Assembly (NCBI GenBank): GCA_964652895.1
Contig: CAZZCH010000006.1
Span: 1-63,172, forward strand
Direction: 5' to 3'
From: an uncultured Eubacteriales bacterium
GTDB taxonomy: Bacteria > Acidobacteriota > Aminicenantia > Aminicenantales > Saccharicenantaceae
DNA length: 63,172 nucleotides
Part shown: positions 1 to 63,172 of the stretch, piece after piece
How the letters are laid out: the number at the start of each line of letters is the position of its first letter
How positions within the stretch are numbered: position 1 is the stretch's first letter
Notes under the pieces: model-generated
Seen by the model: the letters and a program-made list of their open reading frames with translations, nothing else
The model's database searches: none
What the model was told of the DNA's origin: nothing
Position numbers and translations under genes: made by a program

Positions 1-30
1 TCTCTTCCTCACCCTCCCGCGGCTCCCCCC

Positions 31-55
31 ATGCCACAACTTATTGAGTAATTAC
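31..55. repeat. Left copy of 25-bp perfect inverted repeat ATGCCACAACTTATTGAGTAATTAC (partner 63121-63145)
   Basis: The reverse complement of 31-55 is identical to 63121-63145. The match stops abruptly on both sides. Only 8/25 positions are G+C in a GC-rich window. The repeat supplies the TAA stop of the truncated CDS 52-1341. Confidence 0.9.
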
Positions 56-1341
56 ACAGGGACTGTGTAAACGTAGTTATGATAGGGAGTTCGGATAAGG
101 AGCCCGATCTTGTTGTCGGGCGTCCATCCGGTCAGGATCCCGCCTTCTGGAAGCTCGATCTGAACGGGAGAGGCAAGGGGCCTGCCTTTTTCCGACACGG
201 GGACGATGCAGACCTCTGACCGCCGGTTGGGCGTCCTGACACTCTGGCTGAATGCGATCATCCTGCCATCGGGAGACCAGGTGGGACCCGTCGGGCTCAG
301 GTTCTCGCGCAGATCGCCGCTGACTTTGACGGGATCTTCGCCTTCGGTGGAAATCACCCATACTTCGCTCAGGCGGCCGGGAGGGTTATCTTGCCAGATT
401 GGAGGTGTTAAATAGGCGATCTTTGTCCCGTCCGGAGAAAAACATGGAGATATCCCGCCGTCTTTTGTAATCTGCTTGATATCGCCGGCAGCGACGGAGG
501 CAACATAGATTTGCCCGCCCGAATCAAACGTGACGGTTTTTCCGTCGGGAGACAAGCTCAGCCGGCGGGATGTGTCGCCTTTCGTTGCCATCCACTGAGG
601 GACAAGTATTCTTATGGGCTCTCCTCCGGCTGAAGGGATGACATCAATATGCGCCCCCTCAGGCCTGAAATTGATACGCGTTCCTCCGCCGCGCAAATCA
701 CGCGAATAGGCCCGGCTGAACGCGATCCAACGGCCGTTTCCGGACCACGACAGGCCGTCGCCGAGAACGTCAGTCGCTCCCCGCAATTCCTTCGGCTCAC
801 CGGCCAGGTCGGGATCGACCCTGCCCGATATCGGGACGGTCCAGATGGCGTTTCCCGAACCGAAGGCCAGTGTTTTCCCGTCTGGAGAAAGACGGCTTCC
901 GCTCCATTCGGGGATATTGAATGGCGTCCGAATTTTTCGAAAATTGGGTTTCCGGAGGGCCGTCTCGGTGATTTTTACGAGCCCGGCCAGTCTTTCCTTA
1001 GCTAGGGCCACCTCTTCTTTTTGCCCGGGATAGTCGGTAATAAGCCGCTGGTAGGCCTTCAGCGCTTCTTGGCTGCCCAGCTTTTCGTGGCACATGCCAA
1101 TTTGAAGCAGCGCCTTGGCGGCGACGTCCTTCTTGTCGGGGAACTTCACGATGATGCTCTGAAAGAGCTTGATGGCTCCGCCGAGGTCTCCTTCCGCCTC
1201 CTTCTTCAATAGGGCGGCTTGATAGAGCTCTTCGGCCGATTGCTGGGACGGATCGGAATGGACGAAGGCCCCAGCAAAGGCGCTGGCCATGAAAGCCGCC
1301 AAAAGGACGGCCATCCAACCGATCGTTTTTCTTTGAGACAT
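52..1341 (-). CDS. TPR + PD40/TolB-like beta-propeller secreted protein, paralog A, 3'-truncated
   Basis: ORF-track protein trimmed to the ATG at 1339-1341 (MSQRKTIGWMAVLLAAF...), with GGAGG 7 nt upstream. It has a signal peptide, a CpoB/YbgF-like TPR block (AIKLFQSIIVKFPDKK...CHEKLG...YQRLITDYPG) and repeated SPDG/WSPDG PD40 motifs. It is 429 aa versus 710-746 aa in the paralogs, and the frame runs into the 25-bp repeat and stops there. Confidence 0.8.
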   Translation of the reverse strand: MSQRKTIGWMAVLLAAFMASAFAGAFVHSDPSQQSAEELYQAALLKKEAEGDLGGAIKLFQSIIVKFPDKKDVAAKALLQIGMCHEKLGSQEALKAYQRLITDYPGQKEEVALAKERLAGLVKITETALRKPNFRKIRTPFNIPEWSGSRLSPDGKTLAFGSGNAIWTVPISGRVDPDLAGEPKELRGATDVLGDGLSWSGNGRWIAFSRAYSRDLRGGGTRINFRPEGAHIDVIPSAGGEPIRILVPQWMATKGDTSRRLSLSPDGKTVTFDSGGQIYVASVAAGDIKQITKDGGISPCFSPDGTKIAYLTPPIWQDNPPGRLSEVWVISTEGEDPVKVSGDLRENLSPTGPTWSPDGRMIAFSQSVRTPNRRSEVCIVPVSEKGRPLASPVQIELPEGGILTGWTPDNKIGLLIRTPYHNYVYTVPV

Positions 1342-1351
1342 TTTTAAACCT

Positions 1352-1372
1352 CCCTGTGAAGATCGCACAGGG
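1352..1372 (-). promoter_or_regulatory. Hairpin (7-bp stem, 7-nt loop) whose 3' arm overlaps the Shine-Dalgarno of paralog A
   Basis: The gene-strand sequence is CCCTGTG-cgatctt-CACAGGGAGG-tttaaaa-ATG. The 3' arm shares AGGG with the SD. Confidence 0.35.
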
Positions 1373-1446
1373 ATAATATAAGCCATGCCCTGGGCTGGCG
1401 GGTTGAGTCCGCGTTGCGATACCGATGAGCATTCATGGCCGTCCGT

Positions 1447-2127
1447 TCAGGCTACGAATCGGTAGCCGACGCCCCTGACGCTGAGGATGTGAACGGGACG
1501 GGCCGGGTCGTCCTCGATCTTCTTCCTCAAGTGGGAGATGTGCGGGTCGATGGTCCGGTAGGCCACGACGGCCTTCCCCCAGGCCTCGTCGAGGATCTCG
1601 TCCCTCGTCACGACCTGGCCCCGACGGGCGATGAGGAATCGGAGCAGGCCGAATTCCAGGGCGGTCAACGCCAGCTCCCGGCCTCGCTTGAAGATTTCAT
1701 GGCTCTTGAAGTCGACCGTCACCTCGCCGAATGTAAAGATATCACCCGGGTCGTCTTCCCTTCGCGCGCGCCTCAGGATCGCCTTCACGCGGGCGACGAG
1801 CTCCCGCGACCCGATGGGCTTGGTGACATAATCGTCGGCTCCGAGCTCCAAGCCGACCACTTTATCCATCTCTTCCGTTTTGGCCGCGGTCACCATGAGG
1901 ATGGGCGTTTTGACGCCGGCTTCCCTGAGCTTCTTGCAGACCTCGAATCCGTTGAGCCCCGGCAGAAGGATGTCCAGAATGATCAGCTGAAAACCCCCGC
2001 CCAGGGCCTGCTTCAGGCCATCTTTCCCGTCGGAAGCCGTCGCGACTTCAAAGCCGTCGAATTGGAGGTCGTCCTGAAGGCCCATGAGGATGGCCTTGTC
2101 GTCCTCGACGACGAGGATTTTATCCAT
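1447..2127 (-). CDS. OmpR/PhoB-family response regulator (module A)
   Basis: 226 aa. REC domain (ILVVEDD...LIILDILLPGLNG...GADDYVTKP) plus a winged-helix output domain ending VRGVGYRFVA. Overlaps the upstream kinase gene by 8 nt. Confidence 0.95.
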   Translation of the reverse strand: MDKILVVEDDKAILMGLQDDLQFDGFEVATASDGKDGLKQALGGGFQLIILDILLPGLNGFEVCKKLREAGVKTPILMVTAAKTEEMDKVVGLELGADDYVTKPIGSRELVARVKAILRRARREDDPGDIFTFGEVTVDFKSHEIFKRGRELALTALEFGLLRFLIARRGQVVTRDEILDEAWGKAVVAYRTIDPHISHLRKKIEDDPARPVHILSVRGVGYRFVA

Positions 2128-4240
2128 GTTCGTCCCCTTTCCTGAGTTCCGCCGGCCCGGACGGGAGCCTGATCGTCACTCGCGTCCCTTTCCCCGGTTC
2201 GCTCTCGAGAAGCACCGTTCCTCCATGCGCTCGGACGACGTGCTCGACCAGGGGGAGTCCGATTCCGCTTCCCTTGACGCTGCTTTGCAGGGCGCTCGCG
2301 GACCGGTAGAATTTTTCGAAGATCTTCTTCTGCTCGACCTTGGCGATACCGATCCCGTGATCTTCGACCTGGAAATTGACGGCGTCCTCCGCGGACCAGA
2401 CCCGCAGGGTGACGCGAGGAATTCCGCCCGAATACTTCACGGCGTTGTCGAGGAGGTTGAGCACCGCCCGGCCGAGAGCGTCCTTGTCCGCGCGGATGAG
2501 CGGCAGGTCGTCCGCGATCTCCGTCTCCAGAGTGAAATCCTTGAAGGCCGCCTGCTGACGGAACCGGCCGGCCACGTCGGCCGCCAGGGCCGCGATGTCC
2601 GTCTCCTCCATCCGGTATTCCTTGACACCCGCTTCGATCTTGGAGAAATCGAGGAGGTTCTCGACGAGCCGGCTCAGCCTCTCGCTTTCCCCCGTGATCG
2701 TTTCATAATACTGCTGCTTCCTCGCATCGTCGCGGACCCGGCCTCTCTGAAGAAGTTCGGCCATGTAGCGGATGGACATCAGCGGCGTCCGGAATTCGTG
2801 GGAAACGGTCGCCGTGAAATCCGATTTCAGCTTGGCCAGCCTGAGCTCCTTGGCCGTGCTTCGGATAGCCAAAAAGCCGCCGAAGAAGAGGGCCGCGATG
2901 ACGGCCGCGAGAGATAGGACGTAGATGGTTCTTCGCAACCGGAACTGTCTCTCCGCGGCGCCGGCACCGCTCCGGTGGACTTCGATCGTCCACGGCGGGA
3001 AGGAATCGGTGAATGCGCCCGTGAAGACGCGCTGGGAATCCCCGTTTTTTGCCGCCGCCTCCGGGGAGACAAGTCCTTGGCCGACGACGACTTTCCCGGA
3101 TTCATCGACGATCACGACCGACCAGCCTTCCTCGAGCTCAGATTTGCCGGAGCTCGGCGGGAAAAGCCCGCCGGCCAGAGCCTGGGGACTGAGGAGCAGG
3201 CCGAGCGTGGTCTTTGTGTCCAGGGGGAAAAAGGAGGCCAAAAGAAGGCCTGAGTCGGTCGACTCGGCGATGCGAAGGAATTTTCCGGAGTCCGCATCCA
3301 TCGCGCGGGCTTCGAGCCGCATGCGTGGGATGAGACGTCCACTGACCTTCTCCAGGATCCCTGTCTTCGCCAGCCGTTCTCCCTCGATCTTTTTCAGGTC
3401 TCGAAGCCGGCCGTCCCAACCCGCCCGGAGAGAGGCATCCAGCTCTCCCACGGTCGTCCGGAATAGATCCTCCGCCAATCTCCTGAAAGATTCAAATTGG
3501 CCCCTGCTCAGAGGCCACCTCGCATCGAGGAGGCCCTGATAGAGCTCGAGATAGGCCCCGGCCGCTTCCGCTCTCTGACCTCTTTGAAGATGGATATTCC
3601 CGATCTGGTAGAGTGCGTTGATCTCGAGCGGGATCCCTTCGGAAGCGATGTCGGGAAGGCCGATCTTGAGCTGCCGCCTGTATGCGGCGATGGCTTTTTC
3701 GGGCTGCCCCGATTTCAAATAGCAGCGGGCCAGCCGGTTCAGGGAAAGTGCAGCCAAGGCCGGGTCGGCGGTCTTGGCCGCCAACTCTCGATAAAGAGTG
3801 GCTGCCTGGGAATAATCGCTCAGACGGAACTCCGTCGCCTCCGCCCATTTCCAGCGTTCATCGTTTTCCAAGGAGCGGGCGATTTCCCTGGATCGCGCCT
3901 TTTCTTCCGGGAGGAGAAAGAGCGGCTTGGCGCCGAGAAAAGCGATTTGGCCTTCGTCATCGACGAAAAAGACCTCGGAGACGAGGGGAATATCGGACAG
4001 GGGTTCTTTCAAGCCCTTTTTTGCGGCTTCGAGAACGCGATTCTCGGCTTCGCTGACGAGCGATCGGGCCCGGCCGTCGATCGTCTCGACGAGCCGTCGC
4101 CGCGCGCCCTCGATCTCCCTCTCTTTGAGCAACTTCTCCCGTTCGGCCTCCCGGACGGCGAAAAAAACAAGGACGACGCTCAAGATCAGGAGCGATATGG
4201 CGAAGAAGATGACCGCCCGTCTTTGCCAATCCAGTTTCAT
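2120..4240 (-). CDS. Sensor histidine kinase with a large TPR-like extracytoplasmic domain (module A)
   Basis: 706 aa. It has an N-terminal TM (AVIFFAISLLILSVVLVFFAV) and roughly 400 aa with TPR-like repeats (YSQAATLYRELA..., KAIAAYRRQL...). A second TM is followed directly by the H-box (FTATVSHEFRTPL) and HATPase_c (GSGIGLPLVEHVVRAHGG). No HAMP or PAS is recognisable. Confidence 0.95.
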   Translation of the reverse strand: MKLDWQRRAVIFFAISLLILSVVLVFFAVREAEREKLLKEREIEGARRRLVETIDGRARSLVSEAENRVLEAAKKGLKEPLSDIPLVSEVFFVDDEGQIAFLGAKPLFLLPEEKARSREIARSLENDERWKWAEATEFRLSDYSQAATLYRELAAKTADPALAALSLNRLARCYLKSGQPEKAIAAYRRQLKIGLPDIASEGIPLEINALYQIGNIHLQRGQRAEAAGAYLELYQGLLDARWPLSRGQFESFRRLAEDLFRTTVGELDASLRAGWDGRLRDLKKIEGERLAKTGILEKVSGRLIPRMRLEARAMDADSGKFLRIAESTDSGLLLASFFPLDTKTTLGLLLSPQALAGGLFPPSSGKSELEEGWSVVIVDESGKVVVGQGLVSPEAAAKNGDSQRVFTGAFTDSFPPWTIEVHRSGAGAAERQFRLRRTIYVLSLAAVIAALFFGGFLAIRSTAKELRLAKLKSDFTATVSHEFRTPLMSIRYMAELLQRGRVRDDARKQQYYETITGESERLSRLVENLLDFSKIEAGVKEYRMEETDIAALAADVAGRFRQQAAFKDFTLETEIADDLPLIRADKDALGRAVLNLLDNAVKYSGGIPRVTLRVWSAEDAVNFQVEDHGIGIAKVEQKKIFEKFYRSASALQSSVKGSGIGLPLVEHVVRAHGGTVLLESEPGKGTRVTIRLPSGPAELRKGDEHG

Positions 4241-4390
4241 GACACTCGCCCCAGCCGGCTGATGGGGAGGTTATACCGGTCGACACCGTGAGTCAATAAA
4301 AAGACGTTGCGATTGTGTTGAGAATGGAAGGTCTTAATGGCGGCCCGATTGCTGACGGCCGGGGGAGGGAGGATCTGAAGGGCGCAAAGC

Positions 4391-4576
4391 TTAGTGGATC
4401 AGCCGCCAGACTTCCGACTTGCCCTGGCCGCGCCGCCATCTCTTGTATTCGAAAAAGCAGCAACAGCAGGTCGTGACGATCCCGACCAGCACGGCTCCCG
4501 CGGCGCCATAGGCCAGGATCTTGATGATAGCGTAGACAAAACCGGTCAACATATTGGCCGCTCCCACGAAATCCAT
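4391..4576 (-). CDS. Small hydrophobic protein with a CCCC motif (hypothetical)
   Basis: 61 aa (MDFVGAANMLTGFVYAIIKILAYGAAGAVLVGIVTTCCCCFFEYKRWRRGQ...). A strong SD is present (AAGGAGGGGGCGTC-ATG on the gene strand). It lies on the same strand and just upstream of kinase A. Confidence 0.5.
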   Translation of the reverse strand: MDFVGAANMLTGFVYAIIKILAYGAAGAVLVGIVTTCCCCFFEYKRWRRGQGKSEVWRLIH

Positions 4577-4975
4577 GACGCCCCCTCCTTCAGTGGTATT
4601 CCCGGGCCTATTCCTCCCTCTCGAAACGCAGCTCTCGGTGCGGAGAATGCGCGGTCCGCCTCCTATCCTCTCCTGTCCGGGCTCCCTCCTCTGTCCTCAA
4701 GCGCCCTTCGCAGACAACAGGATGTCTCCCCATGACGATCTCAATATAATCCGGCCGTGGCCGGGATGTGTCACGAAATTGTGATGATTTTGTAAAGATT
4801 TGATGAAAAGGCGAGAAAATTCACCCTATTTCTTCTCGACGGGCAGGAAAATGGTCAGAAGGGAGTGTGAAGATTCTGTCAAGAGATGGAACAGAGGGAC
4901 GGCCGGTGATAAGATAATTTCCAACCTTGCCCGGGCTCGTGCGTTTAAGTGAGTGAGGGCATAGGAAAGGCCCCG

Positions 4976-5566
4976 ATGACCATATGGCGGACGGACGAGG
5001 AACTCATGCTCAGGTACCGTGACGGAGACACGGCCGCTTTCGAAACGCTTTACCGGCGTTACGAGAGGCCCCTGTTCGACTTCATCTATCGCCTGGTCCC
5101 GGACTCTACCGACACCGAAAGCCTGTTCCAGGAGACATTTTTCCGGGTCGTGCGAGCGAAGAGAAAATATCGGGCGACGGCGCTGTTCAAAACATGGCTC
5201 TTTCAGATCGCCGTGAATCTCTGCCGGGACAGGACGAGGCGGATGAAGCACCGCTCTCATCTCTCCCTCAGTTCTCCTCTCGCTGCGCGGGGAGAATCTC
5301 GTGCCGAGCTTCAGGATTTCGTTCCCGATCCATCTCCGGCCGTCGACAAAGCCGCCGAGGCCGGCGAGCTCGAGACTGCCGTCAGAGGAGCCGTCGCGGC
5401 TCTTCCCGAAGACGAACATCTTGTCGTGGTCCTGAGAGAATACCAAGGGATGAATTACTCGGAAATCGCCGAGATCACGAACCGGCCGATCGGGACCCTG
5501 AAATCCATCAATCACCGGGCCCACGAGAGGCTCCGGAGCGCTCTCGCGCCTTATCTGGGAGAATAG
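4976..5566 (+). CDS. ECF-type RNA polymerase sigma factor (sigma-70 family, group 4)
   Basis: Region 2 (AFETLYRRYERPLFDFIYRLV...ESLFQETFFRV) and region 4 HTH (LREYQGMNYSEIAEITNRPIGTLKSINHRAHERLR). Start placed at ATG 4976 after GGAAAGG; the ORF track opens at GTG 4949. Confidence 0.9.
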   Translation: MTIWRTDEELMLRYRDGDTAAFETLYRRYERPLFDFIYRLVPDSTDTESLFQETFFRVVRAKRKYRATALFKTWLFQIAVNLCRDRTRRMKHRSHLSLSSPLAARGESRAELQDFVPDPSPAVDKAAEAGELETAVRGAVAALPEDEHLVVVLREYQGMNYSEIAEITNRPIGTLKSINHRAHERLRSALAPYLGE

Positions 5567-5569
5567 ACG

Positions 5570-6565
5570 ATGGAATGCGAAAACATCCGGAGGCGACTCA
5601 AAGCCTTCCTGGACGGCGAGCTCGAGGAGGCCGACAGGACAGCGATCCAGGACCATTTAGAGCATTGCCCGGGTTGCGCCGGAGTCGCCCGGCAGCTGAA
5701 ACAACTATCAGGCGTGCTCCAAACTTGGAAGGCCGAAGAACCCCCTGGGAATTTATACGAACGCCTGCAAGCGGGATTGGAATCCCGGGAATCGTGGTGG
5801 AAGAAGCTGTTGACGCCCGCGTTTGCCGGTAGAGCCGCCCTTCGGTTCGCCGAGGTCGCCGCGGTCGTCTTCATCACCCTCGCCGTCAGCCATTATTTCC
5901 AGAAGACCGCGCCGGTGCGTCCGGACGACGACCTCGCCACGATCAATTTCTACGTGACGGAACACCAGGAGGCCGTCCTGCAGGCCGCGTCTATGGAGTC
6001 CGCTGAGCGGCCGGCTGCCCGGGTGACCTTGAGCCGCGATGATATCATGTATTATGAATTCATCGACGATTATCGCCGGATATCACGCCCGGGAGTAATT
6101 TTGAGGGGATCTGCGTCCCTGCGGGACTCGGGGCAGGCCGCGCCGGGTTCTGGTCTTTCGAGTGCCAAAGCCCTCACGCTTCCTCAGGCCCGGAAGGAAG
6201 TGAGTTTCAACCCCGTGGCGCCCTCCCGGATCCATCCCGGTTATATCCTCGACACGATCACCAAGGTCGCCGGACGGGAGAGCCTTCATCTTCTCTACAC
6301 GAATGGGATCGAGAACTTCTCCGTATTCGAGCAGCCCCTCGACGGCGATCAGGGCCTTGCCGCAAAAGACTTCAGGGAATACGCCGTTTATAAAAGCTCC
6401 TCGCCGGCTGAAATTGCGGGGAATCAAGCGGGGACGACGATCCTAGCCTGGAAAAACACGTACGTCTCTTTTGTCTTGATAGGCCGGGCGGATATGTCCC
6501 GCTTGATGGAGATCGCCCAGGTTTTTACGGCCGCAAGTAAGAGCACAAATATAATCGGCGAGTGA
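5570..6565 (+). CDS. Anti-sigma factor (zf-HC2 N-terminus, one TM, extracytoplasmic RseB/DUF4367-like C-terminal domain)
   Basis: 331 aa. It starts 4 nt after the sigma gene. It carries an HLEHCPGC zinc-finger anti-sigma motif and a TM (AALRFAEVAAVVFITLAVSHYF). The family of the C-terminal domain is inferred only. Confidence 0.85.
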   Translation: MECENIRRRLKAFLDGELEEADRTAIQDHLEHCPGCAGVARQLKQLSGVLQTWKAEEPPGNLYERLQAGLESRESWWKKLLTPAFAGRAALRFAEVAAVVFITLAVSHYFQKTAPVRPDDDLATINFYVTEHQEAVLQAASMESAERPAARVTLSRDDIMYYEFIDDYRRISRPGVILRGSASLRDSGQAAPGSGLSSAKALTLPQARKEVSFNPVAPSRIHPGYILDTITKVAGRESLHLLYTNGIENFSVFEQPLDGDQGLAAKDFREYAVYKSSSPAEIAGNQAGTTILAWKNTYVSFVLIGRADMSRLMEIAQVFTAASKSTNIIGE

Positions 6566-6628
6566 CCCCGAAAAGAGGTCGCTCGCCGGGACTTTTTAAG
6601 AAACCCGACTTCGGGGGAGGAGAGAACT

Positions 6629-8869
6629 ATGAAAAAGAAGGGACTGGTCTTTCTCGCCGCGGCCTTGGGCCTGCTCTTTATCTCGGAGTTCGGCATGATA
6701 AACGCCGGGCCAATACGCCAGGCTACCGCCGGACCGTCCGCCGAGGCGAATATTCTGGCGGAGAGGCAATTTGCCGATGCGGTCGCGCTTCTCAAGCGGG
6801 ATAACTTCTCCGAAGCGATCGTTGCCTACGAAAAAGTCATTCGGCTGCTTCCCGAGAGCCCGATCGCCCAGGACGCCCGTTACTGGATCGGTCAGACCTA
6901 TTTCCGGATGGGTGATTACGATGAGGCGTTGTCCGTCTTTAAAAAGCTCCTCAAAGACTATCCGGGAAGTCCGATCGTGCCGATCACGCAGCTGATGGTC
7001 TCTCGGGCTGAGCGGGAGAAGGAAGCGCAGAAAGCTGCCGCGAAGAGCTCTGCGGCGGCAGATCAAAAGATCATTATCGAGCCGAAAACCGGCGCGGAAT
7101 ACAGGAAGATCCATATTCTTTCCGGCAAGAATGATGTGGACTTTGGTCCAGGCGTTTTTTTATCGCCAAACGGAAAATTTCTCCTCAGCGGAATGACCGT
7201 TGTCCCCCTGGATGGCCAGGAACCTTTTGCCCTCGAGGCGAGAAAGGGGGGTCGCGGGACCTGGTCGGCTGACGGGAAAATGGCTGCCTATTACTCGGAG
7301 AACGCCATTTGGATCGTTCCCGTTTCTCCGGAGAGCGGACGCCCGACGGGACCATCAAAAAGGGTGTTGGACGGAAAATACGCGTATCAATTTCCCGTGA
7401 GCTGGGCTCCCGATTCGACGAAAATCGTTCTTCCGAGAAGGGACGAAAAGACGGAGGGAGACCTCTGGATACTCTCCATAAAAGACGGCGCGCTGACTCG
7501 GCTTACGGATGATCCGGGGTATGAGCCGAATGCTTGTTGGTTTCCCGACGGCAAGACCCTCGCGTATTTGACGAGAGGAAAAACATTTGAGATCCGTTCA
7601 GTGCCCGCCGCGGGAGGGGAGTCAAAGAAGATCATCGGGATGGAAGTCGGCGAGCTTCATTCCGTGTCGCCCGACGGGAAGTGGATCGCCTACAAAGATC
7701 GACAAATCCTCCATCTCTACAGAGTGGCTGATGAGCGCGACTTTCCAATAGCTCCACCTGAAGACGTCGGAGAATTTTTCTCCTGGTCCAAAGATGGGGG
7801 AAAGATGCTCTTTCGCCGTTCATCATATGAATGGAGGACCTTTCTCGGGATCGGTTCGACTTCCGGGGGACCATCCTTCCATCTAGCCAGGAACTTCGAG
7901 CTATGGCCCTTTAGACAATTCTGGGCTGCTGACAGCGATAAGATCATCACCTTGAGAGCTGGAGACTCTCAGTTCGTGACGATCTCCCTATCGGGAGGAG
8001 AGCCCATCCCCCTTGAGTTGAACGTCGCGTTTAAAGAAAAACCTAAGCCTCTCTTATTGTCCCCCGACCAGAAATACCTTCTTTTCTCCATCGATTTGGA
8101 AAACGGGAACGAGAACCTCTACACGGTTCCCGTCTCGCTGGAGGAGCCAGGCACAACGGGTCCTCCGGTGATGGTCTTCAAGGATTGGGACAGGCGTCAA
8201 GTCCTGTCTCAATCGTCCTGGTCTCCCGACGGCAAAAAGATCGCCTTGATCCACAAGGGCAATCTTTGGGTGACATCTTCCAAAGAAGTAAAACCGGTCC
8301 AGCTCACGATGACTTCTACAACAGGAGGGGATCCTCTTTGGTCGCCAAGAGGGGATAAGATCGGATTTGTCTCAGCAATCAAAGAGGACGACAGGAAGCT
8401 CATGGTCATTCCGGCGTCGGGCGGTGAGCCAACGGCACCCTTTAGCCAGCTTAAGACGTTTCAGACCTGGTGTTGGTCTCCGGATGGGAAGGCTCTTACC
8501 GTCATCTCCGACAAAAAAATGTTGGATATTCCACTCGACGGTGGCAAGCCGAAGGAGATTCTCAATCTTGAAGGCAAGGGATTCACGGGGCGGTATTGGG
8601 ATCTTACGTGGCTCCCGGACGGGAAACAAGTTGCTTTTATTGGAGAGCAAGAAAAGGACAAAGGAAATTCTTCGCATATCTATATCGTCTCCACCAAGAC
8701 GGGAAAGATCACCGAACTTGCCGCCGACGACAAAAGCTGGAAAGATGGACTTTTTCTGTCCCCGGATGGGAAATGGGTTTCCTACTACACTGATGAATTC
8801 CTCAAAACCCGCCCGACGTCGAGCATCTGGGAGGTCCAGGTGGATGACCTCATCAAGGGAAAGAAATAG
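6629..8869 (+). CDS. TPR + PD40/TolB-like beta-propeller secreted protein (paralog downstream of ECF sigma/anti-sigma)
   Basis: 746 aa. SD GGGGGAGGAG, signal peptide, YbgF-like TPR (AIVAYEKVIRLLPESP...GQTYFRMGDYDEALSVFKKLLKDYPGS), and many PD40 motifs (SPDGK, WSPDGKK, FPDGKT). Confidence 0.93.
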   Translation: MKKKGLVFLAAALGLLFISEFGMINAGPIRQATAGPSAEANILAERQFADAVALLKRDNFSEAIVAYEKVIRLLPESPIAQDARYWIGQTYFRMGDYDEALSVFKKLLKDYPGSPIVPITQLMVSRAEREKEAQKAAAKSSAAADQKIIIEPKTGAEYRKIHILSGKNDVDFGPGVFLSPNGKFLLSGMTVVPLDGQEPFALEARKGGRGTWSADGKMAAYYSENAIWIVPVSPESGRPTGPSKRVLDGKYAYQFPVSWAPDSTKIVLPRRDEKTEGDLWILSIKDGALTRLTDDPGYEPNACWFPDGKTLAYLTRGKTFEIRSVPAAGGESKKIIGMEVGELHSVSPDGKWIAYKDRQILHLYRVADERDFPIAPPEDVGEFFSWSKDGGKMLFRRSSYEWRTFLGIGSTSGGPSFHLARNFELWPFRQFWAADSDKIITLRAGDSQFVTISLSGGEPIPLELNVAFKEKPKPLLLSPDQKYLLFSIDLENGNENLYTVPVSLEEPGTTGPPVMVFKDWDRRQVLSQSSWSPDGKKIALIHKGNLWVTSSKEVKPVQLTMTSTTGGDPLWSPRGDKIGFVSAIKEDDRKLMVIPASGGEPTAPFSQLKTFQTWCWSPDGKALTVISDKKMLDIPLDGGKPKEILNLEGKGFTGRYWDLTWLPDGKQVAFIGEQEKDKGNSSHIYIVSTKTGKITELAADDKSWKDGLFLSPDGKWVSYYTDEFLKTRPTSSIWEVQVDDLIKGKK

Positions 8870-8895
8870 GCTCTTTTATTTCCAGAAAGGGGCTC

Positions 8896-9123
8896 CTACT
8901 TTTTCGCCTTGTCCGCGGGCAGGAAATTCTCCGCCGGCCAGAATTCAGTACGAGACTCTGTCTTTCTATAGAAAGCGAGCTTCTTCCCGTCAGGAGATAG
9001 GTCGGGCGCTCCGCCCTTGATGTTCAATTTCTCCGCCTTTCCCCCTTCGACCGGGACCTTGTGGAGCTCCCATCCGGAGTGTGTCCAGATTCCGTCAAAA
9101 TACCGCTCTGCCGATGAGGTCCT
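8896..9123 (-). pseudogene. C-terminal remnant (75 codons) of a further TPR-PD40 paralog
   Basis: Hand translation of the minus strand gives ...GIWTHSGWELHKVPVEGGKAEKLNIKGGAPDLSPDGKKLAFYRKTESRTEFWPAENFLPADKAKK*. This aligns with the last blade and tail of the paralogs (e.g. LWRIPVQGGEPEKLDI...HPDGTQLAF...ELWVMENFLPERSSKK*). An in-frame stop lies at 9124-9126 and there is no start codon. Confidence 0.75.
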
Positions 9124-9160
9124 TTAGCGTTTGGCGCGTCTTTTCGTAGATATCTTTCTA

Positions 9161-9215
9161 TTGACAGAGGGATCAAAATATGACTATAGTAAGACATAGT
9201 AAGACATAGTAAGAC
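9161..9215 (+). promoter_or_regulatory. Promoter (-35 TTGACA 9161-9166, -10 TATAGT 9185-9190) overlapped by 3 tandem copies of ATAGTAAGAC (9186-9215)
   Basis: Canonical hexamers with an 18-nt spacer in an AT-rich patch. Three exact 10-bp direct repeats lie between the -10 and the SD of the RHH antitoxin gene, making them a likely operator. Confidence 0.55.
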
Positions 9216-9231
9216 CCAACAGGAGCTTATT

Positions 9232-9489
9232 ATGGCTAGGACGACCAAGACGCTGACTGTCTCTCTGCCGCCCCAGATCTATGAGGAGATCGAAAGGTTG
9301 GCCAGGCTGGAAAGAAAAACCAAAAGCGAGCTTTTTCGCGATATGGTCTCGGTCTATGAAGACCATCTCGACGAAGAGCGCTGGGAAAAGCTCCGCCGCC
9401 TCGGCAGGGCGACGGCGAGGAAGTATCGGCTGTCTTCCGAGCGGGATATCGAAGAGTTGATCCATGAAGCTCGTGGAATTCGAGATTGA
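9232..9489 (+). CDS. Ribbon-helix-helix (CopG/RHH) antitoxin
   Basis: 85 aa. The N-terminal RHH pattern is KTLTVSLPPQIYEEIERLARLERKTKSELFRDMV. The stop overlaps the start of the PIN gene. Confidence 0.85.
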   Translation: MARTTKTLTVSLPPQIYEEIERLARLERKTKSELFRDMVSVYEDHLDEERWEKLRRLGRATARKYRLSSERDIEELIHEARGIRD

Positions 9490-9902
9490 ACGGCCGGCGC
9501 GTTGTCTTTGATACGAATATCTTCCTTTCGGCGTTCACCTTTGGCGGGAAACCCGTGGCCGTTTTCGAAATGGCCCGGGCAGGCAACATTCAACTTATCG
9601 TTTCCGCTTCTATCCTGGCCGAGCTGGCATTGATCCTGAAAGGCAAATTCGCGTGGGATGACAAGGACATCCGCGAGGCCCTGATGGTCGTCGGCCGGCA
9701 TGCTGACCTTGTCAAGCCGGGGACGCGGCTGCGAGTCCTCGAGGATGACGCTGAGAACCGGGTTCTGGAGTGCGCTGTCGAAGGCCGCGCGGAGTGGATC
9801 ATCTCAGGCGATCACCATCTCCTGAGCCTGAAAGAATATCGGGGGGTTCAGATCGTCCGGGTTTCTGACTTTCTCTCGTCATTGGCGGAAGACGATACGT
9901 AG
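9486..9902 (+). CDS. PIN-domain toxin (VapC-like, PIN_3-type)
   Basis: 138 aa. It has VVFDTNIFLSA (first acidic residue) and ...EDDAENRVLECAVEGRAEWIISGDHHLL, typical of PIN-family putative toxins. It uses a TTG start overlapping the antitoxin stop (TTGA). Confidence 0.85.
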   Translation: MNGRRVVFDTNIFLSAFTFGGKPVAVFEMARAGNIQLIVSASILAELALILKGKFAWDDKDIREALMVVGRHADLVKPGTRLRVLEDDAENRVLECAVEGRAEWIISGDHHLLSLKEYRGVQIVRVSDFLSSLAEDDT

Positions 9903-10020
9903 TTCTTGATTTCCTCCTCGTGGATCAAGCGAACGGTTTTCTTGTCCTCCTATTTGCCGCAGCATCCCGCTCAATTTAGCCTGACGGCGCGGGCAAAAAT
10001 AAAATAAAAAGAAATTTGAC

Positions 10021-10066
10021 TTGACAAACTTCTACATGCGTCGTATATTTACTACAGATGTAGAAG
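10021..10066 (+). promoter_or_regulatory. Promoter (-35 TTGACA 10021-10026, -10 TATATT 10044-10049) embraced by inverted repeat CTTCTACAT / ATGTAGAAG (10029-10037 / 10058-10066)
   Basis: 17-nt spacer. The TACA...TGTA half-sites are the type of operator bound by BlaI/MecI/CopY-family repressors. The element is immediately upstream of the BlaI-like gene. Confidence 0.55.
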
Positions 10067-10078
10067 AAAGGAGGCCCG

Positions 10079-10459
10079 ATGAGACTCACCGACGCGGAAT
10101 GGCAGATCATGAACGCCCTCTGGAAACAGTACCCGGCGACGGCCCGGGAGATCGCCGAGAACCTGGCCGATGAAACCCAGTGGGCTTATACGACCATCAA
10201 GACGCTTCTGGCCAGGCTCGCTGCGAAGAACGCCGTGAGCGAGCAAAAACGCGGGAACACGAGCGTCTACGAGCCGCTCGTCAGCCTGAAGAAAGCCCGG
10301 CGGACTGCCCTCAGGACTTTCCTCAACCAGGCCTTCGGCGGGACCGTCGAGCCCCTCCTCAACTTCCTGGCCGAGGAACGCAAGCTCTCGGACAGGCAGC
10401 GCAGGGAACTCCTCAAAATCCTCCAAAACGAGGAAGCCAGGAAAGGGGAGAAGCCATGA
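10079..10459 (+). CDS. BlaI/MecI/CopY-family transcriptional repressor
   Basis: 126 aa. Winged helix (LTDAEWQIMNALWKQYPATAREIAENL...WAYTTIKTLLARLAAKNAV) and a C-terminal dimerisation helix. The stop overlaps the next start (ATGA). Confidence 0.93.
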   Translation: MRLTDAEWQIMNALWKQYPATAREIAENLADETQWAYTTIKTLLARLAAKNAVSEQKRGNTSVYEPLVSLKKARRTALRTFLNQAFGGTVEPLLNFLAEERKLSDRQRRELLKILQNEEARKGEKP

Positions 10460-13419
10460 TCGCCGCAGTCAATCAAATCGCCCAATCCTGGTGGAGTTGG
10501 ATGGGCCCCATGCTCTGGCAGGTCAGCCTTTTGATCCTGATCGTCACGGCCCTGGACTTTGTCCTCCGTCGCTGGGCCTGGCCCCAGGTCCGCTATGCTC
10601 TTTGGCTCCTTATCCTTGTCAAGCTCATCATTCCGCCGACGTGGACTCTGCCGAGCAGCCTGATCTCGAAGTGGCAGCCCATGGTCCAGGCCAGGATCGA
10701 GGAGCGCCTTGGCATCAATCTCCGGGGACCGGCCGCCGTCGAAGCGCTCCAAATGCCCCTCTCTAGCCCTGCTTCCATGACAGCTTCAGGTAGTGTCGGA
10801 GAGCCCATCAAACAAACCGTGCCGGCGCAGCCAGCCGAATCCTCTTCGCTTCGCGCGAGCCACACGCTCGGATGGAAATCATACACCCTGATCGTCTGGA
10901 TCCTGGGCATGGGATTCTTCGTCGCCCTGCTGGCGCTCCGGATCTCGAGACTCCGCCGCTGGCACAAGAAGCAGATCGAGAAAAAGATCATCCCCGTCTG
11001 GTATTACGAGCTTCTGATCGAGACGACGAAACGCCTGAAGCTGGGGCGGCTGCCGGCCATCGTCTTTTCCAAGGACGCGAAAGCCCCGGCCGTTTACGGC
11101 ATGTTCAGGCCGGTGCTACTCCTCCCGGCCAGCTACCTCGACTCCCTTTCCCGTGAAGACGCCGAACACGTCCTCCTTCATGAGCTGGCCCATCTCAAGC
11201 GCGGCGACCTCTGGCTTCATGGGCTCTGCCTTCTTCTCCAGATCGTCTACTGGTTCAACCCCCTTCTCATTTGGACGCGTAGGCAGATGAAGCATGTCAG
11301 GGAGATCTGCTGCGACCTGACGATCGCCAACGTCCTCAAGGAGAAAACCATGAAATACCGCGAAACCCTTCTCAACACGGCCAGGGAGCTCCTGACCGAA
11401 ACAGCCGAGCCCGGAATGGGCCTCCTGGGCGTCTTCGAGGACCCCTTCCGGCTGGTGGCTCGCCTCAGATGGCTGGAAAAAAAGACCTGGCGCACGCGGA
11501 AGCTCATGACGGCGGCCGTCGCCGTTGTAGCGATCGTCATGACCGCGGCCGTCCTGCCGATGGGAAGCGCCGGCCAGGTAGGCGCGGCGGGCGATAAGGC
11601 GAACAACGCATTCACCCTCAAAAAGCTCGGCCAGGTCCAGGGTCAATTGCTGGGGGCTGTTTCGCCGGACGGAAAATACGTTTCCTTTGTGGATTGGAAT
11701 ACGGGGGACCTGGCCGTACGCGACCTTGCTACCGGGGAGGAAAAGCGGCTCACGGATAAAGGCCCGTGGACTCAGTCCGGAGCCGAGGCCTTCCAATCCC
11801 GCTGGTCGCCCGACGGGCAGAAGATCGTCTATGACTGGTGGGATTGGGACAAAGAGCCCGGATTCGTCGGGATCCGGGTTGTCGGATTGGACGGACAGGC
11901 GCCCCGGACGATCTATCAGGTGCCCGATAATGAGCTCACCATTACCTATGGCTGGTCTTCTGACGGGAAGCGGATTCTGGTGCTTCATCGAGTCGTGGTG
12001 CCTCCCGGGAAAACAATTCCAGACCCGAGAGATAGGGTCGCAAAGATTTCTCTGGTCGACATTGAAGACGGCTCGGTCCAAGTCCTCAAAGAATTGGACC
12101 TTAGGAGCTTCGCCTACAACCAGTACATTGACATGGACCTATCGCCGGACGGACGCTTTATCGCCTACAGTATTCCCGTCGGCGGAAATGCCTTCAACAA
12201 GGACATCATGCTGCTCTCCGTCGGAGATCTGCGGGAGATCCCGCTCGTCGAACACCCGGCCAATGAAGGTCTGCTCGGATTCACGCCGGATGGCAGGCAC
12301 GTATTGTTCACCAGCAACCGGCGGGGAAGCCCGGACATCTGGATGATCCCTGTATCCAACGGGCGGGCCGACGGCGCCGCCGAGCTGCTGGTCATGGGAG
12401 CCGGTGAAATCGAGCCTCTGGGCTTCACCACTGGGGGAGCTTTCTACTATGCCACGGGGAGACCTGAAGAAAACGTCTACCTCGCCGAGCTCAACCCAAA
12501 AACGGGACAGGTGGTCAAGGCCCCTCAGGAACCGATCCCGCATCTCGGGAACGAATCCCATTCTCCAGCCTATTCGCCGGATGGCCGGCTGCTGGCTTAT
12601 GTTTCCAATCGAGGCGGGCGTGGGCTAGCCAGCCGCTTCGTCATTTGTATCCGCTCGCTGGATTCGGGCAAGGAGAGGGAAATCTTGCCGGAGTACAATT
12701 TCATGTGCCTCAAATGGTCACCGGACGGCCGACGGCTTCTTGGCCGGGCGTTCGACGGCAGCGACCGGAGCGCGCGCAGTCTCCTGGCCACGATCGACGC
12801 GGAGACAAGCGAAGTCCACGTGATTAAAAAATGTGAGGCGGCGCGTCTTGATCAGACAATCATGGAGTTTGATTGGACAAAGAATGGGCGTGCGGTGTTC
12901 TACGTGCTGAACACAAAATCGAAAAACCTCAGTCAACTCTTGGTCCGGGACCTTGAAAGCGGGAGCGAAAAGGAGCTGTACCGCGCTCCGACCTGGGCTG
13001 AGAGGTTCAACATTTCGCGGTCCCCTGACGGGGAGTGGCTGGCCCTAATGAACTACAGGGGAATGGAGGAAAAAAGAAGGACGCTGCGGATCATCTCGGC
13101 CGACGGCAAGGAAGTGCACGACCTGACGACTTTTGAAGATACCTATAACGGCCCGGCCTGGACGACATGGACGCCGGATGGGAAGTACGTGCTGTTTCCC
13201 AAGCACAACCCCGAAGAGCAGGGAAAGAGCCAGCTCTGGCGCATTCCGGTTCAGGGAGGAGAGCCAGAAAAGCTCGACATCGAAATGACGCATTTCTACA
13301 ACCTGACTATCCATCCCGACGGGACCCAACTCGCCTTCAGCTCGAACGGCCCTTCATGGAAAGAACCGGAACTCTGGGTGATGGAGAATTTCCTTCCGGA
13401 GAGAAGCAGTAAGAAATAG
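10456..13419 (+). CDS. BlaR1/MecR1-type M56 zinc-metalloprotease signal transducer fused to a C-terminal PD40/TolB-like beta-propeller
   Basis: Start trimmed to ATG 10456 (MIAAVNQIAQSWW...); the ORF-track extension overlaps blaI in another frame. It has multiple TMs, an HEXXH motif (HVLLHELAHLKRGD) and a last TM near residue 350. About 600 aa of PD40 repeats follow, ending ELWVMENFLPERSSKK* like the stand-alone paralogs. Confidence 0.9.
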   Translation: MIAAVNQIAQSWWSWMGPMLWQVSLLILIVTALDFVLRRWAWPQVRYALWLLILVKLIIPPTWTLPSSLISKWQPMVQARIEERLGINLRGPAAVEALQMPLSSPASMTASGSVGEPIKQTVPAQPAESSSLRASHTLGWKSYTLIVWILGMGFFVALLALRISRLRRWHKKQIEKKIIPVWYYELLIETTKRLKLGRLPAIVFSKDAKAPAVYGMFRPVLLLPASYLDSLSREDAEHVLLHELAHLKRGDLWLHGLCLLLQIVYWFNPLLIWTRRQMKHVREICCDLTIANVLKEKTMKYRETLLNTARELLTETAEPGMGLLGVFEDPFRLVARLRWLEKKTWRTRKLMTAAVAVVAIVMTAAVLPMGSAGQVGAAGDKANNAFTLKKLGQVQGQLLGAVSPDGKYVSFVDWNTGDLAVRDLATGEEKRLTDKGPWTQSGAEAFQSRWSPDGQKIVYDWWDWDKEPGFVGIRVVGLDGQAPRTIYQVPDNELTITYGWSSDGKRILVLHRVVVPPGKTIPDPRDRVAKISLVDIEDGSVQVLKELDLRSFAYNQYIDMDLSPDGRFIAYSIPVGGNAFNKDIMLLSVGDLREIPLVEHPANEGLLGFTPDGRHVLFTSNRRGSPDIWMIPVSNGRADGAAELLVMGAGEIEPLGFTTGGAFYYATGRPEENVYLAELNPKTGQVVKAPQEPIPHLGNESHSPAYSPDGRLLAYVSNRGGRGLASRFVICIRSLDSGKEREILPEYNFMCLKWSPDGRRLLGRAFDGSDRSARSLLATIDAETSEVHVIKKCEAARLDQTIMEFDWTKNGRAVFYVLNTKSKNLSQLLVRDLESGSEKELYRAPTWAERFNISRSPDGEWLALMNYRGMEEKRRTLRIISADGKEVHDLTTFEDTYNGPAWTTWTPDGKYVLFPKHNPEEQGKSQLWRIPVQGGEPEKLDIEMTHFYNLTIHPDGTQLAFSSNGPSWKEPELWVMENFLPERSSKK

Positions 13420-13455
13420 TCGACAAAATTATCGGCCGGCAGGGGAAATCAGCCC

Positions 13456-15603
13456 TTACTTATTGCCGGCAGCTTTCGGCAAAAAGTTCTCCATGACCCA
13501 GACATCAGCCTCGATACGCCAGGAGGTGAGCGCGAGTTTTCTGCCATCGGGATGAAAACTCAGTTTCCCAAAGGCGTCCATGGTCAAATCGAATTTCTCA
13601 GGCCTCCCGCCTTCCGCGGGAATCCGCCAGAGGCTGCAGGCGTCGCTCTTGCTGCTTCCCTCTTCCCACTTGGAATAATAGATGTACCGGCCATCGGGGG
13701 ACCAGACAAGGCCGTTTATGCCCTCTCCCTTATCGAGTTTCATAAGGGTTCTTTTCTCTCCGCCCCCCAACGGAATGGTCCTCAGGCAGGCAAATCCTTC
13801 CTCTCCATCTTTAAAGGCCAGCCACTTACCGTCAGGCGATTGACCATAATGGATCATTTGCTTCGAACTCCGGACGAGTTCTTTTTTCTGTTTCGTCTCG
13901 AGGTCGTAGCTCATGATCCGGAATGTGTCATTCTTCCAATCATCGAGGTCATAAAAGATCGTCCGACCGTCGCGGGAGAGAACCGGGCCATGGAAACCTC
14001 CCATATCGTCCAAAATCAATAGAGCCTCAGCTTGCCCCGTTGCAATATCCACACGGAACAATCCCAATCGATGTCCCTTAGCCACCCCACGCACAAGTAT
14101 GAATTTTCCATCGGGAAACCAAGCGACGGTGTCAAAATCCTTTATTGAGGGATGGACCTCCCGTTCCTCTCCGGAGACCATGGATTTGATGCATAAGACT
14201 CCTGGCTCTGATCGGCCTTGGCTTCGAACCGAGGTGTAAGCCATGTAATTCCCGTCCGGGGACCAGCAGGGACATGAATTGGACCCTTCGAAAAGGAGAG
14301 CGGCTTTTTCCGCTCGAGCCGCGGGGCCTCCTGTTGCGGGATCTAATGAAAGGATATAAATGTCATCCAGAGAAATACTAATCCCATAATAAAAAGAGCC
14401 ATCTCTCGTGAATCCCATCGGCATGATCTTGGGGTCGCCGAAATCCCTCCGAATGAGCCGGGGATCCCCGCCGGCATCTCCATTCTCGACAGGTTGGATC
14501 CAGGCGTCCCATGAGCCGGATCGGTCGCTCGAGAAGAGAATCGATTTGCCGTCGGGAGTCCATCCCAGCAAGCTGTCGTCCGCGGGATGAGCCACCACAG
14601 GCACTTCGCGGCTGCCGTCAACAGACAAGAGATAAATATCGCTCTTCTCGGAGGACGTTCTCCAGGGAACCTCATTAGGATAAGCGAAGGCGATCCATTG
14701 ACCGTCGGGTGATAGGCTGAGCTTGCCCGGCGCTCCGGATTTGAATTCCTTGATGGTCCGGGCCGTCCCGTCGGAGGCCGAGATCAAGGCTATCCGGCTG
14801 AGCTTTTCATTGTTCGTCACGATCGCCAAAATGTGTTTTCCATTAGGAATCCAGCCACAAGGCCAGATGTAATTAACATCTTTGCCGCCATAGAGTACTT
14901 TCTGTCCGGTTCCGTCTATGTTGATGGTGCGCAGATCATAACGGTCATCCTTCAAGTTGTACCAATTATAGGCGATGGATTTTCCGTCGGGCGAAAAACT
15001 CGATTCCTCAGCCCAATCGCCTGAAACCGCCCACGAGCCCTTTGCCGTGACCCGGCGCTTCGTTCCCGAGGCCGCCTCATAAAGGGCCAGATCTCCGGTG
15101 TTCCAATCGACACACGAAATCAAACTTCCGTCCGGAGAGGGACCGCCCAAGACCTCGAGCGGGCCAATCTTCCTGATCCGGAATTCACCTTCGCCCGGCT
15201 CAGTCGCTCCCCGGGTTTTCTGAAAGGCAACAAGCTTGTTTTTGGCCATATTGACCGAATCCGTTTGGTCTGGATAATCCTTGACGATCCTCTGGAACGT
15301 TGCTTGAGCCTGTTGGGCTTGTCTTTCTCCCAACCGCTCATAGCAAGTCCCCATGAGATACAAGGATCTTGCGGCGTATTCCCGCTCGTTTGGGTATTTC
15401 CTGATGATCTCCTCGAAGAGGTCGATGGCACCCTTGAGGTCGCCCGTCGTCTCCATGGTGAACTTGGCCTTCTCGAAGAGGACCTTGTGTTGGGAGGAGT
15501 TCTGTAGGGCGGAGGCCGCGCAGACGGCGGCCGACATCCCCATGACCAAGGCTAATAAGGCCAAGGATCTTGTTGACTTCCTCGAAAGTCTTTTGAGTCT
15601 CAT
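13456..15603 (-). CDS. TPR + PD40/TolB-like beta-propeller secreted protein (paralog B)
   Basis: 715 aa. SD GGAGG, signal peptide, TPR (AIDLFEEIIRKYPNEREYAARSLYLMGTCYERLG...FQRIVKDYPDQ), PD40 motifs, C-terminus DVWVMENFLPKAAGNK*. Confidence 0.93.
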   Translation of the reverse strand: MRLKRLSRKSTRSLALLALVMGMSAAVCAASALQNSSQHKVLFEKAKFTMETTGDLKGAIDLFEEIIRKYPNEREYAARSLYLMGTCYERLGERQAQQAQATFQRIVKDYPDQTDSVNMAKNKLVAFQKTRGATEPGEGEFRIRKIGPLEVLGGPSPDGSLISCVDWNTGDLALYEAASGTKRRVTAKGSWAVSGDWAEESSFSPDGKSIAYNWYNLKDDRYDLRTINIDGTGQKVLYGGKDVNYIWPCGWIPNGKHILAIVTNNEKLSRIALISASDGTARTIKEFKSGAPGKLSLSPDGQWIAFAYPNEVPWRTSSEKSDIYLLSVDGSREVPVVAHPADDSLLGWTPDGKSILFSSDRSGSWDAWIQPVENGDAGGDPRLIRRDFGDPKIMPMGFTRDGSFYYGISISLDDIYILSLDPATGGPAARAEKAALLFEGSNSCPCWSPDGNYMAYTSVRSQGRSEPGVLCIKSMVSGEEREVHPSIKDFDTVAWFPDGKFILVRGVAKGHRLGLFRVDIATGQAEALLILDDMGGFHGPVLSRDGRTIFYDLDDWKNDTFRIMSYDLETKQKKELVRSSKQMIHYGQSPDGKWLAFKDGEEGFACLRTIPLGGGEKRTLMKLDKGEGINGLVWSPDGRYIYYSKWEEGSSKSDACSLWRIPAEGGRPEKFDLTMDAFGKLSFHPDGRKLALTSWRIEADVWVMENFLPKAAGNK

Positions 15604-15667
15604 GATGCTACCTCCGTCGGGTGGATCTTTCGTTCATCCGGAATGTAGCTCTGTCCGCGTTCCCTGG

Positions 15668-15703
15668 TGTCAAATGAAAGTAAAAGAATGTCAAAGATTG
15701 TCA
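15668..15703 (-). promoter_or_regulatory. Three TGACA(A) direct repeats (spacing 10 and 21 nt) between the regulator B stop and the paralog B start
   Basis: The gene-strand sequence is TGACAatctTTGACAttcttttactttcatTTGACA. The helical-repeat spacing fits OmpR-type boxes and/or a -35 element. Confidence 0.3.
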
Positions 15704-16402
15704 TCAGTCCATGAACCGGTATCCTTCGCCGTAGATGGAGAAGATATGCCGAGGCCGGGAGGGATCCTCCTCGATCTTCTTTCTCAGTTTCAGGATGTGG
15801 TTATCGATCGTCCGGGTCGTAGGGAATTTTTCGTATCCCCAGATCTTGTCAAGAAGCGCCTCCCGGGAAACTACTTCGCCTTTGTGGGCGATGAGATATT
15901 TCAGGATATCGACTTCGAGAGACGTCAGGTCGGATTCCTTCCCGGCGTGCCTCACTTTGAAATGGACGAAATCGACCTCAACATCGCCGAACACACAGAT
16001 CTTGAGGATGCTCCGTGGTTCCCGCTTTTCGCGCCGCAAATGGGCCTTGATCCTGGCCAGGAGCTCCCGGACGCTGAACGGCTTGGTCATGTAGTCGTCG
16101 GCCCCGATCTCGAGCCCTACGACCTTGTCCACTTCTTCGCCCTTGGCCGTGAGCATGATGACGGGGACATTCGCTTTTTTCTGGCGGAGCTCCCGGCAGA
16201 CCTCCAGCCCGTTCATCCCGGGCAGCATGAGGTCGAGGATGACGATGTCGGGCGCCTCTTCCAGGGCCCGGCGCAGGCCTTCCCGCCCGTCGGCCGCCCA
16301 ATCCACCTCGTATCCCTCGTCGGCCAGGTTGAGCTTCAAGCCCTTGACCAGGTCGGCCTCGTCCTCGATGATCAATATTTTTTCTTTCGTTTTTTCGTTC
16401 AT
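15704..16402 (-). CDS. OmpR/PhoB-family response regulator (module B)
   Basis: 232 aa. REC (ILIIEDE...IVILDLMLPGMNG...GADDYMTKP) plus a winged helix (...IYGEGYRFMD). Overlaps kinase B by 4 nt. Confidence 0.95.
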   Translation of the reverse strand: MNEKTKEKILIIEDEADLVKGLKLNLADEGYEVDWAADGREGLRRALEEAPDIVILDLMLPGMNGLEVCRELRQKKANVPVIMLTAKGEEVDKVVGLEIGADDYMTKPFSVRELLARIKAHLRREKREPRSILKICVFGDVEVDFVHFKVRHAGKESDLTSLEVDILKYLIAHKGEVVSREALLDKIWGYEKFPTTRTIDNHILKLRKKIEEDPSRPRHIFSIYGEGYRFMD

Positions 16403-18552
16403 TTCAATTCGCCCGCTTCTGGACCTGAGATCGGCAAAATGACGGAGAAAACGCTGCCCTTTCCCGGTTCGCTCTCGACTTCGACCGTCCCACCGTGGGC
16501 CTCGGCGGTGTGTTTGACCAGGGTCAAGCCCAGGCCGCTCCCTGGCGTTTCGGAGACAACGCTGTTTTTCGCCCGGTAAAATCTCTTGAAGATCCCCGCG
16601 AGATCCTGGGGGGAGATACCGATCCCTTTATCCTCGACCTGAATGATGGCCAGGTCGTTCTTCCTGAACAGCCTCACGGTAACTTCTTTCCGATCGGGAG
16701 AAAACTTCATGGCATTGCTCAGGAGGTTGATGAGGGCGCTGGCCACGGCCTCGCCGTCGAAGTTCATCTCCGGCAGGTCCGGCGCAATGTCCTCGAGGAC
16801 TTGAAAGCCCTTTTTCTCGAGGTGATACCGGTAGGAATCGAGCGTTTCCTTGACGACCTGCGAAAGCGAGCCCTTGGTGAAGGTGAATTCCTTCCGCCCC
16901 ATGTCGATCCTGGAGAAATCGAGCACATTGTTGATGAGGTGCGAAAGGCGCTCGCTTTCCTTGGTGATGATCTCGTAGCTCTCGCGGCGCTCGTTCTCCG
17001 TGAGGTTCTCCTTACGCTGGAGGGTCTCCCCGTAGAGGCGGATGAGGGTCAGGGGTGTTTTCAGCTCGTGGGAGATGTTGTGGACGAATTCTGTCTTGAG
17101 GCGTGTCGTTTCCGCCTCGCGGGAGATGTCCCGGCCCAAGAGAAACGCTCCGAGCAGCATGAGGATGACGATGAACGCCAAGAGCGCCCCATAGAGGAAA
17201 TTCTCGCGGCGAGCCGTCCGCTCGAGCTCGTCGAGCGCGGGCTGGGTCACGAGGAGCTTCCAGGGAAGAGGAAATTGACGGTAAGAAAGGAGGAAGGAAT
17301 CCTTCGACCCCAGCTCTCCGGCGGCCGGCGACCCCGGGCGGTTCTCCTCGATGTTTTCGAGCTCAAGGCCGGTCTTTTTCGATATCTCCCCGAGGATTTC
17401 CGGAAGGAGTCCTTTTTTCAGGGACTCGAGGTCCCAGCAAAAGCCGCCGTAATACGTCCGGCCCTTGTCGAAATTCGGGAACGGAGAGTACGAGACGAGG
17501 CCGTAACCCTCGCTTCGATTTACCAGCAGGCGGTCGGGTTGAAGCTGAGGGCCGCCGCGGAACGATGAAACGCCCATTCTCTCCTTGATTTCCGGCACGA
17601 CGTCTTTGTTAAGGAATTCCGTGAATAGCAAAGCCTCGAGATAGGGAGAAGGGCGGTCCTTGATGGCTTGATAGGCCTTATCGATCTCGGTGACTCCGCC
17701 CGCTTGGAGACCGGTCTCGATCAGGGATTGGATTTCTGACGCGAAGAAATCATACTCGGGAAAGCTGACCGGCCAGTTCCCGTCTTTGAGGCCTTGATAG
17801 AGGTCGAGCAAGACCCGCAAGCCGGCTTCTACTTGTTGCCGGCGTTTTTCGATCTCATGGATTTGAAAGGCGGCCGTCAGGCCGAAAAAATGCCCCGCCC
17901 GGTCCTGGAGCCGGCCGTACTTATCGCCCAGTTCGCCGTAGACTTTAAAGGCCTCATTCAGGCTGCCGGCGGATATCAGGCAGCGACCCATCGCCTCCAG
18001 GGCCATCGCCTTCTCCCGGTCTAATGGAGCGTGGACGACTGATTCCCGATAGACCTGGGCGGCTCGGGCGAAGTCCTTCCGGGAAAACTCGTAGATTTCC
18101 CCCCTTCGGAAGGCCTTGGAAAATTCGCTTTCCGGGGCGATTTCCTCGCTGGATGAAATGGACGGCCTCTCGCTCCCTGTCCTGGGGAAGACGGTCTGAT
18201 ATTCACTGTCGAGTAGGAAAGGCGTGCCGGGTATATTCGCCGAGTAGCCCGCGCTGCCTTCATCCGGTTGGGTACCCGGGAGACCAGAGCTTTTCCGCCG
18301 GCTCAGACCGATAAAATTTTCGATCTGCAGCGCTTCCTTTTCACGCTCGATAAGCGCCGCCTCGACAGACCGCAGGGCGGATTCACCGGAGATCCAGAGG
18401 TTCGACTCGAGGATCCTTTTGACGGCTTCCCGCCGCTTGGCGAAGGCGCCGAGGCTCATGTACCCGACGACGAGCGCGGGAAGGAGGATGGCCAGGAAAA
18501 AAATGAGGACGATTTTCTTCCTGGCAAGTATCCCCTCGGCAAAAAGCTTCAT
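16399..18552 (-). CDS. Sensor histidine kinase with a large TPR-like extracytoplasmic domain (module B)
   Basis: 717 aa. Same architecture as kinase A: TM, about 400 aa periplasmic region (FARAAQVYRESV..., NEAFKVYGELGDKYG), TM, H-box FVHNISHELKTPL, G-box GSGLGLTLVKHTAEAHGG. Confidence 0.95.
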   Translation of the reverse strand: MKLFAEGILARKKIVLIFFLAILLPALVVGYMSLGAFAKRREAVKRILESNLWISGESALRSVEAALIEREKEALQIENFIGLSRRKSSGLPGTQPDEGSAGYSANIPGTPFLLDSEYQTVFPRTGSERPSISSSEEIAPESEFSKAFRRGEIYEFSRKDFARAAQVYRESVVHAPLDREKAMALEAMGRCLISAGSLNEAFKVYGELGDKYGRLQDRAGHFFGLTAAFQIHEIEKRRQQVEAGLRVLLDLYQGLKDGNWPVSFPEYDFFASEIQSLIETGLQAGGVTEIDKAYQAIKDRPSPYLEALLFTEFLNKDVVPEIKERMGVSSFRGGPQLQPDRLLVNRSEGYGLVSYSPFPNFDKGRTYYGGFCWDLESLKKGLLPEILGEISKKTGLELENIEENRPGSPAAGELGSKDSFLLSYRQFPLPWKLLVTQPALDELERTARRENFLYGALLAFIVILMLLGAFLLGRDISREAETTRLKTEFVHNISHELKTPLTLIRLYGETLQRKENLTENERRESYEIITKESERLSHLINNVLDFSRIDMGRKEFTFTKGSLSQVVKETLDSYRYHLEKKGFQVLEDIAPDLPEMNFDGEAVASALINLLSNAMKFSPDRKEVTVRLFRKNDLAIIQVEDKGIGISPQDLAGIFKRFYRAKNSVVSETPGSGLGLTLVKHTAEAHGGTVEVESEPGKGSVFSVILPISGPEAGELK

Positions 18553-18644
18553 TGCTGACCCCGCGATCGAGGCTCGATACGGGTGATTTCATTTTCATTG
18601 TAACAAATCGCTTTGTCGAATTGTCAAAGAATTGTAAAAATCGC

Positions 18645-20777
18645 CTATTTCTTAGTCTTATCCACGGGCAGGAAGTTCTCCATGACCCAGACTTGGGATT
18701 GTTCGGGATTCGCGCCCATGGATGAAAAGGCGAAATGCTGTCCGTCTGGATGGACGCTCATATAGCGGAATCGAGCCATCGACAGGTCGATCTTTTGGGC
18801 TTCTCCTCCGTCCGCGGAGAGACGATAGAGATCACACATATCTTCGGTGGATTTCTGCAGCTTGGAGAAATAGATAAAGCGTCCATCGGCGCTCCAGGTC
18901 GGCGTTATAACGGGACCGCCTTCTTGTTCGAAGCTGTATATTTCTCGAAGATCTCCGCCCGACGTCGGCATGATTCTTATCACGATTTTGTTTCCTCTGT
19001 TGGTGAGGGCCAGCCATTTCCCGTCCGGGGAGATATCGAAGAACTGCGCATCAGAAGGGGAACCGGAAATCCGCTCTTCCTGGCCGGATTCAAAAATATG
19101 GACGAAAATAGAGCCTGTTTTTCCGGCCCGATCGCCGGTCGAATAGAACATGACTTTCCCGTCCGTGGACCACAGGTGTGAGTATATCTCCGTTCCTTTA
19201 TCGATCAGCACGATCGGGGCAATGTCGCCTGTTTGGACATCGACCCTGTAGATACCCTTACGGCCATCCTTGCCGGTTCCTTCAACAGAAACGGCGCGGC
19301 CATCGGGCGCCCAGCGGGGATATCCAAACCCATCTAGATCAGGCTTTAACTCACGAACTCGGCCTGTTTCCAGAGATAGAATACGCAGGATCTGCTTAGG
19401 CTGAATTGCCGGGATGCTCGGAGTGTAGATATACACAAGGAACTTCCCGTCAGGAGAGTACTCAGGGAACGCGTTGTGCCCCTCATAAAGCAAAACTGCC
19501 TTTTTTGCGGGGCTAGAGATCTTTCCCGTACGGGGCTCTATTCCGACCTCGTACACATCAGTGCCGCCGCCTTGAAGCCCGTAAAATAATGCTCCCGTCG
19601 AGGTGATTCCCATCGGCCAGACAGAACCCACGGCGGACTTGACCAATTGGGGGCTTCCGAGAAGGTTGCCTTCGCTGATACGCATGAACCACACGTCCTG
19701 TGTCCCTGTCCGGTTGCTAAGGAACAGAAGGCCCTCGCCGCCCGGCGTCCAGTCGATGACCGTATCGACGGCGGGATGGTTGATCAAGGGAGTCTCTATT
19801 CTTCCATCGGCCGACAGCAAGAAAATATCCCGTTTATCATCCAGCCCGTCTCCCACCCAGGCGTCATAGGCGACATATCTTCCGTTCGGAGAGAACACGA
19901 ACCCCCAGGCTTTGCGGTTTATCGAATGTTGTCCTAAAAAGGTTTTCAGGACCTTTTCTGAACCATCGACAACGGATATCAAGCCTAGTTGGGTTATCTC
20001 TTCGACGGCCGAGTTCTCCACCCTAAAGAAACCTGCCAAAACGGATTTTCCGTCGGGAGACCAGTCAAACGGGTGGACATACTCCATTTTTTCGAGAGTT
20101 CGATAGAGGACACGCGGAGTCGCCTCTTTGATATCGATGATGCGCAACTCAAAGATCTCATCCTTGTTGTACCATTGATAGACGATCCGCCGGCTGTCGG
20201 GGGACCATTTCGAAAACAGGGCAAATTCCGGGGACTGCATCCATGAGCCCTTGTTCGTCAGACGGCGGTTTGTCCCTTCGGCGATGTCCCTGATCGCCAA
20301 GTCGCCCGTCTCCCAATCCACAAAAGAGAGATATCGGCCGTCCGGAGAGACGCTCCCCATGGTGTCCGTTCCGGGACCCGACCAAATCTGGCGGAGGCTG
20401 AATTCGGCGGTGCCCGTCTTCATGAGAGCGCGGGACTTAATGAGGAGGGAGAGTTTTGATTGGGCTTCCCTGACTGGCCCCGACTGCTCCGGGTAATTGT
20501 CGATTACTTGCTGAAAGGCCTTTTCCGCTTCTTTTGTGCCCAGTTTCTCGTAACAAAGTCCGATATGGAGCTGGGCCATTGCGGCGATTTGGCGGTTCTC
20601 CGGAAACCGCTTGACGAGGTCCTGGTAGATCCCTATGGCCTTCTGCAGGTCTCCGCCTACTTCTTCTTCATAAAGGCCGGACTTGTAGAGCTGTTGGGCG
20701 GTCTGTTGGCCGGCGCCCGAAAGGGCCAAGGCCAAGATCGCGGCCATTAGGGCAGACAAGATCAATTTTGGTTTCAT
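18645..20777 (-). CDS. TPR + PD40/TolB-like beta-propeller secreted protein (paralog C)
   Basis: Trimmed to ATG 20775-20777 (MKPKLILSALMAAILALALSG...), preceded by GAGGAGG. 710 aa. TPR (AIGIYQDLVKRFPENRQIAAMAQLHIGLCYEKLG...FQQVIDNYPEQ), PD40 motifs, C-terminus QVWVMENFLPVDKTKK*. Confidence 0.92.
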   Translation of the reverse strand: MKPKLILSALMAAILALALSGAGQQTAQQLYKSGLYEEEVGGDLQKAIGIYQDLVKRFPENRQIAAMAQLHIGLCYEKLGTKEAEKAFQQVIDNYPEQSGPVREAQSKLSLLIKSRALMKTGTAEFSLRQIWSGPGTDTMGSVSPDGRYLSFVDWETGDLAIRDIAEGTNRRLTNKGSWMQSPEFALFSKWSPDSRRIVYQWYNKDEIFELRIIDIKEATPRVLYRTLEKMEYVHPFDWSPDGKSVLAGFFRVENSAVEEITQLGLISVVDGSEKVLKTFLGQHSINRKAWGFVFSPNGRYVAYDAWVGDGLDDKRDIFLLSADGRIETPLINHPAVDTVIDWTPGGEGLLFLSNRTGTQDVWFMRISEGNLLGSPQLVKSAVGSVWPMGITSTGALFYGLQGGGTDVYEVGIEPRTGKISSPAKKAVLLYEGHNAFPEYSPDGKFLVYIYTPSIPAIQPKQILRILSLETGRVRELKPDLDGFGYPRWAPDGRAVSVEGTGKDGRKGIYRVDVQTGDIAPIVLIDKGTEIYSHLWSTDGKVMFYSTGDRAGKTGSIFVHIFESGQEERISGSPSDAQFFDISPDGKWLALTNRGNKIVIRIMPTSGGDLREIYSFEQEGGPVITPTWSADGRFIYFSKLQKSTEDMCDLYRLSADGGEAQKIDLSMARFRYMSVHPDGQHFAFSSMGANPEQSQVWVMENFLPVDKTKK

Positions 20778-20788
20778 GATTCGAGCCT

Positions 20789-20811
20789 CCTCATGGTTTA
20801 TCTCCATGAGG
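20789..20811 (-). promoter_or_regulatory. Hairpin (8-bp stem, 7-nt loop) whose 3' arm overlaps the Shine-Dalgarno of paralog C
   Basis: The gene-strand sequence is CCTCATGG-agataaa-CCATGAGGAGG-ctcgaatc-ATG. Confidence 0.35.
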
Positions 20812-20857
20812 AATGATAGGCCTGCGCCCAGTCGCGCGCTTGATGCTATCGCGACCC

Positions 20858-20877
20858 TTCCATGAAGATTCCATGAA
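20858..20877 (-). promoter_or_regulatory. Direct repeat TTCATGGAA-N2-TTCATGGAA (11-bp register): candidate OmpR-type regulator box upstream of paralog C
   Basis: Two exact 9-mers spaced 11 bp apart, 7 nt after the regulator C stop and about 80-100 nt upstream of the paralog C ATG. A weak -10 (TATCAT) with no -35 lies downstream. Confidence 0.35.
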
Positions 20878-20883
20878 TATCGG

Positions 20884-21564
20884 TTACCCCGTGAACTTGT
20901 ATCCGACACCCCTCACGCCCAAGATGTATTTTGGGGCCTGCGGATCGTCCTCAAATTTTTTTCTTAGAAGCGAGATGTGCTTGTCGACGGTCCGGGCATC
21001 GACATAGACGTCCTTGCCCCAGACGCTGTCCAGGACTTCATTCCGATGGACCACGCGCCCCTTGTTTTGGACGAGGAAATGGAGCAGGCTGAACTCGAGA
21101 GCGGTCAGGGGGACCGGCCGGCCCTTTTTACGAGCCTCGTACTTTGAGAAATCGATCTCGATCGCGTCGAAGCGGTAAAAATCGATGCCCTGGTCATGCT
21201 CGCTCATCCTTCGGAGAATGGCCTTGATACGGGCCAGAAGCTCCCGGGAGCTGAACGGCTTGGTGACATAGTCGTCGGCCCCAAGCTCGAGGCCGAGGAC
21301 CTTGTCGACCTCCTGGCTCTTGGCGGTCAACATCAGGATCGGCGTCATCACCCGGTCCTGACGCAGCCGCTTGCAGACCTCGAAACCGTCCAACTTCGGC
21401 AGCATGATGTCGAGGACGATGAGGTCGAAGGGATGCTCAGCGGCCATGGACAGGCCTTCGAGGCCGTCTCTCGCGCACGAGACCTCGTACCCTTCGAGCC
21501 GGAGGTTATCCTCGAGCGGCATAAGGATGCTTTCTTCGTCTTCGACGATCAGGATCTTGGTCAT
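20884..21564 (-). CDS. OmpR/PhoB-family response regulator (module C)
   Basis: Trimmed to ATG 21562-21564 (MTKILIVEDEES...), 226 aa. REC plus winged helix (...VRGVGYKFTG). Starts 1 nt after the kinase C stop. Confidence 0.93.
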   Translation of the reverse strand: MTKILIVEDEESILMPLEDNLRLEGYEVSCARDGLEGLSMAAEHPFDLIVLDIMLPKLDGFEVCKRLRQDRVMTPILMLTAKSQEVDKVLGLELGADDYVTKPFSSRELLARIKAILRRMSEHDQGIDFYRFDAIEIDFSKYEARKKGRPVPLTALEFSLLHFLVQNKGRVVHRNEVLDSVWGKDVYVDARTVDKHISLLRKKFEDDPQAPKYILGVRGVGYKFTG

Positions 21565-21565
21565 C

Positions 21566-23707
21566 TCAGCCCCCTTTTCTTTGCGGAAGCGGCAGCCGGA
21601 TCGAGAATAGGCTGCCCTTCCCGGGTTCGCTTTCGACATGGACCTTACCCCGGTGGGCTGCGACGATTTCCTTGACCAGCGTCAGCCCCAGGCCGCTGCC
21701 TTTGACAGTCCGGGTCAATTCGTCGCCGCCGCGGTAAAAGCGCTCGAAGACCCTGTCGATGTCCTCTTTTATGATGCCGACGCCGAAGTCCCGTACGGCG
21801 ATGACGACGGCTTGTTCCTCAAGACGAGCGCTGACCGATATTTTTCGCGAATCCCCGGAATACTTGATGGCGTTGTCGACGAGGTTGGTCACAGCCTGCG
21901 ATAGGGCCGTCCGGTCCACCGCGAGAAGAGGAAGCGCTCCTTCGACGTCCAGGCCGATATCGAAGCCTTCGTGACGCACCCGTTCGCGAATGGATGTGAC
22001 GACCTCGGTCAAGAGGACGCTGATATCCGTCGTCTCGAACGCGAATTCCGCGCGGCCCGCCTCGATCTTGGCCAGGCTGAGGATGTTGTCCGTGAGCAGC
22101 GCCAGCCGCTCGCTCTGTTCGAGCAGGACATCGTAATATTTCTGCCGGCGCTCCTCGGAGGGCACCCGGCCCGATTGGAGCATCTCGGCCAGCTGCCGGA
22201 TCGAGGTCAGGGGGCTCTTGAACTCATGGGAGACCGTCGAGACGAAATCCGATTTCATCCGGGCCAGCTCCAGCTCGTGGGAGACGGAGCGGATGGTCAG
22301 GACCAGGCCGAAGATGAGGATGCCCGCGATGAGCAGAAACACAAAGAAATAGAGGCCCCGTCTCGACAGCAGAAACGTTTTGATTAGATGTGGAGGCGCC
22401 TGATGGAATTCAAGGGTCCAGTCCGGGAAATTCGAGGCGAAATTCGTCCGGATTGTCACAGGGCCCGTCGACGGATTCTCCGATGCCAATATAACCGAGC
22501 CGTCCCTTGCTTTGACGGCCCATGTCGTCTCTCCCGAAGGGAAATGATCGTGCAGGGCTGGCCGGAGGACATCCTCCTTGAGCCGATCGGCATCAATGAG
22601 TATCCCCCAAGCCGTATCCGAGGCGTTGCCCGCTCGCTCCGCTGACCTTTGTATCGAGACGAGATAGGGGAGATTGCCGATATCCAAAGCCAGCCTGGCG
22701 AAGGGAGGATTCGCCGCTTCCGTGCCGCCGGCGGTCTTCGCCTCCAGGACCGGGGCCGCGCCCTGCTCGAAGGCGATCATCCTCTCCGTTTCCTTTCTTT
22801 GTTCCGCCTCTTCCGCCCCGAGTGTCTGGAATTTCCCTCGCAATTTTGCGAGATCGAGGCCGGGCGGCGGATCTGAAAAGAATGCCTCGATATGGTTCTT
22901 AGCGCGGTTGACGAAAAATTCGAACTCGGCCCTCTCAAGGATCCATTCTCGCCGGAGAAGTGAACGATAGAGCCCTAAGGATGCCTGGAGGGATTTTGCG
23001 AAGTCTCCGAGCTCCCGGGATAATACGCAGATTTCCAGGCTGGCTGACGGCCCCAGCGGCATCCCTCCCGGAATGGCAACCCCGCCGTAGTCTCGAACGA
23101 TGTGTTCATAGGTCGAGACGGCTTCCTGGAGAAGTCCGGATTTCTTTTGGACTCTGGCTACAGCGTTGAGGATCATCCCTGCGAGGCGTGGATCGTTAGA
23201 GTGTCCCAAAACCTGCCTGTAGGCAGCCAGAGCCCTGGGATAGTCCTTCCCCTGGAACTCCAGCCGCTGGGCGGCTTGGAATTCCACGGAATCGCTTGGA
23301 TTGCCTGGAGGGGAGGGGACGGCTTCTCGATGGCCGTCCGGAATATACGACAACCTGGCGATGGGGAAATGGATATTTTTGAGATCCTGTAGATAAAAGA
23401 ACTGCTCGACAAGCGGGTTTGCAGCCGCCAGTTTTTTCAGGGCGGCCGCCGATTCCGGCGACGGCGTCCCGGAATGGCCCGCTACGATTTTCTCGAGAGC
23501 CGTTTCGACGGCCGTTATCTCGTCATCGACCGTGCCGATGACCTGATTGGCGGTCCGCCGAATATCCTCGAGCCGTTCCTTTTCGAGAAGTGCCCGGTCA
23601 TTTTGAATTCCGCGGAAGGCCAGATAGCCCAAGAGAAGGCTGGGCAGGACGATCCCGAGCCCGAAAAGCAGGACGATTCTCCGGCGTTGATGCATCGGGC
23701 CTTTCAC
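21566..23707 (-). CDS. Sensor histidine kinase with a large TPR-like extracytoplasmic domain (module C)
   Basis: 713 aa (GTG start at 23707; alternative ATG at 23695). TM, about 400 aa periplasmic region (YPRALAAYRQVLGHSNDPRLAG..., QEAVSTYEHIVRDYGG), TM, H-box FVSTVSHEFKSPL, G-box GSGLGLTLVKEIVAAHRG. Confidence 0.95.
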   Translation of the reverse strand: MKGPMHQRRRIVLLFGLGIVLPSLLLGYLAFRGIQNDRALLEKERLEDIRRTANQVIGTVDDEITAVETALEKIVAGHSGTPSPESAAALKKLAAANPLVEQFFYLQDLKNIHFPIARLSYIPDGHREAVPSPPGNPSDSVEFQAAQRLEFQGKDYPRALAAYRQVLGHSNDPRLAGMILNAVARVQKKSGLLQEAVSTYEHIVRDYGGVAIPGGMPLGPSASLEICVLSRELGDFAKSLQASLGLYRSLLRREWILERAEFEFFVNRAKNHIEAFFSDPPPGLDLAKLRGKFQTLGAEEAEQRKETERMIAFEQGAAPVLEAKTAGGTEAANPPFARLALDIGNLPYLVSIQRSAERAGNASDTAWGILIDADRLKEDVLRPALHDHFPSGETTWAVKARDGSVILASENPSTGPVTIRTNFASNFPDWTLEFHQAPPHLIKTFLLSRRGLYFFVFLLIAGILIFGLVLTIRSVSHELELARMKSDFVSTVSHEFKSPLTSIRQLAEMLQSGRVPSEERRQKYYDVLLEQSERLALLTDNILSLAKIEAGRAEFAFETTDISVLLTEVVTSIRERVRHEGFDIGLDVEGALPLLAVDRTALSQAVTNLVDNAIKYSGDSRKISVSARLEEQAVVIAVRDFGVGIIKEDIDRVFERFYRGGDELTRTVKGSGLGLTLVKEIVAAHRGKVHVESEPGKGSLFSIRLPLPQRKGG

Positions 23708-23919
23708 CCCAGGGCCATGGGGTCTCTTGCCCCAGCCTGATGATTTGCCCTTATCTTAGACTATGAGTGCAACCAAGACAAGAAGGACTTACCGTCATCG
23801 GCCTCCTTCGGTTGGAAGCATAGCATCGATTATGCCCTCCGCCTTGACGCTTTTTGGATTCTTTGGTGAAGATTATGTGAAAAGATTAAGGCTTCTCGCG
23901 AAAGCACAATCAACGCGTT

Positions 23920-24294
23920 CTATGTCTGATGAGGCTCCTGTTGCAGCTCGCGCGGCTCGAGAACAAGGCGGAGGCCCGCGACAATCTCCATGACTCTCTG
24001 CTGCGATAAAGTCCCAATCTTTTCCTTGAGGATGGATTTGTCAACGGTGACGATCTGAGACACGTTGACCACGCTCGGGCGGGGCAAGTTCGCTTCGCCT
24101 TTCCGAAGCAGGAGGTTGCCGGGGGCTTTGGCCCGGGACAGGTTCGATGTAACGGCGCATAGTACGGTCGTTTGGATGCGGCTGGCGTTGAAAACGTCGT
24201 TCTGTACGACGACGTGGGGCCGCCGAAAACCGGGGCCGGAGCCTCGAGGTGCTCCCGTGTCGAGCCAAAAAAGATCGCCCTGGGCGATCACCAA
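23920..24294 (-). CDS. PemK/MazF-family type II toxin (mRNA interferase)
   Basis: 124 aa. GDLFWLD...RRPHVVVQNDVFN...TVLCAVTSN...NVSQIVTVDKS matches the MazF/PemK SH3-like fold pattern. The start overlaps the antitoxin stop. Confidence 0.85.
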   Translation of the reverse strand: MVIAQGDLFWLDTGAPRGSGPGFRRPHVVVQNDVFNASRIQTTVLCAVTSNLSRAKAPGNLLLRKGEANLPRPSVVNVSQIVTVDKSILKEKIGTLSQQRVMEIVAGLRLVLEPRELQQEPHQT

Positions 24295-24539
24295 TCTTCC
24301 TTCTCGAGAACGGTGCGCTTGTAGAGGTCGAGCGCCGCTGTCCGGGAGTCCTTCTCCTCTCCCGTTTCCGGCGCGGTATAAACCTCGTTCAGGGAGTCGA
24401 AAATGCGACGGGATTCGAGCTTCGTCAGATATTCCCTGACCGCCTCGACAACTATTTCGCTTCGCGAGCGATTCTGCTCTTCCGCGAGCTTCTTGACGTC
24501 AAGGAACACACTGTCGGGAATGGAGATAGCAATCTTCAT
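24288..24539 (-). CDS. Ribbon-helix-helix antitoxin (CopG/MazE-position partner of the MazF-like toxin)
   Basis: Trimmed to ATG 24537-24539 (MKIAISIPDSVFLDVKKLAEEQNRSRSEIVVEAVREYL...), 83 aa. RHH beta-strand plus two helices. Confidence 0.8.
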   Translation of the reverse strand: MKIAISIPDSVFLDVKKLAEEQNRSRSEIVVEAVREYLTKLESRRIFDSLNEVYTAPETGEEKDSRTAALDLYKRTVLEKEDW

Positions 24540-24545
24540 ACCACT

Positions 24546-24574
24546 AGTATGAATGAAAGTATTCCATTTGTCAA
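24546..24574 (-). promoter_or_regulatory. Promoter of the RHH-MazF cassette (-35 TTGACA, 17 nt, -10 CATACT), apparently leaderless
   Basis: The gene-strand sequence is TTGACAaatggaatactttcattCATACTagtggtATG. Only 6 nt separate the -10 from the ATG and no SD is present. Confidence 0.5.
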
Positions 24575-24654
24575 ATTGTCGAACTGAACCGTTTTCTGTC
24601 ATCCCAGAGTGTTAGACGTCGCTGCATGCCCCGTTGTCTTACGAGACGCCCCCG

Positions 24655-25395
24655 TCAGATGAAGAGCAGAGCCGCAAGGGAAAGGACCATGAGGGCGAAC
24701 GAGAGCTTGTAAATCGCGCGCCAGGCGGCGTTGGCCTCCCGGAGGATCTCGAATTCCGTGACGTAGACGACCTCACAGGCGCCGTTTCCCCGGTCGTTCC
24801 GGACCGTGCTCGAGCCGCGGGCGTAGGGCGCGCCCGTCTGGCCGTAAGACACGAGCCAGCCCTTGAATCGGACCTGGTCGCCCTTACGAGCCTTCCGGAC
24901 GGCCGCGTCGACGAACAGGTCGGCCGGGAGCAGGTGGTTGTTGGATAAGCAATCCTCGGTGAAAAGTTCGCCCGTTTCCCGGTCGGGGTAGCGGTAGAAG
25001 CAGGTGAAATCGCGGTTGTGGAAGGACATCCGCTCGTAGACGCCGGTCTCGACGTTCTTCCCCCAGATGACACAGACGTCCTTGACGTTGATATAATCGT
25101 TCCACAGTTTGTGGGAGAGGTCGATGAAAGAAGCGGAGTCGTGATAGGAAACGATCATCCCCCAGAGCTCATAACGGAAGAGCGGAGTCACCGTGTAGGT
25201 GACGTCCTTGCGCGTGACCTCGAACGGTTCGGGAACGTCGTCTTTGGTCTGAATGGGATCCTGGAGGAGGGGTTCCAGGATGAGGCTCTTGTCCGGGAGC
25301 CGGTTTCGCATGAAGAAGGAGACGGCGAAGACGAGTGCCGCGATCGGGAGGATGACTTTGGCCAGCCGTCGAAGTCCCGGCATCTTGTCTCTCAT
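24655..25395 (-). CDS. Hypothetical membrane protein (hydrophobic helices at both termini), unknown family
   Basis: 246 aa. N-terminal TM (VILPIAALVFAVSFFM) and C-terminal TM (LSFALMVLSLAALLFI) flank a soluble domain of about 190 aa. I recognise no motif. Confidence 0.7.
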   Translation of the reverse strand: MRDKMPGLRRLAKVILPIAALVFAVSFFMRNRLPDKSLILEPLLQDPIQTKDDVPEPFEVTRKDVTYTVTPLFRYELWGMIVSYHDSASFIDLSHKLWNDYINVKDVCVIWGKNVETGVYERMSFHNRDFTCFYRYPDRETGELFTEDCLSNNHLLPADLFVDAAVRKARKGDQVRFKGWLVSYGQTGAPYARGSSTVRNDRGNGACEVVYVTEFEILREANAAWRAIYKLSFALMVLSLAALLFI

Positions 25396-25420
25396 CCGAC
25401 GCGTATCCTAGTAAAAAAAG

Positions 25421-25452
25421 AAGAAGGGGTCAAACTTGTTTGACCCCTTCTT
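25421..25452. repeat. Perfect hairpin AAGAAGGGGTCAAAC-tt-GTTTGACCCCTTCTT (GGGGTCAAAC palindrome family)
   Basis: 15-nt arms are exact reverse complements. It lies in a divergent intergenic region, so it is not a terminator for either flanking gene. The same GGGGTCAAAC core recurs at 43941-44027. Confidence 0.85.
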
Positions 25453-25463
25453 GCCTCCTCTTG

Positions 25464-25492
25464 TTGACTTCGCCCGGGGCCGGAGCTATATT
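25464..25492 (+). promoter_or_regulatory. Candidate rhaT promoter (-35 TTGACT, 17 nt, -10 TATATT)
   Basis: Hexamers at 25464-25469 and 25487-25492. SD GGAGGAG and ATG 25513 follow downstream. Confidence 0.5.
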
Positions 25493-25512
25493 CCGGGACT
25501 CATGGAGGAGCG

Positions 25513-26607
25513 ATGAATCCCAATCCCTTTCTCGGAGTTTTTCTTCATGCCCTGGGAGGGTTCGCCGCCGGGAGCTTTTACATTCCGTATAAAAAAGTCC
25601 GCGGCTGGGCTTGGGAGACCTACTGGCTGACGGGCGGATTCTTCAGCTGGATCATCGCGCCCTGGGTCGTTGGGCTTCTGACTTGCCCGGACCTCATCGG
25701 AGTCCTCAGGTGGGCATCCGCCCGGACACTCCTTTGGACGTACCTTTTCGGTGTGATGTGGGGGATCGGCGGCCTGACATTCGGCCTGAGCATGCGTTAT
25801 CTCGGGCTGTCGCTCGGCATGGCCCTCTCGCTCGGGTTCTGCGCCGTTTTTGGCACTCTCGTCCCGCCCGTTTTCGAGGGACGCATCGCCGGGCTTGTCG
25901 CGACGACCTCCGGCCGCATCGTCATTCTCGGCATTATCGTGTGTCTTACGGGCATCGCCATGTGCGGCCGGGCTGGAATGAAGAAAGAACGGGAGCTCTC
26001 CGATGCCGAGAAAAAAGTCTCCATCGCCGAGTTCAGCTTCGTTAAGGGCGCCTGGGTCGCCGTTTTCGCCGGGATCATGAGTTCTTGCATGGCCTTCGCC
26101 TTCGCTGCCGGCAAGCCCATCGCCGAAGCCGCCGTCCGGAGCGGGACCCAGCCGCTTTTCCAGAATTTCCCGGTGTTGATCGTCGCCCTATTCGGCGGAT
26201 TCACCACGAATTTCATCTGGTGCGCGGCCCTGAGCGTCAGGAACAAGTCGGGCCGCGACTATCTCCGGGTTAAAATGGCCGAACCGGCCGGGGGCCCGAA
26301 CACCTCGGCTCCGCCGAAGCCGTCGCTCCTTTCCAATTACATCTTCTCGGCCCTGGCCGGGACGACCTGGTATTTCCAGTTCTTCTTTTACGGTATGGGC
26401 ACGACGAAAATGGGGAAATACGATTTCTCCAGCTGGACGATCCATATGGCCTTCATCATCATTTTCAGCAGCCTCTGGGGGATTTACTTCCGCGAATGGA
26501 AGGGGACGGGCCGGCCGACGCGTCGCCTGGTCGTTGCCGGCATCGCCGTCCTCATCCTGTCGACGATCGTCGTCGGCGTCGGGAACTACCTAGCGACGCT
26601 CAAATAG
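25513..26607 (+). CDS. rhaT: L-rhamnose/H+ symporter RhaT family
   Basis: 364 aa. Clear collinear similarity to E. coli RhaT from memory (FYIPYKKVRGWAWETYW vs FYAPFKKVKKWSWETMW; MRYLGLSLG; WYFQFFFYG vs WYLQFFFYA). Confidence 0.9.
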   Translation: MNPNPFLGVFLHALGGFAAGSFYIPYKKVRGWAWETYWLTGGFFSWIIAPWVVGLLTCPDLIGVLRWASARTLLWTYLFGVMWGIGGLTFGLSMRYLGLSLGMALSLGFCAVFGTLVPPVFEGRIAGLVATTSGRIVILGIIVCLTGIAMCGRAGMKKERELSDAEKKVSIAEFSFVKGAWVAVFAGIMSSCMAFAFAAGKPIAEAAVRSGTQPLFQNFPVLIVALFGGFTTNFIWCAALSVRNKSGRDYLRVKMAEPAGGPNTSAPPKPSLLSNYIFSALAGTTWYFQFFFYGMGTTKMGKYDFSSWTIHMAFIIIFSSLWGIYFREWKGTGRPTRRLVVAGIAVLILSTIVVGVGNYLATLK

Positions 26608-26639
26608 ATGTTACGGAGGCCGCGAAAGGAGGACCGCAC

Positions 26640-28820
26640 ATGCTTTCTCGCCGCCGATTTCTGGGATCAGCCGGCATTTTCGCCGGAGCCGTGGTCTTTG
26701 ACCGGGCGCTTTTCAGGGCCGGCCGGCCGGCACTCCAAGCGGCGTCGCAGCTTTGGGCGACAGACGCCGGAAGGGTCCGCGTTTCCCCCGGGCCATGGAT
26801 GGTGCTCCCGGCCACGGACCCCGGCGTTCATCTCGAAAACCTCTACCTGCGCATGCCCGACGGCGTGCGGCTGAACGCCTTTCTCTACCTGCCCGATAAG
26901 CTTTCGTCGGGCGTGAAGGTCCCCGGCATCCTCGAAACGATGCCCTACCGCTATGGCCCGCTCGCGGATTCCTATCCCGCGCGGCACGGCTACGCCTCGA
27001 TCTTCGTCGATGTCCGGGGCACGGGCGGATCGGAAGGGATCCCGACGATCGAATATTCCGTCGAAGAGTACGAGGACATCGCCCACATCATCGACTGGCT
27101 ATCGAGACAGCCCTGGTCGAACGGCAACGTCGGCATGTATGGCGGTTCCTACGGCGCGTTCAACAGCGTCTGGACAGCGGCCGCCGTCAAACCGCCGGCG
27201 CTGAAGGCCGTCTTCGCCATGTGCGGCACGGATGACCGCTATACCGACGACATCCATCATCCGGGCGGCGCGATGCTCATGGTGGACAACTCCTGGGCCC
27301 TAGCCATGGTGACCAGCAACGGCATGCCGGGCGCGCCCGGCTACGACCTCGACAGCAAGGCCTCTCTCGACCGCTGGGAGACGCCGCCGTGGCTCCAGGA
27401 ATTCCTTCATCACCAGATCGACGGTCCCTATTACCGCCGCGGCTCGCTCGCCCCCGGCTATGACCGGCTGACGGTCCCCACGTTCCTCATCGGCGGGTAC
27501 CTCGACGTCTACCAGAACTTCGTCCCCCGGATCATGAAGCACTCGAAAAACGCCGTGACCAAGGGCATCCTCGGGCCCTGGCATCACAGCCTGACGGAGC
27601 CCGGACCGAAGATCGACATCGAGAACGCCTTGATGGTGCGCTGGTTCGACCATTGGCTCAAAGGGAAAGACACGGGCATGCTCGAAGAACCCCGCGTCTC
27701 GTTCTACATGCCGGGCTGGCGACGGCAGACGTTCCGTTACACCGGGGACATCCCCGGGGAATGGCGCCATCTCGACGCCTGGCCGGAAACGGTGTTCGAA
27801 TCCGGGGAGCGCCTCTTTCTGCGGCCGGAGCCCGAGATCCCGGCGGGGCGCGCGCTGTCCATGGAGCCATCTCCCGGGCAGGGCGGCCGGCTCGGCGGTG
27901 AATCCGGTCCGGCATCCGCGCTCAAGCTCCGCTATTATCCGGGGACGGGCGGAAACGCCCAGTCATTCGGGCCGACCACCGGCGAGGGCTACTACGGCCT
28001 GGACCATCGGGCGGAGGATGTCTGGGGGCTCTCGTTCGATACGCCACCGCTCAAGGAAGCGGTCGAAATCCTGGGTTTCGCCAAGGCGCGGCTTTTCGTG
28101 TCGACCACGGCCCGGGTTGCCAATTGGATCGTCCGGCTGTGCGACGTGGCCCCGGACGGGACCTCCTATCTTATCAGCCGGGGCTTTCTCAACGGCACCC
28201 ACCGGCGCTCCCACACGAACCCCGAAGCCCTGGTCCCGGGAGAAGTCTACGAGATCGCCGTGGAGCTGATGTGCGTCGGATACAGGTTCGACCCCGGCCA
28301 CCGCATTCGAGCCGTCTTGACGAACGCCGATTTTCCGGTCCTCTGGCCGTCGCCGTATCCCATGACGACAACGCTCTACACGGGAGGCGACCGCCCGTCC
28401 CATATCGCTTTGCCCGTCTTGCCCAAGCTATCCTACCGCGCCGCCGAACTTCCGGCGCTGCCGGAAGAGCCGGCCGGGGGAGAGGCCACACAGCCGCCGG
28501 GACTGGCCGGCGAAGAAAAGAGCTGGCTTCGAGTCATCCGCGACGCCGAGAACGGTGAACAGACGACGGTCGTCAACCTTCCCTGGGGAGGGGAGATCAC
28601 GTGCCGGGTCAAGGACGATGATCCAGCCGCGGCCTCCTTGAGAACGGTCTGCTCCAACCCGGAAAAAGCCGGCGACCGGCGGGTCGAGGTCCGTTCCGAC
28701 GGGGAACTCCGCAGCACGGCGGACGAATTCATCCTGGACATCACCTGCACCCTGCTCGAAAACGACCGGGTCGTGCGCACTCGCCAATGGAAGGACAAGG
28801 TCCGCCGGGAGCTTATTTGA
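26640..28820 (+). CDS. CocE/NonD-family (S15 X-Pro dipeptidyl-peptidase-like) hydrolase with Tat signal
   Basis: Trimmed to ATG 26640 after AAAGGAGG (MLSRRRFLGSAGIFAGAVVF, twin-arginine motif), 726 aa. YLRMPDGVRLNAFLYLP...VDVRGTGGSEG...NVGMYGGSYGAFN (GxSxG nucleophile). Confidence 0.88.
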   Translation: MLSRRRFLGSAGIFAGAVVFDRALFRAGRPALQAASQLWATDAGRVRVSPGPWMVLPATDPGVHLENLYLRMPDGVRLNAFLYLPDKLSSGVKVPGILETMPYRYGPLADSYPARHGYASIFVDVRGTGGSEGIPTIEYSVEEYEDIAHIIDWLSRQPWSNGNVGMYGGSYGAFNSVWTAAAVKPPALKAVFAMCGTDDRYTDDIHHPGGAMLMVDNSWALAMVTSNGMPGAPGYDLDSKASLDRWETPPWLQEFLHHQIDGPYYRRGSLAPGYDRLTVPTFLIGGYLDVYQNFVPRIMKHSKNAVTKGILGPWHHSLTEPGPKIDIENALMVRWFDHWLKGKDTGMLEEPRVSFYMPGWRRQTFRYTGDIPGEWRHLDAWPETVFESGERLFLRPEPEIPAGRALSMEPSPGQGGRLGGESGPASALKLRYYPGTGGNAQSFGPTTGEGYYGLDHRAEDVWGLSFDTPPLKEAVEILGFAKARLFVSTTARVANWIVRLCDVAPDGTSYLISRGFLNGTHRRSHTNPEALVPGEVYEIAVELMCVGYRFDPGHRIRAVLTNADFPVLWPSPYPMTTTLYTGGDRPSHIALPVLPKLSYRAAELPALPEEPAGGEATQPPGLAGEEKSWLRVIRDAENGEQTTVVNLPWGGEITCRVKDDDPAAASLRTVCSNPEKAGDRRVEVRSDGELRSTADEFILDITCTLLENDRVVRTRQWKDKVRRELI

Positions 28821-28830
28821 GATCGACCTC

Positions 28831-30084
28831 ATGAGCACGTTCCGCCGTTGGCTGGTGATGGCCTGCCTGTGCCTTTCGGGCGGGATCATCTTTCTACTGC
28901 CCTTTTTACGGGAGGTCTACTATATCCCCCTGCAGAAGGCCCTCGGTTTGACCAACACCCAGCTCGGCGTCCTGATGAGCGTCTTCGGCGCGGTTTCCCT
29001 GCTCACCTATTTCCCGGGAGGCTGGCTGGCCGACCGCGTTTCGTCCCGGAAACTGATCTCGTTCTCCATGCTGGCCACGGGGCTGGCCGGCTTCGCTTTC
29101 GCCACCTTCCCCTCGTATCCTTTGTCCATCGCCATCCACGGTTTCTGGGGCGTCACCTGCTCCCTGACATTCTGGGGGGCTATGATCAAGGCCACCCGGA
29201 ACTGGGCTCCGGCCGCCGAGCAGGGCCGGGCGTTCGGCATCTTGGAAAGCGGCCGGGGGATCGCGGAACTCGCCGGCTCGACGGCCCTCTTGGCCGTATT
29301 CGCCGGGATGGGCGGCGGCAAGCCCGGGTTGGCGCGCGTCGTCGTTCTGTTTTCGGTTATCGACATCCTTCTTGCCGTGATGGCCTGGTTCATGCTCGTC
29401 GACGCTCCACGAAACGGAAGGAGGCCGGGGGAGGGCGCTCAGAAAATCGAGTTGAGACAGATGATCATCGTTTTGAAAATGCCGGTAGTCTGGCTGATGT
29501 CCATCGTGATCATGGCCGCGTACGCCGCCTATTGGGGGGCCTACTATTTCACGCCGTACGCCACGGACGTCTTTCTCATGAGCGTCGTATTCGGCGGCGC
29601 GATCGGGGTCGGCAAGATGTGGGTCAAACCGTTCGCGGCCCTCGGAGCGGGCTTCCTGGCCGACAAAGCCGGGGTCGCCAAGACCATAGCCTGGTCTTTC
29701 GGCGTCCTCGTCCCCAGTTTCGTCGTTTTCACCCTGACGCCGGGAAATCCGAACTTGGTCGGGATTCTCATCGTGAACACCGCGGTCGCTTCACTCGCTA
29801 TCTTCGCGCTGCGAGGCATCTACTTCGCCCTGCTCGAGGAAGTCGGCATTCCGCTGGCCATAACCGGGACGGTGGCCGGTCTGATGTCGGCCATCGGCTT
29901 CACCCCCGATGTCTTCATGCCCCTGCTGGGAGGCGTCCTCATGGACCGTTATCCCGGGGCCCGGGGCTACCGGTATTTCTTCGCGTTCGTTGTTGTTCTA
30001 TGCCTATTGGGGTTCCTTGCGAGCCTCGTCATCCTCAAGAAAAATGGACCGAAACGGCGCGGGGCCGCGTCCGATGGATCATAA
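28831..30084 (+). CDS. MFS transporter
   Basis: 417 aa with about 12 predicted hydrophobic helices and a GWLADRVSSRK motif-A-like loop between TM2 and TM3. Confidence 0.88.
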   Translation: MSTFRRWLVMACLCLSGGIIFLLPFLREVYYIPLQKALGLTNTQLGVLMSVFGAVSLLTYFPGGWLADRVSSRKLISFSMLATGLAGFAFATFPSYPLSIAIHGFWGVTCSLTFWGAMIKATRNWAPAAEQGRAFGILESGRGIAELAGSTALLAVFAGMGGGKPGLARVVVLFSVIDILLAVMAWFMLVDAPRNGRRPGEGAQKIELRQMIIVLKMPVVWLMSIVIMAAYAAYWGAYYFTPYATDVFLMSVVFGGAIGVGKMWVKPFAALGAGFLADKAGVAKTIAWSFGVLVPSFVVFTLTPGNPNLVGILIVNTAVASLAIFALRGIYFALLEEVGIPLAITGTVAGLMSAIGFTPDVFMPLLGGVLMDRYPGARGYRYFFAFVVVLCLLGFLASLVILKKNGPKRRGAASDGS

Positions 30085-30103
30085 CGGAACAAGGAGAGCG
30101 ACC

Positions 30104-31549
30104 ATGAACGATTCCCCGAATAGGGCCCCGGGCGGCGGACGCTCCAATTTTCCCGTCCTTACGGACGCCCAGGGCCGCAGGATGCATGCGGCTTGCCTCG
30201 AGATCCTGGAGCGGGTCGGTGTCCGGCTGTATCTCGACGAAGCCGTCGAGCTGATGAGGAAAGCCGGCGCCCGCGTCTCCGACGGAAATCTCGTCCGCAT
30301 CTCCGCGAAGCTCGTGGAGCAGGCCCTCGAAACCGTTCCCAGGCAGGTGGTCCTCTACGACCGCGGCGGCCGGGCCGTCATGCCCGTGGGCGGATATCGC
30401 TCGTTTTACGGACCGGGTTCCGACTGCCTGAACATCGTCGACCACCGGACAGGCGAACGGCGGAAGGCCGTCGTCAAGGACGTCGAGGAGGGCAGCTCGA
30501 TCTGCGACGCCCTGCCCCATGTCGATTATGTCATGTCCATGGTCCTTCCCTCCGATGTCGACGGGACCGTCGCCGACCGCTTCCAGATGGAAGCGATGCT
30601 GTCGTCCACGATCAAACCCATCATCTATGTGACCTACGACGCGTCGGGCTGCCGGGACGCCGTCGAAATGGCCGAAGCCGTCATGGGCGGGGCGGAAGCC
30701 CTGCGGAAAACTCCCCTCGTCGCCTGCTACATCAACGCGATTTCGGGTCTCCGGCACAATAAAGAGGCCTTGGAGAAACTCCTCTTCCTGGCCGGGAAAA
30801 ACCTGCCTTCGCTGTATATCCCGTCCTCCACGGCCGCGGCCACCAGCCCGGTGACTCCGGCCGGCTCCGTCGCCCTGGATTTCGCCGGCGTCCTGGCCGG
30901 GCTCGTGCTCGCCCAGTTGAAGAGGGAAGGGGCGCCCGTCATCGTGCCGGGAATGCCGGCCGGCGGCACCCTGGACATGAAGTCGTTCGTCAGTTCCTAC
31001 GCCGAGCCGGAGCGCACGCTGACCACGGCCCTGGCCCATTTTTACGGGCTGCCCATGTTCGCCATTGCCGGGGCGTCGGAATCCAAAGTCGTCGATGAGC
31101 AGGCCGCCGCTGAAGCCGCCCTTACCCTGGCCGTGGAAACGTTCGCCGGAAGCAACATCATCCACGACCTCGGTTATTTGGAGTCGGGGCTAACGTTCTC
31201 TTTTGCCCAGCTCGTCATCTGCCACGAGATCGTCGGCTGGCTCAAAGCCTTCAGCAAGGGATACGAAGTGGACGACGAAACCCTGGCCCTGGACGTCATC
31301 GCCGAACTCGGCCCGGACGGCGATTTCTTGAACACCGACCACACTCTCGAGCATTTCCGCGAGCGCTGGTACCCCACGGTCTTCGAGCGGGTGAATTTCG
31401 AGACCTGGCGGAAGAAGGGCGGCAAGATGTGCGCCGAGCGGGCGTCGGAGACGGTCGGCCGGATCCTCTCCGAACATCGCCCGGAACCCTTGCCGGCGGA
31501 GATCCGGGATAAGCTCCGGGATATCGTCCGAAGAGCCAAGGCCGAGTAA
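30104..31549 (+). CDS. Trimethylamine methyltransferase (MttB) superfamily protein, non-pyrrolysine type
   Basis: Trimmed to ATG 30104 after AAGGAGA, 481 aa. The N-terminus (LTDAQGRRMHAACLEILERVGVRLYLDEAVELMRKAGARV) and overall length are typical of the MttB family. The frame is uninterrupted (no in-frame TAG). Confidence 0.8.
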   Translation: MNDSPNRAPGGGRSNFPVLTDAQGRRMHAACLEILERVGVRLYLDEAVELMRKAGARVSDGNLVRISAKLVEQALETVPRQVVLYDRGGRAVMPVGGYRSFYGPGSDCLNIVDHRTGERRKAVVKDVEEGSSICDALPHVDYVMSMVLPSDVDGTVADRFQMEAMLSSTIKPIIYVTYDASGCRDAVEMAEAVMGGAEALRKTPLVACYINAISGLRHNKEALEKLLFLAGKNLPSLYIPSSTAAATSPVTPAGSVALDFAGVLAGLVLAQLKREGAPVIVPGMPAGGTLDMKSFVSSYAEPERTLTTALAHFYGLPMFAIAGASESKVVDEQAAAEAALTLAVETFAGSNIIHDLGYLESGLTFSFAQLVICHEIVGWLKAFSKGYEVDDETLALDVIAELGPDGDFLNTDHTLEHFRERWYPTVFERVNFETWRKKGGKMCAERASETVGRILSEHRPEPLPAEIRDKLRDIVRRAKAE

Positions 31550-31614
31550 CGCTCCCCGGCGACATCAACGGATCGTTGACATCGGCCCGCGCGCGACGCT
31601 ATAGTCGTCTCACC

Positions 31615-32184
31615 ATGAAACACAACGCCCTCGCCGTCTTGGCTGTTCTCGGCATCGGTGCGCTCGTCGCCTTCGCCCGGCAACCCCGGCCGCAGGGACA
31701 AGCGGCCACGCCCGGGAAGGCCGAAGTCTGCGTCATGACCACGAGCTTGGGGACGATGGTCTTCGCGTTTTTCGAGGCCGATGCGCCCAAGACCGTCGCC
31801 CAATTCAAAGACCTTGTCCGAAAAGGATTTTATGACGGCAAGGACTTCTACAGGGTCGTCCGCGGCCACGTGATACAGGCCGGAGGCGGCGATGCGCCCA
31901 ATCTGCCGCCCGAATTCAACACCCGGCCGCACGTCGTCGGCACACTGGGATTGGGCCGGACGGGAGACGAGTGGAGCGGCGATTCCGAGATCTACATCTG
32001 TGTCGCGCCGCGGCCCCACCTTGACGGCAGGTATACGGTGTTCGGCCAGCTGGTCGAGGGCTCCGATGTCCTCGAAAAGATCGCCGCCGTCCCCGTCGAA
32101 GAGCGATGGGAGGGGCCTGACAAGAAGATGGCCATGCACAAGCCGCTCGAACCGGTCGTCATCCGCAGCGCCCTGATTAAATAG
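31615..32184 (+). CDS. Cyclophilin-type peptidyl-prolyl cis-trans isomerase, secreted
   Basis: Trimmed to ATG 31615, 189 aa. Signal peptide MKHNALAVLAVLGIGALVAFA. FFEADAPKTVAQFKDLVRKGFYDG..FYRVV...HLDGRYTVFGQLVEGSDVLEKI. Confidence 0.9.
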   Translation: MKHNALAVLAVLGIGALVAFARQPRPQGQAATPGKAEVCVMTTSLGTMVFAFFEADAPKTVAQFKDLVRKGFYDGKDFYRVVRGHVIQAGGGDAPNLPPEFNTRPHVVGTLGLGRTGDEWSGDSEIYICVAPRPHLDGRYTVFGQLVEGSDVLEKIAAVPVEERWEGPDKKMAMHKPLEPVVIRSALIK

Positions 32185-32238
32185 GGGGACACAATACCAA
32201 TTTCCGAATTTAAATTCGGAAATTGGTATTGTGTCCCC
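32185..32238. repeat. 54-bp perfect palindrome GGGGACACAATACCAATTTCCGAATTT|AAATTCGGAAATTGGTATTGTGTCCCC between convergent genes (possible bidirectional terminator)
   Basis: 27-nt arms are exact reverse complements with no spacer. It starts 1 nt after the cyclophilin stop and ends 3 nt before the potD stop. Its first 19 nt recur at 60244-60262. Confidence 0.9.
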
Positions 32239-32241
32239 GAA

Positions 32242-33291
32242 TTAGCGGGCGGACTTGAGGCGGTCCCAGACCTTGACGTAGAGGGCGTTGGCCGGGCCGA
32301 TGTCGGCGATCATCTCGCTCCGGGCCCGGATTTCCGGTTCGAGAAAAATGCCCGGGTTGTCGCGGATCTCGGCCGAGAGCAGGGGGTAGGAATCCTTGTT
32401 CGGGCAGAGGTAGCAAATGAACTCCGTGTTCTCGGCGGCGACCGCCGGGTCGTGGAGGAAATTGATGAAAGCGTGGGCCAGGGCGACTTTGCGGGCGTCG
32501 GCCGGGATGACCAGGTCGTCGCAGGAGATGATCGTCCCTTCCTCGGGGACGAAAAAACGGACGTCCGGGTTTTCTTTTTGGACCTGGAAAACATCGCCGT
32601 TCCAAGCGTGGACGAGGAGGAACTCGCCCGAGGCCAAGCCGATCTTGTACTGCTCGTTCTCGAACTTGGCCAGGTTCTTCTTCCACTCGAGGAGGAGCGT
32701 CTCCGCTTCGGCCAGCTCGGCCTGGCTCGTCGTGTTGATGCTGTGGCCCAGGCACTTGAGGGCAGCGCCGATCGTTTCACGCATGTCGTTGAACATCGTC
32801 ATCCGGCCGCGGAGATCGGCCCGGCCGAACATCCGCCAGGAGGGGACGACGTTCTCCACCCGTCCCTCGAGATAGGCGATGCCGGTGTTGGTGATCATGT
32901 AGGGGACGGAATGGTCCATCGCCTTGTCCGCGGCGATGGACAGGTAATCGGGATCGACGTGGACGAGGTTGGGAAGGAGGCTCCGGTCGAGCTTCCGGAG
33001 CATGTTTTGGCCGTGCATGAGGCTGACCATGTAGCTCGATGGCGTGAGCAGATCGTAGCCCGACGCCCCGGCTTTGAGCTTGGCGTACATGGCCTCGTTT
33101 GACTCGAAGGTGTCCAGGACGACGCGGCAAACGTGCTCGCGCTCGAACCGCCGGATGAGCTCGGGCTTGATGTAGTCGGACCAGGTGTAGAGGCTGAGGA
33201 CGGGCCTGGATTTCCCGCAGCCTGCCGTCGTCAAGCAAATGGCGAGGGCGCAGACGGCGGCCGCAAGATAGATCCCGCTTCGGTGGCTCAT
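32242..33291 (-). CDS. potD: Spermidine/putrescine ABC transporter substrate-binding lipoprotein
   Basis: Trimmed to ATG 33289-33291 (MSHRSGIYLAAAVCALAICLTTAGC, lipobox), 349 aa. PotD/PotF-family pattern; last gene of the potABCD-order operon. Confidence 0.88.
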   Translation of the reverse strand: MSHRSGIYLAAAVCALAICLTTAGCGKSRPVLSLYTWSDYIKPELIRRFEREHVCRVVLDTFESNEAMYAKLKAGASGYDLLTPSSYMVSLMHGQNMLRKLDRSLLPNLVHVDPDYLSIAADKAMDHSVPYMITNTGIAYLEGRVENVVPSWRMFGRADLRGRMTMFNDMRETIGAALKCLGHSINTTSQAELAEAETLLLEWKKNLAKFENEQYKIGLASGEFLLVHAWNGDVFQVQKENPDVRFFVPEEGTIISCDDLVIPADARKVALAHAFINFLHDPAVAAENTEFICYLCPNKDSYPLLSAEIRDNPGIFLEPEIRARSEMIADIGPANALYVKVWDRLKSAR

Positions 33292-33433
33292 ACACTTTTC
33301 CTGGGACCCTCTATATAACAAGCGGGTCATCTTTTCAACCTGACGCGCCCGGCGAATCGGCTTCACGATATCCGGAAAATTTACAGGACACGATCCCTTT
33401 TCAAGAGAAAAGAGGACTGTCCCAAATTTTTCC

Positions 33434-34228
33434 TCATGTCTCGGGATTCCCGGCGCTATTTCGACGATTAGTGAGCCGTTGGCTCACAAGGACGGCGGTC
33501 AGCGTCACGGCGAGGAGGAGCGTCGATAGGGCGTTGATCATCGGCGGCGCGCCGTACTTGATCATGCTGTAGATGCGCAGCGGCAGGGTCGTCGAGCCCG
33601 GCCCGGCGACGAAGAAGGTGATGACGAAGTCGTCGACCGACAGAGTGAAGGCGAGCAGGGCGCCGGCGACGATCCCCGGCAAGAGCATGGGGATCAGGAC
33701 CTTTCGGGCGCTCTGCCAGGGGCTTGCGCCGAGGTCCCGGGCCGCCTCGATCACCGAGAAATCGAAATCCTGAAGCCGGCCGAGCACGGTCATGGCCACG
33801 TAGCTGACGCAAAAAGTGACGTGGGCCAGGAAGATCGTGAACAGCCCCAACGGGACGCCGGCCGCGACGAAAAACATCAGGAGGCTGATGCCCATCAGGA
33901 TCTCAGGCACGACGAGGGGCGTGTAGATCAGGGTGTAGTGGACGCGCTGGAGGCGGCTCGAAGCGTAGCGATGAAGGGCGAATGCCGCCGCCGTCCCCAG
34001 GACGACCGACATGGCCGTGACGGAAACGGCGATGATGAGCGTATTCTTCAACGCCTGCCAGACCTCGGGGGACTCGAAGAGCCGGGCGTACCAGACGAGC
34101 GAGAAACCCTGCCAGCGGCTGGAGAACCGGGCCAGGTTGAAGGAGTTGACGACGAGAATGAGGATCGGCAGGTAGAAAAAGGCCAGGACGAGGGCCGTCG
34201 CGACGAGTGGAAAGCGGCTTCTCCTCAC
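33434..34228 (-). CDS. potC: Spermidine/putrescine ABC transporter permease
   Basis: 264 aa with 6 TMs and the EAA loop (IEAARDLGASPWQSARKVLIPMLLPG). 4-nt overlap with potB. Confidence 0.9.
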   Translation of the reverse strand: MRRSRFPLVATALVLAFFYLPILILVVNSFNLARFSSRWQGFSLVWYARLFESPEVWQALKNTLIIAVSVTAMSVVLGTAAAFALHRYASSRLQRVHYTLIYTPLVVPEILMGISLLMFFVAAGVPLGLFTIFLAHVTFCVSYVAMTVLGRLQDFDFSVIEAARDLGASPWQSARKVLIPMLLPGIVAGALLAFTLSVDDFVITFFVAGPGSTTLPLRIYSMIKYGAPPMINALSTLLLAVTLTAVLVSQRLTNRRNSAGNPET

Positions 34229-35100
34229 GGCGCTTCGCCCATGATGATATCGGACTTCTTGGCCTTGCGCTGGAGGGCGAGGACGGCGATGAGGGGCGCG
34301 AGCACGGCCAGGACGAGGACGGCCGACAGGGCGCTCGCGTGGGGCAGGTTGCGGTCCGTGAAGACCCGCTGGGCGATCTTGTTCCCCAGCATCTCACCGG
34401 ACGGGCCGCCGACGAGGTCGGGGATGATGTAGGACCCGAGGGCGGGGATGAAGACGACGAGGAACGCGGTCAGGAGTCCGCGGCGGATCCCCGGGAGGAA
34501 AACCAGGCGGAAGGCTTGGAAGGGGCGAGCCCCCAGGTCGCGGGCCGCCTCGACCAACCGGAAATCGAATTTTTCGGCGGCCGCGTAGATGGGCAGGATA
34601 GTGAACGGCAGGAACGTATAGACCATGACCAGGACGACGGCCGTCGGATTATATAGGAGTGTCGACTCCGCCCCGACGAGCCCCAGCGCTTCAAGGGCTT
34701 TCTTGATCAATCCCTCGGGGTGGAGGAGGGATTTCCAGGCGAAGACGCGCACGAGAAAGCTCGTCCAGAAGGGGATGATGACCAGCATGAGCAGCCGGTT
34801 CCTCCACCTCTTCGAGGCCCGGGCGATGGAGTAGGCCGTGGGCAGGGCCAGGACGAGGCAGATAACCGTGGTCAGGAGGCTGATCCAGAGCGTCCGCCAG
34901 GCAATGGCCAGATAGCTCGGGGTCCAGAGGGAACGGATGTTGTCCAGGGTCCATCCGCCGCCGATCCCGCCGTAGGGATTGGCCGGCCGGAAGGCGATGA
35001 CGAAAACGAGGACGGTCGGGACGACGATGAACAGCCCGAGCCAAACCAAGGTGGGCAGGGAGGTCAGCCATTCGGTCCAGCGGCGATGTTTGCTATCCAT
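34225..35100 (-). CDS. potB: Spermidine/putrescine ABC transporter permease
   Basis: 291 aa with the EAA loop (VEAARDLGARPFQAFRLVFLPGIRRG). Follows potA by 1 nt. Confidence 0.9.
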   Translation of the reverse strand: MDSKHRRWTEWLTSLPTLVWLGLFIVVPTVLVFVIAFRPANPYGGIGGGWTLDNIRSLWTPSYLAIAWRTLWISLLTTVICLVLALPTAYSIARASKRWRNRLLMLVIIPFWTSFLVRVFAWKSLLHPEGLIKKALEALGLVGAESTLLYNPTAVVLVMVYTFLPFTILPIYAAAEKFDFRLVEAARDLGARPFQAFRLVFLPGIRRGLLTAFLVVFIPALGSYIIPDLVGGPSGEMLGNKIAQRVFTDRNLPHASALSAVLVLAVLAPLIAVLALQRKAKKSDIIMGEAP

Positions 35101-35101
35101 C

Positions 35102-36250
35102 TTAATCGCCGACGCTCTGCGGTGGCACGGCCAGCAAGCCCTCGTCCGCTTTCCGGAAGTGGTCGAGCATGAAGCCGTCGTCGGCGTGCCACCAGATCCA
35201 TGCTTCGTCCTTCCAGCGGAGCGGTTTCTCGTCGAGGAAATAGCGGGCGTGCTGGCGGAAGACCTGGATCCTGTAACCGCCGGCCCGGACCCAGTATCTC
35301 GTATTTGAGCCGAGGTAGATGACGTCCTCGATGACGGCGGGGAGGTAATTCCGCTGGGGTTTCTCCTCGGGCCTTTCCAGGGAGATGTGGATCTTCTCCG
35401 GCCGGATACTGAGAAAAATGGGCTGTCCGGGCTGGAGCGACTTGTCGTTGAAGCAGAGGATCTCCGGGAGCCCGGAGATGGCCAGGCGGCAGTACTCGCG
35501 ATCCGGGCAGGCCTCGACCCGGCCTTCGAGGAAGTTCGTGTCGCCGATAAAAGCCGCGACGAAGCTCGTCCGCGGGGACTCGTAGATCTCGGCCGGCGCG
35601 CCGACTTGCTCGATGCGGCCGCCGTCCATGACTGCGATGCGGTCGCTCAGGCTCATGGCCTCGGCTTGGTCATGAGTGACGTAGAGAAAAGTGATGCCGA
35701 CTTGATCGTGGATGAGGTCGAGCTCGATGAGCATTTTTTGGCGGAGCTTGAGGTCGAGCGCGGCCAAGGGCTCGTCGAGGAGGAGGACGTCGGGCTTGTT
35801 GATAAGGGCCCGGGCCACCGCAACGCGCTGCTTCTGTCCACCGGAGAGCTGATCGGGCTTCTTGTCCGCTTGGTGGGTCATCTGAATGAGTTCGAGCATC
35901 TTGTCGACCTCGACTCGGATCTCCGCCTTGGGGCGTTTGGCGATGGCCAAGCCGAAGCCGATGTTGTCGCGGACGGTCATGTGGGGGAAGAGGGCGTAGC
36001 TCTGGAAGATCGTGTTGACTTTGCGCTTGTCGGGGGGAAGGTCGGTGATGTCCCGGCTGTCGAGGAAGACGCGGCCCGCATCCGGCTCCTCGAAGCCGGC
36101 GGCCAGGCGCAGCATGGTCGTCTTGCCGCAGCCGCTCGGACCGAGCAGGGAGAAAAATTCTCCCTTCTTGATCTCGAGGGAAACGCCGTCGACTGCTTGG
36201 ACGGCCCCGAACCGTTTGGAGACTCCCCGGAATTCGAGGAACTCAGCCAA
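35102..36250 (-). CDS. potA: Spermidine/putrescine ABC transporter ATPase
   Basis: 382 aa. TTG start with AAGGAG upstream. Walker A GPSGCGKTT, signature LSGGQKQRVAVARAL, Walker B LLLDEP, and a C-terminal TOBE-like domain. Confidence 0.92.
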   Translation of the reverse strand: MAEFLEFRGVSKRFGAVQAVDGVSLEIKKGEFFSLLGPSGCGKTTMLRLAAGFEEPDAGRVFLDSRDITDLPPDKRKVNTIFQSYALFPHMTVRDNIGFGLAIAKRPKAEIRVEVDKMLELIQMTHQADKKPDQLSGGQKQRVAVARALINKPDVLLLDEPLAALDLKLRQKMLIELDLIHDQVGITFLYVTHDQAEAMSLSDRIAVMDGGRIEQVGAPAEIYESPRTSFVAAFIGDTNFLEGRVEACPDREYCRLAISGLPEILCFNDKSLQPGQPIFLSIRPEKIHISLERPEEKPQRNYLPAVIEDVIYLGSNTRYWVRAGGYRIQVFRQHARYFLDEKPLRWKDEAWIWWHADDGFMLDHFRKADEGLLAVPPQSVGD

Positions 36251-36375
36251 CGAAGGGACGCTCCTTTGGCGGTAAGCAAAAGGAGCGACGGGGCGTTGGC
36301 GTGTTCAAGTCCGCTTCATTATGGGAAAAACGGACTGAGAATTCAAGCCTTTCGCTCTCCGTTTCCGTCCCGGGC

Positions 36376-39300
36376 TTAAAACTTATCGGCGTTGAACCCG
36401 AACCGGGTCTTGACCCGCCGTACCACGGAATCCGAGATGGAATAGAACGTCGGCAGGAAAATGAGCGTGAAGAAGGTCGACGTCGTCAGCCCGCCGACGA
36501 TGGCCACCGAGATCGGCGCCCACATCTGGGCCCGCTGCCCGACGCCCTTGAAAAGGCTCGGGAACATGTAGGGCAGGGCGAGCGGCAGGACGCCGAGGAT
36601 GGTCGTGATGGCCGTCATCAGGATGGGCCGGATACGGTCCTTTCCTCCCTGGACGATGGCCTCGTCCTTGCTCAAGCCGGAGAAGCGCAGGGTCCGGATG
36701 TGGTGGATGAGGATGATGCCGTTGTTGACGACGATACCGAAGAGGGTCAGTATGCCCAGGTAGGAGGTCGTGTTCAGGGTGATGTGGGTCAGCGTGAACA
36801 TGACGGCGACGCCGAAGATCGCCGGCGGCACGATGAGCAGGATGGTGAAGGGGTGGACGAACGATTCGAAGAGCGAGGCCATGATGATGTAGATGAACAA
36901 CAGGGCCAGGATGATGGCCAGGGTCGTTTCCCCCTGGGACTCCTGGAAGCGGCGGAAGCCCTCGCCCAAGCCCCAGGTGTAGCCCTCCGGGAAGGCCACG
37001 GAGTTCATAACTTTGGTGATATCCGCTGAGAGGGCCATCATCCCCTGGGTTTTCGTGTTGACCTGGATGCTGAGTTTGGACTTTTTGTTCTCCTTGCGGA
37101 TGGACGATGAGCCGAGGCGATAGGACAGGTTCGAGATGGCCGAGATGGGGACGGACTTGGCCTGCGTCCGAAGGCTGATGTTCTTGAGGTCCTCCTCGCT
37201 GAAGCCGTCCTCCGACTGGATCTTCATGATGATGTCGATCTCGCGGTTCTCGGTCTTGAACTTGCCGATAGCCCTGTCCGACAGCGACGAGGACACGGTT
37301 TGGGCGATGAGACGGCTGTTGACACCCAGGTTTTCGGCCTTGGCCCTGTCGACTTGCACGAGGAGTTGGGTATCGCCGCCCTCGAGGTCGCTGGTGACGT
37401 CCTCGACGTTGGGGACGGCCTTGAGGCGGTCGATGATCCCCGGAACGAGCTCGGTCAGCTTGGTGAAGTCCATGCCGATGAGGTCTACGGACAGGCCGCG
37501 GCCGAAGCCGCCGCGGCCGAAGCGCTGGCCGTACTCGTAGAGGATGCCGGCCTTGACGGGCAGGAGCGCCTTGAGCCTATCCCGGACTTCCGCGACCTGA
37601 GGGCCCTTGTCCGTGAGGGACAAGTTGATCGACCCCCGGTAGCGTCCCTGACGCATATTCCGGACCCCGAATTCGACGGTCAGGTGTTTGAGGGCAAGAT
37701 CGTCCTTGTGGCCGACCACGATCTTTTCGTATTCGGCGAACAGGGTGTTCATCTCTTCGAGCGAGAAGGTCCGGGGCATGTAGACCGACAGGCTGACCTC
37801 GCGCTCGTCGCTCGAGAACATGAGCTCTTTCTCGATGCTGTTGAGGAGGAGGTAGGAGGCGGCGAAGATCAGGACGGCCAGGCCGGCGACGAGGAGCTTC
37901 GTTTTCCAGGTGCTTATGGTGAAACGGATGACGCGCTCGTAGACCCTCGTGAGCTTGACCAGCCAGCGCGCCTTCTCCTTCATCTTTCCGGAGAGGAAGC
38001 GGCTGCCGGAAAGGGGGATGAAGGACAGCGAGACGAGGAGCGAGGCGATGAGAGCCAGCGAGATGGTCAGGGCGAAATCCCCCATGTAACGGCCGAAACC
38101 CGACTGGGACATGAACCCCAGCGAGACGAAGACGACGAGGGTCGAAAACGTCGCCGCCGTCACGGCTCCGGAAACCTCGCTCGCTCCCTGGAGGGACGCC
38201 TGGAGCGGGCTCAGGCCTTTTTCCTGCCTCAGCCGGAAGATGTTCTCCAGGACGACGACGCTGTTGTCGACGAGCATGCCGACCGCCATCATCAGGCCGG
38301 AGAGCGAGATGATGTTGATGGAGATATTGGCCCGGAAGATGGCCCGGTAGAGATACATGAAGCTGAAGGTAAAGACCATGGCGATGGGGATGGCCGTGGC
38401 GATGATGAAAGTCGTTCGAACCTTGCGGAGGAAGAAGAGGAGGACGATGACGGCCAGGATTCCCCCGATGATCCCCGACCAGCTCAGGTCCTTCAGGCTC
38501 TTGAGGATGTCCTCGGACTGGTCCCGGTAGTAGACGACCGACATGTCGCTGAGGTTCGGTTCAGTCGCCTTGATCCGGGTCATCGCCTCCTTGACCTTCC
38601 GGCAGACGTCGACGATGTTGGCGTTCGAGGCTCGGTAGATCTCGAAGCGGACGGTCTCCCGGCCGTCCATGCGATTGTAATCCTCTTTGACGGGGTAGTC
38701 GTAGGTCACGCGGGCGACGTCGCCGACGGTCAGCCCTTGCTCGTTGACCGGGAGCGTCTTGACCTCGTCGAGGATCTTCAGTTCGCCGGGGATGCGGGCG
38801 GCGTAGCGCATCGAGCCCTCTTCTACGTAGCCCGCGGAGACATTGACGTTGTTGTTCAGGATCGTGTCGATGAGGTCGTTGATGCGGATGGACGAGGAGT
38901 AGAAGATCTCGGGTTTGAGGTAGACGTTGAGGACTTTGGCCCGGATGCCGCGGATGTCGACGTTGGCGACACCCTCGATCCGCTCGAGCTGCTGGGTGAT
39001 GTAGTATTCTGACCAATAGTAGAGGTCGTCGAGGTCGCCGGGCATGGAGATGCTGAAGTTGATGACCGGCCGGTCGTTCATGGAGAAGCGGCGGATGCGG
39101 ATCTGTTCGACGTCCCGGGGCAGGTTGCCGCGGATCTGGTCGATCTTGTCGCGGATCTGCATCGAGGCCAGGTCCATGTTCGTTCCGGTCTTGAACTGAA
39201 GGTTGATCGAGGCGCTCGAGGCCGAGGATGTGGAACTCAGGGTGTCCAGGTTGTTGACGGTGGACAGAATATCCTCGATGGGCCGGGTGATGACCCGCTC

Positions 39301-39477
39301 GACCTCCTCGGGAGACGAGGAGGGATAAGGGACCTGGACCATGAGGCCGGGGAAGGAGATGTCAGGCATCATCTCGAGGGGGAGCTTGAGGAGGGAGATC
39401 ACCCCGATGGTCAGGAAGACCAGCATGATGACAATGACAGAGACGGGCTTTTTGATGGAGAATTCGGAGAGATTCAT
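36376..39477 (-). CDS. RND efflux transporter, inner-membrane subunit (second of two tandem paralogs, MdtC position)
   Basis: 1033 aa. AcrB/AcrD/AcrF-family N-terminus (MNLSEFSIKKPVSVIVIML...) with a 12-TM / two-large-loop layout. 4-nt overlap with the upstream RND gene. Confidence 0.93.
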   Translation of the reverse strand: MNLSEFSIKKPVSVIVIMLVFLTIGVISLLKLPLEMMPDISFPGLMVQVPYPSSSPEEVERVITRPIEDILSTVNNLDTLSSTSSASSASINLQFKTGTNMDLASMQIRDKIDQIRGNLPRDVEQIRIRRFSMNDRPVINFSISMPGDLDDLYYWSEYYITQQLERIEGVANVDIRGIRAKVLNVYLKPEIFYSSSIRINDLIDTILNNNVNVSAGYVEEGSMRYAARIPGELKILDEVKTLPVNEQGLTVGDVARVTYDYPVKEDYNRMDGRETVRFEIYRASNANIVDVCRKVKEAMTRIKATEPNLSDMSVVYYRDQSEDILKSLKDLSWSGIIGGILAVIVLLFFLRKVRTTFIIATAIPIAMVFTFSFMYLYRAIFRANISINIISLSGLMMAVGMLVDNSVVVLENIFRLRQEKGLSPLQASLQGASEVSGAVTAATFSTLVVFVSLGFMSQSGFGRYMGDFALTISLALIASLLVSLSFIPLSGSRFLSGKMKEKARWLVKLTRVYERVIRFTISTWKTKLLVAGLAVLIFAASYLLLNSIEKELMFSSDEREVSLSVYMPRTFSLEEMNTLFAEYEKIVVGHKDDLALKHLTVEFGVRNMRQGRYRGSINLSLTDKGPQVAEVRDRLKALLPVKAGILYEYGQRFGRGGFGRGLSVDLIGMDFTKLTELVPGIIDRLKAVPNVEDVTSDLEGGDTQLLVQVDRAKAENLGVNSRLIAQTVSSSLSDRAIGKFKTENREIDIIMKIQSEDGFSEEDLKNISLRTQAKSVPISAISNLSYRLGSSSIRKENKKSKLSIQVNTKTQGMMALSADITKVMNSVAFPEGYTWGLGEGFRRFQESQGETTLAIILALLFIYIIMASLFESFVHPFTILLIVPPAIFGVAVMFTLTHITLNTTSYLGILTLFGIVVNNGIILIHHIRTLRFSGLSKDEAIVQGGKDRIRPILMTAITTILGVLPLALPYMFPSLFKGVGQRAQMWAPISVAIVGGLTTSTFFTLIFLPTFYSISDSVVRRVKTRFGFNADKF

Positions 39478-42400
39478 GGCGTTTCCGCTCTCGGTTTCCC
39501 CACGGGGGACGACCTTTTCGCTTTCTTCAGCAGGGCCATTAGACGGCTCCCCGCGCCCTCCGTGTTCCCGGTTTCGGGGATGACCTTGTCGTAGACGAGC
39601 GGGATGAAGACCAGCGTCAGGAAAGTCCCGAAGGTCAGGCCGCCGATGAGGGTCAGGGCCAGCGGGATGCGGATCTCGAATCCTTCTTTATGGTCGAGGG
39701 CCATCGGCAAGAGCCCCAGGACGGTGGTGATGGTCGTCATCAGGATCGGCCGCCAGCGGACCTGGCCGGCCTTGTGGATGGCCTCCCTCTTGGGCAGGCC
39801 TTCTTTTTGGAGCTGGCCGATGTAGTCGACGAGGACGATGGCGTTGTTGACGATAACGCCCGCCAGGATGATGATGCCGATGAGGACGATGACGTTGATA
39901 GACATCCCGGCCGTAATACCGACGAGGACGACTCCGATGATGGCCAGGGGAATTGTGAACATGATGATCAGGGGCTTGATGAACGACTCGAACTCCGAGG
40001 CCATGACCAGGTAGACCAGGAAAACGGCCAGAACGATGGCGAAGATCATCGAGGAAAAGGCGACGTCCTGCTCCAGGCTCTGCCCGGCCATGGTGATCGA
40101 GTAGTCGGGCGACATGCGGATCGTGGCCGCGGCGGTCATGATCTTGTTCCGGGCTCCGTCGAGGGAGATCCCCTGGAGGTCCCCGGTCAGAACGGCCGAC
40201 TTCTGCTGGAGGATACGGCGGATCTCGGCCGGTCCCTCCTTGATCACGATCGCGGCCAGGGACTTGAGGGGGACGATCGCCCCCAGGCCGTTGCGGATGG
40301 TGATCCGGCTGATCTTGTCGACCCTGTCGCGGGAGTCCTCGGAAAGGCGGACACGGATATCGACCTCCCGATCGCTTTCGATGAACCGGGTGGCAACCTC
40401 GCCCTGGATCTTGTTCCGGAGCTGGGCGCCGACCTGGTTGATGGTCATGTTCTGGGAGGCCAGGACGGCCCGGTCGAAGATGATCTGGATCTCCGGATAG
40501 CCCTCTTCCATGCTGGATTTCAGGTCGATGAGGCCGGGGATGGCCCTGATTTTGGCCAGGAGCTCGTCCGAGATGGACTTGATCCGGTCGAGGTCGGTGC
40601 CCGAAACGACGACTTCAAGCGGGGCCTTGAAGGAAAAGAGGCGCGGTTTGTAGACCTTGATCGTCGTCGTCGAAAACTTTTCCAGGTCGACCCGGACACG
40701 TTCCATGATCCGGTCTTCACTCTTTCCCAGGATGCCGGGCTTCAGGCGGAGGGTGAACTCGGACAGGTTTTCCATCTCCTCCTGAAAGGAGATGCCGCCC
40801 CGCGAGCCCTTGCCGATGAGCTCGTAGATGCTGTCGATCTCCGGGTATTTCTTCAACAGGTCCGAAATGTCCGAGACGACGGCGGCGTTTTCCTTGAGCG
40901 AGGTTCCCGGCGTGAATTCGACGTTAACCAGGAATTCGCCCTGGGAGATGACCGGGATGAGCTCCTTGCCCATAAAGCGGGTCAGGAATAGCGAGCCGAG
41001 GAAGAGGACGAGGACGACGAAGAAGATGAGTTTCCGGTGCTTGAATGACACGCCCTGGAATTTCTTGTAGCCGTTGAACACGGTATTGTAGACCTTGTCG
41101 GCGGGCTTGAAGACGTACTTCAGAGCGGCGGATAACGGGTCGCGCGAGCTCTGCCGCTGCATGGCCCCGGCCAGCATGGGCACCAGGGTCAGCGAGACGA
41201 GGAGGGAGGCTATAAGGGAGAAGGTCACGGTCAGGGCCATATCCTTGAAGAGCTGGCCGGCGATGCCCTCGACGAAGACGATGGGGAAGAAGACGGCCAC
41301 CGTCGTCAGGGTCGAGGCGGTGACGGCGCCGGCGACCTCCGTCGTCCCCTTATAGGCGGCATCGGCGGCATTGAGCCCAGCGTCTCGGTAGCGTTGGACG
41401 GCTTCCAAGACAACGATGGAGTTGTCGACAAGCATCCCGATGCCCAAGGCCAGGCCTCCGAGCGAGATGATGTTGAGCGAGATGTTGGACGAGAACATCA
41501 GGAAAAAGGTGACAATGACGGAAATGGGGATGGCTGCCCCGATGATCAGAGTGCTGCGGAAGTTCTTCAGGAAGTAAAGCAGGACGAAGACGGCCAGGAT
41601 GCCGCCGATGACGGCGGTCGACTTGACCTCTTCGATCGTGCTCTTGATGAACTTCGACTGGTTGGTAATGAGGAGGTAGTCCATGCCCCGGGGCTTGAGG
41701 ATGTTCTGCCGGACGGTCTTCAGCCGTTCCGTGACGGCCTCAACGACGGAGACGGTGTTGGCGTCGGCCGCCCGATAGATGGCCGCCTCGATGCACTCCC
41801 GGCCGTTGATCCGGGAAATGACCTTCCGCTCCTTGAACCCGCGGAAGACCTCGGCGATGCTGCCCAGGGTGATCTGGACGTCGCCGCGCTTCTCGATGAT
41901 GATGCCCTTGATCTCCTCGACGTCCTTGAACTGGTTGACCGTCCGGACGAGGAACTGGGTGTCCTTCTGCTTGAGGATGCCGGCCGAGAGGTCGACATTC
42001 TCCTGGCTCAAACGGCTGGCCACCGTCGTGATGGGGATGTTGAGGAGGCTGAGCTTCTGCTCGTCGATGTCGATGTGGATCTCGTCCTCGAGGCCTCCCG
42101 AAATGGAGCAGGCGGCGACGCCCTCGATGCTCTCCAGGGCCTGCTTGACTTCTTTCTCCGCGACGTAGCGGATCCGGGCGAGGTCGGTGTCCCCGGTCAG
42201 GCCCAGCTTCATGACCGGGTCCTGGTTGGGGTCGTAGCGGAGGATGACCGGTTTGGTCGCCCCGGTCGGGAAGCGGAGGAGGTCGAGTTTCTCCCGGACC
42301 TTGAGCGTGGCGAAGTCCATGTTGGTGTGCCAGGCGAACTCGATTGTGACCTCGGACAGCTCGGCCCGCGAGACCGAGGAGATGCGCATGACGTTGTCGA

Positions 42401-42620
42401 CGACGCCGCAGGTTTCCTCGATGGGCTTGGAGATGATGTTCTCGATCTCCGCGGGCGCCGTTCCCGGATACTCGGTTTTAATCGTCAGGGTAGGGTAGGA
42501 GATCTTGGGCAGGAGGTTAAGGTTCAGCCGCGAATAGGAGATCATGCCGAAGATGACCGCGGCCACGGTGAACATGAACACCGTGACCGGACGATGGATG
42601 GAGAACTTGACGAGCTTCAT
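39474..42620 (-). CDS. RND efflux transporter, inner-membrane subunit (first of two tandem paralogs, MdtB position)
   Basis: 1048 aa. MKLVKFSIHRPVTVFMFTVAAVIFG..., AcrB-family layout. 4-nt overlap with the adaptor gene. Confidence 0.93.
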   Translation of the reverse strand: MKLVKFSIHRPVTVFMFTVAAVIFGMISYSRLNLNLLPKISYPTLTIKTEYPGTAPAEIENIISKPIEETCGVVDNVMRISSVSRAELSEVTIEFAWHTNMDFATLKVREKLDLLRFPTGATKPVILRYDPNQDPVMKLGLTGDTDLARIRYVAEKEVKQALESIEGVAACSISGGLEDEIHIDIDEQKLSLLNIPITTVASRLSQENVDLSAGILKQKDTQFLVRTVNQFKDVEEIKGIIIEKRGDVQITLGSIAEVFRGFKERKVISRINGRECIEAAIYRAADANTVSVVEAVTERLKTVRQNILKPRGMDYLLITNQSKFIKSTIEEVKSTAVIGGILAVFVLLYFLKNFRSTLIIGAAIPISVIVTFFLMFSSNISLNIISLGGLALGIGMLVDNSIVVLEAVQRYRDAGLNAADAAYKGTTEVAGAVTASTLTTVAVFFPIVFVEGIAGQLFKDMALTVTFSLIASLLVSLTLVPMLAGAMQRQSSRDPLSAALKYVFKPADKVYNTVFNGYKKFQGVSFKHRKLIFFVVLVLFLGSLFLTRFMGKELIPVISQGEFLVNVEFTPGTSLKENAAVVSDISDLLKKYPEIDSIYELIGKGSRGGISFQEEMENLSEFTLRLKPGILGKSEDRIMERVRVDLEKFSTTTIKVYKPRLFSFKAPLEVVVSGTDLDRIKSISDELLAKIRAIPGLIDLKSSMEEGYPEIQIIFDRAVLASQNMTINQVGAQLRNKIQGEVATRFIESDREVDIRVRLSEDSRDRVDKISRITIRNGLGAIVPLKSLAAIVIKEGPAEIRRILQQKSAVLTGDLQGISLDGARNKIMTAAATIRMSPDYSITMAGQSLEQDVAFSSMIFAIVLAVFLVYLVMASEFESFIKPLIIMFTIPLAIIGVVLVGITAGMSINVIVLIGIIILAGVIVNNAIVLVDYIGQLQKEGLPKREAIHKAGQVRWRPILMTTITTVLGLLPMALDHKEGFEIRIPLALTLIGGLTFGTFLTLVFIPLVYDKVIPETGNTEGAGSRLMALLKKAKRSSPVGKPRAETP

Positions 42621-43789
42621 TTGAGCACGGTGACGGGCTGGCCGTCCTTGAGGTTCTCGACGCCGACTGAGATGATGACGTCGCCCTCGGCGATGCCCGC
42701 CGCGACCTCGGCCAGGTCTTCCTCGGTCAGGCCGAGGGTGATCTCCTGCTGACTGGCCAGGTTGCCCTTGAGGAGGAAGACGTAGGTCTTGCCCTGCTTG
42801 TAGAGGATGGCCTTGCGGGGGATGACCAGAACGTTGTCCTTCTTGCCGGTGGCGATGCGGACCTCGACGAACATGCCCGGCTTCAGCCGGAGCGTGTCGT
42901 CATACGCTTCGACCGTGACCTTGATCGTTCCCGTCTGGACATCGATCCGCGGGTTGATCAGGGTCACGGTGCCCTTGAAAACCTCGCCTTTGAGGATCTC
43001 GGTCGCGACGTTGGCGGACAGGCCCGTCTTGAGCCGGAGGGCGTCGCTCGTGGGCACGAAAACGCGGATGAGCAGGGGCTTGAAGTCCTCGATCGTATAG
43101 ACTTTCTGGTTGCTGGTGACCCGGCTGCCGACCTCGATGAGGCGTTCGGTGACGAAGCCTTCGGCGAGGGACCGGATCTTCGTCCAATTCAGCTGGAGTT
43201 CGAGGTCCTTGGAGACCTCCTCCCGGTTCCGGAAATCGAGGAGGCGCTGCTTGTTAGCGGCCTCCGCGGTCTGGTATTCCTGTTCCGAAATGAGCTCCTT
43301 CTTGAAAAGCTCCTGGCTGCGGGCCAGGTTCTTTTCCGATTCATCCATGCTGAGCTTGGCCTGCTCCAGGGCGATCCGGGCCTGCTCGTGGCTGATCCCG
43401 ATCTCCGTGTCGTCGAGGATGGCCAGCACGTCGTTCTCCTTGACGTAGGCGCCTTCCTCCTTGACGATCTCCTTGACGTAGGCCGACAGGCGCGAGAAGA
43501 TCTCGACTTTCCGCTCCGGCTCGACGATGCCGTTGAGGACGAGATAGGCGTTCAAGCTCTGGCGGCTGACGGTCTCGACGTTGACGGGCAGGGCGTCGAG
43601 CTGAGGCTGGCCGCCCGGTCCCTTTGCGCCGGGGGAGGCCTTGCCGGCCGGGTTCACCGGCTTGGATTTCGTGGCGGCGGTCTGTCCGTTGGCCGCGGCA
43701 TTAGCCGTGAGATCCCCGTTGCCCGACTTGCCGCAGGCCCAAGTCAGGGCGAGTATCAGGGTCAGCAATAGAACCGTTCTTTTTCTCAT
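42617..43789 (-). CDS. RND efflux periplasmic adaptor (membrane-fusion protein), lipoprotein
   Basis: 390 aa. Lipobox LTWAC, coiled-coil hairpin region, and HlyD_D23-like beta-barrel (VTLINPRIDVQTGTIKV). Confidence 0.9.
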   Translation of the reverse strand: MRKRTVLLLTLILALTWACGKSGNGDLTANAAANGQTAATKSKPVNPAGKASPGAKGPGGQPQLDALPVNVETVSRQSLNAYLVLNGIVEPERKVEIFSRLSAYVKEIVKEEGAYVKENDVLAILDDTEIGISHEQARIALEQAKLSMDESEKNLARSQELFKKELISEQEYQTAEAANKQRLLDFRNREEVSKDLELQLNWTKIRSLAEGFVTERLIEVGSRVTSNQKVYTIEDFKPLLIRVFVPTSDALRLKTGLSANVATEILKGEVFKGTVTLINPRIDVQTGTIKVTVEAYDDTLRLKPGMFVEVRIATGKKDNVLVIPRKAILYKQGKTYVFLLKGNLASQQEITLGLTEEDLAEVAAGIAEGDVIISVGVENLKDGQPVTVLK

Positions 43790-43975
43790 ATTCGTTCACC
43801 TTTTAAAAAAAGTCCCTCACGCTCGTTCGTGGAGGGCGTCTGTCTTGAGCACAATGAGAAAACCATTATACCTCACCGACATTTTTTTGACGCCGGAGGG
43901 CCGATTTTCTTCCCAAATCCTGCCCACCGGAACTCAAGAAGGGGTCAAACCTAATAGCTGGGTCAAAGATAAGAG

Positions 43976-44027
43976 GGGGTCAAACCTATTTTTTACGCAT
44001 TTCTGCGTAAAAAATAGGTTTGACCCC
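43976..44027. repeat. Perfect hairpin GGGGTCAAACCTATTTTTTACGCA-tttc-TGCGTAAAAAATAGGTTTGACCCC (24-bp stem); extra half-copy GGGGTCAAACC at 43941-43951
   Basis: The arms are exact reverse complements. It lies in the divergent region between the RND operon and secA, 19 nt upstream of the secA-side -35. It shares the GGGGTCAAAC core with 25421-25452. Confidence 0.88.
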
Positions 44028-44045
44028 TTCCGGAACCCGCTCTTA

Positions 44046-44074
44046 TTGACGGACGGACGGGAGCGGCCTAAAAT
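44046..44074 (+). promoter_or_regulatory. Candidate promoter of the leader-ORF/secA transcript (-35 TTGACG, 17 nt, -10 TAAAAT)
   Basis: Hexamers at 44046-44051 and 44069-44074. The first downstream ATG is 44094. Confidence 0.5.
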
Positions 44075-44093
44075 AGATAAAGGGTAAGAGACG

Positions 44094-44279
44094 ATGATAT
44101 CCCGAAGCGCTGTCCCCTTTCTGGCCCTGGCTGTTCTTTTCCTGCCTCTGCCCTTCATCCTCGGTTTTTTCTTTTTCGGCGTCCTCCTCTCGGTCCGGCC
44201 GCGCGGGGAGCCCGACCATGCCTTCGCCGTCATCTCCCGCTTTTCCGGGCCGATCCTCCTCCGAAGCCCGCCTCTTTAA
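44094..44279 (+). CDS. Candidate secretion-monitor-like leader peptide upstream of secA (61 aa)
   Basis: MISRS + 29-residue hydrophobic segment + RPRGEPDHAFAVISRFSGPILLRSPPL*. By hand count, 45/61 codons end in G/C, versus 28/41 for the alternative secA N-terminal extension frame. The stop codon is followed immediately by an anti-SD. Confidence 0.4.
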   Translation: MISRSAVPFLALAVLFLPLPFILGFFFFGVLLSVRPRGEPDHAFAVISRFSGPILLRSPPL

Positions 44280-44334
44280 CCTCCTCTTTTTCCGCAACTC
44301 GGTCCGCGGATCCATTCAAGGCAACGAGAGGAGG
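44280..44334 (+). promoter_or_regulatory. Stem pairing CCTCCTCT (44280-44287) with AGAGGAGG (44327-44334), sequestering the secA Shine-Dalgarno
   Basis: Eight perfect Watson-Crick pairs. The 5' arm begins 1 nt after the leader-ORF stop. The 3' arm is the SD, 6 nt upstream of TTG 44341. Confidence 0.45.
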
Positions 44335-44340
44335 AATGGC

Positions 44341-46848
44341 TTGATCGAAACATCTCATCGCTTTTTTTCCAAAGGGCGTCGCCCGGACGAAGATCCTCGA
44401 CGCGGCGCGGCGGCGGGCTTACAAACCGGGTTCCGCGCAAGGGCACTGACGGCCTTCAACCGGTTCCGCGGAATTCCCGTGGAAACCGACCTGGCGAGGC
44501 TTGCGCGGACCGTCGGAAAGATCCGCGCTATCCATGAAGCGGAAGGGCTCGCCCGGAAAACCGACGAGGAACTCGGACGTTTGGCGGCATCCCTGCGCGG
44601 GCGTCTCAAGGGCGAGGTATCAACCGAGGACCCGGAGATGGCGAAGGTCGAGGCCTTTGCCCTCGTCGACGAGGCCGCCTGGCGGGCGACAGGCCTCGCC
44701 GCCCACGACGTCCAGATGGTCGCCGGCCTGGCCATGGCCGCGGGCAAGGTCGCCGAGCTGCCGACGGGGGAGGGCAAGACCCTGGCCGCCGTTTTTACGG
44801 CGTCGCTCTTCGCCCTCACCGGCCGGACGGTCCATGTTCTGACATTCAACGATTACCTGGCCCGACGCGACGCGGCCTGGATGGGGCCGATCTATCACCT
44901 GCTGGGTCTTTCCGTCGGCGTCGTCCAGGAGGGCATGGACAAACAGGCCAAGAAATGCGCCTACGCCCGCGCCGTCGTTTACGCCACGGCCAAAGAGGCC
45001 GGTTTCGACTACCTCCGTGATCGCCTCGCCTACGAGCCCACGGAGCTCGTCCACCGGCCGTTCGACGTCGCCATCGTCGACGAGGCCGATTCCATCCTCA
45101 TCGATGAAGCCCGCATCCCGCTCGTCATCTCGGGCACTGCCGGCGGGCCCGGCGCCGACGCCGGCCGTCTGGCCGCCGTCGTCCGCGGCCTCGAACGGGG
45201 CAGGGACTATGAGCTCGACGCGGAGAACGCCAACGTCTTCCCCACGGACGACGGGATCCGCAGGATCGAGCGCCTGCTCGGCTGCGGCAACCTCTTTGCC
45301 CCCGAGAACGAGATGTTTCTGGCCGCCGCACACTGCGCCCTGCACGCCGAGACCCTGCTCGAGCGGGACATCGACTACATTGTCCGCGACGGCCGCGTCG
45401 AGATCGTCGACGAGTTCACCGGCCGGGTCATGGATGAGCGCCATTGGCCCGACGGCCTCCAGGCGGCTGTCGAGGCCAAAGAGGGTGTCCGCCGCGGCTC
45501 CGAGGGCCGCATCCTCGGGTCCGTCACGCTCCAAAATTTCTTCCGCCTCTATCCGGCGCTTTGCGGCATGACGGCCACGGCCCGGACGTCTTCCCGGGAG
45601 CTCAAGGAATTCTACGGCCTGGGCGTCGTCGTCGTCCCGCCCCACAGGCCCTGCCTCCGGCGTGATCTTCCCGACGTCGTCTTCACCCACAAGGAGGCCA
45701 AGCTCCGCGCCCTCGTCCGGGAGATCGCGGGCGCTCACGCCACGGAACGCCCCATCCTCGTCGGGACGTCGAGCGTCAGGGAATCGGAGGACCTCGCCAC
45801 GGCGCTCAAAGAAGCGGGCATTGTCTGCGTTACCCTCAATGCCAAGAACGACGAGCTCGAGGCCGCGGTCATCGCCCGGGCCGGCGCCCCCGGCGCCGTG
45901 ACTATCTCGACCAACATGGCCGGCCGCGGCACGGACATCAAGCTCGGCGGACCGCGCGAGGAAGAGCTCGGAAGAGTGGCGGCGCTGGGCGGTCTCTACG
46001 TCATCGGCACCAACCGCCACGAGAGCCTGCGCATCGACCATCAGCTCCGCGGCCGGGCCGGCCGCCAGGGCGACCCCGGCTCGTCCCGGTTTTTCATCAG
46101 CTTGGAGGACGATATCTTCGAACGATATGGGCTCCGCCGTATGCTATTCAAGCGCTACCGGCTTGACCGCCGGTCCGACGCCGTCGACGACGAACTGCTG
46201 CGCAAGGATATTCTCCACGGCCAGCGCGTCATCGAGGGCCGGAATCTCGACATCCGCCGGGCTCTTTGGGATTATTCCACCCTCGTCGAAACGCAGAGAC
46301 GGATCGTCTCCGCCTGGCGGGGCGGTGTTTTCGACCCGACGGCGGAGGCGGACGCGCCGTTCCGTCCGGGTTCTCAGCTCCTCAAGGCCGGATCGGCCCG
46401 CTTCGGACGCGAGGAGTTCGACCGCATGGCCCGCCGGGTCGTGCTCTTTCACATCGACCGCGTCTGGGCGGACCACCTGGCCTGGCTGGCCGATCTGCGG
46501 GAGAGTATCCATCTTGTCAAGCTCGGACGCATGGAACCTCTCACCGAGTTCCAGAAGTCCGCGACCGAAGCGTTCCTCGGCCTGGAGGCGAAGATCGGGC
46601 GCGAAGTGAGGAAAACGTTGAGATCCCTCATCGAGAGGAAAGGCCCCGTCGATCTCGACGCCGAAGGCCTGAAAGGCCCTTCCTCGACCTGGACCTACCT
46701 CGTCAACAACGATCAGTTCGGCTGGGGCGTCGAACTCGTCAAGGGAACGAATATCGGCTTCGCGGCCGGGGCGGCCGCCTTCTATGGCCCGCTATTCCTC
46801 TTCGCCCTCATCGTCAACCGCTTCAAGCGGAAAAAGGCGTCGAATTGA
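44341..46848 (+). CDS. secA: SecA-family preprotein translocase ATPase (atypical N- and C-termini)
   Basis: Walker A (ELPTGEGKTL), DEAD-like box (VDEADSILIDEARIPLVISG), MTATA, TNMAGRGTDIKLGG, RIDHQLRGRAGRQGDPGSS. Start taken as TTG 44341 with AGGAGG 6 nt upstream (835 aa); the ORF track opens at ATG 44218, so the start is uncertain. It ends in a hydrophobic segment plus KRKKASN instead of a Cys/His zinc-binding tail. Confidence 0.88.
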   Translation: MIETSHRFFSKGRRPDEDPRRGAAAGLQTGFRARALTAFNRFRGIPVETDLARLARTVGKIRAIHEAEGLARKTDEELGRLAASLRGRLKGEVSTEDPEMAKVEAFALVDEAAWRATGLAAHDVQMVAGLAMAAGKVAELPTGEGKTLAAVFTASLFALTGRTVHVLTFNDYLARRDAAWMGPIYHLLGLSVGVVQEGMDKQAKKCAYARAVVYATAKEAGFDYLRDRLAYEPTELVHRPFDVAIVDEADSILIDEARIPLVISGTAGGPGADAGRLAAVVRGLERGRDYELDAENANVFPTDDGIRRIERLLGCGNLFAPENEMFLAAAHCALHAETLLERDIDYIVRDGRVEIVDEFTGRVMDERHWPDGLQAAVEAKEGVRRGSEGRILGSVTLQNFFRLYPALCGMTATARTSSRELKEFYGLGVVVVPPHRPCLRRDLPDVVFTHKEAKLRALVREIAGAHATERPILVGTSSVRESEDLATALKEAGIVCVTLNAKNDELEAAVIARAGAPGAVTISTNMAGRGTDIKLGGPREEELGRVAALGGLYVIGTNRHESLRIDHQLRGRAGRQGDPGSSRFFISLEDDIFERYGLRRMLFKRYRLDRRSDAVDDELLRKDILHGQRVIEGRNLDIRRALWDYSTLVETQRRIVSAWRGGVFDPTAEADAPFRPGSQLLKAGSARFGREEFDRMARRVVLFHIDRVWADHLAWLADLRESIHLVKLGRMEPLTEFQKSATEAFLGLEAKIGREVRKTLRSLIERKGPVDLDAEGLKGPSSTWTYLVNNDQFGWGVELVKGTNIGFAAGAAAFYGPLFLFALIVNRFKRKKASN

Positions 46849-46874
46849 CAGGCGATTCCCGCGTGGCATATAAA
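46845..46874 (+). promoter_or_regulatory. Candidate promoter of the APC permease gene (-35 TTGACA overlapping the secA stop, 18 nt, -10 TATAAA)
   Basis: TTGACA at 46845-46850 and TATAAA at 46869-46874, followed by a leader of about 80 nt to ATG 46961. Confidence 0.4.
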
Positions 46875-46960
46875 GGTAGGCCGTTGGCGGCGGCGAGGAA
46901 CCATCATAGCCGGCGCCACGACGCTAAGATAAGCGAGACCGTTGAAGAAAGGGCGGAAAC

Positions 46961-48325
46961 ATGACCCCTGAGCCCCCCGTGAACGGGCTCGAGCGAAAGC
47001 TCGGGCTCTTCCCGCTGACCAACATCGTCATCGCCAATATGGTCGGCGCCGGCATCTTCACGACGTCGGGGCTCCTGATGAAGGACCTCCACCACCCGGT
47101 GGTCATGCTGGGCCTTTGGGTCGTCGGCGGCTTGGTCGCCCTCTGTGGCGCCCTGAGCTATGGCGAGCTCGGTGCCGCTTTTCCCCACGCCGGCGGGGAA
47201 TACGCCTTCCTGTCGCGGCTCTACCACCCTATTCTCGGCTTCCTCTCCGGCTGGGTCTCTTTCTTCGTCGGCTTCTCGGCGCCGATCGCCGCCTCGTCCA
47301 TCGGCTTCTCGGAATACCTGACCCGGGCCTTCCCCGGCCTCCTTCACCCCGGCGTTATCGGCGGGGCCTCGGAGGCGGAGGTCATGAAAAAGCTTTATGC
47401 CATCCTCATCATCGCCGCCTTCACCTTCCTCCACACCCGCGGCCTCGAGACCGGTGCCCGGGTCCAGAACGCCCTGACCGGGATGAAGATCCTGCTCGTC
47501 GTCGGCCTGGTCGCCGCCGGGTTCGCCGTCGGGAAGGGAAGTCTGGGCCATCTTATCGCGGCTGTGCCGTTCCGATTCGATTTCGGCGGCCTGAAAACCC
47601 TCGGCCTGTCCTTGATGTGGATCATGTTCGCCTACAGCGGCTGGAACGCCTCGGCCTACGTCGGCTCGGAGGTCAAAAACCCTTCGCGTAACCTGCCGCG
47701 CTCGCTCCTGATCGGGACGGGGGTGGTCATGCTCCTTTACGTCGCCCTGAACCTGTTCTACATCTACGCCATCCCCCCGGCCCAGATGGAGGGCGTGATC
47801 TCCGTCGGCGGCCTGGCCGCGGGCAACCTCTTCGGCAAATCCGCCGAAACGGTTCTATCGGTCCTCATCTCGTTCGCCCTTTTTTCTTCCCTCAGCGCCT
47901 ACCTCATCCTCGGGCCGAGGGTCTACTACTCGATGGCCCGGGACGGCATTTTCTTCAAATCCATCGCCTACGTCGATCCGAAATGCGCGGTGCCGGCGCG
48001 GTCGATCGTGCTCCAGGGAGGCATCGCCTCGATCATGGTCCTCTTCGGGACGTTCGAGCAGCTCCTGACGTACATGGGATTTTCTCTCGGGATATTTCCC
48101 CTCCTGGCCGTGCTGGGCGTGTTCAAGTTGAGGCGGACCGGCCGGAGCGCAGTGAAACTGCCCGGCTATCCGGTGGCCTCGGCCCTCTACATCCTTATCG
48201 GAGCGACGATCCTCGTTCTGGCCTTCCTCGAGCGCCCGGTCGAATCGCTCGTCGCCGTGGCCACGGCCCTGGCCGGCATCCCCGTGTATTTTTTCTTCAA
48301 GCGGAGTGCCCGAAAAAGCGTCTGA
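46961..48325 (+). CDS. APC-superfamily amino acid permease
   Basis: 454 aa with about 12 TMs. The N-terminal signature is LGLFPLTNIVIANMVGAGIFTTSG. Confidence 0.9.
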   Translation: MTPEPPVNGLERKLGLFPLTNIVIANMVGAGIFTTSGLLMKDLHHPVVMLGLWVVGGLVALCGALSYGELGAAFPHAGGEYAFLSRLYHPILGFLSGWVSFFVGFSAPIAASSIGFSEYLTRAFPGLLHPGVIGGASEAEVMKKLYAILIIAAFTFLHTRGLETGARVQNALTGMKILLVVGLVAAGFAVGKGSLGHLIAAVPFRFDFGGLKTLGLSLMWIMFAYSGWNASAYVGSEVKNPSRNLPRSLLIGTGVVMLLYVALNLFYIYAIPPAQMEGVISVGGLAAGNLFGKSAETVLSVLISFALFSSLSAYLILGPRVYYSMARDGIFFKSIAYVDPKCAVPARSIVLQGGIASIMVLFGTFEQLLTYMGFSLGIFPLLAVLGVFKLRRTGRSAVKLPGYPVASALYILIGATILVLAFLERPVESLVAVATALAGIPVYFFFKRSARKSV

Positions 48326-48345
48326 CCCGGGCCGCCGCCGCACGG

Positions 48346-48368
48346 CCCCGGTCTTGCAGGGACCGGGG
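48346..48368 (+). terminator. GC-rich hairpin CCCCGGTC-ttgcagg-GACCGGGG downstream of the permease gene
   Basis: 8-bp stem 21 nt after the stop. No clear U-tract, so intrinsic-terminator status is uncertain. Confidence 0.35.
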
Positions 48369-48377
48369 AGTCCCGAG

Positions 48378-48406
48378 TTGACTAAAACAGACCTTGGGAC
48401 TATTCT
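48378..48406 (+). promoter_or_regulatory. Candidate promoter of the TatT/TRAP operon (-35 TTGACT, 17 nt, -10 TATTCT)
   Basis: Hexamers at 48378-48383 and 48401-48406. Confidence 0.45.
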
Positions 48407-48459
48407 GATTGTCGTGGGAAGGGGTCGGCGTGGGTTGGATTTTAGCCGTGGAGGAACGC

Positions 48460-49419
48460 TTGCGGGGGTCTTCGAAGAAAACCCAAAAAGTCAACGTGGT
48501 GGCGGCCGGGATCGGACTCGCCGTTTTGCTCTCGCTCGGTTCATGCTCCCTGCAGAAGTTGGCCATGAACAAGGTGGCCGGGATGCTTTCCGGCTCCTCA
48601 TCGACCGACGTCTTCAGCTCGGACAACGACCCCGATTTCGTCGGGGACGCCCTGCCTTTCGCCATCAAGCTCTATGAATCCCTGCTCTCTTCGATGCCCG
48701 ACCACGCCGGGCTCCGGCTCCGCACCGGCAGCCTTTATATCATGTATGCCAACGCCTTCGTCCAGACGCCTGCCGATATGACGCCCCGCCGGGAAGGGGA
48801 ATTGAAAGAGTACCTCTTGGCCAGGGCTAAGAACCTTTATCTGCGGGGCAGGGACATCCTCTTCATCGGGCTCGAAAAAAGGAACCCCCTGATTCGCGGC
48901 CAGCTCAAGGAGCGGAAATATCAGGAGGCCATGGCGCCGTTCAAGAAGGAGGATGTTTCGCTCCTTTACTGGACGGCGGTCGGCTGGGTGGCCGCCTTCT
49001 CCGTCAATCCCTTCGACATGACCCTCGGACAGACGCTTCCCCAGACCGCGGCCATGATGGTCCGGGTCGCCGAGCTCGATCCCGACTTCAACCAGGGCGC
49101 CCTCCACGTGTTCTATATCAACTACTACGGATCCCTGCCCGACTATATGGGCGGCGACGCGGTCAAGGCCCGGAAGCATTTCGCCGAGGCGCAGAGAATC
49201 GCCGGGACGAAGGACACGTCGGCCCTGATGGCCCTGGCCACGACGGTGTGCATCAACGAGCAGAACGCGGGGGAGTTCAAAAAGTTCCTCGGCCAGGTCC
49301 TCGAATTCGACCCGGACGCGAGCCCGGAGAACCGCCTGGTCAACATCCTCAACCAGCGGAAGGCGCGCTGGTTCCTCGCGCATATCGACGACTTCTTCAT
49401 CGAACTGGAACGACCATGA
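48460..49419 (+). CDS. TatT-family TPR-like lipoprotein (TRAP-transporter accessory component)
   Basis: Start set at TTG 48460 after GGAGGA (M)RGSSKKTQKVNVVAAGIGLAVLLSLGSC (lipobox); the ORF track opens at TTG 48409. FVGDALPFAIKLYESLL...all-helical, as in T. pallidum TatT-type proteins. The stop overlaps the next start (ATGA). Confidence 0.75.
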   Translation: MRGSSKKTQKVNVVAAGIGLAVLLSLGSCSLQKLAMNKVAGMLSGSSSTDVFSSDNDPDFVGDALPFAIKLYESLLSSMPDHAGLRLRTGSLYIMYANAFVQTPADMTPRREGELKEYLLARAKNLYLRGRDILFIGLEKRNPLIRGQLKERKYQEAMAPFKKEDVSLLYWTAVGWVAAFSVNPFDMTLGQTLPQTAAMMVRVAELDPDFNQGALHVFYINYYGSLPDYMGGDAVKARKHFAEAQRIAGTKDTSALMALATTVCINEQNAGEFKKFLGQVLEFDPDASPENRLVNILNQRKARWFLAHIDDFFIELERP

Positions 49420-50435
49420 TCAATAAACTCACCGCCGCTCTCGCCGTCCTGGCGCTCGCGGCTTCGAACGCGCCCGCCGCTCCGGCCTCCTCCGGGGCGG
49501 TGGTCATCAAGATCGCCAGCATCGCCCCCGAGCGGTCACCCTGGGGCAAGGCCCTGGAGAAGGTCGCCCGGGACTGGGAGAGGATCTCGAACGGGACCGT
49601 CCAGGTCAAGATCTTCCCCAGCGGCATAGCCGGAAGCGAGCAGGACGTGATCCGTAAGATGCGCCTGGGAACGCTTCAGGGCGGCGTCTTCACCAGCATG
49701 GGCTTGTCGAAGATCGAGCCGTCCGTCACGGTCTTCAACATTCCCCTCCTCTTCCATTCGGCGGAGGAGTTCAGTTTCGTTTTCGACAAGATGAAACCCG
49801 CGTTCGAGAAGAAAATCGAGGAAAAGGGCTTCAAGATCATCCTCTGGACGCAAGCCGGCTGGGTCAACTTTTTCACCAAGAAGGAGGTGATCTTTCCCGG
49901 GGACCTGAAGAAGCTCAAGATCAGCGTCACGGACAACGACCCCGAGGTCGAGCAGGTCTGGAAAAAAATGGGCTTCGCGGTCGTCCCTGGCGACTTCAAG
50001 GACCTTATGGTCCAGCTCCAGAGCGGCATGGTCTCCGCCGCCTATCTGCCGCCCCTCCTGGCAGGGTCCGGGCAGTATTTCGCCGTCGTCCCCCACATGC
50101 TTTCCATGACCCTGGCGCCCCTCGTCGCCGGTCTCATCCTGAGTGACAAGGCTTGGGCGAGCATTCCGGCGGACCTGCGTCAGCCTTTCATCGCCTCCAT
50201 CGACGAGGCCTCCCGCGGCCTCTTCGAAGAGGCGCAGGCCCTGGAGGCCGATGCCGTGAAAATGATGAAGGAGAACGGCCTCATCGTCCACGACCCCCCC
50301 CCGGCCGCGTTGGAGGAATGGCGGCAGACCGCCGCCGAGGGCGTCAGGGACCTCATCGGGTCGAGGTTCTCCAAGGAAACGTATGACCAGATCGTCGGGT
50401 ATATCCAGGAATTCCGAAAAACCCGTGGCCAGTAG
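49416..50435 (+). CDS. TRAP transporter substrate-binding protein (DctP/TatP-type)
   Basis: Trimmed to ATG 49416 (MINKLTAALAVLALAASNAPA signal), 339 aa. IKIASIAPERSPWGKAL...VIRKMRLGTLQGGVFT is typical of DctP-family SBPs. Confidence 0.88.
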   Translation: MINKLTAALAVLALAASNAPAAPASSGAVVIKIASIAPERSPWGKALEKVARDWERISNGTVQVKIFPSGIAGSEQDVIRKMRLGTLQGGVFTSMGLSKIEPSVTVFNIPLLFHSAEEFSFVFDKMKPAFEKKIEEKGFKIILWTQAGWVNFFTKKEVIFPGDLKKLKISVTDNDPEVEQVWKKMGFAVVPGDFKDLMVQLQSGMVSAAYLPPLLAGSGQYFAVVPHMLSMTLAPLVAGLILSDKAWASIPADLRQPFIASIDEASRGLFEEAQALEADAVKMMKENGLIVHDPPPAALEEWRQTAAEGVRDLIGSRFSKETYDQIVGYIQEFRKTRGQ

Positions 50436-52281
50436 GGTCGTCCGCGCTGTTCACGCCGTCGAACAATCGCTGGCGTTTCTCTCCATCCTCTGTTTGGCCC
50501 TGGTCCTTCTCTTTGAAGCCGTTGCCCGCAAGGTCTTCCACACGGGGGTCCCGGACTCGACCAACTACATCCAACACCTCGTGCTCGCCGCCACCTTCAT
50601 AGCCGCGGCCATCACCTCTCGGGAAGGGAAGCATCTGGCGCTGGCGACGGCGACGTCGCTCCGCGAGCCGGTGAAGTCCATCGCCGCGGTCTCCACGGCC
50701 GTGATGTCGTCCGCGCTGACGCTCGCTTTCGGCCTGAGTTCGCTTTCGTTCGCCCGGAACGCCTTCGCCGCCACAGACAAGGTCGGCCCCCTCCCGAAGC
50801 GTCTCGTGGTGATGATCATGGCCGCGGGTTTCCTGGCCATGAGCGCCCGGTTCATCACGACACTCGAGAAAAAGAAAGCTCGGGTTCCGGCGGCGGTGGG
50901 GGCGGCGCTCCTGGGGCTTTTCTTCGGATTTGGCCCGCTCACCCACCTCCTGACCGGCGGCGGAACGGTGTCCCTGCCGGTCCTGGCGTCGGTCCGGGAT
51001 TTCCTCCACCCCGTGCTCTCGGGACTGGGGACGCCGCTCATCATCATTCTGATAGCTTCCGCCTTCCTCGGCTTGCCCATCTTCCTCGTTCTCGGGGGCG
51101 TCGGATTCCTCCTTTTCGCCAAGGCCGGCCAGCCGCTGGAGATCATTCCCAATCAGGCCTACGAGGTGCTCACGGGGAGCGCCATCCCGGCCATCCCGCT
51201 CTTCGCCGCCGTTGGCTTTTTCTTGTCCGAAAGCAAGGCGGGAGAGAGGATGGTCCGGTTCTTCCAGGCCGTATTCGGCTGGTTCCCCGGCGGTCTGACG
51301 ATCATGGCCGTCCTCGTCTGCGCCTTTTTCACGACGTTCACCGGCGCTTCGGGCGTGACCATCCTGGCCCTCGGCGGGCTCCTCTCGGTCATCCTTGAGA
51401 AGGCGGGTTATCCCAAAAGGTTCACGGTGGGGCTTCTGACCGCCGCGGGAAGCATCGGTCTCCTCTTCCCGCCGAGCCTGCCCGTCATCATCTATGGCGT
51501 GACGGCGCAGACGAGCATCAAAGACATGTTCGTGGGCGGGCTGCTGCCCGGCCTCTTCATGGTGATCTCCGTCATGATCATCGGTGTCGTCTATTCCTGG
51601 AAGCACGGCATCCCCCGCCATGCCCTGCGGGCGAAGGAGGCGCTGGCGGCCTTCCGCGAATCCTTCTGGGAGCTTCTCCTGCCTCTCGTCGTTTTCGGTC
51701 TGTATTTCGGAGGCCTCACCAGCTTGCAGGAAAGCGCCGCGGCCGCTCTTCTTTACGTCTGGGTGGTCGAGACTTTCATCAAGAAGGACACGAGGTTACG
51801 CGACCTGCCCCGGATCTTTCTCCGCTGCGTCCCGATCATCGGCGGCGTCCTGATCATCCTGGCCCTGGCCAACGGGCTTTCCTACTACATCATCGACGCC
51901 CAGATCCCGCAGAAGCTCACCGCCTGGGTCGCGGCGACGATCTCGTCGAAGTACGTCTTCCTGCTCATCCTCAACCTGACCCTGCTCGTCGTCGGCTGTT
52001 TCATGGATATCTACTCGGCCATCCTGGTCGTCGTGCCCTTGATCATCCCGCTCGGGAACCTCTTCGGCATCCACCCCGTCCATCTCGGCATCATCTTCCT
52101 GGCCAACATGGAGCTGGGCTATCTCACGCCGCCCGTCGGGCTGAACCTGTACCTGGCGTCCTACCGGTTCAACGAGCCGATCCAACGGGTGTACAGGGAC
52201 GTGCTGATGTTCCTGGTCCTGGGGCTGATTGCGGTCCTGCTCATCACCTACGTGCCGCTACTGACGACCGCGCTGCTTTGA
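50383..52281 (+). CDS. TRAP transporter fused small/large permease (DctQ-DctM)
   Basis: 632 aa. An N-terminal 4-TM DctQ-like part is followed by a DctM-like 12-TM part (GASGVTILALGGLL..., MELGYLTPPVGLNLY). The start could also be GTG 50425. Confidence 0.88.
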   Translation: MTRSSGISRNSEKPVASRVVRAVHAVEQSLAFLSILCLALVLLFEAVARKVFHTGVPDSTNYIQHLVLAATFIAAAITSREGKHLALATATSLREPVKSIAAVSTAVMSSALTLAFGLSSLSFARNAFAATDKVGPLPKRLVVMIMAAGFLAMSARFITTLEKKKARVPAAVGAALLGLFFGFGPLTHLLTGGGTVSLPVLASVRDFLHPVLSGLGTPLIIILIASAFLGLPIFLVLGGVGFLLFAKAGQPLEIIPNQAYEVLTGSAIPAIPLFAAVGFFLSESKAGERMVRFFQAVFGWFPGGLTIMAVLVCAFFTTFTGASGVTILALGGLLSVILEKAGYPKRFTVGLLTAAGSIGLLFPPSLPVIIYGVTAQTSIKDMFVGGLLPGLFMVISVMIIGVVYSWKHGIPRHALRAKEALAAFRESFWELLLPLVVFGLYFGGLTSLQESAAAALLYVWVVETFIKKDTRLRDLPRIFLRCVPIIGGVLIILALANGLSYYIIDAQIPQKLTAWVAATISSKYVFLLILNLTLLVVGCFMDIYSAILVVVPLIIPLGNLFGIHPVHLGIIFLANMELGYLTPPVGLNLYLASYRFNEPIQRVYRDVLMFLVLGLIAVLLITYVPLLTTALL

Positions 52282-52288
52282 CCCCTTA

Positions 52289-52630
52289 TTAATCGCGGTT
52301 GAAGTGGGGCATGTCCGACGGGATCTCGAGGGACAACTCGATGAAACCGGCGTAGACCCCGTCCTTGAACCAGGGCGCCTGGTAGATGAGCTTCTTTTTC
52401 CCGTTCTTCTGGATGGTGTAGACGTTCGTCCGGCGCTCGACCATCATCGTCTCGAGCTTGGTCCGGCTCGGCTCGGGATGGCAGGCGAGGACATCTTTTC
52501 CGACGAGTTTCGCCCCGCCGTCGGCGGCGAACACTTCGATCGAGCGGTCGTTCATGGCCACGATGCGCCCATCCGCGTCGCAGACCGTCACCGTTCCGGG
52601 GAACGTCTTGATCCAATCATTCATGCCCAT
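52289..52630 (-). CDS. Small stand-alone PAS-like domain protein
   Basis: 113 aa. ...VTVCDADGRIVAMNDRSIEVF...GKDVLACHPEPS...fits a single PAS fold. Same strand, immediately downstream of the acylase gene. Confidence 0.55.
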   Translation of the reverse strand: MGMNDWIKTFPGTVTVCDADGRIVAMNDRSIEVFAADGGAKLVGKDVLACHPEPSRTKLETMMVERRTNVYTIQKNGKKKLIYQAPWFKDGVYAGFIELSLEIPSDMPHFNRD

Positions 52631-52638
52631 GATGTCCT

Positions 52639-54363
52639 CTATTTCGGGGATTTCTTGACGAAAGCCCGGACGGCGTCGATGGCGTCGATGACGTGGCCGA
52701 CGCCGTCCGCCTCGAGCTTCTCCCGGCCGAAGCCCGGGATCCTAGCGATATGCCTGAGCTGAGTTCCTTTGACTTTGCCCCAGCGCCAGGTTTCGCCGAA
52801 GGGCCCCAGCCGTTTCTCCAGGTTGGCGATCGCCGATCGGAAGGCCAGTTTGGCGATGTCGTCGAGAGTTTCATCCAGGGGGTCCCTATCAGGTAGACCG
52901 GGGAGATCGAAGAATCCGCCGTGGGGGTCGTTCAGGATCTGATCGACCGTGACCTGGCTCGCCGGCCGGGGCATGCGCTCCATCTTCGCCGGCTTCTCAT
53001 CGTCCCAGGTCAGCCGGTTGAGCCCGTTCCAGAATTCGCGGAAGATCGTTGGGGCGATGAGAGCCGCCCGGGCCTCGAAGTTCCAGGCCCGGAGCTCCTC
53101 GAAGCTCTTTTTCTCGGCCTCCGTCGCCGGCTTCTCCTTGATGATGTCGAGAAGGCTCGGCAGGACGGCCCGGACCCGGATATCCAGGACGTCGGCCTGC
53201 ATGCGGACCATGTCGGCCGGAGTGATGTCGTGCGCCGACCGGAGGATCTCGTTGATCCGCGCTCCCCGCTCGTAGGGCGCATAGTCCCAGCCGAGGTAGT
53301 AGGGATAGCCGGCGTCGGCGGGCATCTGGTTGGCCGAGCTGACGAAGCCCCTGTCCGGGTCCTTGACGTGGGGGACGTGGCCTCGAGGGACCCAGCCGCG
53401 CCATTCGTCAGCCGGATCGGAGCCATCGAGGACGTAACGGCCCTGGCCCTTCCAGCGAAGAGGATATTTTCCGTCGTGCCAAATGGCGATCGTCCCCTCC
53501 CGGTCGGCGAAGACGATGTTCTGGGCCGGGCAGTCCCAGGTCTTGAGGGCTTGGACGTAGTCCTCGTAATTCCTAGCCCTGTTCAGGGCGTAGAGCGTCG
53601 AGAACTCGCTTGACGCGTCGTGGGCGAGCCAGCGCAGGGCCGCGTCCGGTGGGACGTTCATGTTAGTGAAAGGCGGCTCGTCCTTCAAGCGGACGACCGG
53701 GCCGTAGTGGGTGTAAACCACCTTGTCGACGACCGTCGTTCCGCCCCTGACCTTGATCTTCTCCTCACGGACGGACGTCTTTCGCCATTCGCCGCCATAG
53801 AGATACTCGGCCCGCGAGTCGTCCTTGAAGGTGATGTCGTACCAGTCGAGGACGTCGTCGGTGCCGTTGGTAAAACCCCAGGCGACATCTTTGTTGTAGC
53901 CGGCGATGACCAGGGGCGCGGCCGGAAAAGCGACCCCGCGGACGTTGACCCCGGGAGCGGAGAGCTGGATCTCATACCAAACCGCCGGGAGCGACAGCTC
54001 GAGGTGCATGTCGTTCGACAGGAGGGGGAAGCCGTTCCGGGTGAGCTTCCCGGAAACAGCCCAATTATTGCTGCCGAGGCCCGGGCCGGTGCGGTACCCC
54101 GGCGATTCGAAGCCGCCCGCGTCCGACGACGGAGTTTCAAGACCTCTCGAGGAGGCGGCGGGGCCGCTTGCGCCTCCTTTATTCCCGTCGTCTCCTTCCG
54201 CCCCTCCGCGGGACGGGACCGAAAGCGGCGTGAAATCGAGAGGCGTCCCCGGCGGGAGGACCGGGTCGACGAGGGGCGGCATGTAAGGGAATAGCCGGTC
54301 GACGAAGTTCTCCCATCCGGGCCATTCGCCCGGAACGTTCATCGTCTTCTTGATCTGCGTCAT
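52639..54363 (-). CDS. Penicillin-acylase-family Ntn hydrolase, distal part (end of alpha / spacer / beta subunit) of a gene interrupted by an in-frame TAG
   Basis: 574 aa. It contains the processing/nucleophile motif GLGSNNWAVSG and LLSNDMHLELSLPAVWYE. Its ATG lies 3 codons after the TAG that ends 54373-54999, in the same frame. Confidence 0.8.
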   Translation of the reverse strand: MTQIKKTMNVPGEWPGWENFVDRLFPYMPPLVDPVLPPGTPLDFTPLSVPSRGGAEGDDGNKGGASGPAASSRGLETPSSDAGGFESPGYRTGPGLGSNNWAVSGKLTRNGFPLLSNDMHLELSLPAVWYEIQLSAPGVNVRGVAFPAAPLVIAGYNKDVAWGFTNGTDDVLDWYDITFKDDSRAEYLYGGEWRKTSVREEKIKVRGGTTVVDKVVYTHYGPVVRLKDEPPFTNMNVPPDAALRWLAHDASSEFSTLYALNRARNYEDYVQALKTWDCPAQNIVFADREGTIAIWHDGKYPLRWKGQGRYVLDGSDPADEWRGWVPRGHVPHVKDPDRGFVSSANQMPADAGYPYYLGWDYAPYERGARINEILRSAHDITPADMVRMQADVLDIRVRAVLPSLLDIIKEKPATEAEKKSFEELRAWNFEARAALIAPTIFREFWNGLNRLTWDDEKPAKMERMPRPASQVTVDQILNDPHGGFFDLPGLPDRDPLDETLDDIAKLAFRSAIANLEKRLGPFGETWRWGKVKGTQLRHIARIPGFGREKLEADGVGHVIDAIDAVRAFVKKSPK

Positions 54364-54372
54364 CGCGGCATC

Positions 54373-54999
54373 CTAGCTGTATGAGCTGAGCGAGAAGGCC
54401 ATGGCCTTGAGGAGCAGGGCGCACTTATAGTCCGTCCACGGCTCCGGCCGGTAATCGAAGATCTTGTATTCGACGGGCAGGCCCTTGCGGCCCAGCGTCC
54501 GAATAAAGGCGTTGACCCCGGCGGTGAAGGCGTCGACAACCTCAAGCATCTTGGGGTCGTCGCGGAAGGCGCGGACGGCGTTTTCCGCGGCCCAAGGGAG
54601 CCCGAATCGCCGCGTGAAAATGTCCTGCCTCAAGCCGGCCGGACCGACGACTTCGGAGATGCGGCCGGCCGTGTAAAGGCACCCGAACTCCATCTGCCAG
54701 AGGCGGAGCGAAGCGGCGACGTAGCCCTGGGCCAGGTACAGGTCATGGTCGTTTTGGGCGAAGATGTGAGGCACGCGCCGCGCATCCCAGACGACCCGGA
54801 CCTCGTCGCGCAGGCCCGGAACGGCCAGCTTATCGGGGACGGCGTCGGACCGGCTGCCATTCTGCCAGAAGCCGGCGAACGGGTCGAGGAGCTTGCCCAG
54901 CGCGGGGAACGTGCCGTGGCGGTTATCGAGGCCCCAGAATATCGCGGCCGCGAGGGCGAGGGAAACGATCGCCCGGACCCATCTCATGCATACCTCCAT
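54373..54999 (-). CDS. Penicillin-acylase-family Ntn hydrolase, N-terminal (alpha) part ending at an in-frame TAG
   Basis: 208 aa. Signal peptide, and VWDARRVPHIFAQNDHDLYLAQGYVAASLRLWQME...GRISEV, typical of the alpha subunit. The TAG is at 54373-54375. Confidence 0.8.
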   Translation of the reverse strand: MEVCMRWVRAIVSLALAAAIFWGLDNRHGTFPALGKLLDPFAGFWQNGSRSDAVPDKLAVPGLRDEVRVVWDARRVPHIFAQNDHDLYLAQGYVAASLRLWQMEFGCLYTAGRISEVVGPAGLRQDIFTRRFGLPWAAENAVRAFRDDPKMLEVVDAFTAGVNAFIRTLGRKGLPVEYKIFDYRPEPWTDYKCALLLKAMAFSLSSYS

Positions 55000-55149
55000 G
55001 CCGATCGCGCGAACTCCGGATGTATTGTCCGGAGTTATAGCACAGCGCCTCTGCCGGTGGCAATTCGGGATTCCCCGAAATCAGGAGAAGAACCAAATGA
55101 TATGGGCGGGGACCGGCCGTTCTGATAAAATGCCAGGCAGGAGGGCGAC

Positions 55150-55845
55150 ATGTCCGACGACGCCGTTTTTTCCGGGTTTACCAAAGAGACGGTCCGCTTC
55201 TTCACGGCGCTCCGCAAGAACAATAACAAGGAATGGTTCGACAGGAACCGGGAGACCTACGACCGGCACATCATGGCGCCGGCCAAGCTCTTCGTCACGG
55301 CCATGGGGGAAAGGCTGCGGCGGATAGCCCCGCACATCGTCGCCGTGCCCAAGGTCAACAAGTCCATCTTTCGTATCAACCGTGACACGCGCTTCAGCCT
55401 GGACCCCGTGCCCTACAAGACGAACCTCGGCATCTTATTCTGGGACGGTGCCCGCCCGAGGCTGGAAACGTCGGGCTTCTATTTCCACCTCGAACCGCCC
55501 GACCTATGGCTCGGCGTGGGCATGTACATGATCCCGGACTCCCTCCTCGGCCGCTTTCGGAAGGCCGTCGTCGATCCGAAGAGCGGCGCGGAGATCCGAA
55601 AGATCAAGGTCGCGATCTCGGCCAGGGCGGGCTTCTCCTTGGGCGGCGGGCACTACAAACGTGTTCCGGCCGGTTTTGACCCCGACCATCCGAACGCCGC
55701 GCTCCTCAAGCACAATGGCCTCTACGCCAGCTCCGAGGCGAAGATCCCCGAGGAGTTCTTTTCGGCCCGACTCGTCGATTACTGTTTCAAGCGCTACGAG
55801 CCGCTGGCGCCCCTCCACCGCTGGCTGATGAAGGTCATCGGATGA
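55150..55845 (+). CDS. DUF2461 (TIGR02453) family protein
   Basis: 231 aa. FSGFTKETVRFFTALRKNNNKEWFDRNRETY...SIFRINRDTRFS is the characteristic family signature. Confidence 0.85.
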   Translation: MSDDAVFSGFTKETVRFFTALRKNNNKEWFDRNRETYDRHIMAPAKLFVTAMGERLRRIAPHIVAVPKVNKSIFRINRDTRFSLDPVPYKTNLGILFWDGARPRLETSGFYFHLEPPDLWLGVGMYMIPDSLLGRFRKAVVDPKSGAEIRKIKVAISARAGFSLGGGHYKRVPAGFDPDHPNAALLKHNGLYASSEAKIPEEFFSARLVDYCFKRYEPLAPLHRWLMKVIG

Positions 55846-55882
55846 GCAGTTCCGCTTCGTAAGCGTCCGGCTCACCCGCTTT

Positions 55883-56863
55883 TCAGTTCTTAACGACGGT
55901 ATAGCGGACGACCTTGGGGAAATTCTCTGCCTCGACGAAATATATCCGGCCCTGTTGATCGGAGACGTACGGTGTCCCGGGTAGGTCCATCGCTCCGACT
56001 TGCTTTCCGGCCTGGAAGATGTCTGCCGTTTTTTTAGCCCCGGGGTCGGGATTTTGGAAGACCACGAAGATGAACTCGCCGCTCTTAATGATATGAGCTG
56101 CCGTGGAGAAGAACCCCCGGCCTCTTTGCTGGATGGGTTTGAAAAGCTCATTCTTGCCCTTCAGGACCTGTTCAAGGCGGCCGTCCTTGAAGACCGAGAC
56201 CTCGTACCTGTGCGGGTTGAGGACGAATATCCTTCCGTCCTTCGAACAATTGAAGAGGATCGGCGAGCCGAACATCGGCATCTCTTTCATCTGTTCCAGT
56301 TCCGCGGGGGGAGTGAATGTGTCGCCGAAGGAAGCAAGGAGCTTCCCCGTCTGGTCAAAGACATGCAGGATCTTTCCGCCATTCGGTCCGATGGCGACCA
56401 GGTCCTCCGTCCCGGCACAACCGATCGAGGAGATCATGAAGTCGACAAGGAACGACCGGAGGAATTGACCGTCCGGGCCGTAGACGATGACTTTGCGCGT
56501 GTCGTTGACGAAGAGCGTGCCGTCGGGTGTGACGGCGATACCGCTGAGGTTCGTCGCTTCTCGGGGACCCTGTCCCGCGGGCACGGCGATGGTTCTTAAA
56601 AGCTTGCCGTCCTTGTCGAATACGACGATTTTGCGAAACTTATAATCCAGGATGTAGATATTCCCTCTCCCGTCGAGGTCGATCCGGGAGATCGAGCCGA
56701 ACATCAGGTTCTCGTCGCCGTCCTCGACGCCGATGGTCAGGTCGGGTTTCAGGGTGACTGACGGAGCCTGTCCAGCCGCGGTCGATATCCTTGTGGCTGC
56801 GGTCCCAACGAAGGCGACGATACAAAAGATCACCGGGAAAAACTTCAATGAATGCTTTTTCAT
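55883..56863 (-). CDS. Secreted 6-bladed (NHL-like) beta-propeller protein
   Basis: Trimmed to ATG 56861-56863 after GGGAGGG, 326 aa. Signal peptide. Repeated blades of the type GNIYILDYKFRKIVVFDKDGKLLRTI / GTLFVNDTRKVIVYGPDGQFLRSF. Confidence 0.8.
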   Translation of the reverse strand: MKKHSLKFFPVIFCIVAFVGTAATRISTAAGQAPSVTLKPDLTIGVEDGDENLMFGSISRIDLDGRGNIYILDYKFRKIVVFDKDGKLLRTIAVPAGQGPREATNLSGIAVTPDGTLFVNDTRKVIVYGPDGQFLRSFLVDFMISSIGCAGTEDLVAIGPNGGKILHVFDQTGKLLASFGDTFTPPAELEQMKEMPMFGSPILFNCSKDGRIFVLNPHRYEVSVFKDGRLEQVLKGKNELFKPIQQRGRGFFSTAAHIIKSGEFIFVVFQNPDPGAKKTADIFQAGKQVGAMDLPGTPYVSDQQGRIYFVEAENFPKVVRYTVVKN

Positions 56864-56989
56864 GGTCCCTCCCTTTAAGCCGCATGCATTATAGATAATA
56901 ACGACGGCCGTCCGCAATGTGTTTATGCGGTCGCCACAATGACGTCCGGCTGGAACGCTTGCGCGTTCGGCCCAAAGGGAAAGCCCGAT

Positions 56990-59900
56990 CTAGCGCAGGA
57001 TCAACAACCAGCCTTTTCCGGGCTCGACGCGGATCGGGTCTCCCGGCTTGAACTCCGCCGCCTCTTGGAATCTTTCGATGGCCGGGGCGCGGAAGGCGGC
57101 CTTCGTCGGGTCGAGGCCGAGCTTTTTCCAGTCGATCGCGAGGCGGACGTCGACGGGTTCTTTTGCCCATGAGGCCAGTGCGATGAGAACGGAATCGTCC
57201 CGCTTGACGTAGGCCGTCGCCAGGACTTCGGGATTCCGCGTTTTCACCGGATTCGCCTCAACCCACCAACCGACCATCTCGCTCTCCGCTATCCCGAATT
57301 CGTCCCAGACCTTCCACAGAGGACGCGGGTCGCCGGCCCAGGGCAGGCGGCTGGTCATGCCGAAGACCATCCCGCGCCAGGGATTACCGCCGTCCTGGAG
57401 CATCTCGCCCATGAGCCCGAAGGGGATGCCGGACATCTCGACCAGCCAATAGTCGGGGCCGCTGCCGTTGTAATCGAAGTACTCCCCGAACCAGAGGCGA
57501 TTGAGGAAGGGGAAATGCTCGAGGTAGAGGTTGGCGCTCGAGGCGAAACCGTCGCGCACGTTGTACTGGTTGGCGCTGTGGAGGTCGATGAGCGCGCCGG
57601 GCCGGCGGAGGTCGAGGACCTTGCGCACTCGCTTCATCGTCGTCCGGTCGAAGGCGACGTCGTCGAGGTAGAGCCCGTCGATGCCGACGTTGCGGGCGAC
57701 CCAGTCGAGCCCCTCAATATAGTAGTTGTGCCAGCGCGACATGCCGCTGTTGATGATCGCGGCGTCCTTGAGTTCGGGGACGAACCAGGCGGCGATGTAG
57801 TCGCTCCCCAGATGCTCCTGGAGCCAGGAATAGCCGCCGCCGGGGCCCGGCGAGAAGATCTCGTGGCCGAGACTGCGCAGGGCGAAGAGCTCGGGAGCGC
57901 GGTTGGAGAGCTCGCGGATGGTGTCGTAGATCTTGACCTTGAAGCCGCGGCCGTGGGCGTCGTTGATGTAGGCCTTCATCTCGCGGGGCCGCAAGAAGGG
58001 ATAGTTGATGTAGGGATTGATGTCGTTGGCATGATGCACGTTGATGACGTTGGCGCCCGTCGCAGCGACCTCGTTGAGCGGCTTGAAGGCGTGGAAGTAG
58101 CGCTCGCGGAAATGGGTGGCCGGGTCGAGGGGCTTGAACGGTGTCAGGAGGAGGGTGAAATCGAAATGGAGCGTCTCGCCGGCCCGGATCGTCCGCGGAC
58201 CGGAGCGGGCGGCCATAATGACGGGCCGGGGCGCGGAGGCCTTGGCCGCCCCCTTGGCTCCTTCCGCGCCTCCCCTCCGGACCTCCACTTTTCCCTTGCC
58301 TTCGTTCCACCAAGACGGCGGCAGATTGAGGGGCTTGGACAGGTAGAAATTGGTGTTGAGCGGCCGGGAGTAGTTCTCGGCGCGGAGGGACACCTGCATC
58401 CCGGCGTTGACAGAGCCCAGCCAGAGGGCGTCCTGGTTCTTCTTCTGGTCCCATGCCCAGTCGAAGGACTCGGGCCGGAGCCCGCCTTTGAAGCCGAGGC
58501 CCATCATGTAACGGGCGCGTTCCTCCTCAAAGGGGACTTCGAGACGGATGTCGGAGAGCGGCGTGTCGCGAAGGGCGGTGATCGCGACCTTGTAGTCGAC
58601 GAAGCCGTCGAATTCCAGGCGGGCGACGAGCTTCATGACCAGGTCGCCGGCGCGGTTTTCTGTCTCCCAGACGACGGCGCCCGGGCCCTTTTGGACGGGG
58701 CGGGGACCGGGAACGCTCGCGCCCGGGGCCCAGGGGAGCTCACGTCCTTGGGGGTCGGTGACGATGAGCCTCATGGGCGCGGCGGTCAGCGGCACGGGCT
58801 TTGCCTGCAAACGCGTCATTTCGGGCGCGAAAAAGCTCCGGATGCGGGCCGGGAACCCGTCTCGCCCGATAGTCAGCGAACGGCCGAGACAGCCGATGGT
58901 AAGCCCGTCGACCTCGAGCGCCGTGTACGGCGGGACGATGCCGTCGTCCTGGGCCAGGGTCGAGTCGAGCCAGCGGAGGCGGGTCATGCGGAAGGGGTCG
59001 CCGTCCCCGGCGTCTTCGAAGACGTTGTCGGTTACGCGGAGCTCGATACCCAGGATCGTCTCCGGCATGCCCTTGGGCGCGACCGTCACCGTGCCGCTGA
59101 AAACGCCCGGCCGGGCGTCGCGAGGCACCTGGACGCCGCACCAGAGGGCCTGGATCTTTCCGCGTTCGACGGGGATCTCCTTCCGGAACGATGTGGCATC
59201 CCAGTTGACACCGCCCTTGTTGAAGCAGGTCATGGCCGACGCGGCGATGAGCGTCCGCGGGGCGGGAGAGCCATCCTCGATCCGGGGTACGGGTTGGACG
59301 AGGTCCGTGAACCGTACCTCGAGGTCGGCGATCGGCGCCCGGGCCGCCCAAACGCCGATCTGGAACGTGAAATACTCGCCGCGCGCCGCCTCGCCCCGGA
59401 TCGCTCCGCTCGGCCCGCCGACGGCCCAACGGGCAGGCAGGTCGTCCGTCATGCGGATCGAGCGCGAGCGGTCTTCAGGGAAGAGGAGATACGCGGCGCG
59501 GGGGTGGGCCTCGAGGAGCGTCTTCGTTTCCGCGGCTGTGGCGATCAACTCCATCGGTGTGAACGCGTTGAATTCGTCGACGGATTGAAGCGAGAGGACC
59601 TTGGCCCGTGGGAATGCGTCGGGGCCGAGTTCCGCGAGTTTTTCGGGCGTGAGGCCGATCGCGGCGAGCCAGGCCGGGTCGGTCGTCAGGGCGGGCGGGT
59701 CATATCTCACGTTCGGATAATTCTTCCGTCCTTCGGACTTGTAGGGCATATAATAGACGAAATAATCTCCCGGGACCGTCCGCGGCTCGAAGACGATGTC
59801 GCCGTGTTCCCGGTCGACCGCGAGCGGGAGAACGTTCGGGATCCAATCGCCCGAAGCGGCATCCACGACGATGAGGTTCTTCTGGTCGGGATCGAGGTCT

Positions 59901-60199
59901 CGTCGCCGCCAGGGGATGATAACGCGTACGGCCGTGGGCTTCGTGATCACCGGGGCCGCGACGGCTTTTTTCGCGCCCTTCTTAGGCGAAAGGGCTTTCG
60001 GCGTGGTAGACGCTTCGACGCGGACGACGGCCCGGTGGTTGCCCAACCCGGATTCTGGATCCCATGACCCGGCGCCGGATTTCACGTCCTGGGCGGAGCC
60101 GCCGGTCATCACGAGGCCGGCCGTGGCCAGCAGGAAAAGGCCGAGCACGATCTCGCCGGGCCTGAGCCTCGACGCCGTTATGGGGTGGTTTCGCTTCAT
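56990..60199 (-). CDS. Large secreted protein, unknown function; the C-terminal third resembles glycoside-hydrolase-like TIM barrels (weak inference)
   Basis: Trimmed to ATG 60197-60199 after AGGAGAG, 1069 aa. N-terminal signal/anchor. The C-terminal region has VINVHHAND...GFKVKIYDT...IDGLYLDDVAFD...HSANQ..., a pattern reminiscent of GHL/DUF4091-type domains. Confidence 0.8.
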   Translation of the reverse strand: MKRNHPITASRLRPGEIVLGLFLLATAGLVMTGGSAQDVKSGAGSWDPESGLGNHRAVVRVEASTTPKALSPKKGAKKAVAAPVITKPTAVRVIIPWRRRDLDPDQKNLIVVDAASGDWIPNVLPLAVDREHGDIVFEPRTVPGDYFVYYMPYKSEGRKNYPNVRYDPPALTTDPAWLAAIGLTPEKLAELGPDAFPRAKVLSLQSVDEFNAFTPMELIATAAETKTLLEAHPRAAYLLFPEDRSRSIRMTDDLPARWAVGGPSGAIRGEAARGEYFTFQIGVWAARAPIADLEVRFTDLVQPVPRIEDGSPAPRTLIAASAMTCFNKGGVNWDATSFRKEIPVERGKIQALWCGVQVPRDARPGVFSGTVTVAPKGMPETILGIELRVTDNVFEDAGDGDPFRMTRLRWLDSTLAQDDGIVPPYTALEVDGLTIGCLGRSLTIGRDGFPARIRSFFAPEMTRLQAKPVPLTAAPMRLIVTDPQGRELPWAPGASVPGPRPVQKGPGAVVWETENRAGDLVMKLVARLEFDGFVDYKVAITALRDTPLSDIRLEVPFEEERARYMMGLGFKGGLRPESFDWAWDQKKNQDALWLGSVNAGMQVSLRAENYSRPLNTNFYLSKPLNLPPSWWNEGKGKVEVRRGGAEGAKGAAKASAPRPVIMAARSGPRTIRAGETLHFDFTLLLTPFKPLDPATHFRERYFHAFKPLNEVAATGANVINVHHANDINPYINYPFLRPREMKAYINDAHGRGFKVKIYDTIRELSNRAPELFALRSLGHEIFSPGPGGGYSWLQEHLGSDYIAAWFVPELKDAAIINSGMSRWHNYYIEGLDWVARNVGIDGLYLDDVAFDRTTMKRVRKVLDLRRPGALIDLHSANQYNVRDGFASSANLYLEHFPFLNRLWFGEYFDYNGSGPDYWLVEMSGIPFGLMGEMLQDGGNPWRGMVFGMTSRLPWAGDPRPLWKVWDEFGIAESEMVGWWVEANPVKTRNPEVLATAYVKRDDSVLIALASWAKEPVDVRLAIDWKKLGLDPTKAAFRAPAIERFQEAAEFKPGDPIRVEPGKGWLLILR

Positions 60200-60243
60200 G
60201 AGCCTCTCCTTGACGGGCGGCACTTTCTAATTTTATTAAAAAA

Positions 60244-60262
60244 GGGGACACAATACCAATTT
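60244..60262. repeat. Solo half-copy (19 nt, GGGGACACAATACCAATTT) of the 32185-32238 palindrome arm
   Basis: Exact 19-nt match to 32185-32203 with no complementary arm nearby. It abuts the -35 of the downstream promoter. Confidence 0.85.
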
Positions 60263-60290
60263 TGACTAGCCGAGAGGCGTGCGTTACAAT
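60262..60290 (+). promoter_or_regulatory. Promoter of the YidE/YbjL-like gene (-35 TTGACT, 17 nt, -10 TACAAT), apparently leaderless
   Basis: Hexamers at 60262-60267 and 60285-60290. ATG 60299 is only 8 nt after the -10 and no SD is present. Confidence 0.5.
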
Positions 60291-60298
60291 GCCGCTTG

Positions 60299-61969
60299 AT
60301 GCGCTGGCTATTCGACCTTTTCCTCCAGGACGCCGTCGGTCATGCTCTCTTCGTTCTCTGCGCGGTCACCGTCCTGGGAATGGTCCTCGGGATGATCCGT
60401 GTCCTGTCGTTCAGGATCGGCGTCGCCGGGATCCTTTTCGTCGGCCTGGTTTTCGGGCATTTCGGCATTTCCATCGACCCCATGATGTGGGGGTTCGCCC
60501 GCGACCTGGGGCTGATCCTTTTCGTCTACAGCTTCGGGCAGGAGGTCGGGCCCGGGCTTCTTGCCTCCATGCGCAAGCAGGGCCTCCGCTTGAATCTCCT
60601 GGCCGGGGGAGTCGTTCTGGGCGGAGGCGCCATCGCGCTTATCCTTCATCGGTTCGCCGGCATTCCCCTGGCCGCGGCGGCCGGGCTGTTTTCGGGAGCG
60701 ACGACGAATACGCCCAGTCTGGCCGCCGTTCAACAGTCCCTGAAGTTCGTTCCGGGATATACCGACGCCGTCGCGCAGCTCCCGTCCGTGGCCTACGCGA
60801 TGGCCTATCCCTTCGGTGTCATCGGAGTGATTTTGGTGATGGGGGCGATACGCCTCGCCCTCCGGGTCGATCCCCGGTGCGTGGCCGCCGAGCTCGATGC
60901 CTTGAAGGAAAAAGATGCGTCACGGCTCTCCGGCATCAACTTGGAGGTCCGCAACCCGGACCTGGACGGGCTTCCGGTCAGCCAGATCGTCAGCATGGCC
61001 GGTGGGGGGGTGGTCATCTCCCGGCTCGCCCGCGGTCTGCGGGCCCAGGAGGTCCCCCGGGCCAAGACCAAGATCCGAATCGGGGACCGGCTTCATGCGG
61101 TCGGGACGCCCGAGATGCTCGCCAAGCTGAAATCCGTCATCGGCGTGGAAATCTCCGTCAATCTCACCGAGGCGCCATCCGAGTTCACCAGCCGAAGGAT
61201 CATCGTGACCCGGCCGGGGATCCGGGGGAAATCCGTCCAGGAGCTCAACCTGCGTGAGACCTACGGCCTGATCGTGACCCGTATCATCCGCACAGGCATG
61301 GAGTTTTCGCCGCGGGCGGGGTTCCGCTTGCAGTTCGGCGATGAACTCCGGGTCGTGGGAAAGCCGGAGGCCATGGACACGTTCGCGGGGGACGCGGGGG
61401 AAACTGGGGAACGGCTGTCCCAGGCCGCCGTTGTGCCGATGTTCATAGGAATCGCCCTCGGGGTCCTGCTCGGGAGCCTTCCTTTGAAGCTCCCCGGCTC
61501 TTCCGTCACCTTCCGGATCGGACTGGCCGGAGGCCCGCTCATCGTGGCCGTCCTCCTGAGCCGCATCGGCTCGATCGGCCCCCTCGTCTGGCACGTCCCG
61601 CCGAGCGCCAACCAGATGCTCCGAACGATCGGCATTTCGCTCTTCCTGGCGGCGGTGGGGCTCGGGGCCGGGGCCGGGTTCGTCGAGACATTCCTCCGGG
61701 TGGGCGTCACCTGGTTCATCGGCGGCGCGCTGATCACGCTCGTTCCGATCCTCCTCGCGACACTTGTCGCCCGGCTTTTTTTCAAGCTCAACTACCTGTC
61801 CCTTTGCGGCTTGATAGCCGGAAGCATGACCAACCCGCCGGCCCTCGCTTACGCCAATTCCCTGGCGCCCGGGTCCGACGAGGTCTCGATGGCATTTGTG
61901 ACCGTATACCCGTTGACGATGCTTCTGAGGCTGTTTGTCGTCCAGGCTATGGTTCTTTTATTCATCTGA
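60299..61969 (+). CDS. YidE/YbjL/AspT-family putative transporter with two central RCK_C (TrkA-C) domains
   Basis: 556 aa. An N-terminal 5-6 TM repeat, two soluble TrkA-C-like domains (...LEVRNPDLDGLPVSQI...GDRLHAVG / ...GKSVQELNLRETYGLIVTRIIR...GDELRVVG), and a C-terminal TM repeat. Confidence 0.88.
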   Translation: MRWLFDLFLQDAVGHALFVLCAVTVLGMVLGMIRVLSFRIGVAGILFVGLVFGHFGISIDPMMWGFARDLGLILFVYSFGQEVGPGLLASMRKQGLRLNLLAGGVVLGGGAIALILHRFAGIPLAAAAGLFSGATTNTPSLAAVQQSLKFVPGYTDAVAQLPSVAYAMAYPFGVIGVILVMGAIRLALRVDPRCVAAELDALKEKDASRLSGINLEVRNPDLDGLPVSQIVSMAGGGVVISRLARGLRAQEVPRAKTKIRIGDRLHAVGTPEMLAKLKSVIGVEISVNLTEAPSEFTSRRIIVTRPGIRGKSVQELNLRETYGLIVTRIIRTGMEFSPRAGFRLQFGDELRVVGKPEAMDTFAGDAGETGERLSQAAVVPMFIGIALGVLLGSLPLKLPGSSVTFRIGLAGGPLIVAVLLSRIGSIGPLVWHVPPSANQMLRTIGISLFLAAVGLGAGAGFVETFLRVGVTWFIGGALITLVPILLATLVARLFFKLNYLSLCGLIAGSMTNPPALAYANSLAPGSDEVSMAFVTVYPLTMLLRLFVVQAMVLLFI

Positions 61970-62014
61970 CCCCTGCCGGAATAAAAAAAATATGGGAAAT
62001 TAAATAAAAATAGC

Positions 62015-62043
62015 TTGACAAACATACTACTATGTATTACATT
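62015..62043 (+). promoter_or_regulatory. Candidate PadR promoter (-35 TTGACA, 17 nt, -10 TACATT)
   Basis: Hexamers at 62015-62020 and 62038-62043 in an AT-rich patch. Confidence 0.4.
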
Positions 62044-62058
62044 GTATCTGGTTATAAC

Positions 62059-62448
62059 ATGGAAAACAAAATAACCCAGTTGAGAAAAGGGATTTTGGAG
62101 CTGGCCATCCTGGCCTGCCTCTCGAGGGGACGACACTACGGATATTCCCTCGTCAAGACCATTTCCGGCGACGAGGAAATCGACCTTACGGAAGGGACGA
62201 TCTACCCCATCCTCGGCCGCTTGGCCAAGGAAGGGCTCGTCCAATCCGAGTGGGTCGAATCGAGCCAGGGACCTCCCCGAAAATACTACACATTGACGCT
62301 CAAGGGGGAGGAGGCGTTCCGAGTGCTCGAAGGGGAATTCAGGAAGCTCTCCGCGATCGTCGTCAACGTCCAGCGCGGGCCGATCCCGGAAAACACGGAC
62401 GAAGACCACCCAGTCCTTTCCGTGAAGAAGGAGACGAACAATGGCTAA
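62059..62448 (+). CDS. PadR-family transcriptional regulator
   Basis: Trimmed to ATG 62059, 129 aa. LRKGILELAILACLSRGRHYGYSLVKTI...EGTIYPILGRLAKEGLV...RKYYTLTLKG. Confidence 0.92.
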   Translation: MENKITQLRKGILELAILACLSRGRHYGYSLVKTISGDEEIDLTEGTIYPILGRLAKEGLVQSEWVESSQGPPRKYYTLTLKGEEAFRVLEGEFRKLSAIVVNVQRGPIPENTDEDHPVLSVKKETNNG

Positions 62449-63118
62449 CGGTTTCAGCGGGCCTGTCGCCCAGATCGTCGATAATTATCTGGTGCGATTG
62501 AGAAAGGGCATCAAGGGGTTCCCGGCCAAAGACCAGGAAGAACTCGTCAAGGAGATCCACTCGCACATCTACGAGTCGTTCCGCAACGACCCGACCGAGG
62601 ACGAAGTCACCCGGATCCTCAAGGTCCTCGACAAACTCGGCGAACCGGCCGCCGTCGTTTCGTCCCGCCTGCCCGAGGCCATGGTCACGATGGGGAAGAA
62701 GAAGAAGCTCCCCTTCTACATCCTGGCCGGGGTCCTCATTGCGTTCTTCGGTGTCCCCCTCGGCTTGGGGGGCCTGAGCGCGGCCGTCGGCCTCATCATC
62801 GGAGTCCTGGCCCTCGTCCTGGCCTTCTACATCGTGGCCTTCAGCCTGATCCTGACCGGCTGGCTGAGCGCCGTCATCCTGATCATCCGCGTCTTCAGCC
62901 CGGGATTCCTCGACCCCTGGATGGATATCTACCCCCTGGTCTCCGATCCCACCCTGAACACGGTCATCTATATCTTCGGAGCGCTCCTGATCGCGGTGCT
63001 GGGTTTGGGCCTGCTCTGGTTGGGCACGAGGATGATGCGGGGCATCCGTTTCGTCTTCCGCTTTTTGTTCGAAAAGATCCGGAATTGGCGGAAGCGGGCA
63101 CCCGCGCCAATACAATAA
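62441..63118 (+). CDS. DUF1700/HAAS-type membrane protein (PadR-associated putative sensor)
   Basis: 225 aa. 8-nt overlap with padR. The N-terminal helical domain (VDNYLVRLRKGIKGFPAKDQEELVKEIHSHIYE...ILKVLDKLGEP) is followed by 3-4 TMs. Confidence 0.85.
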   Translation: MANGFSGPVAQIVDNYLVRLRKGIKGFPAKDQEELVKEIHSHIYESFRNDPTEDEVTRILKVLDKLGEPAAVVSSRLPEAMVTMGKKKKLPFYILAGVLIAFFGVPLGLGGLSAAVGLIIGVLALVLAFYIVAFSLILTGWLSAVILIIRVFSPGFLDPWMDIYPLVSDPTLNTVIYIFGALLIAVLGLGLLWLGTRMMRGIRFVFRFLFEKIRNWRKRAPAPIQ

Positions 63119-63120
63119 AG

Positions 63121-63145
63121 GTAATTACTCAATAAGTTGTGGCAT
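63121..63145. repeat. Right copy of 25-bp perfect inverted repeat (GTAATTACTCAATAAGTTGTGGCAT)
   Basis: Exact reverse complement of 31-55. It starts 2 nt after the stop of the last CDS. Confidence 0.9.
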
Positions 63146-63172
63146 CGGCCGGTGCGGAGAGAGTCTTATTTC

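Follow-up and report, generated by a model that had tools for sequence, protein, structure and literature searches.

Why should one bacterium carry several related envelope proteins side by side, each beside a different kind of signalling gene? The question is posed by an uncultured sediment bacterium of Candidatus Aminicenantes, in which an island of envelope-signalling units lies within a stretch of 63,172 nucleotides (the window). Each unit joins a kinase/regulator, sigma/anti-sigma or BlaR1/BlaI pair to its own TPR/propeller protein (Table 1). A first-pass annotation had proposed that these proteins make up an expanded envelope family that serves three mechanistically unrelated trans-envelope systems as dedicated outputs, co-sensors or both, and the evidence described here supports that proposal. 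Specifically, we lean slightly toward the view that the island is an array of self-contained modules whose TPR-propeller proteins serve as feedback-regulated accessory receptors, like ExoR or CpxP. No published description of this gene unit was found.

Table 1. Genes, relic and control regions of the island, numbered as in the window
Unit	Feature	Coordinates	Strand	Description
Cassette 1	Paralog A	52..1341	-	Signal peptide, TPR head, single propeller, 429 aa; Pfam TPR_6 + PD40
Cassette 1	Promoter region of A	1371..1429	-	Type-1 box CTCATCGGTATCGCAACG (1412-1429); -10-like TTATATTAT (1371-1383)
Cassette 1	RR1	1447..2127	-	OmpR/PhoB-type response regulator; Response_reg + Trans_reg_C; 58% to RR3, 50% to RR2
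Cassette 1	HK1	2120..4240	-	Sensor kinase, large TPR-containing extracytoplasmic domain, without HAMP; HisKA, HATPase_c, TPR matches residues 138-234
Cassette 1	Type-1 box upstream of HK1	4305..4322	-	CTCAACACAATCGCAACG
Sigma unit	ECF-type promoter of sigma operon	4921..4945	+	CCAACC-N11-CGTGCGTT
Sigma unit	ECF sigma factor	4949..5566	+	NCBIfam sigma70-ECF 94 bits; Sigma70_r2 + r4 on record for L001 orthologue
Sigma unit	Anti-sigma factor	5570..6565	+	zf-HC2, one transmembrane segment, periplasmic domain about 220 aa
Sigma unit	Paralog S	6629..8869	+	Signal peptide, most CpoB-like TPR head, double propeller of divergent subtype
	Relic of B/C-type paralog C-terminus	8896..9069	-	...ENFLPADKAKK; ORF 8896-9027; tblastn
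BlaR1 unit	blaI promoter	10021..10063	+	TTGACA-17-TATATT, then BlaI/MecI-type palindrome CTACAGATGTAG
BlaR1 unit	BlaI-type repressor	10079..10459	+	Penicillinase_R, E 1.4e-32
BlaR1 unit	BlaR1-type M56-propeller fusion	10456..13419	+	HELAH motif intact, transmembrane segment, B/C-type double propeller; without TPR head
Cassette 2	Paralog B	13456..15603	-	Signal peptide, TPR head, disordered linker, two beta-propellers
Cassette 2	Promoter of B	15640..15703	-	Four direct repeats TGACA/TTACT, 10-11 bp period (15668-15703), 20 nt, -10-like TACATT
Cassette 2	RR2	15704..16402	-	OmpR/PhoB-type response regulator; Pfam domains on record for orthologue
Cassette 2	HK2	16399..18552	-	TM1, small beta element, TPR-like array (143-332), alpha/beta domain (340-436), TM2, directly HisKA + HATPase_c
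Cassette 2	Promoter of HK2-RR2	18596..18640	-	TTTTTACAATTCTTTGACAATTC, 19 nt, TACAAT; kept upstream of 8 orthologous kinases
Cassette 3	Paralog C	18645..20777	-	Signal peptide, TPR head, double propeller; Pfam, pairwise comparison
Cassette 3	Promoter of C	20810..20877	-	Type-3 tandem repeat TTCATGGAATCTTCATGGAAG (20857-20877); -10-like TATCATT
Cassette 3	RR3	20884..21564	-	OmpR/PhoB-type response regulator
Cassette 3	HK3	21566..23707	-	Sensor kinase, architecture like HK1/HK2
Cassette 3	Promoter of HK3-RR3	23827..23881	-	Type-3 repeat TTCACATAATCTTCACCAAAG (23861-23881); -10-like CATAAT; conserved in L001

Every gene listed in the first-pass annotation was found where that annotation had placed it. 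We count six related copies rather than the seven claimed, and tblastn across the whole 63 kb yields no extra paralog copies. The reported order of kinase, OmpR-type regulator, spacer of 100-106 nt and paralog indeed occurs three times, with spacers of 105, 100 and 106 nt in cassettes 1, 2 and 3, respectively, and no terminator was found in these regulator-to-paralog spacers. Pfam assigns TPR_6 and PD40 to the stand-alone copies, Peptidase_M56 and PD40 to the fusion, HisKA and HATPase_c to the kinases, zf-HC2 to the anti-sigma factor and Penicillinase_R to BlaI.

The paralogy claimed for the copies is close only in part. B, C and the BlaR1-fused propeller form a tight family (33-36% identity over 600-700 residues) that shares a C-terminal WVMENFLP motif. 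Specifically, B and C are 36% identical over 701 residues (E 3e-148), and the C-terminus of the fusion is 35% identical to B (E 2e-108) and 33% to C (E 4e-111). A and S, in contrast, are distant relatives, akin only in the TPR head and, weakly, in the propeller (22-27%). In the comparison with TolB that the first-pass annotation had named as a possible refutation, the proteins prove far nearer to one another (E 1e-108 to 1e-148) than to TolB, for which E is about 1e-8. Rather than being recent local duplicates, the paralogs represent ancient lineages, and their orthologues are found in other phyla; B has at least 1406 homologues.

An AlphaFold2 model of B (pLDDT 84.9) gives 2ymu and the Tricorn protease 1k32 (E 1.7e-19) as its best Foldseek matches, and precomputed Pfam matches include Tricorn_N and Tricorn_2nd. 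As modelled, the body is a double propeller like the one at the N-terminus of Tricorn. Because the island proteins lack the C1, PDZ and S41 catalytic domains of Tricorn, protease activity is not expected, and true Tricorn-type proteins are only distant matches (e.g. L043; L numbers denote related loci).

Two copies are incomplete. A had been described as truncated and does lack a second propeller: it aligns with residues 1-425 of homologues of 705-716 aa (L027, L033), ends at the junction between propellers, and is followed by no continuing reading frame in the 51 nt downstream. However, the reading frame of A closes with a stop codon of its own rather than running off the edge of the window. 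The relic, once thought to span 8896-9123, shows homology only as far as 9069 and is 32-40% identical (tblastn) to both the BlaR1 fusion and C over their final 62 residues. Its position holds full-length convergent paralogs in L090, L094 and L095, and a paralog cut by the contig end in L089.

The three kinases are paralogous, as claimed, with 31-37% identity and a common architecture, and their regulators are 50-58% identical. The HK2 sensor domain matches no Pfam family, and its own family is rare, with only 187 representative clusters in 1.84 billion. Structural comparison using the AlphaFold2 model of HK2 (pLDDT 80.8) gives only weak matches to TPR folds, the nearest being peptide-binding TPR proteins.

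The first-pass annotation had also argued that its proposal would fail if the linkage to signalling genes were not conserved in related genomes. Of 60 stand-alone copies that could be assessed in related contigs, 56 lie directly behind a signalling gene, which encodes a response regulator in 36 cases and an anti-sigma factor in 20, and thus the linkage is not a product of chance. The order kinase, regulator, TPR-propeller gene is present in every informative related contig, cassettes often lie in tandem (five in succession in L004), and a reverse look-up from kinases with an HK2-type sensor domain recovers the paralog. The gene unit recurs in several phyla, including Bacteroidota (L013, L033, L040) and among these the cultured Draconibacterium, with the proviso that taxon labels of metagenome-assembled genomes may be unreliable.

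Distance matrices point to a modular history for these proteins. Distances between TPR heads track those between kinases and between regulators (r 0.72-0.73), whereas propeller distances do so much less (r 0.29-0.43; against the regulator the partial r is 0.04). One chimeric paralog has its breakpoint at the junction of TPR head and propeller, and behind the same anti-sigma family an S-type TPR head is found with ankyrin repeats in place of the propellers. These comparisons indicate that the TPR head is passed on together with its signalling partners, be they kinase and regulator or anti-sigma factor, while the C-terminal body is swapped for another propeller subtype or for ankyrin repeats. 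The head is absent from propeller-M56/BlaR1 fusions, both in the window and in L001, L024, L026 and L031, and likewise from propellers fused to putative anti-sigma proteins (L036, L039). The partial Mantel correlation between TPR head and kinase sensor domain, with the regulator controlled, is only 0.16; taken together, the correlations show co-inheritance but no specific periplasmic co-evolution. Indeed, the head could stay with the signalling genes through physical linkage, since it is encoded at the 5′ end of its gene, beside the regulator gene.

The notion that the paralogs are outputs is supported by their promoters. In each regulator-to-paralog spacer, cassette-specific direct repeats of 10-11 bp accompany a -10-like element, and these operator-like repeats are common to the kinase promoter and the promoter of its paralog. 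The type-1 box occurs only at the A and HK1 promoters (0.01 chance matches expected), type-2 repeats precede B as well as HK2, and the type-3 pattern matches only upstream of HK3 and of C (0.00 expected by chance). These patterns were derived from the same site pairs that they recover, such that independent support comes from orthologues. The repeats in the B spacer are invariant in eight orthologous spacers, one of them from Bacteroidota, amid variable flanks. The TGACA-type repeat turns up 44 times in 1.47 Mb of related loci, and 29 of these sites are upstream of a kinase or paralog gene. This arrangement points to an autoregulated system with the paralog as its dedicated target. We infer regulator binding to the repeats, as well as the sign of regulation.

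The remaining two units appear to follow similar logic. The sigma/anti-sigma/S trio is kept in 20 of 20 assessable loci. Its ECF-type promoter, the sole match in the window, is conserved ahead of the orthologous sigma gene in at least 12 loci. The true start of the sigma factor is probably an ATG about 27 nt downstream, and the periplasmic domain of the anti-sigma factor has no family match. RseA/RseB is likewise a sigma/anti-sigma system with an extracytoplasmic partner. So is RsiP with PbpP, and PbpP is reported to be a separate sensor protein needed for sigma-P activation (PMC8092216). These systems resemble the island unit in that sigma factor, membrane anti-sigma factor and secreted third protein are encoded together. 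The third protein here, whose role is putative, is instead a TPR head with a propeller (or ankyrin repeats), unrelated to RseB or penicillin-binding proteins.

The BlaR1 unit recalls BlaR1/MecR1-BlaI/MecI in its M56 domain with intact HEXXH, its adjoining BlaI-family repressor and the TACA/TGTA palindrome at the operon promoter. In the fusion, however, a B/C-type double propeller takes the place of the extracytoplasmic penicillin-binding sensor domain, and therefore the signal is not expected to be a beta-lactam. The protein scores 115 bits against NCBIfam blaR1_generic (cut-off 400), has an orthologue in L001, and shares its architecture with proteins of Planctomycetota (L024, L026, L031). 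Both units look autoregulated, as judged from the palindrome together with the intact protease motif in one and from the conserved sigma promoter in the other.

The computations show the fold, gene units that are conserved, operator-like repeats in common and a modular mode of inheritance; proceeding from these, the system might operate as follows. The sensor kinase, with its periplasmic TPR-like array and alpha/beta domain, would phosphorylate the OmpR/PhoB-type regulator, which would bind the cassette-specific direct repeats at two promoters. One is that of its own kinase-regulator operon, giving autoregulation, and the other is that of the TPR-propeller gene directly downstream, the dedicated target. 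The exported paralog would act as a periplasmic accessory receptor whose TPR head presumably docks on the cognate sensor while its propellers bind a ligand, most likely a peptide or protein segment, thereby closing the kind of feedback loop known from ExoR-ExoS or CpxP-CpxA. In the ECF chassis the same logic would apply, with S co-transcribed with the sigma/anti-sigma pair. In the BlaR1/BlaI chassis the propeller is joined directly to the M56 protease and would serve as its extracytoplasmic sensor, a covalent connection that would make a TPR head unneeded.

The closest precedents are ExoR-ExoS-ChvI of Rhizobiales and CpxP-CpxA-CpxR of Enterobacteria, where a secreted helical-repeat protein (Sel1/TPR-like in ExoR) associates with a sensor kinase. 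Periplasmic ExoR binds ExoS and is controlled by proteolysis, the exoR gene is under ExoS-ChvI feedback, and CpxP-CpxA is analogous (PMC10659215). In these systems the accessory gene is controlled by the cognate regulator and the three parts form a feedback loop (PMC10659215; PMC4550343), much as each island paralog has a TPR head and a promoter bearing cognate repeats. Unlike ExoR and CpxP, to which they have no sequence relationship, the island proteins carry a 570-residue double propeller and are encoded directly downstream of the regulator in a fixed three-gene unit. Moreover, the kinase sensor belongs to a different, uncharacterised family with TPR-like repeats, and its binding is putative.

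If the paralogs are targets, then why must they also be sensors? They might be effectors only, with periplasmic binding, scavenging or chaperone-like roles and no signal back to the sensor. We regard this possibility as rather unlikely. It would suit the fact that each paralog has its own promoter with cognate operator-like repeats while no other target is visible nearby, and the partial correlation shows no specific co-evolution of TPR head and sensor domain. Also compatible are family members found alone, whether lacking TPR heads and signalling neighbours (L019, L035, L047) or, in L011, a stand-alone copy that has the head and no signalling neighbours. However, one would not expect an effector to be fused to a signalling protease as its input domain, and the propeller stands where the sensor belongs in BlaR1 and in putative anti-sigma proteins, in headless fusions. 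Similarly, the head remains beside the signalling genes when the body is replaced, even by ankyrin repeats. The co-sensor half of the original proposal thereby gains support that is only indirect.

Alternatively, the proteins could be constitutive co-sensors, like LuxP-LuxQ or TorT-TorS, with the repeats being duplicated promoter sequence rather than operators. The fusion and modularity evidence is compatible with this arrangement, and the repeats overlap -35/-33-like sequences (TTGACA and TTTG elements), such that they could partly reflect promoter architecture and not regulator binding. We nevertheless consider constitutive co-sensing improbable, because each of the three cassettes has a repeat type of its own, unrelated to the other two and found at exactly the two cognate promoters, types 1 and 3 are unlike promoter hexamers, and the tandem periodicity of 10-11 bp, with up to four units upstream of the promoter core, is the usual OmpR/PhoB-type signature.

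Less probable still is that the paralogs are extra TolB/CpoB-like components of Tol-Pal under stress control. The CpoB-TPR and TolB-propeller labels of the first-pass annotation hold only as resemblances between domains. The proteins are periplasmic with PD40 and TPR_6-type repeats, models of TolB and YbgF/CpoB give the best sequence matches that carry a name, and PDB sequence matches are to TolB. Orthology is ruled out, however, because all scores fall far below the curated cut-offs (44-136 bits versus 343 for TolB; 26-57 bits versus 90 for YbgF). The TolB N-terminal domain is missing, there are two propellers rather than one, and TPR and propeller share one polypeptide. As that annotation had stated, tolQRA and pal are absent among the larger ORFs scanned over the 63-kb window, and they are also absent from related loci whose gene tables were read. 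Finally, these phyla are rich in PD40 and TPR proteins, but the probability that generic ones lie beside signalling genes by chance is negligible, as the neighbourhood survey refutes it with conserved linkage, gene order and spacer motifs on many contigs from at least two phyla.

The accessory receptors proposed here can also be compared with Pkinase-PD40 proteins, ToxR-like Trans_reg_C-PD40 proteins and PknD, in which a membrane signalling protein receives its input through an extracytoplasmic propeller domain (L041, L072, L084; PMC1847690). Whereas those are covalent fusions to other output domains, with distant propellers (E about 1e-15), the island unit is non-covalent and includes a TPR head.

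Each of the five genes for PD40-propeller proteins in the first 23.7 kb of the window, along with one C-terminal relic, is adjoined by signalling genes, and all of these genes lie where the first-pass annotation had placed them. Its count of seven copies falls to six, because tblastn with every protein retrieves no additional copy in 63 kb. Four of the proteins stand alone (A, S, B and C), carry Pfam TPR_6 and PD40 domains, and have signal peptides that can be read directly from their sequences, predicting export. The fifth is a 987-residue protein in which a BlaR1-type Peptidase_M56 domain is fused to PD40 repeats. Paralogs A, B and C each belong to a cassette of kinase, regulator and paralog genes (HK1-RR1-A, HK2-RR2-B and HK3-RR3-C), with spacers of 105, 100 and 106 nt between regulator and paralog, while S adjoins genes for an ECF sigma factor and an anti-sigma factor. 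The three kinases (706-717 residues) contain HisKA and HATPase_c domains and the island regulators contain receiver and winged-helix Trans_reg_C domains, as in OmpR/PhoB-class two-component systems; the recorded Pfam domains of orthologues agree. Ordinary transport and metabolic genes and SecA make up the remainder of the window. By the names that its close homologues bear, the organism belongs to Candidatus Aminicenantes.

The first-pass annotation treated all copies as related, which is accurate for one group and only partly so for the others. Paralogs B and C form one tight family with the last 610 residues of the BlaR1 fusion, at 33-36% identity over 600-700 residues (E 1e-108 to 1e-148). 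They also have in common a C-terminal WVMENFLP motif, which the relic retains. Paralogs A and S share the TPR head, and their propellers are divergent (22-27% identity). The propeller of A represents another subtype, with 40% identity to 705-716-residue proteins of two related loci (L027 and L033). Because A stops exactly where the second propeller of these homologues starts, and nothing homologous lies downstream, it is a one-propeller form. In the AlphaFold2 model of B (pLDDT 84.9), a disordered linker (residues 129-139) separates a helical TPR head from two propellers. The top fold matches of this model are the double propeller 2ymu and the Tricorn protease 1k32, and TolB spans just one of the propellers. 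Tricorn_N and Tricorn_2nd are likewise recorded Pfam domains of homologues. Tricorn protease, however, joins its double propeller to C1, PDZ and S41 catalytic domains, whereas the window copies have the propeller part alone, and the catalytic domains are found in distant relatives only (for example at locus L043).

Might these proteins be components of the Tol-Pal system, as the labels "CpoB-TPR" and "TolB-propeller" could imply? These labels are sound as descriptions of repeat types and fail as statements of orthology, since scores fall below curated cut-offs: the five copies reach 44-136 bits with the TolB model TIGR02800 (cut-off 343 bits), and the copies reach 26-57 bits with the YbgF model TIGR02795 (cut-off 90 bits). 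The best TolB sequence match in the PDB (E ~1e-8) covers one propeller. TolB consists of an N-terminal alpha/beta domain and a single six-bladed propeller, whereas here Pfam finds no TolB N-terminal domain and the model has a TPR head and two propellers instead. Similarly, CpoB/YbgF proteins of ~260 aa place a coiled coil at the N terminus and the TPR at the C terminus, whereas here an N-terminal TPR precedes ~570 residues of propeller. The reported absence of tolQRA and pal was borne out among the larger window ORFs scanned, and the gene tables of related loci have none. On these grounds Tol-Pal membership is rejected.

The association of these paralogs with signalling genes is conserved. One contig (L001, proteins 83% identical) has the same island, in which the sigma trio and the BlaI/BlaR1 fusion accompany two kinase cassettes, and more distant homologues at 40-56% identity keep the order of kinase, regulator and paralog. 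Successive cassettes occur at other loci, with five in L004 and two each in L002 and L005. A scan of one genome per species yielded 80 loci, annotated by BLAST with the window's domains, and a metagenome scan with S yielded another set of 33 loci. Stand-alone TPR-propeller genes could be assessed in 60 cases: 36 come directly after a regulator gene, 20 after an anti-sigma gene and 4 after neither; one locus (L011) is the only real exception, because three of these four still lie within a cassette. The reverse look-up gave the same arrangement, in that kinases with an HK2-type sensor domain are again followed by a regulator and then a paralog. Loss of this linkage in related genomes, which the first-pass annotation had taken as the mark of chance adjacency, was therefore not seen (56 of 60 copies follow a regulator or an anti-sigma gene), and chance adjacency is rejected.

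The unit is also present in Bacteroidota, including cultured Draconibacterium aestuarii Z1-6 (L033), and pairs of BlaI and M56-propeller genes occur in Planctomycetota. A Phycisphaerales MAG has three such pairs in tandem (L031:1696-14919), which indicates that the unit tends to expand in its BlaR1 form too. At two loci (L036 and L039) the gene after an ECF sigma gene encodes a membrane protein with a C-terminal propeller, and more distant propellers are fused to Ser/Thr kinases, ToxR-like regulators and true Tricorn-type proteases. In literature outside subscription journals we found no description of the cassette, the kinase sensor domain or the BlaR1-propeller fusion. As a separate observation, one cassette (L122) is flanked on both sides by a repeated, uncharacterised gene pair encoding 85/113 aa and 193 aa proteins (5066-5908 and 11121-12047).

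OmpR/PhoB-type operators are classically recognised by direct repeats in tandem at intervals of ~10-11 bp. Each spacer between regulator and paralog has a set of such repeats (10-11 bp period) peculiar to its cassette, with a -10-like element after them, and the repeats of each spacer recur upstream of the cognate kinase gene. No terminators were found in these spacers. In eight orthologous cassettes, one from Bacteroidota, the type-2 repeats are invariant and the sequence between repeat and -10 element is variable. The type-3 motif is kept in three related loci (L001, L090 and L094), and its pattern gave 0 matches in 100 shuffles. The fetched loci total 1.47 Mb and contain 44 TGACA-type repeats, 29 of which precede a kinase or paralog gene. 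Because the repeats match the OmpR/PhoB signature at both promoters, they point to an autoregulated system in which the regulator would bind both sites and the paralog would be its dedicated target. Such a target may also be a plain regulated effector, which is the main rival reading, and under it the finding would reduce to a conserved operon without known function.

Coordinates of sequence features in the window; operator roles of repeats are predicted
Feature	Position	Strand	Remarks
Type-1 repeat CTCANCNNNATCGCAACG	1412-1429, 4305-4322		no other site
Type-2 repeats	upstream of B		TGACAATCTT TGACATTCTTT TACTTTCATT TGACA, 20 nt, TACATT
Type-2 repeats	upstream of HK2		TTTTTACAATTCTTTGACA, 19 nt, TACAAT
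Type-3 repeat TTCAYNNAATCTTCAYNNAAG	20857-20877, 23861-23881		upstream of C and of HK3, in that order; no other site
BlaI/MecI-type palindrome (TACA/TGTA) CTACAGATGTAG	10052-10063		after blaI promoter
BlaR1-propeller fusion gene	10456-13419		
Paralog C-terminal relic	8896-9069		
Hairpin over anti-sigma stop codon	6557-6587	+	upstream of S
(A)AATCACC element	~15610-15625, ~18575-18590	-	leaders of B and HK2
Membrane ORF with CCCC motif	4391-4576	-	61 residues; between sigma gene and HK1
Three TNACA repeats, 11-bp period	4742-4798	-	TTTACAAAATCATCACAATTTCGTGACA, -10-like GATTATATTG; upstream of CCCC-motif ORF
Type-2-like repeat, one mismatch	43877-43891	+	CGACATTTTTTTGAC; between RND efflux operon and secA
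RHH antitoxin and PIN toxin	9232-9902	+	direct repeat AGTAAGACATAGTAAGACATAGTAA at 9188-9212 precedes
PemK/MazF toxin	23920-24294	-	
Penicillin-amidase gene, two adjacent ORFs	52639-54999	-	profile positions 1-139 and 168-606; ~10 nt apart

The BlaR1 and sigma modules look as self-contained as the kinase cassettes. The fusion has a Peptidase_M56 domain (E 5.6e-42) with a HELAH motif and adjoins a BlaI-type gene (Penicillinase_R, E 1.4e-32), as do BlaR1 and MecR1 proteins. These proteins end in an extracytoplasmic, transpeptidase-like penicillin-binding sensor, whereas the window fusion has PD40 propellers instead; its match to the blaR1_generic model (115 bits against a cut-off of 400) stops at profile position 333 of 585. 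The sigma unit has the make-up of an ECF pair, in which a group-4 sigma gene precedes that of a membrane anti-sigma partner with a zinc-binding domain at its N terminus: the sigma factor scores 94 bits with the sigma70-ECF model (cut-off 43) and its partner carries a zf-HC2 domain (E 2e-10). A conserved putative ECF-like promoter motif precedes the sigma gene, and the 63-nt spacer between the anti-sigma gene and S is free of promoter motifs. No further sigma or BlaI targets were found in the window, where the ECF-like motif and the BlaI palindrome occur once each. The hairpin before S is present in seven orthologous spacers with compensatory changes at 3 of 12 pairs, and it may tune the ratio of S to the sigma and anti-sigma factors.

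No Pfam family covers the 400-residue extracytoplasmic domain of the kinases. A kinase model (pLDDT 80.8) has a TPR-like array of helices there, with an alpha/beta domain close to the membrane. Transmembrane helix 2 continues straight into the HisKA helix, and a HAMP domain is absent. A fold search with the sensor domain returned only weak, generic TPR matches (best E 5e-4), and we therefore assign it to no known sensor fold. A full search of 1.84 billion representative proteins recovered just 187 relatives, nearly all with the same length and architecture; the sensor family is small and dedicated.

How are the parts of the unit inherited? When distance matrices are compared across 20 cassettes, the kinase sensor domain, kinase catalytic domain and regulator co-diverge (r 0.92-0.94) and the TPR head tracks kinase and regulator (r 0.72-0.73). 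The propeller tracks them only loosely (r 0.29-0.43); controlling for the head leaves it a partial r of 0.04 with the regulator. One Aminicenantales paralog (L016) is chimeric: over residues 16-90 it shares 57-87% identity with the HK2-type head of another locus (L007), and from ~residue 105 it is 67-93% identical to the propeller of L040, whose cassette has an unrelated kinase. Between these two paralogs (L016:7962-10025, Aminicenantales MAG; L040:3700-5712, Chitinophagaceae MAG) the propellers are 75% identical, and the head, kinase and regulator of L016 are of a different type. This suggests cross-phylum transfer with recombination at the domain junction, unless the contigs are mis-binned. 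At six further loci (L112-L117, for example L115:5220-7355), the same anti-sigma family is followed by proteins in which long ankyrin-repeat arrays, rather than propellers, come after an S-type signal peptide and TPR head. Finally, the TPR head is missing where the propeller is covalently fused to BlaR1 or to a putative anti-sigma protein. Together, the modular inheritance, the chimera, the ankyrin swap and the headless fusions suggest that the TPR head is the part linked to the signalling partner, whereas the body is an exchangeable binding module.

These correlations demonstrate co-inheritance of the head with the signalling genes, not specific co-evolution, and within its gene the head also lies nearest to the regulator gene. 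A partial Mantel test of the head against the kinase sensor domain beyond common inheritance gave a weak and unconvincing r of 0.16. The partial correlation between propeller and sensor domain is positive (0.45) and is left without interpretation because the distances are saturated.

The conserved units, common operator-like repeats and modular inheritance, together with the fold, uphold, with the corrections made here, the first-pass reading of the island as envelope proteins wired to signalling systems. From them we infer regulator binding, docking of the head, the sign of the feedback and a ligand. The best-supported reading is that of feedback-regulated signalling modules, in which a TPR-docked propeller protein would act as the receptor and one design would be reused on two-component, ECF sigma and BlaR1-type chassis. 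Signalling through accessory proteins that are exported and bind the periplasmic domain of a sensor has precedents in ExoR-ExoS-ChvI and CpxP-CpxA (PMC10659215). We propose a similar working here, such that the unit would be accessory-protein-assisted envelope signalling built differently, from unrelated parts and on three chassis.

A more far-reaching version, which we consider possible but rather unlikely, treats the TPR-propeller proteins as plug-in periplasmic co-receptors. Each would combine a sensor-specific TPR docking adaptor with an exchangeable body for ligand specificity (double-propeller subtypes or ankyrin repeats). The head would dock on one sensor, being either the new kinase sensor-domain family or the periplasmic domain of an anti-sigma factor, and module swaps would let bacteria re-target three mechanistically unrelated transmembrane chassis, with direct fusion to BlaR1 or anti-sigma proteins as the covalent end-point. 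Envelope sensing in Acidobacteriota/Aminicenantes, Bacteroidota and Planctomycetota would then have a general, previously unrecognised means of diversification.

If the model of feedback-regulated modules is true, a widespread, uncharacterised three-gene signalling unit and a new family of kinase sensor domains exist in phyla that are dominant in sediments and soils and have hardly been studied for signal transduction. Predictions of the model are operators specific to each regulator, a head that docks and a ligand-binding body that can be exchanged. The unit would be a rare case of one extracytoplasmic module combined with two-component, ECF sigma and BlaR1-type pathways, of use for understanding the evolution of sensory specificity and for the construction of synthetic sensors. 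The cassette in cultured D. aestuarii Z1-6 makes experiments feasible.

Several other observations concern the island and its surroundings. Its G+C content is 53-59% (window 1-23700) against 60-66% in the rest of the window. Toxin-antitoxin genes lie within and at the edge of the island and likewise border cassettes in four related loci (L004, L005, L007 and L122), whereas the syntenic contig L001 is without the RHH/PIN pair and the paralog relic. A defence-island reading is rejected despite these genes, as PADLOC returned no match save a generic ATPase-domain match of a kinase.

The (A)AATCACC element lies just upstream of the ribosome-binding site and is also found in orthologous spacers. 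The CCCC-motif ORF may represent a further target of a regulator, or else the HK1 operon's leader. An orphan regulator that is the best match to RR1 lies upstream of a MacAB-type efflux operon (L002:13077-18417). This and the type-2-like repeat near the RND operon hint that efflux genes may belong to such regulons, although chance could also account for them. Elsewhere in the window, the split of the penicillin-amidase gene may reflect a frameshift, a nonsense mutation or an assembly error.

What the first reader, a model, noticed from the sequence alone, without database searches (positions are those of the whole stretch)
10021..13419. BlaR1-type M56 protease whose sensor domain is replaced by a PD40 propeller of the local paralog family
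Seen: a BlaI/MecI-like repressor (10079-10459) is preceded by a TACA/TGTA-type inverted repeat over its promoter and is translationally coupled (ATGA) to a 987-aa protein. That protein has BlaR1-like TMs and the zinc motif HELAH (HVLLHELAHLKRGD). After the last TM the extracytoplasmic part is about 600 aa of PD40 repeats ending ELWVMENFLPERSSKK*, the same tail as paralogs B and C. Established: in BlaR1/MecR1 the extracellular sensor is a penicillin-binding domain, and its acylation triggers the M56 protease and loss of BlaI/MecI repression. Inference: here the propeller is the sensor. As a domain-fusion ('Rosetta stone') argument, this implies that the stand-alone paralogs next to kinases and the anti-sigma factor also act on the input side of signalling.
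Basis: partly seen in the sequence, partly recalled or inferred. Interest (0 to 1): 0.75.

Follow-up and report, generated by a model that had tools for sequence, protein, structure and literature searches.

The report
BlaI/BlaR1-type switch with propeller ectodomain
A two-gene repressor and membrane-protease switch of the penicillin-resistance (BlaI/BlaR1) type carries a double beta-propeller outside the cell where the penicillin-binding sensor would be; it is a real, conserved but untested variant of a family already known to swap its outer domains.

Summary
The blaI-like repressor gene (10079-10459) overlaps by ATGA a 987-aa gene (10456-13419). That gene encodes an M56 (BlaR1-type) zinc protease module followed by about 600 aa of PD40 repeats. 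The fusion is not a frameshift artefact: about 27 full-length orthologs (73-94% identity) come from independent metagenomes, and roughly 20 clusters at 50% identity share the architecture.

Catalytic residues (HELAH, ExxxD, Tyr301), the repressor's Asn-Phe cleavage site and a BlaR1-like N-out/C-out topology are all present. Two CTACA-N2-TGTAG dyads sit in a near-consensus promoter. They are kept even in loci whose repressor is only 30-60% identical.

The ectodomain is a tandem propeller of about 12 blades, with Tricorn and TolB as best fold matches. It is 33-35% identical to two local stand-alone paralogs. Its sister group is stand-alone TPR-PD40 proteins encoded after kinase/regulator pairs. 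The M56 part nests among M56-GyrI-like proteins, so the propeller probably displaced or joined a GyrI-like domain, not a penicillin-binding one.

The sensor role is plausible but inferred. Ligand and regulon are unknown: the operator occurs once in 63 kb. Sensor swapping in M56 proteins was published in 2026, so this is a new variant of a known kind.

The parts
10021..10049 (+). Sigma-70-type promoter: TTGACA (10021-10026), 17-nt spacer, TATATT (10044-10049)
   Evidence: 11 of 12 consensus positions. The block from -35 to the ribosome-binding site is nearly identical in 13 ortholog loci, while the DNA upstream of -35 is unrelated.
10032..10043 (+). Operator dyad 1 (CTACATGCGTCG) in the promoter spacer. 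The left half-site is intact and the right half is degenerate in this lineage.
   Evidence: At the same position, distant loci have perfect dyads: CTACAAATGTAG in L017, L018 and L025, and TTACGGATGTAA in L023.
10052..10063 (+). Operator dyad 2 (CTACAGATGTAG), a perfect CTACA-N2-TGTAG palindrome just after the -10 box, over the likely transcription start
   Evidence: The only exact or one-mismatch match in the 63-kb window. Present at the same place in 14 related loci. It is of the TACA/TGTA type used by BlaI/MecI/CopY repressors (established knowledge).
10070..10074 (+). Ribosome-binding site GGAGG, 4 nt before the blaI-like ATG
   Evidence: Read directly from the sequence; conserved in orthologs.
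10079..10459 (+). BlaI/MecI-type winged-helix repressor, 126 aa, no cysteine
   Evidence: Pfam Penicillinase_R E 1.4e-32, profile positions 1-114 of 115. Full-length alignment to MecI 1sd6/1okr and BlaI 1sd4.
10361..10366 (+). Codons for Asn95-Phe96 (LLN|FLAE), the predicted scissile bond of the repressor
   Evidence: Aligns with MecI vLNFv. BlaI is cut between Asn101 and Phe102 (PMC9834060). More distant homologs keep His-Phe or Gly-Phe at this position.
10456..11571 (+). M56 transmembrane and zinc-protease module (aa 1-372). Hydrophobic segments at aa 19-37, 47-65, 145-163 and 350-368, plus a segment at 254-272 that would correspond to BlaR1's re-entrant region.
   Evidence: Peptidase_M56 E 5.6e-42. 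Aligns to S. aureus BlaR1 8exp residues 112-268. Hydropathy and Lys/Arg density.
11179..11193 (+). Zinc motif HELAH (His242, Glu243, His246), followed by Asp251
   Evidence: Aligned with BlaR1 H201EYAH205...D210. Invariant in 25 sequences spanning 34-94% identity.
11302..11316 (+). E283-I-C-C-D287, the third zinc ligand motif (ExxxD)
   Evidence: Aligned with BlaR1 E242VEAD246. Invariant in A1 and A2. Tyr301 aligns with BlaR1 Tyr261.
11608..13416 (+). Extracytoplasmic tandem PD40 beta-propeller module (aa 385-987), about 12 blades, ending ELWVMENFLPERSSKK
   Evidence: PD40 E 5.6e-33. Twelve SPDG-type blade motifs about 48 aa apart. In the AlphaFold2 model most 10-residue blocks of this region have pLDDT above 80. 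Best Foldseek hits are Tricorn 1k32, tandem-propeller proteins and TolB.
13456..15603 (-). Context: stand-alone paralog (signal peptide + TPR + the same PD40 module), last gene of a kinase/regulator/PD40 operon (16399-18552, 15704-16402)
   Evidence: 35% identity to the fused module over 613 aa, E 3e-105. Pfam results.
18645..20909 (-). Context: second stand-alone paralog, last gene of a second kinase/regulator/PD40 operon (21566-23707, 20884-21639)
   Evidence: 33% identity over 608 aa, E 1.5e-108. Pfam results.

Best explanation
This is a self-contained, autoregulated BlaI/BlaR1-family regulated-proteolysis switch whose extracellular input domain is a tandem PD40 beta-propeller.

Proposed mechanism:
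1. The repressor dimer binds two CTACA-N2-TGTAG dyads, one in the -35/-10 spacer and one just after the -10 box, and shuts off the two-gene operon.
2. The membrane protein is oriented N-out/C-out as in BlaR1. Its zinc active site (His242, His246, Glu283) faces the cytoplasm and its ~600-aa propeller module faces the periplasm.
3. An as yet unknown periplasmic ligand binds the propeller. A peptide, protein or envelope polymer is most likely, given what TolB- and Tricorn-type propellers bind.
4. Binding shifts the last transmembrane helix and perhaps the long extracellular loop (aa 66-144), and this activates the protease.
5. The protease cuts the repressor at Asn95-Phe96 in its dimerisation region. 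That derepresses the operon and any unlinked genes carrying the same operator.

Shown here: the domain composition, conserved catalytic and scissile residues, conserved operators, predicted topology, conservation of the fusion, and its evolutionary origin.

Inferred: ligand binding, signal transmission, actual cleavage and the regulon.

Evolution: a PD40 module from a TPR-PD40 gene of a kinase/regulator operon was grafted onto an M56 chassis that otherwise carries GyrI-like ectodomains.
For: - Domains.
- BlaR1 motifs: H201ExxH, D210, E242xxxD and Y261 all align with invariant residues here. Their roles are taken from PMC9834060.
- Repressor: full-length match to MecI/BlaI with Asn-Phe at the MecI position. 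Phe at P1' is kept in distant homologs.
- Promoter and operators: the two-dyad layout is conserved from 96% down to about 30% repressor identity, including a 1540-aa form (L023) and the 38%-identity form (L025).
- Gene pair: the repressor sits immediately upstream in every locus examined, while other neighbours differ.
- Topology: Lys/Arg density is 0.19-0.33 in predicted cytoplasmic loops and 0-0.09 in predicted outside segments. Homologous stand-alone modules have signal peptides.
- Interchangeable ectodomains: M56 modules 50-84% identical carry GyrI-like/Cass2, CarboxypepD_reg or ankyrin domains instead.
- Literature: about 15,000 M56 proteins fall into 254 architectures, only ~6% have the penicillin-binding domain, and ~96% lie within 5 genes of a BlaI homolog (PMC13492132).
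Against: - No ligand can be named.
- The extracellular loop that mediates signalling in BlaR1 is poorly conserved here and modelled at pLDDT below 50.
- The whole-protein model has pTM of only 0.51, so domain packing is unknown.
- The operator occurs only at the operon's own promoter in the 63-kb window and in all fetched loci. The only demonstrated target is therefore the operon itself.
- M56 proteins with no structured ectodomain still act as regulators (CenR, PvmS, mycobacterial BlaR). An ectodomain is thus not strictly needed for signalling.
- The mapping of a BlaR1-like autocleavage loop (LLGV|F, aa 323-327) rests on spacing only. The sequence alignment to BlaR1 stops at aa ~308.
Confidence: 0.6

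Rival explanations
1. The propeller is a working periplasmic module rather than a signal receiver, for example a peptide- or protein-binding scaffold or Tol-like envelope factor. The M56 part then serves mainly as its membrane anchor and as a protease that responds to membrane or cytoplasmic cues. The PD40 domain is in that case the output of an autoregulated operon, and the stand-alone paralogs are likewise outputs of their kinase/regulator and sigma/anti-sigma operons.
For: - The only operator found controls the operon itself.
- In every operon the PD40 gene is the last gene, as expected for a co-induced product.
- The kinases have their own ~420-aa periplasmic domains and need no separate sensor.
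- M56 regulators without structured ectodomains exist.
Against: - The propeller sits exactly where the BlaR1 sensor sits, after the last transmembrane helix.
- It is interchangeable with ligand-binding-type domains such as GyrI-like/Cass2 on near-identical M56 modules.
- Fusions arose more than once: M56-linked modules are polyphyletic. That is easier to explain by selection for input coupling than by anchoring.
Confidence: 0.25
2. The M56-PD40 protein works together with the neighbouring kinase/regulator/PD40 systems as one network. Propellers of different paralogs form hetero-oligomers or compete for one ligand, so the fused and free propellers are co-receptors feeding several transduction routes.
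For: - Within 24 kb, five signalling units each have a PD40 family member: three kinase/regulator pairs, one ECF sigma/anti-sigma pair, and BlaI/M56.
- The same kinase/regulator/PD40 order is seen next to an ortholog (L001) and for the sister stand-alone protein (L022).
Against: - Neighbours of the blaI-M56 pair are not conserved in distant loci.
- None of the odd-length proteins scanned among the 150 closest clusters carried a kinase or anti-sigma domain.
- Local paralogs are only 22-35% identical to the fused module.
Confidence: 0.12
3. The fusion is an assembly or frameshift artefact that joins an M56 gene to a PD40 gene, or the protease is a dead remnant.
For: None found.
Against: - About 27 full-length orthologs of 969-994 aa come from independent ENA, JGI, NCBI and Logan assemblies.
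- Nineteen DNA loci were recovered, the complete ones with the same uninterrupted frame.
- Roughly 20 clusters at 50% identity span both domains.
- All catalytic residues are invariant.
Confidence: 0.01

Closest known systems
BlaR1/BlaI and MecR1/MecI of Staphylococcus aureus and Bacillus licheniformis
   Same: - Repressor gene next to the M56 sensor-protease gene.
- Winged-helix repressor with an Asn-Phe scissile site.
- TACA/TGTA dyad operators over an autoregulated promoter.
- HExxH...ExxxD gluzincin between transmembrane helices.
- N-out/C-out topology with the C-terminal domain outside.
   Different: - No penicillin-binding (transpeptidase-fold) sensor and no SxxK motif; a ~600-aa tandem PD40 propeller takes its place.
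- No beta-lactamase or PBP2a gene at the locus.
- Gene order is repressor first, with ATGA overlap.
- NCBIfam blaR1_generic scores 115 bits against a cut-off of 400 and matches only the N-terminal half of the model.
Atypical BlaIR-family systems: CenIR of C. difficile, PvmSR of P. aeruginosa, mycobacterial BlaIR (PMC13492132; bioRxiv 10.64898/2026.08.03.742534)
   Same: M56 protease without a transpeptidase domain, paired with a BlaI-like repressor, responding to something other than beta-lactams. Part of the 254-architecture diversity reported for M56 proteins.
   Different: Those proteins have short, mostly disordered or absent ectodomains. This one has a very large, well-folded tandem propeller. 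PD40 is not among the nine architectures with 100 or more entries listed in that survey.
TolB (Tol-Pal system) and the N-terminal beta6/beta7 propellers of Tricorn protease
   Same: PD40-type blades. These are the best sequence and fold matches for the ectodomain. Both are propellers that bind peptides or proteins.
   Different: - No TolB N-terminal domain and no tol-pal genes.
- TIGR02800 scores 108 bits against a cut-off of 343.
- No Tricorn PDZ or catalytic domains.
- About 12 blades in tandem.
M56-GyrI-like/Cass2 proteins of the same bacterial lineage (e.g. P0064, P0075, P0082)
   Same: The M56 module is 70-84% identical and lies in the same clade (100% bootstrap for the joint clade).
   Different: The ectodomain is one or more GyrI-like small-molecule-binding domains instead of PD40. 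P0028 and P0043 carry both.

Membership tests
BlaI/MecI/CopY (Penicillinase_R) repressors | Full-length winged-helix plus dimerisation domain matching PF03965 | tested here: met
   E 1.4e-32, profile positions 1-114 of 115. Aligns end to end with MecI and BlaI structure sequences.
BlaI/MecI/CopY (Penicillinase_R) repressors | Asn-Phe scissile bond in the dimerisation helix (BlaI/MecI subtype) | tested here: met
   Asn95-Phe96 aligns with MecI LNF. The site definition comes from PMC9834060. Actual cleavage was not tested.
BlaI/MecI/CopY (Penicillinase_R) repressors | TACA/TGTA dyad operators at the regulated promoter | tested here: met
   Two dyads at 10032-10043 and 10052-10063, conserved across loci.
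CopY/TcrY copper repressors (subtype) | C-terminal cysteine-rich metal-binding motif | tested here: not met
   The 126-aa protein contains no cysteine. TIGR02698 scores 80.6 bits against a cut-off of 122.
BlaR1/MecR1 beta-lactam sensor-transducers | M56 domain with the HExxH and ExxxD zinc motifs | tested here: met
   PF05569 E 5.6e-42. Motifs align to BlaR1 8exp and are invariant.
BlaR1/MecR1 beta-lactam sensor-transducers | Four transmembrane helices, N-out/C-out, active site facing the cytoplasm | tested here: inconclusive
   Hydropathy and the positive-inside rule agree with it, and AlphaFold2 predicts helices at the same places. No dedicated topology predictor or experiment was available.
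BlaR1/MecR1 beta-lactam sensor-transducers | C-terminal penicillin-binding (transpeptidase-fold) sensor domain | tested here: not met
   No PF00905 match; the C-terminus is PD40. The blaR1_generic model matches only positions 9-333 of 585, at 115 bits against a cut-off of 400.
BlaR1/MecR1 beta-lactam sensor-transducers | Linked beta-lactamase or PBP2a target gene | tested here: not met
   The flanking genes are a RHH-PIN pair and a convergent PD40 paralog. No second operator was found in the window.
Atypical BlaIR-family systems (M56 without a transpeptidase domain) | M56 membrane protease with a BlaI-like repressor within five genes | tested here: met
   The genes overlap by 4 nt. The same pairing holds in all loci examined. 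The criterion is taken from PMC13492132.
TolB (Tol-Pal) | TolB N-terminal domain plus a single six-bladed propeller, reaching the equivalog score | tested here: not met
   TIGR02800 scores 107.7 bits against a cut-off of 343. The module has about 12 blades in tandem.
Tricorn protease | Tandem propellers followed by PDZ and a serine-protease core | tested here: not met
   Only the propellers match (Foldseek 1k32, E 3e-16, TM-score 0.2). No PDZ or S41 domain was found in Pfam.

The most novel reading that the evidence does not exclude
The ~600-aa tandem PD40 module may be a portable periplasmic receptor family that Aminicenantes-like Acidobacteriota and, on the few named hits, Planctomycetota plug into at least three different transduction systems. 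It would act as a free TPR-anchored co-receptor for two-component systems and ECF sigma/anti-sigma pairs, and as a covalently fused input for BlaI/M56 proteolytic switches. The M56 fusion would then be the Rosetta stone showing that the many 'TolB-like' paralogs of these phyla are sensors of an envelope or peptide signal rather than Tol-system parts.
Probability: 0.25. Interest if true: 0.65.

Novelty: new variant of a known kind. Interest (0 to 1): 0.42.

Why it matters
BlaI/BlaR1 is the textbook one-step proteolytic signalling route for beta-lactam resistance. Recent work shows that most family members sense something else, but almost none has a recognisable, foldable input domain. This variant has a large, confidently modelled ectodomain, a clean conserved operator pair and a predicted cleavage site. 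That makes it a tractable system for asking what non-beta-lactam BlaIR systems sense and how an unrelated ectodomain drives the same protease. It also gives a concrete, testable hypothesis for the function of the abundant unstudied TPR-PD40 ('TolB-like') paralogs of uncultured Acidobacteriota and, on the few named hits, Planctomycetota. It has no bearing on antibiotic resistance as such.

Tried and rejected
- **Frameshift or assembly artefact:** rejected. Many independent full-length orthologs and loci exist.
- **Dead protease:** rejected. The catalytic residues are invariant.
- **CopY-type copper repressor:** rejected. The protein has no cysteine and scores below the cut-off.
- **True TolB or Tricorn:** rejected on scores and missing domains.
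- **Special sorting signal in the ELWVMENFLP tail:** judged unnecessary. The tail follows HPDGTQLAFSS at the spacing of the normal PD40 'diwvmd' strand, so it is most simply the last strand of the last blade. Its low model confidence leaves this open.
- **Further operator copies in the window:** none at 0-1 mismatch. The 7 sites at 2 mismatches are no more than chance (5.1 expected), and one of them is dyad 1 itself.
- **Extending the BlaR1 alignment to the autocleavage loop with a profile:** the alignment still stopped near aa 306. The LLGV|F assignment therefore stays an inference from spacing.
- **Literature on M56 with PD40:** nothing found.
- **Genome-collection scan:** only 3 loci, with uninformative organism names apart from one 'Candidatus Aminicenantes' record.
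- **Fusions of the PD40 module to other signalling domains:** the eight odd-length proteins scanned from the representative search carried only M56 or no further domain beyond PD40/propeller matches.

Full report
**1. What is in the sequence**

An ORF at 10079-10459 (+) encodes 126 aa. It matches Pfam Penicillinase_R over the whole profile (E 1.4e-32). It also aligns end to end with the crystal-structure sequences of MecI (1sd6, 1okr) and BlaI (1sd4) (E about 3e-13).

Its stop codon overlaps, as ATGA, the start of a 987-aa ORF at 10456-13419. That protein matches Peptidase_M56 at aa 22-311 (E 5.6e-42) and PD40 repeats over aa ~400-987 (E 5.6e-33).

Upstream lies a near-consensus promoter, TTGACA-17-TATATT, at 10021-10049. 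An inverted repeat covers it.

**2. It is a real gene, not a join**

A search of 5.8 billion proteins returned about 27 full-length relatives of 969-994 aa at 73-94% identity. They come from ENA, JGI, NCBI and Logan assemblies, and one is named Candidatus Aminicenantes. Further M56+PD40 proteins of ~960-990 aa (about 38% identity) and ~1500-1560 aa (two PD40 modules; two of these are named Planctomycetota) also appeared.

Nineteen related DNA loci were fetched; the complete ones have the same uninterrupted frame. In a library of 1.84 billion representatives at 50% identity, roughly 20 of the best 150 clusters span both domains.

**3. The protease and the repressor look functional**

The sequence aligns to S. 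aureus BlaR1 (8exp) as follows:

| Window residue | BlaR1 residue |
|---|---|
| His242-Glu243...His246 | H201EYAH205 |
| Asp251 | Asp210 |
| Glu283...Asp287 | E242xxxD246 |
| Tyr301 | Tyr261 |

The roles of these residues are described in the BlaR1 cryo-EM paper (PMC9834060). All are invariant in an alignment of 25 M56-PD40 proteins down to 34% identity. They are also invariant in a second alignment that includes M56 proteins with other C-termini.

The repressor has Asn95-Phe96 (LLN|FLAE) where MecI has LNF. BlaI is cut between Asn101 and Phe102. More distant repressors of this family keep Phe at P1' with His or Gly at P1. The repressor has no cysteine, so it is not of the CopY type.

A BlaR1-like autocleavage loop may exist at LLGV|F (aa 323-327). 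This rests on spacing only, because the alignment to BlaR1 ends near aa 308.

**4. Topology**

Hydrophobic segments lie at aa 19-37, 47-65, 145-163, 254-272 and 350-368. The segment at 254-272 follows HELAH and corresponds to BlaR1's membrane-embedded protease helices.

Lys+Arg density by segment:
- Predicted cytoplasmic: 0.33 for the 38-46 loop, 0.19 for aa 164-253, and 0.22 for aa 273-349.
- Predicted outside: 0 for the N-terminus, 0.09 for the 66-144 loop, and 0.09 just after the last helix.

This gives the BlaR1 arrangement: N-terminus out, active site in, C-terminal domain out. Independently, all stand-alone homologs of the PD40 module in the window begin with a signal peptide or anchor. 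No dedicated topology predictor was available, so I rate this as well supported but not proven.

**5. The ectodomain**

AlphaFold2 with the 25-sequence alignment gave mean pLDDT 73.6 and pTM 0.51. Most 10-residue blocks of the propeller region have pLDDT above 80. The 60-136 loop is below 50.

About 50 strands and twelve SPDG-type blade motifs spaced ~48 aa apart indicate roughly 12 blades in tandem. The best Foldseek matches are Tricorn protease (1k32), proteins with two propellers, and TolB. TolB is also the best sequence match in the PDB.

Neither TolB nor Tricorn membership holds. The scores are far below the curated cut-offs, and the defining extra domains are missing.

The shared tail ELWVMENFLP follows HPDG...AFSS at the normal spacing of a PD40 blade. 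It is most simply the last strand of the last blade.

**6. Operators**

In 13 ortholog loci the stretch from -35 to the ribosome-binding site is nearly identical, while everything upstream of -35 differs. The more distant loci L017, L018 and L025 show two perfect CTACA-N2-TGTAG dyads, one between -35 and -10 and one just after -10; L019 keeps only the second dyad perfect. L020, L021 and L023 carry variant dyads at the same two positions (TTACGGATGTAA in L023).

In the window, dyad 2 (10052-10063) is perfect. Dyad 1 (10032-10043) has a degenerate right half.

This is the classical autoregulated BlaI/MecI layout. The dyad occurs nowhere else in the 63-kb window at 0-1 mismatch, and 2-mismatch sites are at chance level. 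It also occurs nowhere else in the fetched loci. No output gene other than the operon itself can therefore be named.

**7. Neighbourhood and paralogs**

The window carries the following signalling units, each ending in a PD40-family gene:

| Unit | Regulatory genes | PD40 gene |
|---|---|---|
| Kinase/regulator 1 | 21566-23707, 20884-21639 | 18645-20909 |
| Kinase/regulator 2 | 16399-18552, 15704-16402 | 13456-15603 |
| Kinase/regulator 3 | 2120-4240, 1447-2127 | 52-1386 |
| ECF sigma/anti-sigma | 4949-5566, 5570-6565 | 6629-8869 |

The fused module is 33-35% identical over ~600 aa to the paralogs at 13456 and 18645 (E 1e-105). It is only ~22% identical to the one at 6629.

The blaI-M56 pair keeps its internal arrangement in all loci, but its neighbours change. 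It is an autonomous two-gene module.

**8. Evolution of the fusion**

The ~575-600-aa PD40 module behaves as a unit. It occurs in five contexts:
- once after TPR (~715-750 aa);
- twice after TPR (~1300 aa);
- once after M56;
- twice after M56;
- after M56 plus a GyrI-like domain (P0028, P0043).

In a neighbour-joining tree of 110 modules, the window's clade is sister to the stand-alone TPR-PD40 proteins P0077 and P0080 (49% identity; 100% of 50 bootstraps). Other M56-linked modules fall in separate clades, so such fusions arose more than once. P0080 is encoded directly after a kinase and a response regulator.

The M56 part tells a different story. M56-GyrI-like proteins are 70-84% identical to it, overlapping the range of true orthologs (83-95%). 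The M56-PD40 clade plus the GyrI-only P0064 has 77% support. The joint GyrI/PD40 clade has 100%.

The simplest reading is that a propeller module from a two-component operon was added to an M56-GyrI-like protein, and the GyrI-like part was later lost. These are distance trees with moderate support, so this remains a scenario rather than a result.

Other close M56 modules carry CarboxypepD_reg or ankyrin domains.

**9. Comparison with what is known**

A 2026 paper on CenIR of C. difficile surveyed about 15,000 M56 proteins (PMC13492132). It found 254 architectures. Only ~6% have the penicillin-binding domain, and ~96% lie within five genes of a BlaI homolog. PD40 is not among the nine architectures with 100 or more entries.

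A 2026 preprint describes PvmSR of P. aeruginosa, which also lacks a sensor domain. JGI's automatic annotation already labels these proteins 'beta-lactamase regulating signal transducer with metallopeptidase domain / Tol biopolymer transport system component'. No paper mentioning M56 together with PD40 was found.

The general principle is therefore known. This particular large, folded ectodomain and its link to the TPR-PD40 family are not described.

**10. Verdict**

The interpretation as a BlaI/BlaR1-type switch with a propeller input domain is the best-supported reading (confidence about 0.6), but the sensor role is inferred.

The main rival is that the propeller is a working periplasmic part and the output of an autoregulated operon (about 0.25). 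The Rosetta-stone extension to the free paralogs is a reasonable hypothesis that the data neither establish nor exclude.

Novelty: a new variant of a known kind. Interest is moderate.

Noticed in passing
window 8899-9069 (-): A remnant of the C-terminal end of another PD40 paralog (…DLSPDGKKLAFYRKTESRTEFWPAENFLPADKAKK*). In-frame stop codons precede it. It lies between paralog 6629-8869 and the RHH-PIN pair, so it looks like a truncated pseudogene, perhaps cut by insertion of the toxin-antitoxin pair.
   Followed up: partly
window 9232-9489 (+) and 9486-9902 (+): A ribbon-helix-helix antitoxin and PIN-domain toxin pair with overlapping genes, directly upstream of the blaI promoter. Ortholog locus L001 has VapB/PIN pairs next to the operon as well, but on the other side.
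   Followed up: partly
window 52-1386 (-): A TPR-PD40 paralog of only 444 aa, against 715-754 aa for the others. It ends at a stop 51 nt from the window edge and may be truncated or frameshifted.
   Followed up: no
window 2120-4240, 16399-18552, 21566-23707 (-): Three paralogous histidine kinases, each with two transmembrane helices enclosing a ~420-aa periplasmic region. That region has no Pfam match in two of them and has TPR repeats in the third. This is an unstudied sensor domain family.
   Followed up: partly
P0028, P0043, P0064, P0082 (relatives, not in the window): M56 proteins 70-84% identical in the protease module carry extracytoplasmic GyrI-like/Cass2 small-molecule-binding domains, sometimes together with the PD40 module. 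GyrI-like domains are usually cytoplasmic effector-binding domains, so an outside location would be unusual.
   Followed up: partly
window 56990-60223 (-), 29909-31549 (+), 26496-28820 (+): Other genes in the window include a GH123-family glycoside hydrolase (1077 aa), an MttB-family methyltransferase and an S15 X-Pro dipeptidyl-peptidase. SecA lies at 44218-46848.
   Followed up: no

Follow-up and report, generated by a model that had tools for sequence, protein, structure and literature searches.

Promoter, leader and SecA2-type gene

The window analyzed in this study (the whole stretch of 63,172 nucleotides) contained one SecA-family gene, at 44341-46848, and no other was detected in these 63 kb. 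All features described here lie on the forward strand. Upstream of the gene, a sigma-70-type promoter was located at 44046-44074, with a -35 element TTGACG (44046-44051), a 17-nt spacer and a -10 element TAAAAT (44069-44074). This promoter had been proposed in a previous sequence-only reading of this DNA, and its coordinates and letters were correct when re-read. It was the sole sigma-70-like match in the 1 kb scanned, and the columns TTGAC and TA.AAT were invariant in 18 species-level relatives, while the surrounding sequence diverged. The promoter is followed by a leader ORF of 61 codons plus TAA (MISRSAVPFLALAVLFLPLPFILGFFFFGVLLSVRPRGEPDHAFAVISRFSGPILLRSPPL, 44094-44279), which begins at ATG 44094 and ends with the stop codon at 44277-44279. 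This stop codon begins 64 nt upstream of the start codon of the SecA-family gene, with 61 nt in between. A terminator scan detected no terminator-like site between the leader and secA2 or after secA2; given the lack of such a site between the two genes, transcription attenuation was rejected. When the region 43800-44500 was searched against Rfam, the leader and the switch described below had no match, and only sub-threshold miRNA-like hits were obtained, on an upstream palindrome.

The downstream gene (TTG start, 835 aa) contained Pfam SecA domains and passed the cut-off of the NCBIfam model TIGR04221, SecA2_Mycobac (789.4 bits versus 725, residues 39-793), whereas canonical SecA models failed (TIGR00963, 718.9 bits versus 800; NF009538, 716.1 versus 814). 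The best match among solved structures was M. tuberculosis SecA2 (4UAQ). Judged by these matches, the gene is a SecA2-type paralogue and not the canonical secA for which it had been taken. The protein ends with a hydrophobic C-terminal tail (NIGFAAGAAAFYGPLFLFALIV, residues 804-825, 46750-46815) followed by basic residues, and such a tail was present in 117 of the 120 homologues among the matches listed.

A conserved leader ending in R-x-P-P

The leader product consists of MISRS, a 29-residue hydrophobic segment and a 27-residue tail with the end LLRSPPL; both the 61-codon ORF and this layout agreed with the sequence-only reading. Among the matches listed, leader homologues formed 120 clusters (E 1.7e-29 to 4.6e-9), 102 of which were exactly 61 aa long. 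The pN/pS ratio was 0.48 in the leader frame versus 0.96 in the secA-extension frame and 1.56 in the remaining frame, showing that selection acts on the peptide. The 61-codon ORF is a conserved gene. In addition, third-position G+C had been counted by hand over the overlap of the two frames; the value of 15/20 codons for the leader frame was right, but that of the secA-extension frame is 12/20, not 13/20. The leader matched no family in Pfam (E<=0.01) or NCBIfam (E<=0.001).

The secA frame of the window is open back to ATG 44218, and if SecA started there, it would carry an N-terminal extension that the 61-codon frame overlaps by chance and out of frame. The sequence-only reading had named this start as the main observation that would count against the leader. 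However, the ATG was kept in just 2 of 19 close relatives, and 9 of the 19 had a stop codon upstream of the SD-proximal start, at a distance of no more than 25 codons; on these grounds a SecA start at ATG 44218 was rejected. In the ORF counted from this ATG, about 80 residues precede the SecA domain, the extension frame showed the weaker constraint (0.96 versus 0.48), and gene callers and databases carry both the 835-aa form (database copy P0001) and the 61-aa protein. A spurious leader ORF is thus extremely improbable. The position of TTG 44341 relative to the leader stop codon was conserved in relatives, and the gene starts at this TTG.

Constraint was unevenly distributed along the peptide. 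Residues 6-34 (44109-44195), a predicted transmembrane segment by hydropathy, are 29 uncharged hydrophobic residues with mid-segment prolines (FLPLPF), and had a pN/pS of 0.42. By hydropathy, the segment was kept in all homologues, and an FLPLPF-like motif was found in 118 of 120 homologues among the matches listed. Directly after it, the conserved motif RPRGEP (residues 35-40, 44196-44213) was exact in 100 of these 120 and had a pN/pS of 0.09. The linker that follows (residues 41-53, 44214-44252) was variable by eye in the alignment and, with a pN/pS of 0.80, showed the weakest constraint in the peptide.

The C-terminus carries the predicted arrest core R57-S58-P59-P60 (CGA AGC CCG CCT, 44262-44273). 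An R-x-P-P motif was present in all 120 homologues among the matches listed (110 RSPP, 9 RGPP and 1 RAPP), encoded with six different Arg codons and four Pro codons, and x was limited to S, G and A, with RAPP itself included. It has been reported that RSPP is arrest-competent and RAPP-like (PMC12992588, PMC10987492), in line with the resemblance to RAPP-type cores noted in the sequence-only reading. Variants of ApdA/ApdP in which RSPP supports arrest are known, and the motif was also recovered from random arrest screens and is depleted in proteomes, although in the ApdA/ApdP context it was just "partially permissive" (PMC12992588).

Of 46 evaluable GTDB Aminicenantes loci, 44 had a leader with a hydrophobic N-terminus and a C-terminal R-[S/G/A]-P-P in front of the same gene; because the loci are phylogenetically related, such counts are larger than the true number of independent events. 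The 44 leaders had 33 RSPP, 10 RGPP and 1 RAPP cores. One of the remaining two loci is cut by a contig end (L011); the other (L015) encodes a SecA2 with 78% identity, and no leader was found upstream of it. In distant leaders, whose SecA2 proteins were just 53-66% identical, the hydrophobic segment with its mid prolines (LLFPPLLLL) and the C-terminal R-[S/G/A]-P-P were kept and RPRGEP was absent. Besides hydrophobicity, R-x-P-P was the sole element kept across the whole leader family. The number of residues from R-x-P-P to the stop codon was 1-3 in most leaders and 9 in one (L040).

Predicted pairing of the SD sequence with the end of the leader

The SecA2-type gene's Shine-Dalgarno (SD) sequence, AGAGGAGG (44327-44334), was the strongest among the start candidates and is followed by AATGGC and then TTG 44341. 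Directly downstream of the leader stop codon is an anti-SD element, CCTCCTCT (44280-44287), which, counted from the Pro59 codon's first base, lies 12-19 nt downstream. The two are exact reverse complements; the perfect complementarity originally claimed for them was borne out by the re-read letters. They pair in the minimum-free-energy (MFE) fold of the window, with an ensemble pairing probability of 0.97. The energy of this fold alone was unexceptional (z -0.47 and -0.85 in two tests), and the evidence for pairing beyond chance comes from the comparison with relatives, not from the window alone.

Most relatives share the post-stop anti-SD element. Their SD sequences were mostly of the GGAGG type and in the same place; more AT-rich relatives had weaker, GAGG/AGGA-type sequences. 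In the MFE fold, all 42 of the 42 loci had their SD core paired, and relative to the first Pro codon the partner was at -1 to +21 nt; the mean ensemble pairing probability was 0.95, compared with 0.48 when the upstream part was shuffled. The RNAalifold consensus consisted of the anti-SD/SD helix alone. In the helix model, 71% of cells were paired, a value reached by 0 of 500 shuffles, and slid controls gave 43-51%. Other measures were less pronounced. Fold energies in the set of loci showed a modest gain over shuffles (mean z -1.26), and per-locus duplex energy was a weak test (median rank 0.07 against 300 windows drawn at random from the respective locus; 17 of 42 loci at or below 0.05) because a purine-rich SD easily finds partners in pyrimidine-rich, GC-rich genomes.

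In some of these 42 loci, the anti-SD was located on the Pro-Pro codons, and in the rest it immediately followed the stop codon; with its stall at Pro-Pro, a ribosome is predicted to reach both positions. Codon choice followed this division. The rare CCT-CCT was used for Pro-Pro in 12 of the 15 loci without a post-stop anti-SD, where 0.34 loci were expected from the share of CCT among Pro codons in secA2 of the same 15 loci (3-26%), but in just 4 of the 27 loci with a post-stop anti-SD. Selection of synonymous sites for anti-SD complementarity is shown by this difference. Sequestration of the SD in a structure that a stalled ribosome would disrupt was thus found in silico by the fold, the consensus, the pair counts and the codon test. 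The sequence-only reading had pointed to conservation of the ORF, of its R-S-P-P end and of the anti-SD/SD pairing as the way to check its proposal; across Aminicenantes, all three were kept in front of the same gene, and these computational checks support its interpretation, with the corrections given here.

One correction concerns the stall site. A pause at the stop codon had been suggested; however, the anti-SD follows the Pro-Pro codons while 1, 2, 3 or 9 residues trail behind them, so that a stall during elongation, at the Pro59/Pro60 step, is more likely than one at the stop codon. By analogy with ApdA/ApdP and SecM, the predicted stall would leave Pro59 (44268-44270) in the P site, with the A site occupied by Pro60.

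The pairing could also serve simple translational coupling, with the stem opened by any ribosome that completes the leader. The leader would then be a small membrane protein, e.g., one that serves the tail-anchored SecA2-type ATPase as partner or receptor, with no regulated arrest or monitoring. A ribosome terminating at the leader stop codon would cover the anti-SD too, the spacing from the transmembrane segment to Pro-Pro is short for a force sensor, and the strong purifying selection on the hydrophobic segment (0.42) and RPRGEP (0.09) goes beyond the apparent needs of a targeting signal; the peptide may have an extra structural role beside arrest. However, a small membrane protein does not account for R-x-P-P at the extreme C-terminus as the only family-wide element apart from hydrophobicity, for the restriction of x to S, G or A, i.e., the arrest-competent variants of a motif that is otherwise depleted in proteomes (PMC12992588), for a linker nearly free of constraint, or for an anti-SD that moves with the Pro-Pro codons and not with the stop codon as the trailing residues change. 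We consider this explanation rather unlikely, and a regulated stall at Pro-Pro the better one.

Pro-Pro codons are inherently anti-SD-like, and part of the pairing comes free with coding. Inside the anti-SD/SD loop, folds of relatives suggested a tentative inner hairpin (44291-44310, TCCGC 44291-44295 with GCGGA 44306-44310), which was present in the MFE folds of three close relatives (L001-L003), with analogous TTTCTC/GAGAAA helices in others, and which by eye seemed to show compensatory changes. As an established helix it was rejected, since only 55.6% of cells were paired (alignment A1) and it was absent from the MFE fold of the window itself.

A putative secretion monitor and its relation to known arrest peptides

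The promoter, the 61-residue leader and the gene for a SecA2-type export ATPase probably form a two-gene unit of Aminicenantes (Acidobacteriota), in which a stall at RSPP opens a hidden SD. In the proposed resting state, AGAGGAGG would be held in a pair with CCTCCTCT. The leader would be translated first, and its N-terminal hydrophobic segment would bring the nascent chain to the membrane. With the ribosome at R57-S58-P59-P60, peptide-bond formation between Pro59 and Pro60 would stall, and the stalled ribosome, which extends about 15 nt downstream, would cover the 5' half of the anti-SD, free the SD and permit initiation at TTG 44341. Insertion of the hydrophobic segment into the membrane would exert a pull on the nascent chain, by which the stall would be released, and low insertion or export capacity would result in more SecA2 synthesis. 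The arrest, the precise place where it would occur, a release through pulling force and the pathway monitored are inferred.

Arrest without secretion monitoring is also conceivable, with a ligand, a metal, the membrane state or EF-P availability as the signal, as has been proposed for CruR-type RAPP uORFs that precede non-Sec genes. RAPP/RGPP uORFs precede many non-Sec genes, and the downstream product does not have to take part in the release of arrest (PMC12992588); in addition, RPRGEP and FLPLPF, both invariant, lack an explanation. However, a Sec-family ATPase gene was downstream in every locus, the leader has no conserved Cys/His cluster that would hint at a metal (linker Cys residues are variable), and its architecture fits monitoring substrates. 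Such a signal is therefore improbable, and the monitoring of membrane insertion or export remains the preferred reading.

For SecM, it is established that a stalled ribosome opens the stem in which the SD is hidden (PMC10987492). Both E. coli SecM and the leader are encoded by the first small ORF on a SecA-family transcript, have an N-terminal membrane or export targeting element and a C-terminal core of the form R-x-(G/P)-P, and in both the stalled ribosome reaches, or in the leader would reach, the 5' arm of the stem (PMC10987492). On the other hand, SecM is 170 aa long with the core RAGP and has a signal peptide more than 100 residues from its stall site, whereas the leader is 61 aa long with the core RSPP and has an uncleaved-looking hydrophobic anchor only about 25 residues away; SecM controls secA, and the target of the leader is a SecA2-type paralogue. 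No homology of the leader to SecM was detected by Pfam/NCBIfam search.

In B. subtilis MifM, the arrest sequence is unrelated, stalling occurs at multiple sites on an acidic stretch, RxPP is lacking, and the target is an insertase, not an ATPase. What MifM, encoded upstream of yidC2, shares with the leader is an N-terminal membrane anchor, an SD-sequestering stem and a paralogous back-up localization component as the target (for the general logic, see PMC10987492). The short uORFs uA_NSP-stop as well as uDF_NAP-stop (Fujiwara 2024) likewise occur upstream of sec genes and have a proline near the stop codon, but their stall needs the stop directly after Pro, whereas the leaders have 1, 2, 3 or 9 residues after Pro-Pro.

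The closest relationship is to RAPP-like uORFs of the "RQH family" upstream of secA/secDF and to ApdA/ApdP (Sakiyama 2021; Fujiwara 2024), which share the C-terminal RAPP-like core, the N-terminal transmembrane segment or signal, the position directly upstream of a Sec gene and a motif that outlives overall similarity between groups. RSPP, RGPP and RAPP were all query motifs of the 2024 screen (PMC10987492). The leader had been described as an unrelated, much shorter analogue of SecM; in mechanism it is not unrelated, since it is most likely a RAPP-like arrest peptide, with predicted arrest, of the recognized SecM/RAPP-type class. It differs from the RQH-family uORFs and ApdA/ApdP in its dominant natural core (RSPP), its SecA2-type target and a spacer below 30 aa. 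As in the candidates of that screen (Fujiwara 2024), the leader is a small ORF of no known family directly upstream of a sec gene, with an N-terminal hydrophobic segment and a RAPP-like C-terminus; its spacer, however, is shorter than the >30 residues, from the signal to the end of the arrest sequence, used in the same screen. That value was chosen for screening, to ensure exposure of the signal, and is not a mechanistic definition (Fujiwara 2024).

The short spacer may explain the absence of this family from earlier reports. RAPP-like groups have been reported in Pseudomonadota, Firmicutes (Bacillota), Bacteroidota, Planctomycetota, Desulfobacterota_F, Aquificota, Armatimonadota, Myxococcota and Verrucomicrobiota, and the ApdA/ApcA group in Actinobacteria. 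We found no group from Acidobacteriota or Aminicenantes in the main texts and the supplementary material covered of Fujiwara 2024 and 2025, which leaves the absence unproven; no earlier account of a SecA2-linked arrest peptide or an Aminicenantes SecA leader was found in the literature searched.

If the arrest is true, RAPP-type secretion monitors would reach another phylum, Acidobacteriota (class Aminicenantia), and nascent-chain feedback would cover accessory SecA2-type ATPases beyond the housekeeping Sec and YidC components. The leader could serve as a test case in which RSPP, otherwise known mainly from mutants and random screens, is the wild-type core. Screens with a >30-residue spacer can overlook real candidates. 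The uncultivated Aminicenantes, in turn, gain a clearly readable regulatory element with promoter, leader, switch and start codon.

The unusually short distance from anchor to stall bears on where and how pulling force is sensed. Between the end of the hydrophobic segment and the first Pro there were about 19-27 residues (23-25 in most cases; the window has 25), short of the >30 used in the screen, so part of the segment would still be in the exit tunnel at the stall. A proline-kinked segment only about 25 residues from the peptidyl-transferase centre suggests that the tunnel exit itself could be where force is sensed. A RAPP uORF precedes a related SecA2-like gene in a Bacillota genome (L078), and the Ala-Pro-Pro codons of this uORF are perfectly complementary to the SD over 9 nt, suggesting arrest-peptide control across the whole SecA2-like clade. 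It is tempting to speculate, with somewhat less than even confidence, that the leader is the first feedback monitor for an accessory tail-anchored SecA2-type ATPase, with RSPP as a natural core and force sensed at the tunnel exit, that this logic recurs independently in L078, and that the whole SecA2-like clade is under arrest control.

The leader gene and its promoter

The leader ORF proposed from the sequence alone is present at ATG 44094 to TAA 44277-44279 (61 codons), and its product was correctly described as MISRS, 29 hydrophobic residues and a 27-residue tail with an LLRSPPL end. A protein search with the leader returned 127 clusters. Among the best 120, E-values ranged from 1.7e-29 to 4.6e-9 and 102 were exactly 61 aa long. 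This conservation marks the leader as a genuine gene; that the ORF is spurious, the third alternative considered, is very improbable. Near-invariant elements of the 61-aa family were FLPLPF within the hydrophobic segment, then RPRGEP, and LLR-[S/G]-PP-[R/L] at the C-terminal end, with free variation at residues 41-53. FLPLPF (44139-44156, in the middle of the hydrophobic segment) was found in 118 and RPRGEP (44196-44213, right after it) in 100 of the 120 homologues listed; more distant leaders had LLFPPLLLL instead. A simple role in targeting does not account for the mid-membrane prolines or the strong constraint on these two motifs.

Scanning the SecA2 protein against one genome per GTDB species gave 80 loci (numbered L001 onwards). 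An HMM of the 61-aa family found matches immediately ahead of secA2 in 18 loci, all with a SecA2 at least 71% identical. Where identity was 53-66%, reading of the upstream ORFs in Aminicenantes revealed a 61-106-aa ORF at the equivalent position, with a hydrophobic segment containing LLFPPLLLL and a linker that had diverged; its C-terminal RSPP, RGPP or RAPP was placed 1-3 residues ahead of the stop (9 in L040). Altogether, a leader of this type was present in 44/46 evaluable Aminicenantes loci. In L011 the leader is cut by the contig end, yet PPR-stop followed by CCTCCTCC is visible. No leader was found in the Aminicenantes locus L015 (SecA2 78% identical; ~2580-3030), where another gene directly precedes secA2, nor in the Planctomycetota and Bacillota homologues among the loci, except the Bacillota locus L078. 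In L029 (53-368) the leader is split across two frames, a frameshift or an assembly error.

Substitution patterns show that selection acts on the leader peptide. Over 19 close loci, the leader frame had a pN/pS of 0.48, compared with 0.96 for the secA-extension frame and 1.56 for the third; within the leader, the lowest value was that of RPRGEP (0.09), followed by those of the C-terminal octapeptide (0.38), the N-terminus with the hydrophobic segment (0.42) and the linker (0.80). The RxPP motif was encoded with six different Arg codons and four Pro codons. Third-position G+C over the overlap, previously counted as 13/20 in the alternative (secA-extension) frame, was corrected to 12/20 by recount.

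The promoter claimed in the sequence-only reading (TTGACG, 17 nt, TAAAAT; 44046-44074) was recovered as the sole match of sigma-70 type within 1 kb. Across 18 aligned loci, both TTGAC and TA.AAT were invariant with a spacer of 17-18 nt while the surroundings diverged, so the leader-secA2 pair is an autonomous unit. Its neighbours are a divergent RND/HlyD efflux operon on one side and an amino-acid permease gene on the other. The -35 hexamer is preceded, 20 nt away, by a perfect inverted repeat with 23-nt arms (GGGTCAAACCTATTTTTTACGCA, 43977-43999; reverse complement, 44004-44026) and a 4-nt loop; a third copy of GGGTCAAACC occurs nearby at 43942. GGTTTGACCCC was kept at the same place in several relatives (L001, L013, L014, L047), and L013 contained a similar palindrome. 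Rfam gave only sub-threshold miRNA-like hairpin matches for this repeat, which could be an operator or bidirectional terminator common to the efflux operon and this unit.

The SecA2-type gene and its start

The downstream protein (TTG 44341-46848, 835 aa) contains SecA DEAD, preprotein-binding, P-loop and wing/scaffold domains, with the DEAD domain beginning at residue 89 of the long ORF counted from ATG 44218. It passed the curated cut-off of NCBIfam TIGR04221 (accessory Sec translocase SecA2, Mycobacterium type; 789 vs 725 bits) and failed both canonical SecA equivalogs (719 vs 800 and 716 vs 814). The nearest solved structure was M. tuberculosis SecA2, followed by C. difficile SecA2, and several close relatives in Aminicenantes and Acidobacteriota MAGs are named SecA2 by NCBI. 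The C-terminal tail consists of a hydrophobic stretch, NIGFAAGAAAFYGPLFLFALIV (46750-46815), and RFKRKK. Since a hydrophobic tail with a Lys/Arg end was kept in 117/120 listed homologues, this ATPase looks tail-anchored in the membrane, which is unusual among SecA proteins.

In every locus the best SD and start pair lay 41-97 nt (mostly 52-66) past the first base of the leader stop. Most relatives have ATG as the secA2 start, at an offset of 64 nt, equal to that of TTG 44341. Initiation at ATG 44218, named in the sequence-only reading as the finding that would reduce the leader to an out-of-frame overlap, was rejected by comparison: among 19 close relatives, an equivalent in-frame ATG exists only in the window and L003, and in 9/19 the 25 codons preceding the SD-proximal start include a stop.

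The predicted anti-SD/SD switch

As proposed, CCTCCTCT (44280-44287), directly after the leader stop, is the exact reverse complement of the SD AGAGGAGG (44327-44334), 6 nt ahead of TTG 44341. The arrangement of leader, anti-SD, SD and secA2 start is real. The two elements pair in the minimum-free-energy (MFE) fold of the window, the fold energy of which is by itself unremarkable (z -0.47). In 42 loci we folded the segment bounded by the Arg and start codons. The SD core was paired in the MFE structure in 42/42, its partner being either the Pro-Pro codons (-1 to +6 relative to the first Pro base) or the site right after the stop (+12 to +21), with ensemble probabilities of 0.74-1.00. Pairing of the SD with the first 33 nt had a mean probability of 0.95 vs 0.48 after dinucleotide shuffling of the upstream part, and each of the 42 loci exceeded its own shuffles.

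The anti-SD/SD helix was the only consensus found by RNAalifold in 23 loci. In this helix model 71% of cells were paired, a value reached by 0/500 shuffles (slid controls, 43-51%), and 13 pairs had two-sided changes vs 8.4 expected. Helix flanks co-vary with the leader stop codon: TGA-CCTCC is matched by GGAGG-TC(A) in L018, L028 and L033, and TAA-CCTCC by GGAGG-TT in L024 and L063.

Among these tests of the switch, we regard comparison of synonymous sites as the most telling. Loci without an anti-SD after the stop used CCT-CCT for Pro-Pro in 12/15 cases, vs 0.34 loci expected from the share of CCT among Pro codons in their secA2 genes (3-26%); those with an anti-SD after the stop did so in only 4/27. 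Every locus thus retains one or more anti-SDs no farther than ~21 nt from the first Pro codon. The anti-SD stays near Pro-Pro whether the stop comes 1, 2, 3 or 9 residues later.

Predicted arrest and related leaders

Counted from the first base of the P-site codon, the mRNA footprint of a bacterial ribosome extends to ~+15 nt. A ribosome holding Pro59 (44268) in its P site would occlude 44280-44283, half of the 8-bp anti-SD/SD helix, which should free the SD; in loci whose Pro-Pro codons serve as anti-SD, a stalled ribosome would sit directly on top of it. Ribosomes terminating on the leader would likewise open this stem and so provide a basal level of coupling. The leader is probably a RAPP-type monitoring leader: its nascent chain would be targeted through the hydrophobic segment and stall at Pro59/Pro60, unmasking the SD, until the pull of membrane insertion released it. 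The SecM-like reading is supported to the limit of sequence analysis, with arrest as a predicted step.

The main alternative is a small membrane protein that is simply coupled in translation to secA2. It appears unlikely: no sequence element other than R-[S/G/A]-P-P is universal, the linker can vary freely, and the position of the anti-SD tracks the Pro-Pro codons rather than the stop. A second, improbable alternative keeps the predicted arrest and has the peptide sense something other than secretion.

A monitoring leader of this kind would belong to a known class. SecM, ApcA, ApdA/ApdP and the 'RQH family' have cores of R-A-G-P, R-A-P-G or R-A-P-P-like type, and RSPP was among the query motifs of a screen for Sec/YidC-associated arrest peptides (PMC10987492). 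RSPP variants of ApdA/ApdP retained arrest; RSPP was also obtained from random arrest screens and is rarer than expected in bacterial proteomes (PMC12992588). The former screen demanded a spacer of >30 residues between signal and arrest site (PMC10987492), whereas the anchor-to-arrest spacer of the Aminicenantes leaders is ~19-27, which may explain their absence from it. Acidobacteriota were not among the phyla it reported, and no Aminicenantes entry was found in the portions of its text and supplements that were searched (PMC10987492). Our literature search found no paper linking arrest peptides with SecA2. Notable aspects of this predicted member are the new phylum, the SecA2-type tail-anchored target, the use of RSPP as the natural core and how very close the anchor lies to the arrest site.

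In the Bacillota MAG locus L078, an 85-aa hydrophobic upstream ORF (2549-2806) ending in RAPPLPLF-stop precedes a related SecA2-like gene. Its Ala-Pro-Pro codons, TCCTCCATT, show perfect complementarity over 9 nt to the SD region AATGGAGGA, ~150 nt downstream, so the predicted arrest-leader logic also appears outside Aminicenantes. In most Bacillota homologues the conserved upstream ORF is a different one, 100-127 aa long with several hydrophobic segments and a common ISNH.(I/V)(I/L)SLDI motif, ending ~100-300 nt before the SecA2 match (L046, L052, L054, L055, L061, L072 and related loci). These six loci have KEP plus a few residues at the ORF end; in the other Bacillota loci the ends differ but the ISNH/SLDI core is retained. 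This ORF could encode a membrane partner protein or a leader of some other type.
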